DNA of 64,000 nt. Origin: Camelus ferus. Lineage: Eukaryota. The DNA lies in assembly GCF_009834535.1 (NCBI RefSeq), contig NC_045696.1, positions 8,682,001 through 8,746,000 on the forward strand, read 5' to 3'. The notes beneath the pieces were generated by a model. It saw only the letters and a list, made by a program, of their open reading frames with translations, had not been told where the DNA came from and did not search any database. A program made the position numbers and the translations under genes. Shown here piece by piece: positions 1-64,000 of this stretch. Within the stretch, counting starts at the first letter, position 1, and each line of letters begins with the position of its first letter.

Positions 1-5
1 CATGG

Positions 6-493
6 TCATGGATGACACCTCCTTTGGGGTCCCAGGACCTTCCTGAGATAGAAATGGAGAAGCCAGTTCATCCCAGGAGGGAATTGCTTTCTGGAATGTC
101 TTGGACAGTTATGTTTCTCCCAGAGAGACACGCCCTTCTGATCATCTCTAAATGTTAAATATTCTGAGACTGCAGTCCCTGGTAACGTAACAAGTCTTGG
201 AGCAGGTGTGGAAAGCGGTGTGTGTGTAGCATCTTGAGGTGTGTGATTGGGACTAGAAAGGGCCAGGGATAGAAAACATCTCAGAAGCTGCCTATTATAA
301 AGGTTCAGATTTCCATGTATTGTGTTATAAAGGGAATAAGTCAAACTGAAATCTTTAGGAGTATCAGCATTTATAGATGATCAAGCCCCGAGGAGGTAAA
401 GAACATTCTCAATAAAGCCGAACCAGAGAGGTTGAGGGGCTGCTGGGCATGAATCTGTGGGCTGGGGGACTTGAACATCACCCCATCCTTTGT
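6..493 (-). pseudogene. Exon remnant, possibly SAM-like start (FIENVLYLLG/LDHL)
   Basis: Acceptor ctatag at ~494; 112-codon ORF 6..344 preceded by a frameshifted frame KGWGDVQVPQ...WFGFIENVLYLLG. Confidence 0.4.
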
Positions 494-699
494 CTATAGC
501 TCAGGGAAGAGGGACAGCTAGCTCACAGCCAGGGGGACAATAAGAACAGAGACAACCACAACACAAGCCAGTCTGATCTACTGACACCACCACCACCTCC
601 CCGGCAGAACTGCGAGGGTCAGTAGTGAGTACGAACAAAATAAAGCACCAGGTATTTAAAGAAATTCTGAAACATGAAAGATGATATGGAGTATATGCG

Positions 700-1093
700 C
701 TTGCTGGGGCTGAGTGGCTCAAACAGAGATGCACAGCCTTGCAGTTCTGGAGGCTGGAAATCCAAGATCAAGGCATCTACAGGGCCATGCTTCCCCTGGA
801 GATCCTAGGGAAGGAAGGCTCCAGGCCTTTCTCCTAGCTTCTAGAAGCTCTCTGGCTTGTGGCAGCATAACTCCAACCTTCACATGGAGCTCTCCTTGTG
901 TCTGTGTCCAAATTACCTCTTTTTATAACAACACCAGTCACACCGGATAAGAAGCCCACCCTGCTCTAGTGTGACTTCACCTTCCCTAAGTACATCTGCA
1001 ATTACTTTATTTCCAAATAAGGCCACACTCTAAGGTATTGGGAGTTAGCACTATAGCACATGGATCTGAGGAGGACACAGTCCAATGCATAGC
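700..1093 (-). mobile_element. MLT1-type MaLR LTR
   Basis: cagttctggaggctggaaatccaagatcaagg ... ggacacagtccaatgcatagca, typical MLT1 reverse strand. Confidence 0.8.
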
Positions 1094-1571
1094 ACAATAT
1101 TTAATACATATTGAAATAAAACATTTTAACTTCAGAAAGGGAAGACTTTAGAAAGCATCTGTTTTGTGTTCTGAATATAATGCAAGACACTATGAATTTC
1201 ACGCCATAAAACTGAAAAGTGAGGTGAGAACATGACCCTGAGATGAAAAGGGATGTGGGACTGAGATGCGGCAGAACTGAAAGGAGAAAATCAACAAGAT
1301 TTGCAAGAAAGCTAGAAATTGCAAAAGGTTGATGAAAACCCACAGTAGGAATAGTAAGACACAGCGTCAACTCTGTAGGAACCTGAATTGATAATTTAAC
1401 ACTCAAGACACTTCTTAGACTATTGGGGAAATCTAAAGAGATGAAAGAAAAGAACAGATGTAAATGTATGGATAGACAGATATAGAAGATTGATTCATGG
1501 GTTCTGAAAAGCCAGATATCAATGGAAGATAGTAAGTAGGTAGATAAGTCCATTGATCAAAAGATGGATAG

Positions 1572-1667
1572 AGGGAGGTGGGGGTATAGCTCAGTGGTAT
1601 GGTGTGTGCTTAGCATGCTCGAGGTCCTGGGTTCAATCCCCAGAACCTCCATTAAAAAAAAAAAAAG
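1572..1667 (+). mobile_element. tRNA-derived SINE (camelid Vic-like), short form
   Basis: gggtatagctcagtgg A-box, ggttcaatccc B-box, poly(A). Confidence 0.9.
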
Positions 1668-1825
1668 ATGAAGAAGGAAGTTAAAAAGTTGGGTAAATAT
1701 GAAAGACAACACATAAATCAATACAAAAGAGAGATGAATAAAGATGTGAGAGAGAGAAGGGGAAGGGAGACAGATGTGGAAGAGAAGGAGATGGATAGAC
1801 ACTGAGAAGAAATATTGTGTATATT

Positions 1826-2091
1826 CCAAATTCAAGTGGGGAGAAGATGGTTTTCTGGTCTGGGGATGATGCAATCAGTGGAACCAGTTTTAAAGCCTCC
1901 AACCAATCTTTGATGATACTGCATGAGTTTATCTGCTTCTGCAGATCAGTGACAATTCCATGCTTCTGAAGTTCGATCAGCAACAGCCACAATCCGCAAA
2001 CACTCCTTCCATGGCAGGTGGTCAACCAACTTTTCTAAATCCTGGTTTTGAAATTCCAGCAATTCCTGAATTCTGTATTTCTCAAAACCCT
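1826..2091 (-). pseudogene. Exon remnant, SAM-like
   Basis: Acceptor ttttatag|; GFEKYRIQELLEFQNQDLEKLVDHLPWKECLRIVAVAD, frameshift, then ELQKHGIVTDLQKQINSCSIIKDWLEALKL. Confidence 0.6.
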
Positions 2092-2129
2092 CTATAAAAC
2101 CATTTCAAAAATGGCATAAGAAAACAGAA

Positions 2130-3070
2130 GTGAATATCTGGCAAACAGATTAGGAAAGACATTTCTAAGCATAAATTAATTTTTTAAATTACAAAAAATA
2201 GATAACAATAAAAATCAAAAACATTAGTGTCACAGATACTCTAAACAACATTGTTAGGCAGACAGAGTAGAAAAATTATTTGTATTGAATGTCACAGACA
2301 AAGTAAGTCATGATTAGAAATCATTCTATTTAAAGAACTTGTAACATTCAGTTAGAAGGACACGAAAAACCCCAACAGCAAAACTGGGCAAAGCTATGAA
2401 GACAATTCACAAAAGAAATACAAATGGAAATAACCGAGCACTCATAAATCAAAATCAAGGAAATCACATCAAAAAAATGCAAACTAAAATCATAATGACA
2501 TTCTGTACATCAAATTAGCAAAGATCAGTCATGGTTACGCCAGTATTAGCCAAGGGTGTGATCACAGTGCAGACACTCAGTCGCTGTGGAATGATCTTTC
2601 TGAAAGTTTCATCATGTTCATAGCAAAAGCCTTAAAACAAAGTTCACATGCTTCACCCAGAATCCCTGAGCGGGTATCTACCCCTTGGAAGTAACAAGAA
2701 GCTCAAACCAAGTTTTCAGCACATATATCATTGCTGAGATAGTTTTAATTGTGCAACATTTGGAGAGATGTCCAACAGCCATGAACGCGATGCCATGAAT
2801 TTTGGTGCATGCCCGTGATCGATGGAAAATTTTGTAGTCATTGCCATGAAGTTTGCAAGAAATTTTTAATCACATGTGAAAATACTTATGCTGTAGCCAA
2901 ATCAAAAACAGGATATAAAATTATAGAAGCTCTATGATTTAAATTTTGTTAAAGTGCGTGTTTCTAATTCAAATTTTATTTAAGTGTGTGTAGAAAACTA
3001 CAGTGAAAAATACATCCTTTTTTGCCCCCGGTAGTTATCTTTAAATAATTTGATTATAGGTGATGATTAT
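2130..3070 (+). mobile_element. Old L1 (L1M) ORF2-end/3'UTR fragments
   Basis: A-rich sequence with degenerate L1 motifs (aaactgggcaaag...gacaattcacaaaagaa, aaatgcaaactaaaa, atcaaattagcaaagat). Confidence 0.65.
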
Positions 3071-3333
3071 TTTCTAAATTCTGAGCATCTTCTCCCACTG
3101 GCTGTTTATAAAGCCTCTATTTATTCCGAAGACTTCTAGCCTCTTTCAGAGCATGTTCTTTCCTTTCCTTTCCTTTGTTTCTTAAACTTAATTATACCTT
3201 TCACTAAAACGCATCTGCTGTGAATGCAGGAGCGCATTCTGCGTGTTAGCGGCACCCCAGGCGTTCCAGCTTCCGGGTGGGCTGCGTGGCTCCTCCAGAA
3301 TGCTTTTTTTGTAGTGCTGGCTCAGTGACTCAC

Positions 3334-3545
3334 GAGTCCAGATTCATGCACCATCCCAGGGCGCAGACAGGAGAGAGAATCAGGCGCTGCCCCTCTGCGA
3401 GCTGGCGTTAATGTAACCCTTAACAGCTTGCCAGGGGCCTCATTGAGAAAGGTTTTCACAAATCCAATTTTATAATTGTTCCCATCCCGGGAATTGCCCC
3501 TTCCTGGCTGGTTTGTGTCCATTCAGGTGCTCCTTTTCTTGTCAT
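3334..3545 (-). pseudogene. Exon remnant
   Basis: Strong donor ctc|gtgagt at 3334/3333; frame NYKIGFVKTFLNEAPGKLLRVTLTPARRG...HESGL; polypyrimidine tract at ~3545-3565. Confidence 0.6.
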
Positions 3546-4034
3546 AAAACAAGAAAGAGATTATTGGCTCAATTCCAAACTGTACGGGCTCTTTTTGTAA
3601 TCACACGCGTACAACACAAATCACAGATATTGTTACAAATCAAAGAAGTTTCCAGTGACAGAAGAAAACTGTCGTAACAACATGATTTGCAAAGAAAAGA
3701 ACTTAAGAGTTATGTAAACCATATGAGCTTGTTTTTTTAAAAGATTTTTTAAAAAGACCGGAAGTGTGTGTAAGAAAATTTTACTGCTTGTTTCTTTGGA
3801 TTGTGAGAGTATAGGTTTTTGTTTTCATTTTTACACTTTTCCTGTATGTATTAAGGTTTCTATCTTGAGTCTTTTAGAAAAAGGCAAGCCTATTATTTGC
3901 AGATTGGAGTGGGATGGGTGGGCAGGGGTAACAACAGCAAAGACAATTACAGGGTAAAGTCGATCTTAGAAAAGAAACTCCCCTGATGAAGACGGGCTTT
4001 TGTATTTCATCCCCCGGAGGCCAAGCCCACTCAC

Positions 4035-4332
4035 GTCGTCAGTCAGCAGCTGTGCCCCTGAAGCAGTTTTATCAGCCGAGCTTTGCGAAAGTGAAAACTG
4101 AGACTCGGGTAGATCGTGCAGGGTTCCCGCGGCCACACATCTCGTTCGGGGGGAAGTGGAGACGTCACGATTATCCGCTCTCCACCCCTCTCCTGGGGGA
4201 GGTGAATGGACCACCACTGGGCTTACCTAGTCGAAGATACAGCGTGTGCTGGGGCACTTGCGGAAAATTTCCCCAGGGTTCAACTCAGAGCCAGCACTTC
4301 CGTGAGCCATAGGGACCTACATTTTTCCTGCC
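4035..4332 (-). pseudogene. Exon remnant (CpG-retaining)
   Basis: Acceptor cattttccag|, donor gac|gtgagt; reading frame ambiguous. Confidence 0.45.
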
Positions 4333-4611
4333 CTGGAAAATGAATGGAAGCTACTATGCATGCCAGAGCATTCTCAGGGTTTCTTTTCCTTTCTTTCTTT
4401 CCTTTTTTTTTTTTTTTTTTTTTTTGCCACATGCAATCGTAAAATCAGATGGGGTGTGGGTTTTCTCCTCCTTGCCTTTCCCATTGTCAGATACCCTCCC
4501 TCCACTTCTGACTGACTCTTCTGCTCTCCATAGGCTGGGATGCTGAGAGAGGGGCAGAATTGTCCGGGAGGGAGGTGGTCACATGGGCTGGTTGATATTT
4601 ACAGCATTACG

Positions 4612-4858
4612 ACATCATTCCCCAAAGCTGTGTTTCCCGGAAGGAGGCAGGATTCGCCTGGCAGCCCCATTGTGGGCAGCATCCCAGTGCCCCTCGGGCA
4701 GGACTGCTGGACGCCACATTCTGCAGACCCCCAGCATCCTTTGTTCTTCTGGAGAATGTAGCTCATTGGAACTGAAAAGAATATTAACGGGAAATCTTGT
4801 GACATGGAATGCTCAGGAATGCCGCTTCGTTTGGCTTTTGAATTTTGTACTGAGAATG
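4612..4858 (-). repeat. Copy 1 of a diverged ~240 bp local duplication (exon plus acceptor flank)
   Basis: Aligns by eye along its length to 5525-5765; acceptor ttcttttcag| at 4772. Confidence 0.9.
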
Positions 4859-5524
4859 AAATGCTTCTCTGGGGCTATGCCTTTCCCCCCTTTTGCATGT
4901 CCTACTTTATTGAGGTGGCCTAAGGTGCTGTGAGTCTCTGTATACATGAAAAGTGAAGCAGGAGCTATACTTTATTTATGTGATTCATACTAAAGTGTTG
5001 CTTTTGCTGAAATTAGCAGGTAATTGACAGCAGAGGTACTTTGAGGTTTCCATTCAGTCTGCACTTGAATTACCTAGGAAATTGCTTCATTTCCTAAGTT
5101 TGCATGAGGACAGTGTCTCAGATGAATCCCACAGCTTGATGCTGAGAAGAAAGTGCAGATATTTTAATTATTAATAGAATTGACTTGACTGCTTCATCCA
5201 AAAGAGGCGAACTGAACATGGAAAAGCTTGAGGGAGGTTAGTTCAAGGACAAGTTCTGGGAATGCTGTCAGACTTCTGCCAGTCTGAGAGTGGCCACTGA
5301 TGGGCAACTGAGTTTGTCAAGGAGGCACGTACCCCTCCTAGGATGTGTGCCTGTCTGTCCACATTTGCTCTGACATCCAGAGGGAGGGCTGGGTAACCGT
5401 TTGAAATAAAGACACCTGTGTCAGTGTGCTTCCGGGGTGCCAGACTCTGAAGACAGTTTAACTCACTAACTCTCACGACAATGCCATGCTGAGGCAGGTC
5501 CTATCTCCAGTCTCTAGATAAAGA

Positions 5525-5765
5525 ATATCACTTTCCAAAGCCTTGTTCCCGGGAAGGAGGCAGGATTCCCCTGCAGCCTCATTGCGCCCATCCCAGTGCC
5601 CCTTGGGCAGGGCTGCTGGACCCCACATTCTACAGACCCCAGCATCCTTTGTTCTTCCAGAGAGCAAAACTCATTGAAACTCAAAAGAATATTATAGGAA
5701 ATTTTGTGACATGGAGAACTTAGGAATGCCACTTCATATGCCTTTTGAGTTTAGTATTAGAAGAT
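5525..5765 (-). repeat. Copy 2 of the local duplication (exon ~5477-5679)
   Basis: Shares ggaaggaggcaggattc, catcccagtgcccc, ccacattct, cagcatcctttgttcttc and tgtgacatgga with copy 1; donor gtc|gtgaga at 5477. Confidence 0.9.
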
Positions 5766-5941
5766 GCAAAGAAAGACTGGACTTAACAAGAGTTTTGCTG
5801 CTACAAAGTAGCAGAGCCTGGATTTGAACTTGGGACAAATTATGTCTCAAAACTATGATCTTTCTAAACGGTCACACTGCTTTTTGAGTTCCCTGGCTGA
5901 GATCAAAGGATCTTAGGGTCTAGTATCGGATGAAATATTAC

Positions 5942-6163
5942 CCTGGGCTCAAGTATTTCCAGTTCTTCACTCCTGGAAAAAGTGAGAAGTTCGGTGAGGG
6001 AGCATCAGAGAGGTGCCTCCTTCACTGCCTGACTCTGCATTTGCTCCTTGGCGAGGTGCGGAGACTCTCCAGAGTGCAATACCAGAGGCAACGCGTGTGG
6101 ATGTTAGGAGTACCTTTTGACTTTGCAAAGCAGGTTTAAGAAAATACATCCATTTCTGGACAC
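5942..6163 (-). pseudogene. Exon remnant, SH3-like end (ELLTFSRSEELEILE)
   Basis: Acceptor tgtacag| after (TG)n, donor agg|gtaata; one frameshift needed. Confidence 0.5.
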
Positions 6164-6167
6164 CTGT

Positions 6168-6169
6168 AC

Positions 6170-6204
<35 letters not shown>
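6168..6204. repeat. (CA)n microsatellite
   Basis: Seen directly. Confidence 0.95.
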
Positions 6205-6207
<3 letters not shown>

Positions 6208-6369
6208 CACAGACCATTCCTGCCTCCTGTTAGGTCTTGGCTGGGATCTCTTGAGTGACCCTACAAGGGCAGATGTGGCTTGGTCACCAGTACCTTCTGA
6301 AATATTAGTGTGAAGATGAACTTGGGTATGAGGCAAGCACAGTGTGGAAAAACAGGAAAATTGCATCTG

Positions 6370-6640
6370 TGACAATGATTTATTTTTGGAGCAGCTGAGA
6401 AAGGAGTCATGAACTTCACCCCCTGTATTTAAGTGAGCGCCCTCTCAAATAGCTGTTTTGATTTCCATTACTGTTCGAGGTCTCCATACTTTGGTTTGAG
6501 TTCAGAAGCTTGAAGACTTGTGTTTAAACGATGGGTTCCTGACTCTCAGGGTAGGAAAATCCTTAACAGCTATGGAGGTTGTTTCAAATCTCCCCAGAAA
6601 GTCCACAGCAGACGGCAAAACAGGCTATGTTTGCCATCTC
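6370..6640 (-). pseudogene. Exon remnant, SH3-like
   Basis: Pieces in successive frames: FETTSIAVKDFP, SELKPKYGDL, TVMEIKTAI*EGAHLNTG; needs 2 or more frameshifts. Confidence 0.35.
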
Positions 6641-6697
6641 ATAATAAGCCCTCACTGCTTCCCGAGTCAACCAGTTTCATCTTTGACAGCTTCCTCT

Positions 6698-7270
6698 GTA
6701 TTATTATTATTTTTACATTGAAGTACAGTCAGTTTACAACATTGTGTCAATTTCTGGTGTACAGTATAATGTTTTAGTCATACATGTACATACATATATT
6801 TCTTTTCATATTCTTTTTCATTATAAGTTACTACAAGATACTGAATATAGTTCCCTGTGCTGTACAGTGGGAACTTGTTGTTTGTCTATTTTATGTATAA
6901 TAGTTAGTATCTGCAAATCTTGCAATCTCAATTTTTCTCTTCCCATCCCCTTTCTCCTTTGGTAACCATAGTTTGTTTTCTATGTCTGTGAGTCTATTTT
7001 TGTTTTGGAAATAAATTCATTTGTGTCTTTTTTTTTTTTTTTTAGATTCTATGTATTAGTGATAGCATATGGTATTTTTCTTTCTCTTTCTGGCTTACTG
7101 CACTTAGAATGATGATTTCCAGGTTCATCCATGTTGCTGCAAATGACATGTTTATTCTTTTTTATGGCTGAGTAGTATTCCATTGTATAAATATACTACA
7201 ACTTATTTATCCAATATTCTGTCGCTGAACATTTAGGTTGTTTCCATGTCTTGGCTATTGGTAAATACTG
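6698..7270 (-). mobile_element. 5'-truncated young L1 3' end with TSD
   Basis: L1 3'UTR; TSD tgacagcttcctct (6684-6697) / tgacagcttactct (7271-7284). Confidence 0.9.
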
Positions 7271-7349
7271 TGACAGCTTACTCTTTCAAAACATTTTCCT
7301 TATATTGAGTTGAAATCTGTCTCACTGCTTAACTTAGAAGAGGAGCCAG

Positions 7350-7475
7350 CTGGCTCAGAGGTGCCCATCCAGCTGCACAGGCTGTGCACTGCACCACTCC
7401 AGGGGCACGGTTCATGTGGACTTGGATGGCAGAGACCAGCAGGTGGCTGGAGTTGTGCAATACCATGGCCCTGGT
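7350..7475. mobile_element. MER91-like hAT MITE
   Basis: catccagctgcacaggctgtgcactgcaccactccagggg ... gagttgtgca...ggccctg. Confidence 0.55.
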
Positions 7476-7494
7476 TTGCCATGACAACCTTCAT

Positions 7495-7640
7495 ATTTTT
7501 TTTTAATTGAAGTACAGTTACAATGTGTCAGTTTCTGGTATATAGCACAGTGTCTCAGTCATGCGTATATATTCATTCATTCATTTTCATATCCTTTTTT
7601 TATTAAAGGTTGTTATAAGATATTGAATATAGTTCCCTGT
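7495..7640 (-). mobile_element. Short L1 3' end
   Basis: Poly(T)-aattgaagtacagttacaatgtgtc...tgaatatagttccctgtg. Confidence 0.85.
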
Positions 7641-9210
7641 GTGTGTTTGTTTTGATTCTCAGCTTCGATGTCTGCCTCCAGTTGGAGAGCTACACTCTGA
7701 GCAGCTCAACTAGCATTCAAGAGCTTTCAGACTCCCTTCCTGGATCCCTCTATCTGTGTCATCAAAGCCGGCCACCCCTTAGTATATGTACATGATGGAA
7801 TTTAATTTCATTCAAGCTCAAACACGCAAGTTAGGTTTTTACCTGGAAGGCAACACATCAACTGTCATTTGTCAAGCTGTTGCCAAATGGGGAGGAGATG
7901 GGAGTGTGGGGCTCTGTTTAAAATTTTCCTTGGAGAATCCATTTTGTTTCCAAATGTGATTATGTTTAAAAAGTTTTAAGTATCAATTCTGCAACATCAT
8001 TAGTAATAAAAGTGTCATTTTATTTATTTTTAAGAATTTGGGGACACTGGAAAAGAAAAAAAGTGGTAAATAAATGGAAAATTCTTTCTGGCCAACTTTT
8101 AACTTCATAATAAAAATATCATTATTTCCTGAGCCACTAATACATAGTTTGCATCATCTGGTCAAGGAACAAAGCTTAGAAAACAGAATGAAGCGCATTT
8201 CCAGGAAATGTTCAACTTACTCAAATTCCCCACCTCTTAAAAAAACCTATTACATCATGCAGCCATTATAAGTTCTCATCTTTCCTGTGGAAGGAAATTT
8301 GTTAGGAACTAAATTGGTATACAGATGGCTAACATTTCTCCAAATAAAGAATGCACTTCTGTAACAATAATAATGCAACCTTTATATAAAATGCTATGTA
8401 ATTATCTCTAATTTAATATTGACTTTCCCTCCTGGGAAATCCAAATTATTAAAGATTTACCATAAGCTAAAAATTATGGATTCTTGAGGAAAGTGATTGT
8501 TGCTAGAAATATAATAATTTGGCCCTTTGGTGGTTGGAGCAAACAGTTCTTTCTCTGCTGGTTGTGTCTTTGGCGAAGTGGCAGTTTAAATGACACACTT
8601 GGGCACAGTGATGATGGAGAACTGGGTCTGGATGGAAAGGTAGCTCTGGTGTGATGCTCAAGATGAGGTCTTTGCTAGCTAAGGGTCGCCCACTTCACTT
8701 TCATTATTAAACATTTGCAAGAGCCTTCCTGAAAAAAGCTATGTGGGCAGAATTTGTGCTGGGACGGTTTTAGCATCTCATAAAACTGACACTCTAACAC
8801 TTGGTATGAAAGATACGGGGGCAGGGGTGAGCGAGACTCAAAGAACGAGGGAAAACTCCTAACTCCCCAGCTGTGTGTTCTTGCTTAAAAACGGATTTCA
8901 CCACTGATGAGTGATAAGGTCAGAGAGCAAGACTAACTCTTAGCCTCTGTACACAGGCAGACAGTGGCAAGGAACAAAAATGGGTGTGTGTGCACATGTG
9001 TGTGCACGTGTGTGTATGCACGGTATTTTTTCCCTGTTGTTTACAAATGCTTACAAACATATTTTCCTCTGCTGCCAAGAAAAGATAGGGGATTGAAAAG
9101 CTTAGCAGGTTTCATGAATAGCAATGCTGAAATGTTAAAAACAAAAGAAATCAAGGTGCTTCCCCGCTGTATTTCCCTCCCCAAGGGATTCCGTGGGTTA
9201 ATAAACTAAC

Positions 9211-9432
9211 CAAAACCTAGTGTGGACTGCAGTTGAAACTATAGAGAACTGGTATCTTCTTGGATCCAGCTGCACATACTGATGTCAAAACAGTAAAAGC
9301 ATCGAAAAGTCGTCCGGGGCTAAAAGGAAACTTGGGTTCATTATTTTTAAACAAAGCCAGTGAAGCAAGTGAGTTGCGATTCCGAGGCAGTCCAGGACAA
9401 TAGTTCTCGAGCACTGAAGTGGGCAAGAGTTG
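9211..9432 (-). pseudogene. Well-preserved exon remnant (222 nt, phase 0-0, one stop)
   Basis: ctctcatag|QLLPTSVLENYCPGLPRNRNSLASLALFKNNEPKFPFSPGRLFDAFTVLTSVCAAGSKKIPVLYSFNCSPH*VL|gttagt. Confidence 0.7.
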
Positions 9433-9457
9433 CTATGAGAGATAACAATGAATGATG

Positions 9458-9768
9458 CAGACAAATTTATGGTTACCGAAAGGGGAAAGGGAGGGAGGGA
9501 TAAATTAGGAGTTTGGGATTCACATATACACACTACTATATATCACAGATGAACAACAAATTTCTACTGTATAGGACAGGGAACTATATTCAATATCTTA
9601 TAATAGCCTATAATTTAAAAGAATATGAAAAAGAATGTGTATACTGTGTTACTATATTGAGTTGCTATATTGTACCCAAGAAATTAGCACAACATTGTAA
9701 ACTGACTATACTTCAATTAAAATTTTTTTAAAATAAAAATTAATTAGTTTAAGAAATAAAAAATAAAA
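9458..9768 (+). mobile_element. L1 3' end
   Basis: acaaatttatggttaccgaaagggg...gactatacttcaatt plus A-rich tail. Confidence 0.9.
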
Positions 9769-10553
9769 CCACCCTGGCAACTTAAGCTATATAGAAGCTG
9801 GATAATATTTTTTGAATAAAATGAATGTCATTATAAAAAATAATAAATGAAACAGTTGCTAGGACTCATGTCTTTAAGTTGCCCTCCTCCTCCCCCTCCA
9901 AAGTCAATCCACATACGTAAGAGTTACCCTTCCCCCAGCACCCCACACACATTGCCTCCCTCAGCCCTGGAGACCCAGTGACAAGCCACAGGACATCTAT
10001 TAGCATGCATTAAAATAAAATGCATCACTTGGAATCTCTACTTTGGTTGGGGCCAGTCCAGCATCCTTGGGAAGCCAGAATCTGCCAAGTTTATCTTTCT
10101 CTCCTGGAATTCAGACATTTAATCAATGACACTGGCTTTGCCAAGGTTGTAAAAATAAAACAACTCTCAAATTGCTAAGCCTTTATTTTGGTCTGCAAAG
10201 ACATTCACATGCTACACTTGGTGATCAAAATACAAAGAGCTCACTCTAAGAGAGTAGAAAATAATTGCATGTGTGTACACGAGCGGACAGTGAGCTTTAG
10301 TGCACAGGACGTGAAAAATCTGCACCATGATAAAAATGCAACATGCCCCAAAGTCTCAGCTAAATTTAAGTTCCTGCTTATTTTCAAAGCCTTGTTTTAT
10401 CTGAAACTTTCGGTGCCATATTTACCTACTAAGCATAGTTGGCTTTTCTCTACTTTGTACTAACATTCATGAAACTACGAAGCTACATGTGTATATACAT
10501 GCACAAAAACTTTTCTACAAGGTTGTTTGACTGTTTTGCAGCCCAACATTTAC

Positions 10554-11275
10554 TTGTTATTTATCATAAAATTCATAGTGTAGACACACACGATATCCCC
10601 AAGAAATGAAAAAGCATCACAGTGGCTCAGATTTAAAAGCTCTCCATCATCACAGTTTACTCTCGGTGGCAAGCGACGGCAGTGTGCCAACAAGTCATGC
10701 TCAGTGCACATGAATACAACAAGACTTTACTTCCGGGACATCGAACCCATCCATCTTAATAGACTAGTCGGACGACTGATCATCATCTTTCATTTTGTGG
10801 GATAGGCTGTTCATTTTTGTTTTATTGAAGTATAGTCAATTTACAATGTTGTGTTAATTTCTGGTGTATAGCATAGTGATCCAATTATACATATATATAT
10901 TCCTTTTCATATTATTTTTCACTATAGGCTATTACAAGGGATTGAATATAGTTCCCTGTGCTACACAGGAAGACCTTGTTGTTTATCTATTTTATATATA
11001 GTAGTACCTGCAAATCTTGAATTCCCAATTTATCCCTCCACCACCCCTTAACTGTAAATTTGTTTTCTATGTTTGTGAATCTGTTTCTATTTTGGAAATA
11101 AGTTCATTTGTGTCATTTTTTTTAGGTTTCACATGTAAGTGATATCATGGGGTGTTTGTCTTTCTCTTTCTGGCTTGCTTCACTTAGTATGATCTCTAGA
11201 TCCATCCATGTTGCTGCAAATGGCATTATTTCATTCTTTCTTATGGCTGAGTACTATTCCATCATATATACACAC

Positions 11276-11306
<31 letters not shown>

Positions 11307-11681
11307 CACACATATACATATATATATGTATATATATATACACACACATATACACACACCACAGCTTCTTTATACAGTCATCTGTTGATGGAAGGACATT
11401 TAGGGTGCTTTCATGTCTTGGTGATTGTAAACAGTGCTGCTATGAACATTGGGTGCGTGTATCTTTTCAAATTAGAGTTTCCTTGGGATATACGCTCAGG
11501 AGTAGGATTCCTGGATCATAGGGTAAGTCTATTTTTAATTTTTTAAGGAAACTTCATAATGTCCTTCATAGTGCCTGCACTAATTTACATTCCCACCAAC
11601 AGTGTAGGAGGGTTTCCTTTTCTCCACACCCTCTCCAGCATTTATCGTTCGTGGACTTTTTAATGATGTAGGCTGTTCATC
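10554..11681 (-). pseudogene. Exon remnant split by an L1 insertion
   Basis: Acceptor ttctaatag| at 11682; after removing the L1: DEQPIPQ...DGWVRCPGSK / SLVVFMCTEHDLLAHCRRLPPRVNCDDGELLNLSHCDAFSFLGDIVCVYTMNF; donor aa|gtaaat. Confidence 0.55.
10815..11668 (-). mobile_element. Young L1 3' fragment with perfect 12-bp TSD and internal (TA/CA)n
   Basis: TSD taggctgttcat at 10803-10814 and 11669-11680. Confidence 0.92.
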
Positions 11682-11739
11682 CTATTAGAAGATGACATGG
11701 CTTTAGGTAAACAGAGAAAGGAAGGTGTAAAGCTTGGAT

Positions 11740-11962
11740 ACATGTGCTGCGCCAGCTCCGCAGCGGGTTCTGCAGCGCCGCTCGATGTAGAAGAGTCCGT
11801 GGTGAGCTGGACCCCGTGTCTGAAGCCTGGAGAAGGACTGCCGGGTGGAGGGCTCTGTGCTGCACACCGCTGTGGGTCTTGTAGGTCCCCCGGCTCTGCG
11901 TTCTTAGCCTCCGGAGCCAGGAGGACAGCTGGACACGGTAACGGCCCCTCTATCTCCCACCG
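11740..11962 (-). pseudogene. Candidate exon remnant (CpG-rich)
   Basis: Polypyrimidine acceptor ttttatttcatctcaag|; long open frames; donor unclear. Confidence 0.35.
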
Positions 11963-12917
11963 CTTGAGATGAAATAAAAGCAGGAGGCAGTGATGCAATA
12001 TTCATGATTTTCTTTGTAGTGGAATCCAGAGTATTTCTGAAGCCTCTATGCTTCTACACTTGCTCTAGGCAAAAATAATAATAATAATAATAATTTGGGA
12101 GAAGACTTGGCACTTGGTGCGGCTGTGTCTGGCTGCTGAGCTTGTTGCAAAAATTCTGTCTGAGAGCAGCAGACAGAGTCTTGCCACCAAAGAAGCCCTG
12201 TTGTGACTTATAAAAAGAATAGAGGCCTATTTTTCAATTCAGGGGAATTTTTCCAGGCCAAAAAAAAAAAAAAAAAAAAAAAGGCAGTAGCATATTTTAA
12301 CTCTGACTGATATAAAGGAAAGGCTTCTTTTGACATCTATTGAACTAAAAAAAAAAAAAAAAAGAAAAACTAAAAAAAAAAAAACCTAACTTTTCAGTTT
12401 ATCAGAAGCTTAAGGGGAACCCTAAGGGCAATTCCTTTGTAAGAGAAAAAAACAAAACAAAACAAAAAAAAAACAGCAACAACAACAAAAAACCCCAAAG
12501 GTGGGGTCCCTGAGTTTTGTCTCTGAATTGATAGGCATTTTGCTTCAGCAGAAGTCAGCTGCAGATCCCAGCCCTGACTCCTAGGTTCCTAGTCTGGACA
12601 TATCCTGCAAAGCGGTGCCACTGGTCTTGAACTGACACCTTAAATGTGCAACGTCACCCCCCTGCTTTGGAAGAAGCCTTCCTGAGACATGAAACAGCAT
12701 TTTTGTAACAGTTCCCACAAAGACATGCAAATGGCTGGGAGCTACATCCTATCTGCTGCAGAGGTTTTGCAATATCTCCTCCGTGGAGGGACCTTGTGGA
12801 TTTGTGGGAGTAAAATAAAAGACACGGAGGATGTGTGGGATGTTTGTGTTGGAAGAAGCTTGTCTAGCCCGGTAGTGATTAAAAGATCATAAATTGTGTT
12901 TTGTCTGAGTGGCTCAC

Positions 12918-13290
12918 ATGGTTTTCGATGTTATTCCCGTTTAAGGTTGGCGGCCGACGGCGGAGGTGGGAGGCGGAGAAGCCAGAGAAGGTTGTAAGAT
13001 TAGCGGGCAAGTGGCCCCTGAACTGGCTGCAGCGTGGCTCTCCGCACCCACAAAATGCCACGTGCTCCATCTGGGTTTAGCCCCAGACCTTTTAGGGAAG
13101 GAGCTGCAGGAGCGGCTGCTTTGGGTGAATTTCAGGGTTGTGACATTGGCAGTGGCTCCCTGTGCTGGGGTCATGCGCAGACCACAGGTTCCTGCTCGCC
13201 TGTCCGTGTGTGTGTGTGTCAGCCGAGATGCAGAGGAAGGACGCTGCTTCCTCTCCTTCAGTTTGTGTCCCAAAGGGCTGCCCAGGACAC
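12918..13290 (-). pseudogene. Candidate exon remnant (CpG-rich)
   Basis: Donor cat|gtgagc at 12918/12917; overlapping minus ORFs; acceptor uncertain. Confidence 0.35.
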
Positions 13291-13494
13291 ATAACCCTCT
13301 GACTGTGCCTGGAGGAGTGGAATTTATCTAGAGGTGTGTCTGCAACTCAGAAGGTCCGTACTTGGGACTGCCCAGCGGCGCTGGCAGACGTGGCTGTTCG
13401 TGATGATGAGCCCAGCGACGCGTGGTCTGCAACACGGGAGGAAACAGGAAACGCTCGCTCTTACCAAGCGGGCTCTTCACGGGCTCTCGCTCAC

Positions 13495-13559
13495 CGAAGC
13501 GGTTTCTTTCTTTCTCCTGCTGCTGCCCCTCCTTCTTCCTTGAAGCTTTATTTTTGTGG
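13495..13559 (-). pseudogene. Small exon remnant (65 nt)
   Basis: tcttgttacag| ... tcg|gtgagc; open in two frames (e.g. HKNKASRKKEGQQQEKERNRF). Confidence 0.55.
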
Positions 13560-13644
13560 CTGTAACAAGACCAGTTTGGGTTGGATTAGCTTTCAAACAT
13601 CGTGATACCAAAACAAGGAGGCAAAATGATAATGGCAATCAGAA

Positions 13645-14380
13645 AAACGTTTTGCAGGTTGGCAGTTTCTTACAAAGCCACGTGATCAGGCAGTGGCGCT
13701 CTGGGTAAATGGTATTTACCCAAATGAGCTGAGAATTTAAGTCCACACAGCTATTCATAGACATTTTATTCAGTTACCCAAACTTGAAAACACGTCCTTC
13801 AGTGACTGAATGAATAAACAAATTGTGTTCTATCCATACAATGGGGTAGTATTCAGCAATAAAAAGAAATGAGCTGTAAGCCACAAAAAAATATGGAAGA
13901 ATCTTAAATGTGTATTACCAAGTGAAAGAAACTGATCTAAAAAGGCTAATACTGTATGATTCCAACTCTATGACATTCTGGAAAAGGCAAAACTGAAACT
14001 TAAAAAAAAAAGAAAGTAAAAGGATCAGTGGTTGCCAGGGGTTTGAGGGGAGGGAGGGATGGTGAGAAATGAAGCACAGGGGAGTTTAGGGCAGTGAATC
14101 TGATTCTGTACGTTAGTGTCACGGTGGGCGCATGACGTCGTGCATTTGTCAAAGCCCATAAAAAGTGCAAGACAAAGAATCAACTGGAAGGAAACCTATG
14201 GACTTTAGTTAGTAATGACGTATCAGAATTGTTTAATTATAACCGATGTAGCACGCCAATGCAAGATGCCAGTCGTAGGGGAAACGAGGCGGGGTAGGGT
14301 GTCTATGGGAACTATCTGTACCTTTTGCTCAATTTTTCTGTAAACCTAAAGCTGCTCTGAAAAATAAAGTTATTAATTAA
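13645..14380 (+). mobile_element. L1MB/MC-type 3' end
   Basis: ttggcagtttcttacaaag ... tgtatgattccaact ... aatttttctgtaaacctaaagctgctctgaaaaataaag. Confidence 0.8.
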
Positions 14381-15204
14381 AAGGAGCACTTTGAGAGGTA
14401 GGAGGTGGTCGATACAACTGGTCTTTTGTTAGGTGGGGTGGTGGCAAAAGCCTCTGGGACCAGGAAGGCTTCCTGGAGGAAGTGCCACTTAAGCTGAAAC
14501 CCACAGTAGCGGAAGGGTGGGGTGTGTGTGGCAAGATTACAAAACCACGAGGCTGGAGCTTGGAGAGAGTAAAGGTGAGAGGCTCTGGATGATCCTGGAG
14601 CAGTAGGTAAGAGACTGAGCCTGGAGGACATGAGAAGGTCTTCAGTTTTAACCTGAAACTGAAGTTAAAAAGCAGGGCACTGCATACCCAGACTGTGTGC
14701 TGTGGGGACCAGATTGGGAGTGGTGGGGTGCCTGGGGACAGAGGACATCAGATCTGAGCTGGAATTGGATGGACTTGAGGAGTCCAGGAAAGAGAGGAAA
14801 ATAGTTTTTCTTTTGCGGGGGAACAGCTGGAATCTGGGCCATGAAAGCGTGTGGATTCTTGGGGAACTCACTGCGGGAGCTTCAACACAGACAGGACTTC
14901 TGTTTCTGTTGTCTTATACTCCAATGGTCCTTCTTGAACACATTCTTTAAGATGCAAAATTTGGCTGGATCATTGGTTTTAACAGTTTTCCTGATTTCTT
15001 TCTAGTTTCCATATTTGGGTAGAAGTTCTTCATCTACAGTAACTGTTTCTCCCCTCAGTGGGCAAGCAGAAGTCTAGACAGAAAACTGATGTCTGACTAG
15101 AGGCACCAATTATTTGTTAATTGCTAAAAAAATCTGTGCAAAACAGGCAGTGAGTGGTGGGTTGTTGTGTAGACTATGGCTGCAGTATCCAGCTGTGTGG
15201 TCAC

Positions 15205-15647
15205 TGTTGACTGAAAAAAATGCACCATCTGAAAGATGAGAATTATGTTTTATTTGGTAGACTTTCTGAGGACCTAAGGCAGGGAGACAGCCTCTCAGAA
15301 TAGCTCTGAAGGACTGCTCCAAAGAGGTAGGGGAGGAACCAGGATATGTAGGAGTTTTTGCAACAAAAAGCAGGTAGTCGGAACATCAAAAGAGTACAGT
15401 TAATTAAAGAAAAACCGGCCATATCAGGTTAATGAGTTTAGTGCTTTTCTGTGTATGGGAAGATGCTAGAGTCTGGGCTCACTGAAATCAATCCTTTGAT
15501 CTGCACCTTCACTATGTAGGGCCAGTATCCTGCTTTCCTCATCCTGAATCCCCTTAGAGTGCACAGTTGGGGCAGCTGCAGTGGCTCCTGGCTTGATGGC
15601 CACAACATCCTATTTACTGATATGAAAGATGGCATTTTTGGTCTATG
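15205..15647 (-). mobile_element. ERV1-class solo LTR (same family as 53541-54019)
   Basis: Starts tgttgactgaaa; shares gacagcctctcaga..gctctga.ggactgctcc; near-TSD tcac/ccac. Confidence 0.8.
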
Positions 15648-15773
15648 CCACTGTGGCCACTGGACACTTGAAATGCGATGTGTCCAAATTGAGATGTGCT
15701 GTAACGGTTTAGAAGACTTTGTGCCAACAAAAGAATGTGAAATATCTGGTCAATAATTTTTATATTGATTACA

Positions 15774-15933
15774 AAATAGATAAGCAAAAAGTTTCTACTG
15801 TGTAGCCCAGGGAACTATATTCACTATCTTGTAGTAACCTATAATGAAAAAGAATATGAGAAGGAATATATGGATGTACGTGTATGACTGAAACACTATG
15901 CTGTACACCAGAAATTGACACAACATTGTACAT
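15774..15933 (+). mobile_element. Tail-less L1 3'UTR fragment between 17-bp direct repeats
   Basis: tttttatattgattaca at 15757-15773 and 15934-15950. Confidence 0.8.
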
Positions 15934-16039
15934 TTTTTATATTGATTACATGTTAAAATGATAATATTTTTGGGCATATTAGGTCAAGAAGATGTTGTAA
16001 AAATTAATTTCAACTGTTTCTTTTTCCTTTTTGAATATG

Positions 16040-17240
16040 GCAGATTAGTTTGCTAGGTCTGTCCTAACGAAATACCACAGACGAACAAGATACCAACAAC
16101 ATAACAATCTCGGAATCACTTTCGAAGTCATTCTTCCCTTTTGTTGAAGGATAACCCATGTTCACTGCTGGATGGCTCCGTTGTTCCGTCCTGTAAAATT
16201 GTGGAAGTCCACTCACTTCCCTTCATTTTGTCCCATCTCCGTCCCCTTTGGTCCAAGTCTGCAGCATTTCTTCTGGTATAATCCCATCTCTCGTCCTGGT
16301 TTCCACAGAGATGGCTGATGGCATCCGTGACGCACACCTGTAATCTCTTCACCAGCTTTTCGCCCAGCCACATCCTTGCTAGTCTCCCCAGAATATGCTT
16401 TTGCATATTTTGCAATAGGGATAGGCTGAGAATTTTCCAAACCTTCACGTTCTGCTGGGTTTCTTTGCTTCATAATGCCTTCTTCCATTTCTCTCTTCTC
16501 TCACATTTTACTGTAAGCAGCGATGGGAAACTGGGCCACATTTTCCACATGTTGCTTAGAAATCTCCTAAGCTAAATGTCTCAGTTCATCACGTGCGAGT
16601 TCTACCCTCCTCACCACCCAGAACATGATTCAGCCCAATTCTTTGTCACTTCACTACAGGATTGCTTTTCCTCCAGCATCTGGTAACACGCTCCTTATTT
16701 CCATCTGAGTTCTCAGCAGAAGCACCTTTAATGACCTGAACAGTTTCTTCAAGGAAATCTAGACTTTTTCTCACATACACCTCAAAACTTTTACAGCCTC
16801 TCCCCATTAGCCCGTCCTAAAGACATTTTCACATTTTTAGATTTTTTTTTTTTTTTTTTTTTACAGCAGCACCTTGACAGGGCTGCCACGACAGACCACC
16901 ACCAGCTAAGTGGCTTAAACAACAGAAATGTGTCTTCTCACAGGACCAAGGGGCTGCCAGGTGTGATTTTTCCAGAGGCCCCTCTCTCTGGCTTGCAGGC
17001 GGTAGCCTTCTCACTGTGTTGCCCACATGGTGTCTCCTCTGGGCTCACACATCTTTGGTGTCTCCCTGTGTGCTCTGATCTCTGCAGACTCCAGTCCGAT
17101 AGGACTAGGGTCACCCTAACAGCCTCATTTTTCCATAGTCACCTCTTTAAAGGCCCTGTCTCCAAATATAGTCATCTTCTGAGCTACTCGGGTGAGGGCT
17201 TCACCATATAAATGTTGGGGAGACACAGTTCATCCCCTCA
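16040..17240 (-). mobile_element. MaLR internal sequence plus MLT1 LTR
   Basis: cttagaaatctcc..gctaaatg, cacatttttag...acagcagcacc, then ggcttaaacaacagaaatg...ggagacacagttca. Confidence 0.65.
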
Positions 17241-17779
17241 CAGGTGGCTGCTAGAAACTTCCAGGTTGCAAATAAGGTTGCATCCACAGCTTGCGTGATT
17301 CGTTGACTGGGTGGCACTGTTCCATGCCTCACCTGCACAGGAAGGGCCGCCCCGTGAATTCACTCTGCAGCCAGAGCTCAGCGATCCAGCTCCTGGTTGT
17401 TTCCTAGTTACAAACGGACCTTGCTCACCAGGGCCTGGGGTAGGTGGGCTTTGGGACTCTACGTGCCTCTCATTTTCCTTGCTGCCTTTTTGACCTGTGA
17501 CCCCAGTTACTGACCAGCAGGATGAAGCCTTGCAGACACAGGGAGTCTGAGCTGTGACTCAGTCTGAGGACGGCCCTCCCTGGACACTGTGGCTGTGTTT
17601 ACTGTTCAGGGCAGTCATTAGCTTGCTGGGCCGTGTCCTGACACAGGCTCCTTGTGACCTCGGCTCACCCTTGTGAAGTCTGTCTTCTTCCTGGGGAACC
17701 GGGCCCTTGCCTGCACCTGCCTGTTATTTCACAAGGACGGGGGAGGCCAGATGAAACCAGGCCTGTTGTACGCGGCAGA

Positions 17780-17972
17780 CTTCTCCTGTGTCCCCATCTG
17801 TCAGAAGTGGGAGGGAGCTCTATGGGGTCTCTTATGAAAGCTCTGTTCCCTTTCATTAAGGTTCCACCCTCGTGACCTAATCACCAAACGCCCCACCTCC
17901 TAGTACCGTCACATTAGGCATTTGGATTTCAACACAGGAATGCTGAGGGGACACCAACATTCAGACCACAGC
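17780..17972 (-). mobile_element. MLT1 LTR fragment
   Basis: ccaccctcgtgacctaatcacc...ggggacaccaacattcagaccacagc. Confidence 0.75.
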
Positions 17973-18148
17973 GACTGGCTACGTAATTTGCAGGACTCAG
18001 AGAAAAATGAAAATGGTGGGTCTCTTTCTCAAAAATTAAGTATTTCAAGTTGGTGACCACATAGCATTAAACCAAGTGGGGGACCATCCTGAACGAGGAA
18101 CCCTGAACCCTGTGTGGCTGTGCAGTCACGGCCATGAACCTGGCTCTC
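17973..18148. mobile_element. MER45A-like hAT MITE
   Basis: ggctacgtaatttgcagg...aaaatgaaaatg...gcattaaaccaag...ccatgaacctggc. Confidence 0.7.
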
Positions 18149-18289
18149 ATTACAATATGAGCCAGATACTGAAGTGGAAGATGGCACTGGGCAAGTGTGG
18201 GTACCAGCTGGAGTCCGGGTACCACTATGATGTAATTTCCAGCCATTTCTTCTCTTCAGCACTGACTTCCTATACGTTTAGGATGTAAA

Positions 18290-18685
18290 GCACGCCAGCC
18301 TAGGGGCTTTGGTCTTGCTCTTCCCTCTGCCTGAAACACATTCCGCTGGATTTTCACCTGGTTCACACGCTGGTACCATAAGTCTCTGATTAAATGTCAT
18401 TTCTTCAGGGAAAAAAACCCAAAAAACCTCCCTGACAACTCTGTCTAAACGACCACTTCCTATCTGTGGCTTCTTACCCTGTTTTATTTGTCTTACTAAC
18501 CCTCTCCCTGGTTGGCCAGATATCTATGTGATTAGTGTTTCTTGATGGATTTCCCCAGACAAGAATGGAAACTGTGTGTGGGCAGGGATTTTGTTTTGTT
18601 CGCCACTGCATCCTCGGTACCTAGAACAAGGCTTGGCCCAAATAAGGAACTCCAGAAACAATTAGGTGAGTGGATCGGTGAATGA
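18290..18685 (+). mobile_element. L2 3' end
   Basis: cttccctctgcctgaaac...ggcagggattttgttttgttc...cctagaacaaggcttggc. Confidence 0.65.
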
Positions 18686-18806
18686 AGACTTGTTGCTGCA
18701 GGATCCAATATTTCTGCCTTGGGGAAAAAAGCAGTTTCCAGTTTGTTCTAGTCTTTGATGAGAGAGTTGACCTTGGATAGCAGGTGATGTAGGAAGGGCA
18801 ACTCAC

Positions 18807-19022
18807 AATTGTAAAAGGACAGACAAGATGGGTCGGGTCATGATTACAAGTGTTCCGGTACATTCTGCTCTCCTAAGACCAGTTTCTGGCAAATCCTAAT
18901 TGTATATTTTGCATATATTTTGTGAGCTCTATTCGGTTTACATACATTATCCCATACGCGAGCAAATTCATCTTCATTTGTACCTTGTGGTACATTTCAG
19001 AGTGTCTACTCTACTCACAGAC
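18807..19022 (-). pseudogene. Exon remnant with a SINE inserted at its acceptor
   Basis: Frame TNEDEFARVWDNVCKPNRAHKIYAKYTIRICQKLVLGEQNVPEHL*; donor att|gtgagt. Confidence 0.55.
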
Positions 19023-19026
19023 CTGT

Positions 19027-19067
19027 TTTTTTCTTTTTTCTTTTCTTCCCCCAGGAGGGGGATTAGG

Positions 19068-19115
<48 letters not shown>

Positions 19116-19210
19116 TTTTTTTTTTTTTTTAGAAGAGGTACTGGGGGTTGAACCCAGGACCTCCTGCATGCTAAGCATGCGCTCTACCACTTGAGCTATA
19201 CCCTCCCCCC
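19027..19210 (-). mobile_element. Full-length Vic-like SINE with internal (TAA)n
   Basis: A/B boxes; perfect TSD tcacagacctgt at 19015-19026 and 19212-19223. Confidence 0.93.
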
Positions 19211-19239
19211 ATCACAGACCTGTGTTCTAAGGACTTCTA

Positions 19240-19700
19240 CCCATAATCCCTTCTGAAGGGGTAGGTTCAGGCGGCCATGCTCGGCTCTATCATCTTACCA
19301 TGTTTGCCGCAGATGACTGGGGCAAGATTGGACAGCTGACTCAATGCCAGCCAATTAGCTTGCTGGCCAGTAACCAATCAGCTTCATGCTTAAAAATCTG
19401 AACACAGATACAGAGACTCTAGCCAACTGGTGATGGGTATTCCACCTCGTGGACTCAGGACTGGTTGCTACATTGAGTCCAGTGAACAGACAATGAAGGC
19501 AGAGAGGAAAAGAGACAAGTGACAAGTGAGAAATAGAAGAAGAAGGAAGGCCATGAGGCTGCTGAGAAGTGGAGAGACTTTCTTACAGTTTCCTAGTTTT
19601 ATGGGTCAGCTGTATTTTATTTTGCCTTTCTTTTATTTATTTTATTTTACTATGCCTCTCTTTCTCCATGAAATTACTTTTAGATCCTTCTAATAACCCA
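19240..19700. mobile_element. Old ERVL LTR (LTR16/LTR33-like) fragment
   Basis: tgactcaatgccagccaattagc...accaatcag and purine-rich middle; degenerate. Confidence 0.35.
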
Positions 19701-19803
19701 GCTTTGGACAGCTGACACCCTCATCTTCTAAAACTGAGCCAGAAATTAACCAGAAAAACACAACTCCAGGGAAATGTCCCTTTCCAGTTACTCAAATGCT
19801 CAC

Positions 19804-20030
19804 TTCAACAATGTTTAAGTGTAATTTAATGTCATTTAATGTATACCGATGCACGGTCATAGGTATTGGAGGAGATAACAGCTTCGTCTGCAACAAAACA
19901 CATTCTCTTGAGAAAGGATACTAATTTTGTTGGTGGACAGATAATACATACATGCAAATTATGATTAAGTTCCCAGGGAGGGGACAGATCTGTATAGCTC
20001 CATTCACTCTTATGACACTGCTGCCGGGGT
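19804..20030 (-). pseudogene. Candidate exon remnant
   Basis: SEWSYTDLSPPWELNHNLHVCIICPPTKLVSFLKRMCFVADEAVISSNTYDRASVYIK*; donor gaa|gtgagc. Confidence 0.4.
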
Positions 20031-20199
20031 CCGGAACACCCACCTCTACCTGAGTGCCTTCCTCGATCTCCTGGGCCTCCTGGGGATGCCAAATGACAGT
20101 CTCTCATCTGGGGACATCCCCTCCCAGCCTGTCTGACAGAGGCTCTGCTTTGAAACCACATCCTAGTAAGATCAGCTGTATGACTTTCAAGGGCTCTAA

Positions 20200-20604
20200 T
20201 AGTTAGGGACTGCCATAATAAAGCACCTTAGCCTGGGTGGCTTGAACAACAGAATGCATTTCTCACAGTTTGGGAGGCTGGAAGTCAAGCTCCAGGTGTG
20301 GGCTGATCTGGTTCCTGGTGAAGTCTCTCTTCCTGGTTTGCACACAGGGGCTTCTTGCTATGTCTCCATATGACAGAGAGACAGAGCAAGAGAGAGAGAC
20401 AGAGAGACAGAAAGAGAGAGCTAGAGAGAGAGGCTGAGAGAGCTCTCTAGTGTTTCTTTTCATAAGGACACTAATCCTATTGGAAAAGGGCCCCCGTCTT
20501 ATGACCTCATTTAACCTTAGTTACTTCTTTACTCCAAATACATCCACACTGGGGGTTAGGGCTTTACCAGATGAATTTTAGTCCATTTCACATTCAGTCC
20601 ATGA
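20200..20604 (-). mobile_element. MLT1A/B-like LTR with GA-rich tract, inserted in a MER45A-like copy (~20165-20740)
   Basis: gggactgccataataaagcacc...gggtggcttgaacaacag...cacattcagtccat. Confidence 0.8.
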
Positions 20605-21854
20605 CTGGGGCCTTGTGAAAAATTAAAATGTGAGGCTTCTTATTCAAAAATTATTAAGCATTTCAAGTCAGTGAATGCAGAGCCTTCAACCGAGCACAAG
20701 GCACTTGGCCGGGCATACAGGGTCCAGCGGGCCTCACAGCAGGCTCCCTTGCTTTCTGGCTCCCTGTTCTGATTTAAAGGGATTCGGATTCTCCTGGGAT
20801 GAAATCCTGGCTTTATGTCTTACTGGCTGTGTGACCCCGAACACGTTTCTTCACCTTTTCTGAGTTTCAGCTGTTTGTCTACAAAATGGGTAGAATAGTA
20901 ATTACAGGGGTGTTGCCAGAGCTGAATGAAGTGCAAGGAAGCCCACCCCAGGGACCACATGTGCTTACTTCACATGTGGCCCCCCCACGGCATGGGGATC
21001 CCTCCCCGGTTTCCCTACCTGCTAAGTAACCCGCAGAGCCATGCAGCGCATGCCTCTAATGCACAGCTGGACGTGCATCCCTGGCAACAGGGCTGTGTGT
21101 GGTAGTGGCCCAACTCGGAGCGTGTTGGGAGAATGATCCATTAAAGAGGGGAGGAATCAACAGCGCAATTAGGAATCATTTCATCCTATAATGACGCCAG
21201 CTGCTGAAAAGGCCACTGCCCCGGAGCGTTGCCGCTAATGGCGTGTGCTGTCTGCTGCTACAATCAGCCTCTCTGACTTCCCAGGATGCGACGTCCTCTT
21301 AGGACACCAAGGATCTCGAAAATGCAGCAGATAGACACAAGGCACAAATATCCTGTCTTAATCAACAATGCAGCATAATTTATTAAGAACTTAAAAACAT
21401 TCTTCCCCAATCAGCTAAATGCCATCAACAATGTACGTTCACTCCTGTGGCTGTCTTCGTTTGATTTTTTTTCTCTTCTTCTTCTCTTTTCTCATAGAAA
21501 GAATTGAAAGCACCAGGACAGCTAATTTAGTTACGTCAAGGAAGCCAGAAAAACTGCGTGAAAAGTCTCTCAGGAAATTTTACATTAGGAGTGACTAGCC
21601 CAAAGTATCCAGGAGTCCGTGTACCTGCCACACTTGACCTTGTTACTCATTGTCCTTCGTTATCATTCACTGAGCGATTCATTCTAGAAACATGCGTTCA
21701 GTGTCTGCTGTATGTTGGACATTGTATGTGGGGAGCTGTGAAGTTCATTAAAGACAAAGATTATTGACATTTCTCCAACAGAAAGGCCGATTGCAAGGTC
21801 AACCGTGAGCATCTCTTTTAAAAGTCCCTTGACACTTAAGAAGTTATTTTGTTG

Positions 21855-22021
21855 GGGGAGGTGGCTATAGCTCAGTGGTAGTGTGTGCCTGGCATGCACG
21901 AAGTCTGGGCTTAATCTCCACTACCTCTGTTCAAACAAACAAACAAACAAACCCTAATTACTGCCCCCTCTGCCAAAAAAAAAAAAAAAAAAAAAAAGAA
22001 AAGAAAAAAGCTTTAAAAAAA
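21855..22021 (+). mobile_element. Vic-like SINE
   Basis: gctatagctcagtgg head, (CAAA)n linker, poly(A); TSD ttattttgttg at 21844-21854 and 22022-22032. Confidence 0.9.
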
Positions 22022-22999
22022 TTATTTTGTTGTGTTTGGAGGTAAAATAATTAAAACTAAAAAAATAATTAATTTAACTTTTAGCAGTAGAAATGTTGTC
22101 TATTAATTTTAGTGTAATTAAAATGTATATTTTATAGTTAAGAAAGAAAAAAAAAAAACACAACAGGGTAAAGTAGAGATGGAAAAGCAGTTTGAGAATC
22201 CTGGTTTGATTCTTTAATTTAAAGTGTCCCTGAAGCCTCTCTTCCACATGTGGGGAAGTCCCCGGCACAGGTCTGGTTTGGGGTTGAGTGTTCGTCCTTT
22301 CGCCTTTCTTCTTGTTCCTAAATCACTCAGACATCCAGGGACAAGTGATTATTTTTTAAATGGCTCCTGGAGGCTCACCACCCAGCCCCTGCCCCCAACA
22401 CAAACACACTTCCCTCTTCCGCTCCATCTCATGTCCTCAGGGGGAAAAAGCACTTACAAGTCAATCTATGGGGGTTCAAGCCACATGCCCCGCTCTCATT
22501 GTCTAGTGCTCAAGAGGAACAAGAAACATTTGAATGAAGTGTGATGTTGGTGCCCCTGATCGCTGCCTCGCTTCTCTCTGCCTCCGAGGCTCTTGAGCAG
22601 TGGGGCGTCTCCTCCCCTAGCTATCTGATAAGGACCACAGGTGCCACCTGCCCACTGTGGCCCCAACCACTTCCTTCTTCCTGACCCTTACAGGGGAAGC
22701 CAAGCAGTGGGGGTGCATTTTAAAAGGAAGGGCTCCCCTGCCATTTATCACAATGGCAACAGCGGGGCATTAGCCATCGGTGGTGGTGTCCAATAGGAGG
22801 CAGTCTCCTACCAGGGTTTCGAGTTACTTTCTCCAATGGCTGGTTGAGAAGGGGCCATCATGACCAGGAAGCCTGGATCAGTAAATAAATAAGGGTAATT
22901 AAATCTAATGCTTGACAAATGACACACGCCCATCACTGAGGTCAGGAAAGCATATCAGTTCTCACATCAGAATTATATTGTTGCAAGTGGTATGGTTTG

Positions 23000-23317
23000 G
23001 GTCCCCACCCCCCACAGAGTTTTCACGCATTAACTGTCACTAGAGACAGGATGCCGGATGCAGCGATTATCTATTATTGTGTAAGTCCTCGAATTGCATT
23101 CAGTCTAGTAGTTTTGCTTGCATTTTCATAGCTACTTTCAACTTGTTGATTGGGATCAAACTTTCTTTCCTGCAGAGATCTTGAAAGAAGAAGAACACAT
23201 GTCTATGGTTCAGTGTCAGGGAGTGACCGCAAAACGTGACCCTCTTCCAGGCCACTTGCCAGTTAATTTACTTTCACATCCAAGATGATCACTATGCTTA
23301 GATACAAATTGCCTCTC
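23000..23317 (-). pseudogene. Candidate exon remnant
   Basis: INWQVAWKRVTFCGHSLTLNHRHVFFFFQDLCRKESLIPINKLKVAMKMQAKLLD*; boundaries uncertain. Confidence 0.4.
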
Positions 23318-23572
23318 CTTTCAGGATTTAAAAATACCTCAAATTTTAAAATCAGTGTGATTTTTACATATATAGCAAACGATTCTAGTAATGATTTACT
23401 TTCAGGTCTTCATATTTTTAGACTAAAGTTCTAACAATCAATTTGATTTGATAACCAATATTAATAAGTGGCTTATAAAAACACCACCTTCTTGTCCTCC
23501 GTCCCCATTCCCACTTGCCCTGCCCTCGTGAAATCAGTGAAGAGGCAAAGAATTGTCCATTTCTGGACATAC

Positions 23573-23812
23573 CTGTGGCTTCGAACGCTTGGGCTGTGGT
23601 TTCGTACAGCCCACTGTGATGCTTGCGATGCTTTCTCTCAAAGACATTGCTGTGTTTTTGATGGAACCACCCAGGATAATGCTTTCCTTCAACAAACTCC
23701 AGAATCCTTGCTTGAACACAGAACATCCTACCCTTCTAAACTCAAGTTTTAAAAGTGCACTGATGTGTTTCCTTATATGATTTTTCCCTGGACATCCCTT
23801 GGCTTGTGTCAG
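23573..23812 (-). pseudogene. Exon remnant, ~80 open codons
   Basis: KNHIRKHISALLKLEFRRVGCSVFKQGFWSLLKESIILGGSIKNTAMSLRESIASITVGCTKPQPKRSKPQ|gtatgt. Confidence 0.65.
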
Positions 23813-24089
23813 TCATCCTAAATTTGTTTTGCCCTCCACCCAAATGAAGAATAATTAATCTCAGAGAAGGAAAAGGTGCTCTTTTTCTGAGAGATGAGTT
23901 GCTTAAAAGAGTGTTTTACATTTATTTTCAGGCAGTGCTTGAAAAGCCAAGGGAAAAAGATAAAGATATGAATAGTTAATAACATTTGTTTCTGGATGCC
24001 AAAAATACATGTGCGTGTACGTATAGAAAATTTGACAAAGTATAAAACAGAAAATTTGATAAAGAATGAAACAGAATTTGAAAAAAATA

Positions 24090-26350
24090 CAGAAAAAAAG
24101 TAAAAATCACTTGAAACCAGGTAACGCCTCTTTCGACACTTTCATTCGCTTCCATCCACACTGACACAGATTCACAAATTCACACATCCTAGTTCTGTGT
24201 GTACATTCTTACTAAAGAAGAAAGGTTTACTATTCAAATGCTTTTGTCCCTGTGCTTTGAACTTCACAATAAACTGTGAACATCTTCTCCTGAGGTAAAT
24301 GTAGCAGCCATCTCTTGTCTCTTCTTAAGGATGAATCACCATTTACTTCCCCAGTGTCCTCCTGTTGGAAATGAAGCCATTTTCCTTCCTTAGGCATCAT
24401 ACACGTCTCTGTCTCATGATCATCTTGGCATTGAACGTCAGTGATTTCTTTAAGATAAATTCCCGGAAATAGGACTGCAGGGGCAAATGTCACGCACGTT
24501 CTTTAAAGCTGTTAATACCTATTGCGTAGTTGCCCAGAGAAAATGGTACCATTTGCATTCACATAAACAAGTGGAGTACCTATTTCCACACTTTTATGGT
24601 CAGCATTAATAATGGCGCAATATGAAACGTGCCAAGCACTGTGTTAAGGGTTTTAAATACATTTTTCCCCGCTTGGTTCTCATTCCATTCTCTACAGTAG
24701 TACAGCTGTCTTTTTTCTTTTTTTTTAAACAGATGTATAAGATAAAGCTTAGAGAGCTTGAGTTAATTTGACCAGAATCCCATGACTTTGGCTTTGAGTC
24801 CAAAGCCTGACACTCTCGGTCACTGCTGATGCATCAACATTTATTGACCATCTACTAAGTGCAAGGCGTTGTGCTGGGCACCGTGGGGGCACCTGATAGA
24901 GGTGGCTCAAGAATGATCTCTAATCCAGTGAGGGAAGAAAAGAGAGACATTGGTGAGATATAATAAAATACAATTGCACCAAGTTATGTAATCATGACAG
25001 CAGGAAAATCACGTGGGATGCAAAGGAAAGGTGGTTACAAGTAGCTGAGAGGAATAGGAGACGCTTTGAAGGGAAAGGAATTATTTGAGCTGGCTTTTAA
25101 AGACATGAAGGGTTTATCCAGGTAGTGAGAGGTAGTGAGAATTTCAGGAGCAGGACTATCTTCAAGTCATGGCAATGGGGGGACCCAAGGTGGCCAAGAG
25201 GAAGAGCTTGATGTGGTGAAGGGGTGATGGGAAATGGATGTAAAGATGTAGTTGGAAGGCAAATCATGGAGGTCTTTGCTAGATTAAGGAGATTGGATTT
25301 GATTCTATAAACAATGGGGGCTTTGTTGGATGTTTTTAACAGGGAGATATGATTCACATGCCAAAGATAATTTTGAGAGTCATTTGAAACATCTTAAAGC
25401 AGAAGGAACTCGAGATGGGAAGTTAGGTAAGTGTCGAGAAGAGGATACATGATGTTTAGGTAGAATCAAGACTTGACATTTGACTGGATATAGAGGCTGA
25501 GAGGGGAAGAATGAAAGGTTTCTCCAGGGTTTGGCCCTGGGTCAGATGGCGGCCAGGATGCCGTGATCAAAAGCAGGATGGACATTAGGAACATAAAACT
25601 GGTTAGGGAAGAGAATGGAATCAAGTTTGGAACCAACGAAGCCTAAAGTCTAGTGTATGGATACTAGAGCTCTGCCCTTGACCTTGAGAGAGAGTTTGAC
25701 TTTGGAAATAAATGTAAGCATTATCCATAAGGAGACAATAGCTGAAGTCAAGAACTTGTATATTACTTGTGAGGGACGAAGAAGAGAGAGGAGGGCAGAT
25801 AAGGTCCTTGTACACTTTGAAAATGGAACCAAGAAGATAAATGAGCCAAAGAAAGTGAGGAGCAATCGTCAGAGGGAAAGAAGGGCAAGACAGATTGTTC
25901 TGAGCTTGGGAGGCCAAAGAAAAAGAAACGTTCAAGAGCAGAGGTTGATGAAAAGTGGGAAGACATGGCTTTGCAACTTGGGTGAGAAGACATCCCAGAG
26001 GGTTGCAGGGGCTGAAACTGGGCCTTGAGACTTGCAAGAATCACGTTACACATGGTCCTTTAGAGAGTCCCCTCCACAGGATGCTAGGGAAGGAGCCAAC
26101 ACAGGAAGGGATTTGAACTTTGCTGGAAATTGTGGAAGCAGTAATAGAAGATTGTAAACACACCCCTCCATCTAAAATACATATATAATGTACTTTATAT
26201 ATTTGTTTACAATTATAACTGTGTTTATAAGCTGAAGACAAGGAGCCAGTCGAAGCATCAGGCAGAGGAAGGAGATACAGGGCAAGAGAGAGTTAACTGC
26301 TGGGAAAAGGCCCAAAGGAGATGGGAGAGAGAGAACCAAGGGCCCAGGGG
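24090..26350. mobile_element. Cluster of old L1, MIR and L2 fragments
   Basis: L1 reverse (taaattcccggaaataggactgcaggg), MIR (gtgccaagcactgtgttaaggg), L2 reverse (caacatttattgaccatctactaagtgcaagg and purine-rich body). Confidence 0.65.
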
Positions 26351-26570
26351 ACAGGGTGAGCTACTGAAATGATAGGTCTTCTGGAGGAGGAGAAGAGGGG
26401 AAGGGCGATTAAGATCGGTTTCCAGGTGGAGGGGAAAGTGAAGGACGGAGTTGTCCTGGATTCCCTCTAGTTTTTGGTAAAGAGGGAGATAAAGTCATCG
26501 GAGGAGCTTGGGGGCCAGGGAGAGGGTGGGTGGGGGCCTGAGGGCGGTGATGTGGGGCAGCTGTGTTAAC

Positions 26571-26676
26571 CAACGCAGCATCCTCCGCCTTTTGTTTATT
26601 CTCGGCAAGACCAGCGATGGGAAGTACCCTTCCCCTAAGAATCCTAGCTTGACTTTTTTCTATAAAGAACATTCTG
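26571..26676 (-). pseudogene. Exon remnant
   Basis: Acceptor tctgttctctgttctttaaccccctgcag|; open RMFFIEKSQARILRGRVLPIAGLAENKQKAEDAAL|gttaac. Confidence 0.5.
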
Positions 26677-27919
26677 CTGCAGGGGGTTAAAGAACAGAGA
26701 ACAGAGGCCAGAGCGAAGGACGGGACAGGTGTTTTCACACAGGTACTGTTTGTTAAAGTGTTTATGATGGATTGAGGGTCCTCCGCACCTCAACTCCTTT
26801 GCAATAAGAAAGTGATAAAATATCACTTTGCTTTGCAAAGTGGTATGTGAGGATGTGTAAAAGCTTTTACGTATTTTGCATTCCAAGCCTTTTATGTAAA
26901 ACGAGATTTACACATGGGCTGAAACTGAAAGGAAATATGCACAATTGACAGTAATTATACGGGAATGATAATTATTTAACTATTTTTTCTATATTTGCAA
27001 AGCATATATATGCCCTTGGCTCTATAGTTTTTTAAGCATAAAGAAGGTTTTAAAAATTACCTTTTTAGTGATAACGTTTACTGTCTCTTTCTGAACATTT
27101 GAGGTTTAATTTTGACATAGGCATTCAGACGCTCGTGAGTCTCGTGGTAGCAGAATGAGCCTTTTCTGTCTGTATTGAGCTAATTCTGCAGAAGCTTTTG
27201 ACTCAACTATTCATGACCTATTCCAGGAAACGCATTATGAAGGAGCCAGCAGATAACAAATCTCCAACTGAGGAAGAATTGCTTCTGGAAACTGCAGAGC
27301 AGGAGATAAGGTTTAGTCCATGGGAGCTGACTTTATCCAACCCCACACTTGAGTGATATAGTGGGCTCTGAGTAAGCTGTGTACACAGAACTGATAAACT
27401 CTGCACTAAATTAATTAAGAATTCTATTGCTTTAATAGCTTGTCTTCAAAGACCGATGACTAATACCAGGATTTATTATGCGAACCACAAAAAATTGGCT
27501 ATGTAAATTTTATAATGGGAGCTCTAGGGTTGTATTAATTCATCTCTAGATTTGTTGATATTTTTGGTATCCAAGCTACATTGTGTAGAATTAATGGATC
27601 ATGGGGGTCCATGGATTCTCTCCTAAGCAGAATAGTAAATCTGGCCACCGAGCTTAGAGTTTGCAAAGTGTTTTAACAAAAACTGTGTCACTTGAGTGTC
27701 ACAACATCCCTGAAAAGGAGATAAGACTAGTCACAATTTACAGATGTACATGCTGGTTTATTACAATTCTGCTTCTGCTTCCTGTCCAAGGAAGCTCAGC
27801 TCAGGACTTTAAACTTCAAGTCCAACTCTTCATCTGCTATGGCCCCAAAGCACTGAGATCTTATTTGATTTTTTCCCTTTTGTTTTCTTTCTTTCTTTCT
27901 TTTCTTTCTTTCTTTCTTC

Positions 27920-28019
27920 NNNNNNNNNNNNNNNNNNNNNNNNNNNNNNNNNNNNNNNNNNNNNNNNNNNNNNNNNNNNNNNNNNNNNNNNNNNNNNNNN
28001 NNNNNNNNNNNNNNNNNNN
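27920..28019. other. Assembly gap (100 N) next to (TTTC)n
   Basis: Seen directly. Confidence 1.
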
Positions 28020-28331
28020 TCTCTGAAGGGCCCTCAGACCCCATTATTAACTAGCCCACTTTGCTGGGGAGTATTATTTCCCATGTTAACAAAATAGATG
28101 GGAACATGTCGGGTTATGAGAAAAGACAAATTCTGCCCTGAATAGTGTTTGTGTATTCATTCATTCACTCAGTGATCCAGCCATTCAACAAATACATATT
28201 CAGTACTAAACTCTGGGTCTGCTGTGAAGGAGGCAGGATCTCTGCTTTTATGGACCTAATTAGTATTTTGGTGGAAAGGAGATGCAAAGCAATCACTTGC
28301 ATCATTTACTCCTTTACTAGGAAACTTTCTT

Positions 28332-28917
28332 TTTTTTTTTTTAATTGAAGTATAGTTGATTTACAATGTTGTGTTAGTTTCTGGTGTACAGCAGAGTGAT
28401 TCAGTTATACATATATATTCTTTTTCATTATAGGTTATTACAAAATATTGAATATAGTTCCTTGTGCTCTACAACATGTCCTTATTGTTTATCTATTTTA
28501 TATATAATAGTTTGTATCTGCTAATCCCAAACTCCTAAGTTCATTTGTATCATATTTTAGATGCCACATATAAGTGATACCATATGATATGTATCTTTGT
28601 CTGACTTACTTCACTTAGTATGATGATCTGTAGGTCCATCCATGTTGCTGCAAATAGCATTATTTCATTCTTTTTTATGGCTGAGTAACATTGCATACTA
28701 AAACTTCTTTATGCATTCATTTGTCAATGGACATTTAGGTTGTTTCAATGTCCTGACTATTGTAAACAGGGCTGGTTATCAGCACTGGGGTGCAGGTATC
28801 TTTTCGAATTAAGAGTTTCCTCTGTATATATGCCCAGGAGTGAGATTGCTGGATCATATGGTAGGTCTACTTTGAGGTTTTTAAGGCATCTTTATACTGT
28901 TCTCCATAGTGGTTGCA
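28332..28917 (-). mobile_element. L1 3' fragment with TSD
   Basis: TSD aggaaactttctt (28319-28331) / aggacactttctt (28918-28930). Confidence 0.9.
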
Positions 28918-28930
28918 AGGACACTTTCTT

Positions 28931-29614
28931 AAGCCATTTGCAGTTTCAGGTGTGTGCAACTCCTTGGGAAGAAACGGAGGCCAGAACTGAGTGTTTGCTG
29001 GGAGTCCGTGTGCCAGGAAGAGGATCCTTCACTACTTGGAGAGTTAGTCTATCGGGAGAATTGTAGCTATTCCATGGGGAGAAGAGTAAGTAAGCTAAAC
29101 TGTGTTTGAGTTTGGGGAAGAGAATTGAAAGTGGCAAGTATTTGTATTTTTCTGTTGCGAGTCAGTTAAGAGAGAATAGAGTTTAAATTTCAGAGAGGAT
29201 TGAGCTCAGACCTGGGGAAAGCATATCTAGAAAGTGTGAGACATTTTGGACTTCCTCCAAGGAGGTGTTGGGCACAGAACTGCAGAGATGAGTCATGGAA
29301 TTTGAAGGTGAGGGTGTGCTAAGGTCATGGAGTGGGGTCCCAACCCCAGGGGTGCTTTGTTTTCTGGGACCACTCTTCAACTGTTCCACCGCTAGAATAT
29401 GTTGAAGGATGTGTCTTGAGCTTCAACAAGTTGCAACACTCATTTCCTTTAACATTCACCACAGCTGGATCTTGCGTTTTGTCTTTCTTAGAAGTATTTG
29501 ATTTTTTCACAACATTTTCCATTTTTATCTGTGATGACCTATCTCTTCCTGTCACAGCCGGAAACATGATACCAGGATGAGGCAACTCTCCCGTCTCTTT
29601 CCCTTGGGTAAGGT
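28931..29614 (-). pseudogene. Large exon remnant (~680 nt)
   Basis: Acceptor tatgtttcag|; three chained ORFs (29325-29585, frameshift, then 29183-29389 and 28946-29137 in the same frame across two stops). Confidence 0.65.
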
Positions 29615-29989
29615 CTGAAACATAACCCTAGCCTTTCTGATGTCTCTGCAACACTTTCTCACTTTCTAATTTTGTGGAGGAAAAAGAATCCATTTACTCT
29701 TAAAATGAATGTGTTTATTGAAAATCTTTCTGTATTATACTAATTCCTCTTGGTCTTTTTGGGGTGAAAAACCATTTGCACATCACGTGGCACTTCTGGC
29801 TGTAGTCTCCGGCTAATTAGTTTGGTGGCCTTTCGTTGTTAATTTTGGAGGGTACAGTTAGTTTTCTTTATTCTAAAATTCTGCTGATTCTAGTAACACT
29901 GATTTCCTGTTTAGTGTAGAAAACACAAGAAACAAAAAAAAATGCATTTAGATTTTAGTTTTAAGAGGCTGAAAAGTGTCATAAATTAT

Positions 29990-30255
29990 CTGAAGAGTGG
30001 GAAATCAAACCAAAAGAAGATGTTTACTGAAGCCACGGATGACCGTGTCACTGAGACACCGCTGCCCACGTCTGAGACAAGAAAGGCCTGCACCCATGCT
30101 GCTTCAGAAAGCAACGGGCAAGATCAGTGCTTTGGAAAGTATGCATTTAGGACAGTACAGCTATTGGCACATCCCTGATGCTAATGTGGTGGCTAAGATG
30201 GAGAACTCATCACATGTCACTTAAGTCACTGAGCAGCCCGACTTCCTCAGAGAGC
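29990..30255 (-). pseudogene. Candidate exon remnant
   Basis: catttcctag|RLSEEVGLLSDLSDM**VLHLSHHISIRDVPIAVLS*MHTFQSTDLARCFLKQHG. Confidence 0.4.
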
Positions 30256-31059
30256 CTAGGAAATGCGCTTCATCGCAGAAATAAAGCAACTGAGAATGAG
30301 CCCTGTCTGGGTGGGAAGTTCAACCCTCTGCGTTCCCGTTGACCTCCTCATGCTCTAATTTATTTTTAGGGCTTTGCAATATGGAGAGGAGGTTTTTGAA
30401 CCACTAATACATGAGATGGCTTTTGATAACCAGTCACTCAAGTGAACCAGTCACTCAGTTGAGTAACTAAATGAAATGGAGATCTCATTTTACTTCGGCA
30501 TTTTCAGTATTTTACAGCCTGGCAACAGAAGTTAATAAACTACTAAATTAATAAATTCTTTAATAAAGCTATTACATTTCTAGAAGTTTCTTAAAGAAAT
30601 TTGTTTCAGGAAAACCATATAAAAACCAAGCCACCTTTATGCTGCATTTTATTTCTTTCAGTTACAGTCTTCATTTTTAACTCAGATTTTTACTGGGCAA
30701 AATATACTGTGTCAAACTTTCATTGTGCATCATTCTTTATGGGTGTTATCAACACTTCAGGGGAAAAAAATCCTAATTTGCATTGGATAATTAACTTGAA
30801 TTGGATAACTAATTTGTAGATATGAATACGATTGAGCTTTTCTAGGCAGACCATTATATCTGGGTGGTTCCTTTTGGAAGCCCTAGTTATAGAAAAGTAA
30901 GAAAAATATTTTCTATCTGCTGGAATTCTGCATCAGAGTCATGCAAAGCAATACTGGAAAGTACAAGGTGCTGTGGTTAATTTCTTCCACGTGAAGTTAA
31001 AATTTCAGGGTTTTTTTTTTTCTGTAATTCTAGGAATTAACATTGTACAACACCACCTT

Positions 31060-31293
31060 TTAAGGAGATTTTGAGTAAACAAAGATTATCCTGCATTTTG
31101 AGATCTTTTACACTTCCAGAGAGCCCGGCCATCATGCAACTCTTATGGGAAAACAGTGCCATGAACTTTTGGCACTGTGACTATCCTGACCCGGAGAAGG
31201 TCCTCTTGCGAATCGAGAGGCCAGAGAGATTGAAGAAATAAAAAGTCCGTTTTAAGCACCTGCACATCCTCAGAAGTTGTGAAATGCCAGAAC
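31060..31293 (-). pseudogene. Exon remnant
   Basis: gtttttgcag|FWHFTTSEDVQVLKTDFLFLQSLWPLDSQEDLLRVRIVTVPKVHGTVFP*ELHDGRALWK. Confidence 0.6.
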
Positions 31294-31469
31294 CTGCAAA
31301 AACTGACTTCCCATCCTGACTTCTAGGAAATGTTTTGGTCTCATCAGAATCAGACTTGTGATCTCAGTTCACCTCTTTTCTACTTTTTCTTCCCCAACTG
31401 CCTTTTCCCCCTAAAAGGACTCCACCAGGTCCTAAAGCTGTACAGCTCTGCTCACGATATCTTCAAATG

Positions 31470-31670
31470 ACTTCTGTATCATGTACTCGAAAGTTGTTAA
31501 GAGAGTGGGTCTTAAGTTATATCACCACACACAAACAAAAAATGGAAATTACGTGAGACAGTGGAGGCGTGAACTAAGCTTACTGTGGTAATTGTTTTGC
31601 AATATATATATACATTTTGCAATATGTACATGTTATACATCAATAATATCTCAAAAAGCTGGAAAAAATG
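31470..31670 (+). mobile_element. L1 3' end fragment
   Basis: gaaagttgttaagagagtgggtctta...tatctcaaaaagctggaaaa. Confidence 0.7.
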
Positions 31671-32854
31671 AACGACTGCTGCATCATTTCTCCTTATTCT
31701 ATCATATGATCAGTTGAGGTTCCACTTAGATGTGTGACGCGTACAGGTGCAGCCTCAGTGAAAGGATTTGGGACTTTCTGCTGATTTACAACTCATCTTA
31801 GTAAACCTTGGCCCCAGAGTATTTGATAACAATTGAGATGCAGAGAACACATGACTTCAATGTGAGTAAATCTATTTGTTCATTTATTCTCTAAGACACT
31901 CAGCCTTATGTGTGTCTGCGACATTGCTGGGAGAGAGAAAGAGGAAGGAGGGGATGAGAGAATTTCAAAGACTGGATGTTGTAAGCATATTTCTAGTCAT
32001 TTAATTTACCAGGGTTCTAGAGTTTCTCAATTTTCTTCACATGGGTGCGTGGAGAAACCAGAGGAAATAAAATGAAAATGTTTATGTTAGGAAATCAGGC
32101 ACTTGGGTATTTTCCTCTTGATAACTATACTTCTGTTTTGGGATAATGATGATGGTGTGTGTGTGTGACTGAGACAGACAGACAGACAGAGAGTCAAAGA
32201 AGGGAAGAGAAGGTGGAAAAGCAGAAGATGGGAGACAGAGAGGAACACAGATAAAGAAGGAGAAGAATGAATCTTTGTTTTATTTCAGGGAAAGAAATTG
32301 CTTTCAAAATGTAGCAAAAAAAGTTTCATTAATCTACTTAGGTGTAAAAAGTGTAAAGTTAACAGAGTGTCAGTTTCAGACACTTGCAAATATGCTCAGT
32401 TTCTAGGCAGGAGAAAGGAGCTGAGTGCCCCTTAGCATGGCTTATGGATGGAAGGAACTAGTAATTAGCAATAGCTGTTTCTTATTTAGCAGGATGCAAG
32501 AAGACTGTAATGATGGTCCATGGAATTGATGGGGGTGCCAATATTTTGTAAACATTCTCTTCTTCTTCTTCTTCTTCTTCTGATGATGATGATGATAGCT
32601 ATTTACTGAGCACTTGATCCATACCTGATACTAAGCACTTGTTATCAGTTGACTCATTTAAACCTTGTAGCATCCCTGGCAGTTTCCTTCTCATTCCTCT
32701 CCAGTTCTTGTACTAGCCTTTTCTTTGATTTAAAGATGAGAAAACAGACACCCAACGACAGCGGGGCTGAACCAGGATTCAGACCCAAGCAGCCAGGCTC
32801 CCAGGCTGAGCTCTGCTCACCCAGCTGTGCTTGCCTCCAGCTCTAGTTTCTGAT

Positions 32855-33096
32855 CTCAGTTTCGCTGTTTGTTGGAAGCTGACACTCTTGTGGTCCTTGG
32901 CAACAGCTTTTTATTTGCATCATAACAGTGACCCGTGTCTTAGGAGAAGTCACACTGAGAGGACTCTGGGTAACTGCGTCAAGACATCGTGGCCATTTAA
33001 AGAAGCAGCCCGTGTCTTGAGTGAGTAAGAAATGGAAAATTGTACTCGCTGTTTTAGGTCATTTCTCTACGTCGGAGGAGAGGGGTGGTACAAAAC
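32855..33096 (-). pseudogene. Candidate exon remnant
   Basis: aataacag|VLYHPSPPT*RNDLKQRVQFSISYSLKTRAASLNGHDVLTQLPRVLSV*; several stops. Confidence 0.35.
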
Positions 33097-36000
33097 CTGT
33101 TATTGTGGGAGACGTCTGAGCCAGGAAGGCTGCTCAAATGCAAAGGAGGACAGCGTGGCATTAAATGCTGCTCCTGAGTCTAGACCAGGCAACTCAGCTG
33201 TGCAGGGCGGGGTGTGGGGGACTCACGAGGCCCCCAAGTCCACCTCCTACCCACGTTCCTCCTTGGCCTGTTTGTCCAGGCAGCCTTTCTGAAAGGCTCT
33301 GCATTTAATTCTCAAGCTTGACACTTCCACATTTAATCCCAAGCCCAGGAGCTGAGGGGAAGCGAGAGGGAACCGTTGAAAGCTGGCTGTCCCTGCGGCT
33401 CCCTTCTGTCCGCGTTAGTTTCACTTTCCCTCTAACCCTGAATTGACGTTCTGCTGAGACTTGAAACCTGTAAGCCACTCTGAAGTTGTCCCTGCAGTTT
33501 TGCCCACGTCTTTATAGATTTATGAGTGGCTTATAGAGGGTACAGCACTGTTCTTCAGAGTGTGTGACGGGTGTTTAGAGCAGCGCTGGCTGTCGGGTCA
33601 GATGAGGTTGTGGGTAAAATGCAAGATCCCCTGGCCTCCCCACCCCCACCCCCCAAAATGAATCAGCACGACAGAGTTGGGAGAGGCTGGGAGTACGTCT
33701 GCTCCAAATGAAGACCTTCAGAGGATCCTTGGCACAAGGTAGTTTGCAAATCATCCCTTGACAGGTTTGCTGGTTCATGGAAATAAACTTCTCTGCTAAC
33801 AATTATTAAATGAGTTTCTCAAGTACTGCTGAGATGGGTCAACGTCAAGGCCATGTGCATTGATGACTAGCTGCTCCCACGAGCAGGGTCCAAGCTCATC
33901 AGATGAAATTCACATATGTCAAGGACAGGACAGAATCTCTCACTGGCCTTCTCTAGTTGTACCCCAAACTGCTGGAGATGGGGTTTTTGAGCGAGTATTC
34001 AGATAATCATTCTTTTCCCCTTTCACAGACTTTGACTCATAGACACTTGCTTAAAACCTTTCGAAATAGTCTTTAATACTAATCTGGGCTTTCCAAACTT
34101 TTAAAGAAATCACCGTGCTTACAAAACCTTAAATATTTGTAAATCTTTGCAGACCATATGGGTAAATTTTGATAGCACAAACTAAAACAATACTGACGCT
34201 GTGGGAAATTTCCATCAAGATTATTAGTTCTCCTCTATGGAATGGAGTGATTAAAAACATGAATCGAAGTGTTGTTTATTTTATTCATTTAGGAGAAAGA
34301 AATACAGCCTCCCTAAATGTCTGGTATTTTAATGGGAAGAATATGTATTTTGAGAATTAAAAAAAAAAAACCTTAAAATTTATGTTTCAGAGTTATTTTA
34401 CACACGTGGAGGAAGAGATTTGCATTGCAACTACAGGGTAAATTAAGAATAATATTAGCAATGCTGTTTTGGTTTCCCGATACGGTTCATTTGTGAATCT
34501 TTCTTTAATTTAGTGTTGTAAATTCCATCCTGGATTAACCTGGTCCTACAACATCTGGAGACTTATGATTTCAAACACAGTCACATGCACGGTGGTTAAA
34601 CTGGAGAAAGGGTTTAGAGAACCCAGTATTGCTCGAAGCAAGGGTTACTATATACTGCAGGGACTATACTTACAATAAAAATATACTCATTTATTCCCAA
34701 TTCAAATTGAACTGGCCATACTTTTTATTTTTCTCTTCTTATTTGCTCAATTTGTCAAGCCCACTCACTGGTAAAAGGAAACAGTAGCATTTTAAGGAAA
34801 CCAGTTTGTTTGCTGACGTGCTCTGGGTCAGCCACCCTCTGCCATCATCCGATGCTGTTGCCCTCCCGGCCGTTCCTGGGAGTGTGGCCTTCTCAGGTAT
34901 TCCAGCTTGTCGGTCCTTCTGAGAAGATCTAGGTTATAGCAGTTGCAGGTCAGCCTGTGTCTCCAAGGTTGTCCACTGAGAATCTCCCCTCTTTATACCA
35001 TTAGAGCTTCTGCACGCAGAGGCTTACAGGCTGACCCCCAGCCTCGATATACTTACATACACCTGCAGATGTACACAGTCATTCTCCCACCTCATTTCAT
35101 AGATAATGTATTTACTTATTACTTATCCACTCCACAGGGGGTAATACACCGCCCGTCCAAGGGATCATGTCGTATATATATAGTCACTTTACGATGTTGT
35201 GTCAGCGTCTGGTGTACAGCATCATGTGTCAGTCATACATGTACATTTGTGTACTCCTTTCTTATATTGTCTCATTTAATCCTATATCAGCCGTTTGAGG
35301 ATGATACCATTTTCTTTATATTTTTTGAATCAGACAATTAAGACTTTGAATTGTTGAATAACCTGCCCATAGTTCGTAAATTCAAACCGAACGCTTACCC
35401 CAAAGCCCAAGCTTCCACCCCTTCCACGCGGCCTCTCTGTTCCATTCTCCCCAGGAGCCCTCCTGATTCGGCATCTCCCATAAATCAAAAAGGGATCATC
35501 AGGTCTTAGTATGAAATGAGGAGCTGCCCTGGGCACTGGGGCAGGCTGTCTCGGTGAGCTCTACTAGCCTGGGGTAAGTTACTGACTCTCCCTGAGACTC
35601 AGTTTTCCCAATCTTTAAAATGGGATACAGATCGTGCTTTCATAAGTTTACTGAGATGATGAAATGAAGAAGGACTCAAAAGAGAGACTCGAAAAAAACA
35701 CAGAAGACCATGGGGATGGGGGAGGGAGCTTCATTGTCCCAGGGACCTGGGATGAAGGGGTGTTAAACCCAAGCCTGGCTACTCAGCGTGAGGGGTCTGG
35801 AAGCTGAGGCTGTGAAGCTTTGCATGAGGAGCGGTGAGAGTTTGAGGGGAACATGCATGGCCCCCGGATTATATACAGAATCTGTGTGCGCCACCGCCTT
35901 TGTGGCTTTTAACTCATCGTGGGAAGAGGAAGGTCAAGGCTCAAAATTCCTAGGAATTTCTGAGAATTACTTGAAAATCTCTGGTTCGTGACTAAGAAAT

Positions 36001-37007
36001 ATTTATGTTCTTCATAGAATATACAGTTGCTTTTCTGGGCTTCCCTTGGGGGAAAAATAGTCCCCATCAATTACTTTTAATTTTTTTTCCTGAAAAACAA
36101 AATAAAACAAAACAAAAAACTGAACAAATACTTAAAGGCAAAGATTTCTGAACTTGAACAAAATGTTCAGTTATTTCAAGTCTCTGAGTAACCTTGGTTG
36201 GGCCATGCCCCCTTTCTGGGCCTTTCTAGCCCATCTTTGGGGGAAATGGATTAAGTAAGGAATTCCATGGACCTGTCAGTCATCTGCTTTGTGCCTTGCC
36301 CTGTGCTGGGTGCCCATCCAAGGAACAGCCAAGGCCGCCCCATTACAGTGGGGGTGGGAGGAGGAGAGTGTGGGGACAGGAATCTCGTAACCCAGGACAC
36401 ATTAGCAGTGTTGCATCAGATGGCCCACGCGAGGTGAGGAAAATAATGCCAGGCAGCGGAAGAGAGCGTGGTGGGGACAGCCAGGAGGCAACACCAGACA
36501 TATCACAGAAGGCTTCTCAGAGGAGGTGATGGTTGGGCAGATATTTGCATACAGTGAAGGAACCTGGCAAGATGCATGCCATAGGTGGCCCTATAGTGTC
36601 CCCTTAATAGGATGCTAGGGAAGGCAGTCCAAGGCGGGGAGGAATGTGGATTTTGTTGGAAAATGTGGATGCAACAGGAAGACGCCTCTACTGGGTCCTT
36701 GTCCTCAGCTTACAAACACCTTCCACAGCCTCCATGTTCTACGTTGTGCACATGTGTGTGCGTGTGTGTGTGCGTGTGCGTGTGTGTACTGGATTCTTTT
36801 ATGAGATGACCATTCAGGGGTAGCCATAGAAAGAGACTGAGGAGAGCCTCAGGAAAACAAAACAGAACGAACAAAACAAAGTTTATCACGTCCCCAGGGA
36901 CAGAAGGCTCAGCGCATCAAGGAAGGCCACATGGGGATGACTCTAGGGGGCTCAGGCTGCAGAAGACAGGAGTGGGGGATGGGCAGAGCTTAAGGAACAG
37001 CCTTTAC

Positions 37008-37572
37008 TGGGGTTTCCTCTGTTACAAAGATGTTTTTTTCGGGTGAATAGTGAGAATCCATGTGCCCTGCCACACGGCCGTCTGACCCCGCTGGCGTTTT
37101 GTGTGCGCGGGGACCTGGCCCGCGACGTGCGGCAGGAACGGGTACTTTCCCAGGGGTTCGCTGCACTTGCTGCAGCAGCCTTCACTCTAGGGTGTGTTCA
37201 GGATCATTCCCTGTCCGGGCGATAACGCTGGGGCCCCCATACAGACTGCAGAAGGGCTGCCATCAGAGGGGGGTTCTCTCAGAGTCCATTGCTTTATGCC
37301 TTTGTAAAAGTCTACACGGAGCGCCCGGAGATGAAGCGTTCAGGACAGATGACAAAATGGACTATTTCTCCATGTGTAAAGGCATCTCTTCGGTGTGGGG
37401 GCGCCCCCGGCATCGTCTAGAATGCCCGTTTTGATGTGCATTTGCTAACAGGCTGTAAGTTACAGTGCTGACCACGGGCACAGAACAGCAAAACAGCCAG
37501 ACTCATCGAGGCAAAGTGACCGAATCACTCGTCATATTTTTCTTGTTCTGGCTCTATTTTATACTGAATTCT
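37008..37572 (-). pseudogene. Large CpG-retaining exon remnant
   Basis: actctgtactctag|RIQYKIEPEQEKYDE* ... DAFTHGEIVHFVICPERFISG ... HMDSHYSPEKNIFVTEETP|gtaaag. Confidence 0.5.
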
Positions 37573-38174
37573 CTAGAGTACAGAGTGTAATAAAAATACC
37601 AAACTATTGATAGGAAGGGTGGGAGAAGGTGAGGTTAATTCACACTAACTGATGTAATAATTCTACCTAATAAAACTGAAACAGGAGGGAAAAATATTCA
37701 CACTGAGACCAATAAGGTTACTCATGGGAATCCAAGCAAAGTTGCACCATGATTCATCACGACCAGGCTGGCGAAATTGTCTTTTTTCCTGACCTCAGTG
37801 ACCTTGAGTTGGGTCTTTCTTCTAAATCGAATTTATTTTATTTTTTTCATCCAGAGAATGTAGTTTCAGTGAAGTTTGAAAGTGATCTAAGGAGCAAGAA
37901 TAAACCTGGCAAAGGTGACTCGGAGGTGGCACTGATTCTTCATTTGATACGGGCGTAAGAACTGAGATCATATCATGATGCTGGTCTTGTCGAGGGCACC
38001 TCCATGCTTTCCCATTTCTCCTCCATCTGCATCTAACCCTCATCACTGCCCCCATCCCATTCTCCCAAATTAGCTGCTCTGACAACAGGAGTGTGTGAGT
38101 TTCCATGTGTTTTCTATACTTATATAATTCAATTATAAAATTATATAACTCCGTATACAGGAGGGTGCGTCAAT

Positions 38175-38370
38175 CATGGCACCAGCCACATTTGGGGCCA
38201 GGTAATTCTTTGTTGGCTGTCTGGTCCATTGTGAGATGTTGAACAGCATCCCTGGCCTCTATCCCCTGGATGCCAGTAGCATTCTCCCTCCATATTGGAC
38301 AACCAAGAAACATCTCCAGGCATTGCCAAATGTCCCACAGTGAGCAGAGTTACTCGGTTGGAAACCACTG
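38175..38370. mobile_element. MER20 hAT element
   Basis: catttggggccaggtaattctttgttgg...agcatccctggcctcta...cattgccaaatgtcc...ggttggaaaccactg. Confidence 0.85.
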
Positions 38371-38910
38371 ACATGAAGGCTAGTTTTACAACTTACTTCT
38401 TCACAAAAGGAATTATTTTGTACACTTTCCTACATCTTGCTGTTCCCAATCAAAAATCGACACATTTCCCAGAAGTCAATGGTATAATACTGTTTAATTA
38501 TTTCTAATGGTTGCTTAATATTCTGTGGGTACATACAGCATCGTTCCGTAGGCTCATTCCACCATCACTGGATATGAATGTGGTTTCCAGTTCTTGGCCT
38601 CCTGGAACAAACGCTTCAGTGAGCACTAACATGTGCTTTTACAGAGTCCCAGAAATGGAATTGTGGCACATATATTTTGAATTGTAATAGATACTGCGAG
38701 ATTGCTTGATGATGGCATTTGGAGAAAACTTTAAAAACTATGGACTGCATAAGACTGATTTGATTCTAAACCTTTAATGGATGAGTCTAGATAGAAGTGA
38801 TTATTTCAGTGATTATTTTTAGCATGAAAAGAAATATGGGTAAATTGGAAAATTGCTTTTTTATAGTCCTAAAATTTACAACTCTTTGTTCAGAAGGAAG
38901 TTCAGATTAC

Positions 38911-39060
38911 CAGTTATCGGGTCTTTCAAACATCTGTTTGTCAAAGTTTGTGTTGAAGACATCAGTTACAAGAAACACATCATGAAAGAAAACTGTGCGT
39001 GCCTAGAGGGTTACTTTTTCCAGTCAGAATAGCCCGTGATAAGTATTTCAAGGCCATCAG
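38911..39060 (-). pseudogene. Exon remnant
   Basis: GLEILITGYSDWKK / ARTVFFHDVFLVTDVFNTNFDKQMFERPDN|gtaatc. Confidence 0.5.
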
Positions 39061-39402
39061 TGAAAATGGAATAAGGGGACTAGATTTAAGTTGTATTAAG
39101 TGATAAAATAATAAGATACACCTAGTGAGTTTCTTCAGCATTAATGGTTACCTGAAACTCTGCAACCAACCTCATTAATCAAGTAGGCAGGGTCTGAGTA
39201 ATATGTCATTATTAAATGATTGATAAAAGTGTTTCTCTGTTTGATTCTTCGGACATTTTAATATGCTATTTTATTTCCAAGTCAACAGGTCAGGATAGCT
39301 TTTACGCAGCAGTATTTCATTTGTTCTACTTTATTTTTTTAAATTTTTAAAAAAAAAATTTCCCCCATTAAAGCATTATCTGGTGAAAGAAAAAAGCTAA
39401 AC

Positions 39403-39580
39403 CTGGCTTTTGAATTCCAAGATCTCACTGCTCAATGGCAAGGAAATTAGAAGTTGTTTTCTGGCACGCTTGACAGACTCGGCAAACTGGCATCAGGAGA
39501 TGTTCTTTCTGATGGGCGTCGTGCTGTGAGCAGGCGCTGTTCTCTGTAAGTCTGTACCGCTGGGTCCTTCCCTGTATTTG
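39403..39580 (-). pseudogene. Candidate exon remnant
   Basis: ccctccctag| ... cag|gtttag; near-open frames. Confidence 0.4.
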
Positions 39581-39712
39581 CTAGGGAGGGATAGGACTAG
39601 ATTAAAATTAAGCCAAGTGTTTATTTCTTTTTTATTAGGTTAATTTAAACAAATAGACAAGTAATGCATGTATGTTGCAAACTTTAAGTTTTGTGTTGAG
39701 CTTCTTGGTTAC

Positions 39713-39999
39713 AGTGTATCACAAGTGATGCACACTGAGCCCCCGGGAGGAGGCGTGTGAGCTCTGGGGACCCGAGTTGGTTGAACTTTGGGCTTTTGCT
39801 TGGAGCCTCTTGATATTACAGAAAGGTCTTGTTCCATCAGTTTTGCTTTTGTGATGTCCTTGGACATCTGGGATTCCTCCTTTCTTTTAGACTTAGATCA
39901 TTTCTTTTAATAAGTAAGATTCTCTCCATGTCACAACGAATTTTGTTGTGTGCCAACCTGCGATGGAGTGATTGCATTTGCTGTATTTTTGTGTGATCT
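39713..39999 (-). pseudogene. Exon remnant with one frameshift
   Basis: gctag|DHTKIQQMQSLHRRLAHNKIRCDMERILLIK / KSKRKEESQMSKDITKAKLMEQDLSVISRG...|gtaacc. Confidence 0.5.
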
Positions 40000-40199
40000 C
40001 TAGCACAATGTTTATAAATAGTTCTGACTTAAAATGACAAGTTATGTCACAAAGTTATGAAACAATTAGGAAAAAGACATTTGAGAAACTATCACCCAAT
40101 TATTTAGAAGTGGTAACTTTTATCTCTTTGCTACCAATTTCATATGCTTTCTTTTCATAGTACACATACAATTTGAAATGCTGACTTTAAGTGATTTAC

Positions 40200-41800
40200 C
40201 TTTTAATAGGTAATACATGCAAATTTTTTTAAAAAAACAACAAAATTGACTAAATGAAATGTATTAATCTCTTTCTCCCTTCTTTACCATGATGACTAAT
40301 TCCCTTTCAAGGAGACATCTACTATTTCTGGTTTTCTAATTTACTGGAATTTTAGATCATTTACATTGTTTATAACCCGTTTCTATATTAAACAAAACTT
40401 TTATGAACATTCTTATGCATATATTGTTTCTCATATGTGTGAGTATTTGGATTGGAAGAAAAGGCTGCCACTCAAAATCTACAGCAAAAACTGACTATCG
40501 CTTGCTAAACAACGGAAAAGTCTGCTTGTGGGATACAGTTCTATCAAAACAAAGCAAATCTAATATGATGTAGGGTTTGGGAAGCATTGAGTCTAGGGCT
40601 TGATGGACTTTTAGAAGCAAGAGTGTTTAAGGATTGATTGAGCTGTGCAACCTTGGCAATTGGCATGTGCCTTTAAGAAATGCAGTTGCTAAATCGATTG
40701 TCACTGGTCAGTTGTGATGGCTTTGAACACAGTGGTACTGGTGACTTGTTTATGTCTTGGGACAGCGGCCAAAGAACAGTCATCATTTTCCTTTCTTGAC
40801 TTTGGAATATACAAACTTTAAATTGTCATCTTCACGAGAAATTCATGGCAATGGAATTGCTGGGTCAAACAGTAAGTGTGTTCTGTATTTTGATTGATTT
40901 CCACAGAGGTTTGCCAATTCACACTGCAGCCGGCAAGGAACGACAGTGTTGATTGTCCCACAGCATGGTATGTCATCAAGTTGTTGACCTTTGTTAACCT
41001 GATAGGTGAACTGAAGTATCTTGGAAGTTTTAACTTGTCTGTTTCTTAGTATAAGTGAAGTTGAGAAACTTTGTACGTGATTAAAAGCCATTTTATTTTA
41101 TTTTCTATACATTTTTACTAACATCTGTCCATTTTCAATAGAGTTTTTTAAAACACTGATTTTAAAGGACTCTATATATTAATTAGCTCTTTACATTTTC
41201 TCTATATGTTGTCTTACAATTGTATTTAGGATATTTATTTGGGGAGAGGGGCATATAAAAGCTGTTATATAGTTGAATTTTTTAGTGTCTTCTGAGTTTT
41301 ATACTATAGTTGGAAAGACGTTCATTTTTGAGATTATTATATTTTTCTGTGCTTTGTCTTAGTGCTTTTATGGTATAATTTTCTTTTAATTCTTATTTTT
41401 TATTGAAGTGTAGTCGATTAACAATGTTAATTTTAGGTGTACAGCAAAGTGATACATACATACACACACATATATATACACACACACACACATATACGCA
41501 TACATACGTACGTATATATATATTTCAGATTCTTTTCCATTACAACTCATTACAAGAAATTGAATACAGTCCCCTGTGCTGTACAGCAGGCCTGTGTTTA
41601 TATTGGTATAAGTATGAGGGAGGATTACACTTTTTCAGGGAGCTACTTCGTTGTCCCAGCACTGTTTGTTGGATAACACATGATTTCTCCATTAATTTGC
41701 ATTGTCATCTTTGCCCCACACTAAATTTGCATAAATATGTTAATTTGTTTCCGACTTCCCCTCTGATCCATTGACTGGCATGCTGACTTTTCCATTCAGC
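40200..41800 (-). mobile_element. Old L1 fragments with a nested young L1 3' end (41390-41595)
   Basis: tggaattgctgggtcaaa...; tattgaagtgtagtcgattaacaatg...gtccctgtgctgtacag. Confidence 0.65.
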
Positions 41801-41829
41801 ATGCTACCACATGCATTTTTCTGTTTGCT

Positions 41830-42113
41830 AATCGGGCTTCTTTCTTATCGTGGTGGTGTTTACATTAAGTGAACATTCTGTAATGCACTCAACAACTCTC
41901 TTTCTTGTTGCCCACCATTTAACACTGGGGAAATACATTCACCTCGATTCATTCCAGAAGTAACCAGTTGTGCAAACTATTTGCCATTATCTGGACACTC
42001 GGTATATCTGCTGGTGGAGATTTCAAGCATTCAGCATTCTACCTTCTACATCACAGGTGGACATTTTCTCAGCTCAATAAGAGTTAGCCATTTAACGAGT
42101 TAGCAAGGAAAGG
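41830..42113 (-). pseudogene. Candidate exon remnant, SAM-like start
   Basis: tttttgtcag|...LVKWLTLIELRKCPPVM*KVEC*MLE...FAQLVTSGMNRGECISPVLNG. Confidence 0.4.
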
Positions 42114-42400
42114 CTGACAAAAATTCAACAACGAGGTATCAGTCGTGAAATGGAAAAGAAAAATCTGTTGGATCTTTAAAATTTTTGTTTGAATTAGGAC
42201 ATTTAAAACTTAAAGAGAAATATTATACTCTATTCCAAGTGCTGGTTAAAAACAACTGGCTAATATGACTTCATTTTCTTAAGAATATACTTGCACTAAA
42301 AGCAATTCTTTTTTTGTGGATGATTCAGAAATACTGGCTGAGCCAGCATGCTGCCAAATTTGTAAGTGTGAGGGTATGTGTAGAAGTATGTGAGATGTGA

Positions 42401-42401
<1 letters not shown>

Positions 42402-42433
<32 letters not shown>
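42402..42433. repeat. (TG)n microsatellite
   Basis: Seen directly. Confidence 0.95.
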
Positions 42434-42437
<4 letters not shown>

Positions 42438-42487
42438 CGTGTGTGTGTTGTGTTCCCTAGAGGGTAACACCAACATGTGTGTGCTTC

Positions 42488-43117
42488 TGTTGGACGGCAC
42501 CCTGCGGACCTCACCCAGCTTCAAGACTGAGGAAAGAGCCCAGAGTCAGCGACAGAGACATCAATGGTTTAATGGATGGGGGAGCTTATATGTCGGAAGC
42601 AAGGTCCTAGTTCAACACCCCACTGTGTGCAGTGGGTGGTGGGCAGGGCATGGCTGCAGGCTTCGGTCCAGAGGGCAGGGGGAGGCTCCCACCTACTGCA
42701 GGGAGAAGTGACACCAGGCTAGCTCCTTGGTTACCAGGAAAACCAGCAGAAGGGCACGCCCCCCCCCCCCCTTTGATTAGAACAATCCCTAGCTGGGGCC
42801 TAGGGCTAGTTTGTAGGAAGGCCAGCCAGGGGAGTAAGTGTGGTGAAGCAGGCACTGTCCAGCAGAGGATGAACAGAGAGAAAGAGAACAGCTGTTTTGA
42901 GTGGCCTGACCACACAGCTCCCGAGGGCTGGTTTAATTTTTATTTGTCGTACGAGAGATTCTACCGCTTTATATTAAGAGAGAAGAGTGTTATTAGCTAT
43001 TCCTTTCCATGGCCACTGAAATAAGGTTCCAGCTCAGAAACAAATTCCTTTTCCCTGGACCTAAGTTTGTTTCAGTGGTTAGGGGTGGGCACACCTGGAA
43101 GCAGGCAGCGTAAGCCA
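42488..43117 (-). mobile_element. Solo LTR (ERV1-like)
   Basis: TG...CA ends with 4-bp TSD cttc; ATTAAA on the minus strand near the left end; right boundary less certain. Confidence 0.6.
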
Positions 43118-43348
43118 CTTCACCTCTCTCTGCATATACTTGATAGGAAAGCTTCCCTATAGGCATTTAGTAGTTTCTCAGATTTATTTTAAGACACAGT
43201 GGTCAACACTTTTGTCAAGGAATATTTGCTACTCAAGTGAAATTAAGTTTCCTTTTATGCCCCCAAATCCTCACTGCCTGTAACACATGAATCTTCTTCC
43301 TCTGGGATAGATTGGAGTTAGTGGCCGCAGGTATTTGAAATTACTCAC

Positions 43349-43530
43349 CCAAGGACTATGGAAAGTCATGGGTCAGTAAGATAAGAAAAGAAGTGATGGA
43401 TCAGGAAGATAAACATCAGCAGTCTAATGAGGTCTCATGCTGCGTGAAGTAATGGTTATGAATCGCAGCATGGACTCAGTAGACTCCAGGAAGTACAATT
43501 GCATATGACTGTTTTAAATTACTTCTCATC
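43349..43530 (-). pseudogene. Exon remnant with consensus splice sites (182 nt)
   Basis: ttttttttctttaaattctag|MRSNLKQSYAIVLPGVY*VHAAIHNHYF...tgg|gtgagt. Confidence 0.65.
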
Positions 43531-43642
43531 CTAGAATTTAAAGAAAAAAAAAGAGGGGAAAATAAAAAATAATGACTTTTTCTGCTTCAAGTCAGTATCT
43601 TCATTCTGGCTAAATTCAGAAAAAAATGCATTGCCTCTTTAC

Positions 43643-43875
43643 TCCGGTGAGTATGCCGTCTCCTCCTTCCAAAGGGCAGATAGATGGAGGAGAGCCGTGA
43701 GGAGCGTGGAGGTCCAGCAGGCACTTGGAGACTCCACCTGGGAGCGTTTTAGTCATCACGGCCAGTCTCTTTATGATACAAGGTCACCATTTCTAGCATA
43801 GTCAATGATATCTCAGACTGGAGCATCTCCTTAAATTTCATGAGTTGTGATGTCAGTAAAACTCATTCCAGGGAA
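43643..43875 (-). pseudogene. Exon remnant, clearest SAM-like segment
   Basis: cattttag|SLE*VLLTSQLMKFKEMLQSEISLTMLEMVTLYH/KRL...gga|gtaaag. Confidence 0.55.
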
Positions 43876-45523
43876 CTAAAATGTAATGGTGATCAAATAA
43901 GGGAAGTCTTCACTGTGTTTTGTTTTGTTTTTGGGAAAGAGGAGAGTACAAAGCAGAAGGTTAGTTGAGCCGTCTGAAAACCCAGCACTTTGCTCCGTCA
44001 CAGACAAGATCCCAACTGGCCTAAGATCTTTAGGATCCAACCTCTGAGTCTGGGATACGAAGTCAGATTGCGTCCGGAGCTGCCTTCTGGGACTAGGTTA
44101 ACAAAGTCTAGGTGGGAGCTTGTTCTCCTGAGGGGCTCTGGGATAAACAGTAGGTTCCCCATAAAGAGTCGGGATCATTCAGGAGCCAGGCTGAGCCAGT
44201 TCTCCGTGGCAACACTTTCCTAGCGTTTTCTATAAATGCCAATTCTCAGCCTCACCTCCAGAGCCCGACTCAGTAATTCTGGGGTGAGGTTTGGTAATAT
44301 CTATTTTAACAAGTGCCCCGGGTGACTCCAGGTGAGGCTAAAGTTCTGTTGCTCTTTAGCGTGAATGTGATCACACTACAGCAGTATGAAAAATGACCCA
44401 GTTCGCGACAATAAGTGGTTCATTTGCAGGTGGTGGTGTGAGTTTTGTCAATTTCACACATTACAGATTTACACATCCATTCACGTCTATGTGCAAGCAA
44501 ATAACAAAAGGCCTAACTCTGTGAGGGGGAATTTATTTGGTATGATACATTTAGGAAAAAAAAAATCAAGTTCTTGAGGTTTGATAAGAGTCTGTTTAAA
44601 ATTCCTAGTTTTCCTAGAGAAACTGGAGGGGGCCACTGAATGGTCCACCTTAAGACCAAAAAAGGGCAAAAGTACAGAACAAAGGGCAAACAATGATTTC
44701 ATTAGACAAATGAAATGGGAAAACGCAGTGAAATTCTATCCATCCCTCAGGACTGACTCCATTTAGAGGTCAGAAGAGCAGCCCGGAGTGATCTCACACT
44801 CATGGGCTCTGTAACCATCCCTCCCGAGCAACTGTAGAAGGGTTATGGCTAAGGATGGAAGAATCATCACATAAAGTTTTGAGCTCAACTACCCTTCTGT
44901 TGAGTACTAAGAAATAAAATAGATAATCAATCCAGATGGTCCGTCCCCTGGTGAGTAGTGAACAGCTGGTAGCTAAGTAGGTGAGTGCAATCAGCAGTGA
45001 AAACCAAATAGGAGCGTCAGTAATGAGTCTCAGTTCAGTTTTAGGGACTGACTGTTAAGCACATTAGGTGATGTCAAAGGTGTCCTGTGATGAAGAAGAT
45101 GTCGGACGGAACTGGCTCAGGAAATTTCCAAATGCACTAAAAAAGGATTCCTTCCATTTTCTTCATGGCCCATTGCAGTTCACAGGGATTTTCCACATTG
45201 AAACAGGCTTCATGGTATCCAGGTGACTGATGAGGAAACCGAGCCTCGTCGAGATGAAATGACATCCAGCTTTTTGCTGTCAGAGCCTCTCATTCAGCAC
45301 TAACTCAGCCTCTTACTCAGGCTCAGCTTCAGTTTATGGAGGACCAGCTTTAAGGAAGGACAATGTTGGGTTTCAAGGCACGTGAATGACCTCTGATAGT
45401 AAAGATGGTTGCGAGGATCCCTTTCCGTGCCTTAATTATTCTTTAGTCTTCAGTAAGTCTGTGATGAATTCAGTAGAAAGACTTCGAAAATTACCTAAAA
45501 TTTTAATCATTAAAATCGTCACA

Positions 45524-45688
45524 CTCATCTACAAAACAGAAACAGACTTGCAGACATAGTAAACAATCTATGGTTATTGGGGGAAGGTGGGTGGGAAGGG
45601 ATAAATTTGGGACATTATGCTGTACACCAGACATTGGCACATTGTAACTGACTATGCTTCAATTAAAAAATAATTTTAAAAATTTAAA
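45524..45688 (+). mobile_element. Internally deleted L1 3' end with TSD
   Basis: TSD aaaatcgtcaca (45512-45523) / aaaattgtcaca (45689-45700). Confidence 0.85.
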
Positions 45689-46699
45689 AAAATTGTCACA
45701 GCAATAAATGAGACAAGTATCTGTGAAACTGAGCATTCTTTTAAAGCAGGGAGCTCCTCACTGTGTGAATTCACTTCACAGCATGGTCACATGCAACTGA
45801 TGTAACAGAATCCTACCAACAAACCGTTGTTCAACGCACAGCAGATTGCTAATTACACAGGGAGACACACTCTTTCAACAAGAATGGCACATTTTAACTG
45901 CCTTTTAGTGAGATGCTTTGTCTTTTCTTTTCCCCCTCCCACCTACATCCCATCAGCATTTACCCCAGAGCTGACGGAGTTTGTAATAGGTTCGTAATAG
46001 AAACATTTATGTATTAATAATAATAATGATGATAAATTCTGTTTTGCAGGTGCTTTCCCCTACATTTTGTCTCCATATCAACTCTGGGAGATATCCAGGG
46101 CAAGTGTTAGTATCTCTGCTCTATTGGTGAGGAAACCAAAGCACGGTGAACTTGGGAGATTTTTCCCAAGTTTCAGGGGTCAGTCAGAACTCAAGCTCTG
46201 CTTTGCTTTATCTGACCACATCCTATTCTGCATTTAATAAACGGAAGCTGTGCTATAACATAAAACACTCAGTGCTAGGCAAGAAGACGTGGCCACTTGT
46301 GTGGGGCTTCTGTCCCTGCTAGCTGTGTGTTCTTGACCTCATGATACCCACTTTCCTTGTCTTTAAAATGACAAAAATAGCAGCTATTCTATTAAAATTT
46401 TGGTGAAGATCTATGGAGATAATGCATGAGGAATTACTTTGAAATTTGTACAGTTTGTTCTTTACCTAGAGTCTTCGAGTGGACTTACACAGGATTATCA
46501 GACCTTTAACTTTACGCAAAATTTGGTGTTTGTTTATATATAATGCAGGTTTGGGGCGGGGGGTGAGTGCTAAAAATGTTATAAGAATTTCAGAGATTTC
46601 TGTGATTAAAAAAAGGGTAAGTATTGCCACAAAACATTATGCGAAGCACTAGAGTTATGCACACATTATGTCGTTTATGGTTTTATAGTGTATTTCTTC

Positions 46700-46862
46700 T
46701 AGAAAAAGTTGGAAATACAGAAAAGCTCAAAGACAAAAATAAGTTATCTAAAACATACCTCGTAGAGAGAACCCGTATACCCATGTGACAATTTTGGTAG
46801 ACATTATCTTTCAGTTCTTTTCTTTAATATAAATAAAAAATTTTAAAATGTTTTGGGGGCAG

Positions 46863-46893
<31 letters not shown>

Positions 46894-48240
46894 GTAGTTT
46901 ATGTGCACATTTGCAGTAAATATTTACAGGTTTGGGATCATTCTAAATATGTGAACATAATTTACATGATATTTAATGCCTGGCGTGAACTCTCTTTTTG
47001 GCTTTCTTTATAGTTCTTATACTTAATACTGTCTACTTTCAGTTGTTTTTATTTCTGCAATTTTTTTTTTACTGTTTTATAATAAATACGCTCCTACATA
47101 TAATTATGCTATATATTCACAAATTCTATATATTTTCTAAAATCAACAGGTATGCTTATTTTTCAATTAGATGTTCAATTATTAAGTATTTAATTCTTCC
47201 AGATATATTTAACATTTCACTGCCATGTTTTCAAAAATCTAAATGCGATTTAAAAAAATTAATTGTGTCTATGAATTATTTTGGGGGGGTGGAACTTTTC
47301 CTTGTTTTTGCCTTTATCCTGGAATGTGGCTTCTCTCTTCTTTATTCAGGGCTTTTTTTATATCCCTCAGTTAAGTTTTGATATTTTCTTTACAACTGCT
47401 AATAACCTGCCTCTTTCTTTACAATCTTTATAGATTGTCATTTGTCTTTAAAAAAAAAATTTTGCATTGCTGTAACTTTCAGATCAATTTTTTAAAAAAT
47501 AGTGGCTATAGCAGGTAGCACATCTTTTTCAAACATTAACGTGGGTGTTTCCATTTTCAGCGTTAATGATGGTTGGCTAAATGTGAGTAATAGTGGTCTT
47601 TAATATGGTGAGGAATATTGATGTCTACTCCCGGTTTATTAAAAGGCTTTGTGAAAATCAATACTAGTTGTCAATATTATCAAAGACATTTTGGACCTTA
47701 AAGGGTTAATATCCCTGTGACTTCCCTTTTGCCTAATGCGGTGAGTTGTTTGGGGATTTCTGTAGTAAATCGTTCTTGCATTCTTAGAATAAATCCTTCT
47801 TGATCTCTAGTGATTCTGTTTTAAATTCTACTAATAATTTGCCTTAAGTTGTTAAAATACTTATGTCAATATTTATGAAACTATCAACGTAAAAAGTGAA
47901 GCATAATTTACTCGCTGGCTTCTATGTAAAATGAGGATGTAAATAATCTTTTGTTCTCATATTATATTCAGACTCACTACCCAGTTTTTGTTCATGTCAT
48001 CTGTGATTTTAGAGTTGGCTATTATTTTTAATGAGTTTTATCATATTGTTACAAGGTTTTTCTCTCATTAAGCTGAAGTATATCCTCCACAAATATGTTC
48101 TGGGACAGTTGTCTGCTTTCTCAACGCATCACTCAGGTACCTTACATATGAGTGACAACTTGGGGACCATAGGATTCTTGGATAACACATTTTTCCTTCA
48201 AAACTTGATGGATGAGCTTTCATTGCATGATGGCCTTTGA
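46700..48240 (-). mobile_element. Old L1 (L1ME-like) fragments with (CA)n at 46866-46893
   Basis: T-rich degenerate L1 reverse motifs (tcttgcattcttagaataaatcc, ttgtcaatattatcaaag). Confidence 0.5.
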
Positions 48241-49992
48241 TGCTACTGGGGAAAATACAAAGAAGGAAGGAGAATGGCTGGTAGCCAGCCGCGTGGACCC
48301 CTTAGCTTTTCATCTGTCAGGTGAGAAGGATAAACTAAGTGAACCCTAATGCCTCATTTGTCACAGAAAAAAATACATTTGCGATATGACTGTAAACAAA
48401 CAGTGGATAACAGATATCTAAGTGGGCAAGTATTAAGAGCAGTTAAGAATAACCATGATGACAGTGAAAGTTAACATTTTCCAAGCATGTAGCACGTGCC
48501 AGGTTTACTGGATCCTTGAATTCTCACAACCACACTGTGATTGTGGCCATAGTTTCTCCATCATACAGATGAGGAGACTAAGGTTCGAGAGGCAGGTCTT
48601 TATCCAACTCACATAACTAGCTCCTGGCAGAGCCCGGTTTCAAACCGTGGTCCTTTGGGAGCCTCCATCCGTGTGCGCAGTTGCTCTGCTTTGCTGCCCC
48701 CACTGACGTTGAGCAATCTGGGCTAGAGGGCGTGGGTAACTAGCTCTTAGGGTAGAAACCAACAGTTGGCATGAGAATGTTTAAGAGCAAAGCACAATGA
48801 TCCCTTAAAGAAGGAAGACTCGGAATTACGGGGTTCAGTGAATTTGAACTAAAGGACAACTGAGGGTGGGTGGGTAGTGTTGGGGGAGGAGCTGGAGAAG
48901 GGAAGACAAACAGCCTCGCTGCTGTTCTTCACCCACAGGACACAGGCAGTGAGACAGAGCCCTGGTCACGTGTCTACCTCCACTTTGGATCTACATGGAT
49001 TATGTGAATGTCAACATGATTTAGAATTTTATCCAAGTTTTCACAATGGCCATCCTCCACAGAGTGAGTTGTATGAAAACGTTTCACTGGGACTTGATGC
49101 TTTTTTATGTCTATGATAGAAGACGGAGAATAACCCCAGTCACTCCCTCCCTCCGAGTGTCCCCCACAGGCAATGAGGGATGGATGCTACAGGCAGGAGT
49201 CAGAGTCACCGTCATGGTTTCTAAGAGTCTTAAGCTCTCCATCTGCAAATAACCATAAATTACATGTTAAATTCAATGTCCTCTATTACAGAAGAAAGGA
49301 ATTCACTGTAAAGACAAGAGAGGAAGATATTCTTTTCTTACAGGCATAGAGCTCCCTTCTTCCATCTTCCTTCACTCATACTTTGGTTTAGTCTAGAGTT
49401 TTCCCTTGTAAAACCTTCTTATTTCTCAGCTCTAAGGCCCTCCTTAGTGGGCACATCCAGTTATTCAACAGGGAACATATATACTCCCCATTGTAGAAGA
49501 AAGTAGTAAGATTGAGTATAATCAGCACTGGCTTCAAATAGCCTCCTTAATTGGATTAATCAAATCAAGGAAGCTGCAACCTTTCGCTACTCTGTTTTAG
49601 AAACATGACGTTCCAAGAGGTGGCCAGGGGTCAAGGAGTGCTCAGACCCTGAAGGGAGACCTGCTGTTACTTTTTGGGTCCATGGTCATAGGATTTGTCC
49701 CCTTATTTTGTTTGCTATTTTCACATTTCTAAGTTCACCACATTTTTGACACAAAACTGGGACTTATATTTAAATCGTGAAGACCTTAGTTTAAAGGCCA
49801 TAGGAAAAAGTATCTTTTTATTTATTTATGTTTTGCATATTTAATGTTACAAACATGTAGAGGAAAATTAGAGAAAGACTCCCTGGTTGATTTTGTTATT
49901 AGTGGGATAGGACCAGGACCATGAGAGGCCACGTTGGATTGGGTATAACGTTGCCGGAATGTACACAAGATTCAATCCTCCATGTAGCTTAC

Positions 49993-50219
49993 CCATTTCA
50001 TGTGATACTGAACTATTCTATCACTGATGTGGAGACAAAGGTACTGTTAATATAACAGAGTTCAGGCTACTGAGGTTTCCTCCCCAGTTTTTGGTGAATT
50101 TCCAAAGGAAGCACAGCCCACACTCCCATTCCCTGATGGGAGAGACTTCCGTTCTGAACGGGACCTCAGTCTTTTCCACGTGGTCTGGGTTACACCTTTG
50201 TCTTGTGCCCTTGGAAAGG
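49993..50219 (-). pseudogene. Candidate exon remnant
   Basis: Strong donor tgg|gtaagc; 72-codon minus ORF 50021-50239. Confidence 0.4.
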
Positions 50220-50410
50220 CTCGTTCGCCAGAAAGTCAAAGAAAGGAAATTTTATTTCCTTTTGGGCATGTCAGCTCCTCAATTCTGAAGTAGTTAGGGC
50301 ACTGTTAAATAGAATTGAGTGTGAATTTCTAAATGGACACACAGGATGCATTTCCAGCTCAAAGTAGGATAACAGGGTGTGAGCATGTGAGGACGAGAAC
50401 ACATGGCTTT

Positions 50411-50832
50411 TGTCATGGGCTGCACTGTGTTCCCCCAAAGGACGCCGAAGTGCTAACCCGCAGCCCCGATGGCCATGACTCTACTTGGCAATAAGGTCCT
50501 TGCAGACGATCATTAGGATGAGGTCATTAGGGTGGGTCCTAATCCAATACAGCTGATGTCCTTATAAAAAAGGGGGACATTTGGACACAGAGACTGAAAA
50601 CAATGTGAAGACACAGGAGGAACGCCATCTACACGCCAAGGGATGCCTGAAACTACCAGAAACTAGGAGAGAGGTCTGGAACAGATTCCCCCTGACAGCC
50701 CTCAGAGGGAACCATGCTGCTGACACCTCGACCTCAGACTTCTGGCCTCCAGATCTGGGAGAAAGTACATTTCTGTTCTTGAAGCCACTCAGTGCACTGT
50801 GTTTGTCACAGCAGCCCCAGCAAAGCAGGACA
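50411..50832 (+). mobile_element. MLT1B/C-like LTR
   Basis: tgtcatgggctgcactgtgttccccc...gggtcctaatccaa...cagacttctggcctccaga... Confidence 0.85.
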
Positions 50833-53540
50833 GCTGCTCTATTCCCAGTTCAGCCATTTGGGTTAAAACCCTTAAAAATGGTAGTTATCAGTAAGTTTTC
50901 AAGCCAGATGATCGAGGCACTGGGTCAACAGTCACTCGCGGGGAATAGGGTTGGTCTGTGAAGATTCTGCAGGCAAGTTCTTCTAGCGGTGAAAATGTCC
51001 TTACAGCTGCTTGTGGAAATGTGATGGAGATTGGTGAACCCAGGTTTGGTTTCTCTTCTTTTCATCTTTTCTGACACTTCATTCTCTTATAGACTGTGGT
51101 TTCCCCTATGTGCCTAATTATGAAATTAACCAGCACCCCCGCTGCCCCACAAGCACATGACGTAACTTTGCCGTCCCTGTCTCTAATTTTCCAATAGTGT
51201 GCATTAGACTCAGTATGCATTAGACTCACCAAAGAATTTTACCTTGTGGCCTACTGAACAAAAGAATAAGATGCTATGTTTAATTATGCTCTGTCTAGAC
51301 AGGTTTCTGTCTCAAAATAATTTCACTGAAGCTTATGGAAATGTCTGCTTTGTTAGGCAGATGGGTTCCAACCAGCACCGCTCCCGCCATGAGAGAGGTT
51401 TCCAAGCCTGGATTTCACAATCGACATGTGTGCTCACAGGAACTGGAGGGGAAGTCACCCAGCCTCTCTGGTGGTTTGCTGAAGTCCTGGCTATTTTCCA
51501 CAGGAGCTAATCAAACATCTGAAATTAAAGGGAAGGATGAAAGAAGGAACAAATGGAAGAAGAAGGGAGAGGAGGGAGGGAGAGGGGGAGAGAGAACAGG
51601 GAACATCTGAAAGGGAGAGAAGGTGGAGGGGGGTAAAGAGAGAAAGAGAAAGACAGCCAAGAGTGAAATTCCAGAGGCCACTCCGCAGCTTTCTTTCACG
51701 TGTGTAATAAAGCCGTGATATCTATCTTAGACCACACGCAACCCATTCTCTTTACCGTGAGACTAGGATTATACACCACTGTGGATATTTCAGTTTTAAA
51801 AGTGCGTTGAGACCTGATATGATACCACATTAAACACATCTCCTATTGATTCTTTCTAACCTTGCAAAACGAGCTGCGCGGTTAAGTACCTTTTACTCCA
51901 GCCTGGCTGATGGGACCACAGATGTTAACTGCCGGGCTGAATTTCCTCGGAGGTCAGCAGACGGGGCCAGAGGGAGGTGACCCGGGGAACATCTTCTGGT
52001 CAGGGGACTATTTATCCTTGCAGCCCTCAAATCCAGTTTGAGGATGCATGTCTGGACAAGTCTGAATCATGGAGAAATTAAATCAAGCCTCACGACCTCC
52101 CTACCCACTGTTTAACCAGTCACACGGATGTGTGTGGCTTCTGAAAATCTGGAGTCTGTTATACAAGGAGAACATAATTCATGGTTTGGAAAGCTAAAGT
52201 TTCTTGTTCTCAAAGCTGATTTTCTCTAAGTTATGGCTTTGCTTCAAGTTATAAAAAAATTAAAATAACACTGTGATTTCTTCTACTCCTCTGGACTGTC
52301 TGCTTTAACACCTTTGCCCTTGGGATTCTGTTCTTCCCGTGTGTGGTGCTGTGGAGACGGAGCAGGTCTTTCTGTGAATGGTGTCAGTGCTGCCTGCAGA
52401 CTCCATGGGACAGGAAGTGGCTGCTGAAGCCAGTCACCGGGATTGAAACCCTCATTTACCATTTGTAAGACCTCAGGCTAGTGTTTCAGAGGATTTATTT
52501 TTCCATCTGGAAAATGGGATGATCATACTTGGGGTAAGAATCAGCAGTTAAAATGTATAGGGCATAATATATCCTCATGGAAAGGTGGTTATCAGTTTTT
52601 TTCCTGCTATTGTTATTGCTAATGTGATCATAGTTTTCATTTTCACCTGCTAGTCTGGATGGTGTCCCCATTTGTGGAGAATAATCGAATGGCAATGGGG
52701 ACCAGAATTCACCTCAGAGGAGGCAGGAGGACCCCCCCAACTCTGTGGGGTTGGGAGATGGCTGGGATGAAGACCCTCAGACTCCTCGTAGCCATGTTGG
52801 TTGGATTATATGTTATTATAATCCCTCCGACCATCTTTTGCTTAGCGCTGGAGTCACCTGCTTCGCTCTGGGTGGGGGCTGGAGAGGATGGTCCACACCA
52901 CCGGACTGTGAAGTGTGAGACGGCACAGGGCATGGCTGTCTGGTGTGTGATGCTCACCTGGGAACTAGCGTATGCACTGAATGAAAGAATGAAGACTTTG
53001 CACAGAAAGTGACCTGAAACTGTTTGTTGTACTTATTTAAGTTGAATGGAAAATGTTTGCACTGGAATTATAAGTAGAATTTATTAGAGCTCAGTTCACG
53101 AAGAGTTGGCATGTCATACGAGGAGTGGGGAAGGAAACTGATGTCTAGGACACGAGGGACTTTTTGGGTGGACACTTGGGAAAGGTATCTGGCTCATCCT
53201 GGGCCAGTGGGAAACTGGGATGAGGACACAGGGTAGGGAGGAAGGGGAGCAGAGCAGGGTGGGGAGGTGGTAGCTGCTGGCAGCTTGGAATCTGCAGAAG
53301 AGTGGGTGTGATACAAAGGGACGGTGCACGGGTGTGCGGGTGTGAGGTGTGCATGGTGCAGGCGGCCAGGGCACGTGTGTGTGTGTACGAGTGCCTGTCT
53401 GCATACGGGGAGGATGTGTGTGTGTGTTATAGGGGGTACAGATGCGTGGGTGCCTGGTGCGCATTTTGGCGCAGATGTGTGTGCACACGAGGGTCTGTGC
53501 ACGTGAGCACGTGGTACAGGCAGGTGGTGTTTGTGTGCCT

Positions 53541-54019
53541 TGTCGACTGAAATAAATGCGCAGCCTAAAAGTTGAGAGTTGTTTTATTTGGTGGGAGGAC
53601 TCGAGCCGGGATGGATGACAGCCTCTCAGATGGCTCTGAGGGACTGCTCCGAAGAGGCAGGGGAGGAGCTAGGATATACAGGAGCTTTACAACAAAGACC
53701 AGGTAGTTGGAACAATAAGATTACTTGTTATCTAAAGAAAAACAGGCACCTCAAGTTAAAGAATTTAGTGCTATTCTATGTATGGGAGGAAGCAAACATT
53801 TGGGCTCATTGAATTCACTCCTTTGACAAGCACCTAGCTATCTAGGGCCAGTATCCTGTCCTTTCTTATTCTGAGTCCCCTCAGGGGGCACCATTGTGAG
53901 TGGCTGCAGAGGCTGGGCTGCAGGCTTGTCTTCACTGGGGGGTGGCGGCAGCAGCTGATGACTTGATGGCTTCAGCACTCTTTGTTCATTGATATGGTTT
54001 GCAGTATTTTTTGTTCACA
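53541..54019 (-). mobile_element. ERV1-class solo LTR, intact ends
   Basis: TG...CA, perfect 4-bp TSD gcct, AATAAA on the minus strand; splits a degenerate GT-rich tract (53300-54180). Confidence 0.9.
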
Positions 54020-54237
54020 GCCTGATGTCTGTGTGCATTGCTTACGGGTAATGCAGGTGTTCAGTGTGTCTCTGGGGCACAGGCTGTGTGTGCGCGTGTA
54101 TGGTGGGTGTGCACATGGTGCCTGTGGCAGCGCATGCGTATGGTGCAGGGACACTGTGCAGGTGCGGTGCAGGTGTGCCCAGCGTAGAGGTGGTCCGTTT
54201 GCTACAGGCATGAGGTGGAAACACCCCATACTGGATG

Positions 54238-54410
54238 TCGTGGTTCTCAAGTGTAGTTTCTGCACCAGCAGGCATCAGCGTCTCCTGGGAACTCGCTAGA
54301 GAGGAAGAATCTCAGCCCTACCCGAGACCCACCGGATCAGATATTCTGAGGGTGGATGCAACCTGGGGGTCTCACAAGCCCCCTGGGGGATTCTGACACA
54401 GCCCACCTGT
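54238..54410. mobile_element. MER5A-like hAT element (similar copies at ~44200-44350 and ~61500-61630)
   Basis: gtggttctcaagtgtag...catcagcgtctcctgggaactcgctaga...aatctcagccc. Confidence 0.75.
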
Positions 54411-54857
54411 GAGCATCGGTGCCCTTGTCCATGTCCTGCTCTTTTCCAGCTTTCTCTCCATCATCACAGATGGCGTATTTCTCTTCTTCCCTCCTGGGAT
54501 GCCATCTTGGCAGTGACTCCCGACATGATAGAGGAGGACTGGAGACGGGGAGGCTGGAAATTGGATGCTCTGTGCTAGTAGCATTTGACTGTGCCATTTT
54601 TCCCTTAAAACGGAATGTCCATCACTTTTGAACTATAGAACCCTGACTTTTTACTTAACTGGATGATAATGGAAGATGGCTTGTGGACTTAGAAGATAGC
54701 TACTCTGAGACTCTGTTTCTTCCTTTGAGGAACAGGTTTGCAGTGAGGATAAGGCATCACGGTAAATGGTAAGGCACCTACAAAATGCCCAGGACAGGAC
54801 AGGAGCTGGCAAGTGTCCCAGCTCCTTCCTCTGCCCAACCCTGGGACTGAAAGGGAC

Positions 54858-55412
54858 TGAAGGGGTAGGACCCTGTGGGGTCCTCCCTGGCATCAATCTT
54901 TTCTGTATTCTTGTTTACAAGAAATAGGCTTCACTGGGCCTCCTTGACCTTCCCTGAGCTCCAAAGGGCAGATTCACACAGTTGCTAATCAGGGAAGGGA
55001 GGGGATGCAGAGACAAGGGAGGAAAAGTCAAGAAACAATAGCACAGCCTTGGGACAGGGTCCTGGTTCCTCCTAAAGGGACAGACATAATACCTTTGAGT
55101 TCTTCTGCAGGAAGTAAGGCCCCCACCCAGGTGGAGGATGGCAACTTTAGGCTGAGCACAAGATTTCCAGAACACCACCCTGTTACCTCACCACCAACCA
55201 ATCAGAAGAAAGTCACACACCCTGCCGCCCTCACCCCAACTTTTGCCTATAAAAACTTATCCCCGAAAACCACCAGGAAGTGCAGATCTTTCGAGCATGA
55301 ACTGCCCATCTTTGCTTCACTCTGCAGTAAACCTTTCTCTGTTCCAAACTCTGACGCTTCAGTTTGTTTGGCCTCACGGTGCAGCGGGCACATGAACTTC
55401 TGTTTGGTCACA
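54858..55412 (+). mobile_element. ERV1-class solo LTR
   Basis: TG...CA, near-TSD ggac/gtac, CCAAT ~55198, TATAAAA 55248, AGTAAA 55326. Confidence 0.8.
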
Positions 55413-56089
55413 GTACCAAGTCCCAGGAAGAGTAATAATAATGCCTTTGGAAACAACACCCAGCATGGGAGTGTCTTGGGTTCTTCTGATCTGGGTCTGG
55501 TCTGAGGTGGAAGCGGGGTTTCCCCAGCTTTTCCCACACAGGTCCTCCAGCTCCCGTGTTCCTTCAGCCTCACGAATGTAGATCAGGGCACCTGGCAGAC
55601 TCTTACCTAACCTCCTGATTTTGCAGGGATGCAGATGATGCGTGTAGCTCACACACCTAGTTCAGGAGCAGGAGCCTCCCTTTCTCCAAGTCTTTCAGCC
55701 AGTGGATCCCTACTTCTCTGCTTTTCCACTGGGCTTTGTGAAAGTAGAAAGAAAGAAAACATCTTATTGAGTTCAAGTAGCTGGATGGCCCTGCCTTGAG
55801 CAACCTATTGCTCCTCCCCGTGTCAATTTCCTTACCTGTAAAATGGGGATGATTCTTGTCCATGCACTGTTGAGGTTACAGGAAAATGAGGGTTAGGCAG
55901 AACGATTTCCAAAGAGCTGCTGCTCTGGTTTGCTTCCCAGTTCTTCTACTTCTCTGTTATTTCCAAGTCAAATTTAGCTTGAGATGCCTGAGAAGTATCT
56001 CTCAAAGGCTTTACAAATTTTCGCTGAGGCTCCTCTCCAGGACTCTCAAGGTCTTTCTTGGTAGGTGTACTGATTGTTTTTGAAGTTCG

Positions 56090-57665
56090 AAAATAGTCTC
56101 TTTTGCAGAGGTCGTGAGGAAACAGGCCCTTTTATAGACTGTTGGTGGGAATGCATCAGGGTACCGTCCCCGATGGAGAGAATTTAGCAATATTACATGT
56201 CTGTACCTTTAAATCAAATAATCTTACTTCTAGAAATCTGTTCCGAGTATAAACTAACAAAATATGAAAAAAATGAACACAAAAGCCTATTCACGTGGCA
56301 GTAATCACAGCAGAGAAAGACTGGCGATAAGTGAGATGCTCATCAGGAGGGCAAAGTGGAGCAGCCCATGCCACACCCACACAGCGGACTGAGTACAAGA
56401 GAGGAAGGACTAACACACACACTGTTGCAGAGGGATCTCTCGGAGATATGCAAAACACAAGGTGAAGATCAGACTGTACGGTGTGGTACCTTTTATCTAA
56501 GAAAAGAATTGACTTAATATTTAAAATGTAAAAACAATATGTCAAGAAACAACAATTAATAAAAATGGAAGCTAGAGTTTTTGTAATGTATCTTGTATAT
56601 TTTGAAACACAGAAATATTTTACGAAATTATAAAACAAAATGTAAAGAAAGTGATCCCTTAATTCAAAAGCAAAATTGAATAAAAACCAATCTGAGTATT
56701 AACCATATGGAAAGGAATTATTTCGAATGGCCTTAACCTTCATTTATTTGGCTGCAGTAGGATATATTGTAAGACAAAAAGAACTACAAATAAGTCCAAC
56801 TACTTTCAGTAATTATATTGTTAGTGATATGTTTATAGGGTTATTCTGAACCTTTTTATACATACATTAAGATAAAGCACATAATATTATATTAATGTCA
56901 TAAAGGGCCAAGTTTTTCGACATAAGAGAAAAAGAGAATCAAATAGAAAATCAAAGACATTACATAAAAACCTGTAACCTTAAACTTGAGTTGGAAATAT
57001 CAGTGTGAATCCTGAAGTATTTCTCTTAAAAATATTTTCTGACTGTGTCCACGGAAAAAGCTTAGAACTAACAACCAGTCCAGAAGCAAGGAGCTCCTTA
57101 GAATTTATACTGTAGTCTTCAAATGCCTTTCCTGCTGAAAGGACCCAGGGTGCCTCGGAAAAACTGGTTGAGTCCAAGCTGAGATGGGGAAAGTTTAGGG
57201 TGAGCCTGTGACATCTTGTCACATGGGAAAGCAAGGAAACCAAAGACTACTGAGCTGTGACAAAAGATTCAAAACCCACAGGAGCCAAAAAGCAAAGGTT
57301 CTTACTAGACAAAGACAAAACAACTGTGTCCCAAAGATGGATAGAAAAAGAACAACATCGCAAAGTATTGAAACCCAGAGCGTCTGTTAAAATCCATGCA
57401 TTCATAACAATATTTAAAAGCATGTATGCTCCCTTTGTAGTATGCTAGGAACCAACTCATTCTGAAAACTGACAAGTAAAGGAATAGATTCAACATTTAA
57501 CTTTGTCTGTATAGGGCTGAACCACAGGATAACTAAATAGTTGAGGAAGCAAAGTTCCTCTTTCTTAGAAGAATTCCAGTTAATAAAGAAATAATTAGGA
57601 GTTCGCATACCACCATTTTCCAATCCCTAATGAAATAATGGACCGATGAAACCACTGTGGGATGG
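56090..57665 (+). mobile_element. L1MC/MD-type 3' region
   Basis: actgttggtgggaatg...aatcttacttctagaaatct...ataactaaatagttgagg...agaagaattccagttaataaa. Confidence 0.65.
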
Positions 57666-59181
57666 CTAGTGTTAGTGCAACCTTTCTCACAAGTCTTAGT
57701 TTCGCGATTGCTATCAATAATTGTGAAATGAAAGCTGCTGTCTTCTATGGAAATTACAGGGGACAAGAGGAGGCGGCAGGTTTGGAGCTGGGAGACCCAC
57801 CCTTTGCATGGACTTACCTCCTGCAGCTGTCCGCGAAGTGGCAGCTCACGCCAAATCAGAGGTGCAGAAACTCTCGGATGCCCCCCTGGCTTCCGGGAAG
57901 GCAGCAGTGGAGGGTGGACATCTGACTTTTCTTCCTATGATAAGGTGCTAGTTCCTGGATGCTTTCCCAGATGCCTCATGGCTGCGTCTGTGCAGCCATG
58001 GAGAAGGAAGATTTCCACAGCTGATCGTGCTCTGAAATAATACCACTCTGATTAAATCTTAACACAGATTAAATCAACTTGAACATATTTTACAGCCCTG
58101 GTGTCACTCATCTGGTGATCAGGAATAGACAAGGTCTTCTAATATTGTAGGAAAAACATCTTTTCTCTGAAAAACTCAGTTCCTCTGATGGTACAGTTGA
58201 CAAAGACAGCACTGAGTTTTCAGTGCTTCTCTGTGAATCTTTCTCTTGTATCTGCTACTCAGCAAAAAAAAAAAAAAGACTAAATCATCAGCCTAAGAGT
58301 GTGCAGTGCCCCAGGGAGTCAGAGCTGACACTTGCCCAGAACATCTGGCTTCAAGAATGCTAACCCGACTGTCACCAGCAGCTTAGCTGCTCTGCACTTG
58401 GTGCTGGGCAAGCTCCTTTTAGATGAATCGGCGAAAATCTGTCATTAGAACCATCTCGCTTTCTCTCAAAACCTTGGGAACAAATTGGGTACGTGGTTTT
58501 CCCACCCACGGTCCTCAGTAATCATCTTTTTCTGCCTATTTTTATTTTCAGAGACTGAAAAGGGTGGCTTCTTAAACTTGATCTGAATAGCAGCTGGGGA
58601 AGAAAGATGAGTAGCTGTTGGTTGTGGTATGGTAACCATTTTGCCCTCTGCCAGATTTTATTTCTGTTGTTGTAATAGAGAGAAAATTAGCAGTCCACTT
58701 GTTCCAATGATTTTAGGATGGGAACTAAAGGCGAGGTCTTTCAAGTCTGTTTTTTTGTTTTTTGCCTTCAAAGTATTCTCTTTTGTTCTGAAGATCACAG
58801 TCAGTTGATAGTATTATCATTTTGCTATTTAATATAAGAATAAACATCGAAAGAAAGACGTTTTTGTGGCTTACTATTCTTTTATATATTTTTTTTCAAT
58901 TTTATTTTATTGCTCTTTGAACACATGCTTGAATTCTTTCCTCTTCTATGAATGTTACGTGCATTTTACTTCAGTCATTGGCCCTGGTCATTTATTATCT
59001 GTGTTTCCCATTTGAGTGAAATCATTAGACCTTGGAGATTTTGTTTGTTTGTTTTCATTTTGTCCTTCAAAGTTAAAAGCTTGTTTTTGAAATGTATAAT
59101 GTATTCCCCACTTTATTAATTTAAGATTTCTTTCTTGAAAATGTCATTAACAATTAATTTAAACTATTGGAAGACAGCTAC

Positions 59182-59391
59182 CCGGATGTTACAGGCTTCA
59201 GTCTTTCATTTCTGGTGATGGGGAGGGAGACTGCCTTGTTACAGAGGTGCTCATGAATGGTATGCGCTGTGACGTCAGCGGCTGCAGTGGTGTACGACAG
59301 GGTGAAGTTTATCTGAGATGACCTAGAATGATTGAAATAGAAGGATCCTCGAAATCTGATGGTCCTTTAGGTGATGGTGAAATGAGCTTGT
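59182..59391 (-). pseudogene. Exon remnant
   Basis: cacaatag|; open RTIRFRGSFYFNHSRSSQINFTLSYTTAAADVTAHTIHEHLCNKAVSLPITRNERLKPVTS; donor gg|gtagct. Confidence 0.45.
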
Positions 59392-59409
59392 CTATTGTGA
59401 TGTGGGAAA

Positions 59410-59625
59410 AAGGAGCAGAGGGTCATGGAGCCTGGGCTTAATATTCCACGTCTGTCACTTGCTGGATCGTTGACCTTGGGCAAGCTGCTTCACCTCTCTA
59501 GGCCTCAGTTTCTTTACCAGTAAAGTGGGTTGGTTATAGTACCCACCTGATTGGGTTGTTATACTATTACATAAATCCATAGGTAGTCATCTGCCTGTGC
59601 CTGGAACATGGTGAGCACCATGTAA
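59410..59625. mobile_element. MIR (other MIR-like pieces at ~20790, 32600, 35540, 46020, 46270, 48460, 55800)
   Basis: Core tgaccttgggcaagctgcttcacctctctaggcctcagtttc...taaagtggg. Confidence 0.8.
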
Positions 59626-60643
59626 GTGTCTGGTGAATTAATTAAAATAAAATACTACATTTCAGAAGTGGAATGCCTCGTCGATCATAAACATAATCAC
59701 AGAGTTAATTGCTCTGTGTTGAAGACAGAACAAAGGAACAAACCAAAGAATCACCTCTCGCCTAGGAAAAATGATAACCCAAACTGCCAGGTTATAAAGT
59801 GTCAGACTGAATAAATTTTATAAACCATTCAGTCTTCTCCTAGGGCAGTCTGGTATGAGGGTAGAAGAGAGGATGGGAGACTCATTGCCAAGTCTTCAAC
59901 AGAGAGACAGATTAGCAGTTAGTATACTAAGTGTGGGTGGGTTACAAACTTAGCTGGAGGCGCTCCCCTACCCTCTAGTAAGTTACAAACCTTTCTTCTG
60001 GTTGTGAGCAGCTTTCATGTCACAGGAAGTAGGACTGTTTCAAATTAGCACTTAACTGCCCAGGTTTTGGTGAAATAAAAGGGATGAGCTACGGTCTCAG
60101 GCACATGGAGAAACAGATGAATTTTAGATACAAAAAAAGAAAGCAAGTAAACAGAAAGTCAGACAGACAGAGAGGAGGCATGGAAGGAAAGAAAGAAGGA
60201 AGAAAGAAAAAAGAAAGAAAGAAAAAAAGGAGAAAAAAAAAAAACAAAGGCAAATCATTGAGGAAGGGGAAGTTTGCTGTTTTATTAGTGAGTTTCTTCA
60301 AAATCTATTAGGAAAACCTTCATTCAGAAGGACACTTGGGTCTTTTAAAATTATTTTTCAAAAAGTGGAGGCAAAGGAGGGTAGCTGTCAGCTTCCCTTG
60401 GGTTTCTTGGGTTAAGATGTTTCTTCTTTTTGTTTCCGGTTGGTGTGTAGGAGGCAGGAGGAAGACCTTGAGGCAACGCAGTGCAGACCTTGATTCTGAC
60501 AGGCAGTCGTTTCAGACTAGACCAGACAGGCAGAAGTGCTGGTTTATCCTCTTGCACGATTTTGAGGCTGCAGAGCCATGAGCTGTGCTGGTTCCCAGAA
60601 ACAGAACCCGCAGTTTGAACCAGCAAAAAACTACAAACTATAC

Positions 60644-60822
60644 CAGGTAAAGAAAAGACACCAACTCTTGAGGCAGACTTGGTGGTCATTTTTACACCAG
60701 AAGGGGGAAGCGAGAATATCAAGCATTGAAAAGGAAACTGGATGATCAGATGATCAGCTTCAGTTCTGATGGAAATGATTAACTCAGAAGCGACAATGGT
60801 GGAATCAACAATTTTCATGTTC
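60644..60822 (-). pseudogene. Exon remnant (frame stays open to 60351)
   Basis: tattttccag|NMKIVDSTIVASELIISIRTEADHLIIQFPFQCLIFSLPPSGVKMTTKSASRVGVFSLP|gtatag. Confidence 0.6.
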
Positions 60823-61059
60823 CTGGAAAATACTATTATTCATCTTACTAGGATTTTAGGCTCTTGTTTCTTTTAAAAGTTTTTAATGTGTTTAGGTAAT
60901 TGAACATGCTTTCAAGGATGTGGAAGTTGCCAGGATATGTTGACAAATCCTTGTGTAACTTTATCATCAGCACAGTTTACAAATAAGCCATATGGAAACA
61001 CTATATATATATTATATACACACACACACACACACACATTTAAAGCTAGAGACTGCAAT

Positions 61060-61222
61060 AAGGTTACCAGACAAAATATAGGATGCTTAATTAAATTTGG
61101 ATTTCTGATAAATTTATTATTAAAGGATGTCCAAATGCTGCATGAGACATGCTAAAACATTATTCAATATTGATCTAAAATTTAAATTTAACTGAGTGTC
61201 CTGAACTTGCTAAATCTGGCCA
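61060..61222. mobile_element. MER53 palindromic MITE (partial second copy at ~34620-34760)
   Basis: ggttaccagacaaaatataggatg..ttaaatttggatttc ... aaatttaactgagtgtcctg..gctaaatctggc. Confidence 0.75.
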
Positions 61223-61294
61223 TTCTATTTTGGAAAAATCAAGTGTGATATGGTTATTTAGTCCTTCAGGAAGTAGCTACTCTTCCAATAATGC

Positions 61295-61440
61295 TTTTTT
61301 TCTTGGAGGGCAGAGGTAATTATGTCTATTTATTAATTTAATTTTTGTGTGTGTGTGTGTGGAGGTGCTGGGGAATTGAACACAGGACCTCATGCTTGCT
61401 AAGCATGGACTCTACCACTGAGCTACACCCTCTTCTCCCT
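61295..61440 (-). mobile_element. Vic-like SINE
   Basis: ggaattgaacacaggacctcatgcttgctaagcatggactctaccactgagctacaccc. Confidence 0.88.
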
Positions 61441-61789
61441 GTAGTCATTTCTTTTAACCAGCTAACCATCCTTCCTGGGATGGCACACTGTCTATCACAC
61501 TGCTTCTCCAATTGTAATGTGCCTACAGGTCACTCAGGTGCCTTGTTAAAACCTGGCTTCTGATTGGGCAGGTGATGCCTGTGCTGCTGGTCATTGGACC
61601 ACTAGCATTATGCCTTTTGGACCACACTTCAGTGAAGTATCCTAGATTCCACTGCTCATTTTCAGCTAAAACATAAATAAAACTAGCATTAAAATGTTTT
61701 ATTCACACTTCTTCCATTTTTGTGGATTCTTTATTCTATTTCTATTTATTTATTCTCTTTTTAAAGTCAGAAGATGCTAAATGTTATGT

Positions 61790-62088
61790 CTTTTGTTAAT
61801 GGAAGAAAACTGTATTAGGCTGTGAGAAAGTTCTGGAAAAGCACATGTTCCAGGAATTGGTCATTAGATTGTTCATCCGTTCGTATTTCTGGAAGAGCCT
61901 GAAGTGTCATCAGAAAAATCACATGATTGTACTCGGTTAACAGGCCATCCCAGGAGCCAAGTTCCAAAGAGTGTCTGTTACTGAGCATGAAGAGCCTGCT
62001 GGAAGTGCTGTTTTTTATGACACTGAACTCTGTTAGGGGAAAGCATGTTGAAATGATTTCAACATCTGCATATAAAGGCTCAAAAGTC
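61790..62088 (-). pseudogene. Exon remnant, ~90 open codons
   Basis: ttttcattttaaaag|TFEPLYADVEIISTCFPLTEFSVIK...WDGLLTEYNHVIFLMTLQALPEIR...FLEHVLFQNFLTA*. Confidence 0.6.
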
Positions 62089-62789
62089 CTTTTAAAATGA
62101 AAATCCCAGATTAACAGCTGAGGATATTTGTTGCCAGGTATTTTGAGCCCTCCAATGGCAAAACCCAGATGAAGAAGGGGGCGATGCTTGTCAATCAGGA
62201 GGGCACTCATTATTCTCACCAGGGCTCACACCTAATTCCCATCACCTGGCCACCAAGGAGAGGGCTTCGTGCCTTCCCTGGATGCAAACAGCGTCGGATT
62301 AAATCGTCCCCGTGTTGGAAGTGTCCTGTCTGCTACCGACCCCCTACAACTACCGTGCAGAGAGTTAGGCGGCAAAGGATGTGTTGACAGGCTGTGAGTC
62401 TGCTTCTTCTCCCTGTGTCTGATGTGGCTTCTGTGTCAGACACAGGGCAGACAGGGAGGGGGAGGAAGCTGGCTGGGAGGGGCATGGAGACGGGAAAAAC
62501 TGCTAGACAACTTTTCTGGCAGAAGCTTAACTGTTTAAATAAAGAGAGGGAATTTTAAGAAACGGAGTCTGCTAAAGAATGAGTTGAAAATATATTTCCT
62601 TTGAGAATTTCGAATGCCATCTCCTTAGAGACTCGTGAGGCTGGAGGTGTAGATGGTTTGATTCTGCCTTTTGGGAATCCTCAAGACCCATCTAAGAATG
62701 AGGGTCTTCTCTTGCATTCTTTTGAAGGCACAGAAACCCAGGGAATGGGTGAAAAGGTGCAAAAGGGGCAACTGAAAAATCATCCCCAA

Positions 62790-63085
62790 AGTTAGACACT
62801 AGTATCATATCAATGATCATTTCCTGATTTTGCTAATTGCACTGAATTTACTGAAGAGAATATCCTTCTTCTTAGGAAATACACACTGAAATATTTGGTA
62901 AAGGGACATCTTGTCTGCAATTTACTCTCAAAGGATTCTTAAGATAGAAAATGACAAAATGAAAATGATCCAATGTTGAGAGTTGGGAAATCTGGTGCAG
63001 GTATAAACTGAGTCCTCAGCACTATTTTTGTAATTCTTTTTCTGTAAGTTTAAAATTATTTCAAAATAAAAAGTTTTACTAAAAA
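62790..63085 (+). mobile_element. Old L1 3' end
   Basis: ttcttaggaaatacacactgaaatattt...ctgtaagtttaaaattatttcaaaataaaaag. Confidence 0.7.
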
Positions 63086-63122
63086 GGAAAGAAAAGATCT
63101 GCTTAGAATGAGGCTACCTAAC

Positions 63123-63379
63123 CGAGACCCATGCACTGCCTTCTCCCTTGAATTCCCGAGGGCGTGCTTCTTGTCTTCACAGTCAGTGCTGAGCCTGGCT
63201 GTCCTCTGGGGATGTCCCCATGCCATTGTTCCTCTGCTGACTGGTAAGACCTGGGGGTAGGGGCTGTCTCTTGGAGTCTCAGCTGAACATGAACTGCTTT
63301 AGTCAATAAACATTCATCTTTCTGAAGATGCTCAACCAACCTTTCTTTTAGTTGGGATTGGCTCATGGAAAGTGGAAAT
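63123..63379 (-). pseudogene. Fully open exon remnant (257 nt)
   Basis: tgcctccag|FPLSMSQSQLKERLVEHLQKDECLLTKAVHVQLRLQ...RQCMGL|gttagg. Confidence 0.65.
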
Positions 63380-63481
63380 CTGGAGGCAACATCTGGCTAA
63401 TTGCATTATCTGAATTCACGTGCACGAGTGTCTGTGTACTCCAGGCCCACCGCCCCCAGTTTCAGCATAGGGGTCACTCAC

Positions 63482-63610
63482 GAATCTCTCTGTAGAAGCT
63501 CACTGCTAGAACGGAGAGAATCCCCGCGTTGAGAACACAGCATTCTTCAAGCAGTTTGGTGCCCTAGACTGAGCTCTGTACCAGAGGATAAGTGACACAC
63601 TGTTATGCAG
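63482..63610 (-). pseudogene. Exon remnant with consensus splice sites
   Basis: ttttttgcccttttaag|LHNSVSLILWYRAQS / GTKLLEECCVLNAGILSVLAVSFYREI|gtgagt. Confidence 0.6.
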
Positions 63611-63811
63611 CTTAAAAGGGCAAAAAAGGAATGAACAGTTTTTACCAGTTCCATGCCTTTCCATGACCCCAAGCAAAATACTTTGTTTCCTCTTCTCTCT
63701 TGGTACAAGAAAATTCTTTAAAATGATTTAAGTCCTCACCTAATTTGTCAATTCTTTTTCCCTTTAAGTGCTAAAAAGCTTTAAAATTTTAAACCCTGTA
63801 ACATTAACTAC

Positions 63812-63990
63812 TTGAGACAGTCTTTGAACTCCTCAAGAGACGACCCCCTAAGCACATTTCCTTGGATATTCCAAGCAGTTTTTTAACTTTCACACCAAAA
63901 TTGAGGTGCGCTAAAACAATCACCTTTGGGAATTTTTAAACTTAGAGATCTCCAAGAAGATCTAAACTCTCCAATATCAATAGCTGTCCT
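63812..63990 (-). pseudogene. Exon remnant at the window edge, one stop
   Basis: RTAIDIGEFRSSWRSLSLKIPKGDCFSAPQFWCES*KTAWNIQGNVLRGSSLEEFKDCL|gtagtt. Confidence 0.5.
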
Positions 63991-64000
63991 TTATTTGGGG

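What the first reader, a model, noticed from the sequence alone, without database searches (positions are those of the whole stretch)
1826..43875. Repeated SAM-like modules dispersed along the fossil protein
Seen in manual translations: SLE*VLLTSQLMKFKEMLQSEISLTMLEMVTL (43643-43875), LVKWLTLIELRK (~42090), VQNVSHFLDML (~29240), GFEKYRIQELLEFQNQDLEKL followed by IIKDWLEALKL (1826-2091), and FIENVLYLLG/LDHL (~400). Established: SAM domains start with a V-x-x-W/F-L-x-x-I/L-x-L helix and later carry an L-x-x-L-T-x-x-D-L-x-x-L motif. Inference: a multi-SAM scaffold whose architecture I cannot match to CASKIN, SASH, SHANK, ANKS1 or liprins.
Basis: inference. Interest (0 to 1): 0.7.

Follow-up and report, generated by a model that had tools for sequence, protein, structure and literature searches.

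The report
Unproven fossil SAM-like exons, camel DNA
Short protein-like stretches scattered through non-coding mammalian DNA were read as remains of a dead gene with many SAM domains, but no test confirmed a SAM domain or a living relative, so chance is slightly likelier than a real fossil gene, although three of the sites share a motif that deserves one alignment check.

Summary
All five quoted peptides are on the minus strand where stated, in gene-poor mammalian DNA, probably the camel RUNX1-upstream desert (inferred from unchecked notes). On a home-built SAM profile four of five sites score like random DNA. A spliced multi-SAM model fits the minus strand no better than the plus strand; 8 of 55 shuffles match it. 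Two weak signals remain. 1826-2091 is the top minus-strand stretch for both tandem-SAM score and codon periodicity (2 of 164 shuffles, but 2 of 3 natural control strands tie). Sites 42090, 1989 and a new one, 19353, share W-L-x-L-[IS]-[EQ]-L-x-[KN] (3 of 300 shuffles). Verdict: unproven. Chance 0.47; real fossil multi-SAM gene 0.35; other coding relic 0.15. The searches are weak for old, divergent SAMs. A vertebrate genome alignment would settle it.

The parts
43643..43875 (-).
   Evidence: AG and GT present but weak, 65th and 76th percentile; SAM score matched by 42% of random stretches; codon periodicity by 22%; no Pfam, PDB or homologue hit; single-sequence model is one long helix (78)
41943..42113 (-).
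   Evidence: Acceptor 86th, donor 99th percentile; member of the best motif triple; SAM score matched by 43%, periodicity by 96% of random stretches; no SAM in Pfam
29180..29340 (-).
   Evidence: Does not match the core motif; SAM score matched by 54% (79), periodicity by 34% (87); no Pfam hit
19299..19467 (-).
   Evidence: Donor 99th percentile; member of best motif triple; SAM score matched by 10%, periodicity by 63%; no Pfam hit; 5' boundary uncertain (19561, 19558 or 19467)
1826..2091 (-).
   Evidence: Top minus-strand hit for tandem-SAM model (23.6 bits, 0 of 30 shuffles) and for codon periodicity (8.8 bits; 169 of 200 shuffled windows reach it); combined 2 of 164 shuffles but tied by plus and reversed strands; AG at 2092-2093, below 85th percentile; no GT at 3' end; no Pfam, PDB or homologue hit
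290..460 (-).
   Evidence: SAM score matched by 75% (79), periodicity by 43% (87); no Pfam hit
1579..1652 (+). tRNA-Ala-like SINE head next to segment 4, followed by a purine-rich tract (1656-1799) that is the best false-positive control
   Evidence: ARAGORN; tract scores 24.7 and 30.7 bits on the same models

Best explanation
The window is non-coding mammalian DNA, probably part of the gene desert upstream of RUNX1, and the SAM-like peptides are chance matches. Mechanism of the illusion: the SAM helix-1 pattern is short and leucine-rich, six-frame translation of 64 kb gives about 128,000 positions, and free choice of frame, stops and frameshifts lets a reader chain such words into modules. 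Shown: the peptides, their strand, the negative profile and homologue searches, the control-strand scores. Inferred: the genomic location, and that nothing real lies under the weak signals.
For: Core motif 18 times on minus, 17 on plus; strict motifs at 0 of 5 sites. No SAM in Pfam for 15 frames over the five sites or for 7 further readings including two frameshift read-throughs. No PDB relative at E<=10 that is a SAM. No homologue: 0 hits at E<=0.001 among 1.84 billion representatives; 0 of 10, 0 of 42 and 0 of 9 candidates at E<=10. Four of five sites score like random stretches on a SAM profile and on codon periodicity. Spliced multi-SAM model: minus 59.8, plus 65.7 bits, 8 of 55 shuffles at or above minus; its running score gains nothing at 43.7, 42.1 or 29.2 kb. 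Best site tied by plus strand (30.7) and reversed strand (31.2) versus 30.3. Stop-free frame lengths match shuffles. No Pfam family in 15 minus-strand frames over 44001-64000; no hit below E 0.08 in 24 further frames.
Against: Three dispersed minus-strand sites share a motif beyond the filter used: 59 versus 25, 34, 27 on control strands, 3 of 300 shuffles; same triple, 3 of 300, under a neutral W-L-x4-L filter; strict pair 7 of 300. Two of those three sites end in 99th-percentile donors. The SAM profile is bacterial and loses power fast with decay; word-based searches covered only proteins up to 2000 residues.
Confidence: 0.47

Rival explanations
1. A real unitary pseudogene: a multi-exon minus-strand gene, dead for tens of millions of years, that encoded several divergent SAM-like modules. 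Its ancestral product would most likely have worked as a scaffold, with SAMs packing head-to-tail within and between molecules as in CASKIN, ANKS1 or liprins. Best-supported exons: 41943-42113, 19299-19467, 1826-2091; 43643-43875 possible; the other two probably noise. All mechanistic steps are inferred.
For: Shared motif triple; segment 1826-2091 top in SAM-tandem and periodicity scans, 85 codons without a stop across one frameshift; strong donors at 41943 and 19299; phase-1 donor at 19299 fits phase-1 acceptor at 2091 (one in three by chance); Atlas 'recognition' 2924 for the 43.8-kb frame, a value 9 in 100 shuffles reach. At the position of the SAM tyrosine two of the three sites carry codons one base away from Tyr (read). 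A by-eye likeness to ACK1/TNK-type SAMs is recalled, not tested.
Against: No profile, structure or homologue match; gene-level model not above controls; triple not significant at clique sizes 2 and 4 (30 and 32 of 300) or under the strict filter (41 of 300); the filters were chosen after seeing the data; W-L words are spaced 24, 28 and about 42 residues apart, too close for canonical 65-residue SAMs; no donor at the end of 1826-2091; model of the 43.8-kb frame is one helix; Atlas neighbours are HTH proteins at 0.84 or less.
Confidence: 0.35
2. Some segments are real coding relics but not parts of one SAM gene: an isolated exon fragment at 1826-2091, pieces of an old transposon or retrocopy, or a different helical repeat protein.
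For: Only 1826-2091 shows coding periodicity; it lies between a SINE with a purine tract and an old L1-like stretch (L1 label recalled by eye); helical, non-SAM leads.
Against: No DNA-level similarity among the segments (16-31% of random pairs score as well); no Pfam transposon family in the frames scanned.
Confidence: 0.15

Closest known systems
Multi-SAM proteins CASKIN1/2, ANKS1A/B, liprins and Kazrin E, SASH1, SARM1 (PMC10252437, passages read)
   Same: If real, several SAM-like modules in one chain; an end-of-SAM, short linker, start-of-SAM layout at 1826-2091 would resemble their tandem SAMs.
   Different: No sequence match to any solved SAM. No ankyrin, SH3, PTB or TIR family in the frames scanned.
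SAM domain, Pfam SAM_1 (PF00536) and SAM_2 (PF07647)
   Same: Helix-1-like word W-L-x-x-I/L-x-L at 42090, 1989, 1905, 19425; a relaxed late motif at 2062.
   Different: No profile hit; bridged pieces reach at most 3.2 bits on a SAM profile; spacing between W-L words too short for whole domains.
Unitary pseudogenes found by PhyloCSF (PMC6886504, passages and part of one supplement read)
   Same: Same class of object if real: a dead single-copy gene at its ancestral locus.
   Different: Those were shown by multispecies alignment and an intact orthologue; neither is available here. No entry between human RUNX1 and SETD4 among the 32 of 111 'chr21' places seen.
Runx1 upstream gene desert (PMC8828719, passages read)
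   Same: Gene-poor, enhancer-bearing DNA between Runx1 and Setd4, 750 kb in mouse; the window falls there by proportional distance (inference).
   Different: The passages read describe enhancers and CTCF sites and mention no fossil gene.

Membership tests
SAM domain (PF00536 / PF07647) | Profile score above the curated cut-off (23 and 20.5 bits) | tested here: not met
   No SAM family for 15 frames, 7 readings, 24 frames; positive control 4 of 4 bacterial SAMs at 55-64 bits; bridged pieces at most 3.2 bits on own profile
   Strict start motif 0 of 5 sites, strict late motif 0 of 5; core start motif 2 of 5, relaxed late motif 1 of 5
SAM domain (PF00536 / PF07647) | Five-helix bundle fold | tested here: inconclusive
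   One single-sequence model of a 58-residue frame that holds at most two thirds of a domain: one helix, residues 6-37; no orthologue to fold
Known multi-SAM families (CASKIN, ANKS1, liprin, SASH1, SARM1) | Sequence similarity to their solved SAM domains | tested here: not met
   phmmer against PDB at E<=10, 4 queries: no SAM chain
Known multi-SAM families (CASKIN, ANKS1, liprin, SASH1, SARM1) | Partner domains (ankyrin, SH3, PTB, TIR, coiled coil) in the same gene | tested here: inconclusive
   None in the minus-strand frames scanned; roughly half of the minus strand and the whole plus strand were not scanned against Pfam
Unitary pseudogene | Intact orthologue at the syntenic locus of another species | not testable with these tools
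   No vertebrate genomes held; protein searches found nothing
Unitary pseudogene | Exon-intron structure with splice signals and compatible phases | tested here: inconclusive
   Strong donors at 2 of 7 segments, no donor at the best segment; spliced model not above controls
Unitary pseudogene | Residual coding signature (codon periodicity) | tested here: inconclusive
   1 of 7 segments above background (0 of 1500 random stretches), not significant window-wide (169 of 200)

The most novel reading that the evidence does not exclude
The RUNX1 upstream 'gene desert' contains the fossil of an undescribed vertebrate gene for a scaffold with four or more divergent SAM-like modules, more than any multi-SAM protein in the review read, lost early in placental mammals and possibly intact in other vertebrates; some desert enhancers might sit on its old exons.
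Probability: 0.3. Interest if true: 0.62.

Novelty: not a real feature. Interest (0 to 1): 0.28.

Why it matters
If the best explanation holds, it is a caution: short leucine-rich domain motifs arise freely in translated non-coding DNA, here as often on the wrong strand. If the rival holds, a much-studied regulatory desert next to a leukaemia gene would be the grave of an unknown signalling scaffold with more SAM domains than known multi-SAM proteins, and the living orthologue could be studied in birds, reptiles or fish. The novelty label follows the slightly likelier reading; the case is open and cheap to close.

Tried and rejected
No whole genome is held for this window. Homologue searches, all empty. 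ESM Atlas: no usable hit for 1958-2089; HTH-type clusters at 0.84 or less for 43752-43862, lead only. Metagenome scan: 2 confirmed loci of 594 pattern matches, both bacterial-type DNA matching only a short word in the out-of-frame tail, no DNA similarity to the window; rejected. Sequencing runs: no RNA holder listed; no reads were laid, so transcription and splicing are untested. pSymB held no SAM to seed a profile; a degenerate SAM DNA pattern had 0 matches in the window. hmmsearch of 858 six-frame pieces with the bacterial SAM profile: best E 11. One search repeated the scan with an entropy setting that had no effect. In one search the 29.2-kb piece was cut in the wrong frame and is void; low shuffle counts there (2, 2 and 17 of 2000) are circular because the pieces were picked by motif. 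Amino-acid-composition scan tracked GC content and was dropped. Alignments A1 and A2 of the segments gave only 35 and 17 consensus columns and were not searched. No fold search, because the model was a single helix. CH-domain-like and further SAM-like words seen by eye near 55.7, 51.3, 37.8, 23.7 and 5.15 kb had no Pfam support. Literature: searches found 0 papers; 42, 47, 59, 62, 80, 81 listed none whose title or abstract start describes a fossil SAM gene near RUNX1. In PMC6886504 supplementary files 1 and 8 were not searched and 79 of 111 'chr21' places in file 3 were not seen; they may bear on whether a human pseudogene is on record. Earlier-findings look-ups near the window, by relatives and by words gave nothing on this locus.
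Full report
Context. The window is CpG-depleted mammalian-type DNA (CpG observed/expected 0.22-0.40) with three tRNA-Ala-like SINE heads (camelid Vic-1 label recalled), dispersed repeats and no excess of long open frames (longest 185 codons, like 5 shuffles). Unchecked earlier notes on the same piece call it camel and place KCNE1/SMIM34/KCNE2 827.5 kb beyond the window and BRWD1 2.86 Mb before it. By proportion, with human coordinates from recall, the window falls between RUNX1 and SETD4. In mouse that interval is a 750-kb gene desert with enhancers (PMC8828719, passages). The location is an inference.

Observation. The five peptides are on the minus strand at the stated places. Two need a frameshift to be read as quoted and one contains a stop.

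Family and homologue tests. Pfam gave no SAM family for 15 frames over the five sites, for 7 further readings including two frameshift read-throughs with X, for 15 frames over 44001-64000 or for 24 frames over eight other stretches. PDB phmmer gave no SAM at E<=10 in 4 queries. phmmer over 1.84 billion representatives gave 0 hits at E<=0.001 for one frame of 1810-2100. Three word-based searches scored 0 of 10, 0 of 42 and 0 of 9 candidates, limited to proteins of at most 2000 residues. These are weak negatives for an old pseudogene whose nearest intact relative may be 40-45% identical (inference).

Own SAM profile. I built a profile from 112 bacterial SAM sequences; 4 of 4 tested were Pfam SAM_1. 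In a frameshift-aware scan the best minus-strand score was 15.8 bits, within the shuffled range 15.2-20.7 (n=30). Per segment, the share of random same-size stretches scoring as well was 0.42 (43.7 kb), 0.43 (42.1 kb), 0.63 (30.2 kb), 0.54 (29.2 kb), 0.10 (19.4 kb), 0.015 (1826-2091) and 0.75 (0.4 kb). Power control on 56 held-out SAMs: 88% detected at 0.2, 39% at 0.3, 2% at 0.4 substitutions per site; a divergent vertebrate SAM would fare worse. A spliced multi-SAM gene model scored minus 59.8, plus 65.7, reversed 46.8, complement 47.6 bits, and 8 of 55 shuffles reached the minus score. So the gene-level claim is not supported.

What survives. First, 1826-2091. With a tandem-SAM model it is the top minus-strand hit (23.6 bits, above 30 of 30 shuffles), but a purine-rich plus-strand tract scores 24.7. 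The combined score, 30.3, is reached by 2 of 164 shuffles and by 2 of 3 natural control strands. Second, a shared motif. Among 30 minus-strand sites passing a loose SAM-start filter, the best triple is 42090, 19353 and 1989, scoring 59 against 25, 34 and 27 on control strands, 3 of 300 shuffles; pairs and quadruples are not significant (30 and 32 of 300). The filters were chosen after seeing the data. Third, donors at 41943 and 19299 are in the 99th percentile, and the 19299 donor is in phase with the 2091 acceptor. Against: weak splice sites at 43.7 kb, no donor at the end of 1826-2091, only 1 of 21 segment pairs similar and no DNA-level similarity, W-L words too closely spaced for whole SAMs, and a single-helix model for the 43.8-kb frame.

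Explanation. Most likely (0.47) the peptides are chance readings of non-coding DNA. Nearly as likely (0.35) a decayed multi-exon gene lies here, best seen at 42.1, 19.4 and 2.0 kb, whose product would have been a SAM-polymer scaffold; that mechanism rests on what is known of multi-SAM proteins (PMC10252437, passages) and on nothing shown here. A coding relic of another kind takes 0.15. These probabilities are judgement, not computation. The 29.2-kb and 0.4-kb peptides should be dropped under any reading.

Comparison. It cannot be filed as a SAM domain, nor in CASKIN, ANKS1, liprin, SASH1 or SARM1: the profile and similarity tests were run and not met. Whether it works like one is moot, since any gene here is dead. 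As a unitary pseudogene it lacks the defining orthologue. The review names three SAMs as the most in one protein, so a real gene with four or more would be a new variant. Eight literature searches (listings and abstract starts) showed no report of such a fossil; passages of PMC3974841 on Runx synteny name none (figure not visible); in PMC6886504 I read passages and 32 of 111 chr21 places of one supplement.

Verdict. Observation partly confirmed, interpretation undecided and mostly unsupported, interest 0.28. One look at a vertebrate genome alignment of the RUNX1-SETD4 interval would decide it.

Noticed in passing
   Followed up: yes
window 4614-4849 and 5527-5756: Local direct duplication, 236 nt at 81% identity, about 0.9 kb apart, with no third copy in the window.
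   Followed up: no
window 15205-15586 and 53541-53914; also 54950-55700: Two 76%-identical 380-nt copies, LTR-like by eye, and a further LTR-like block (labels recalled).
   Followed up: no
window 26061-26140 and 36592-36673: 80-nt dispersed repeat pair at 78% identity.
   Followed up: no
window 23576, plus strand: A near-perfect SAM helix-1 word on the strand opposite to the supposed gene; shows how easily the motif arises.
   Followed up: partly
window 37001-38000, 13001-14000, 4001-5000, 21001-22000: CpG-richer patches (36, 31, 28 and 26 CpG per kb); three RUNX-type sites in 51001-52000 and six GATA sites in 46001-47000. Possible enhancers if this is the RUNX1 desert; no control run.
   Followed up: no
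window 27920-28019: Assembly gap of 100 N beside a (TTTC)n repeat.
   Followed up: no
   Followed up: no
window 1579-1652, 19132-19205, 61359-61432: tRNA-Ala(AGC)-like SINE heads; two lie within 250 nt of the 3' ends of the best candidate exons.
   Followed up: partly
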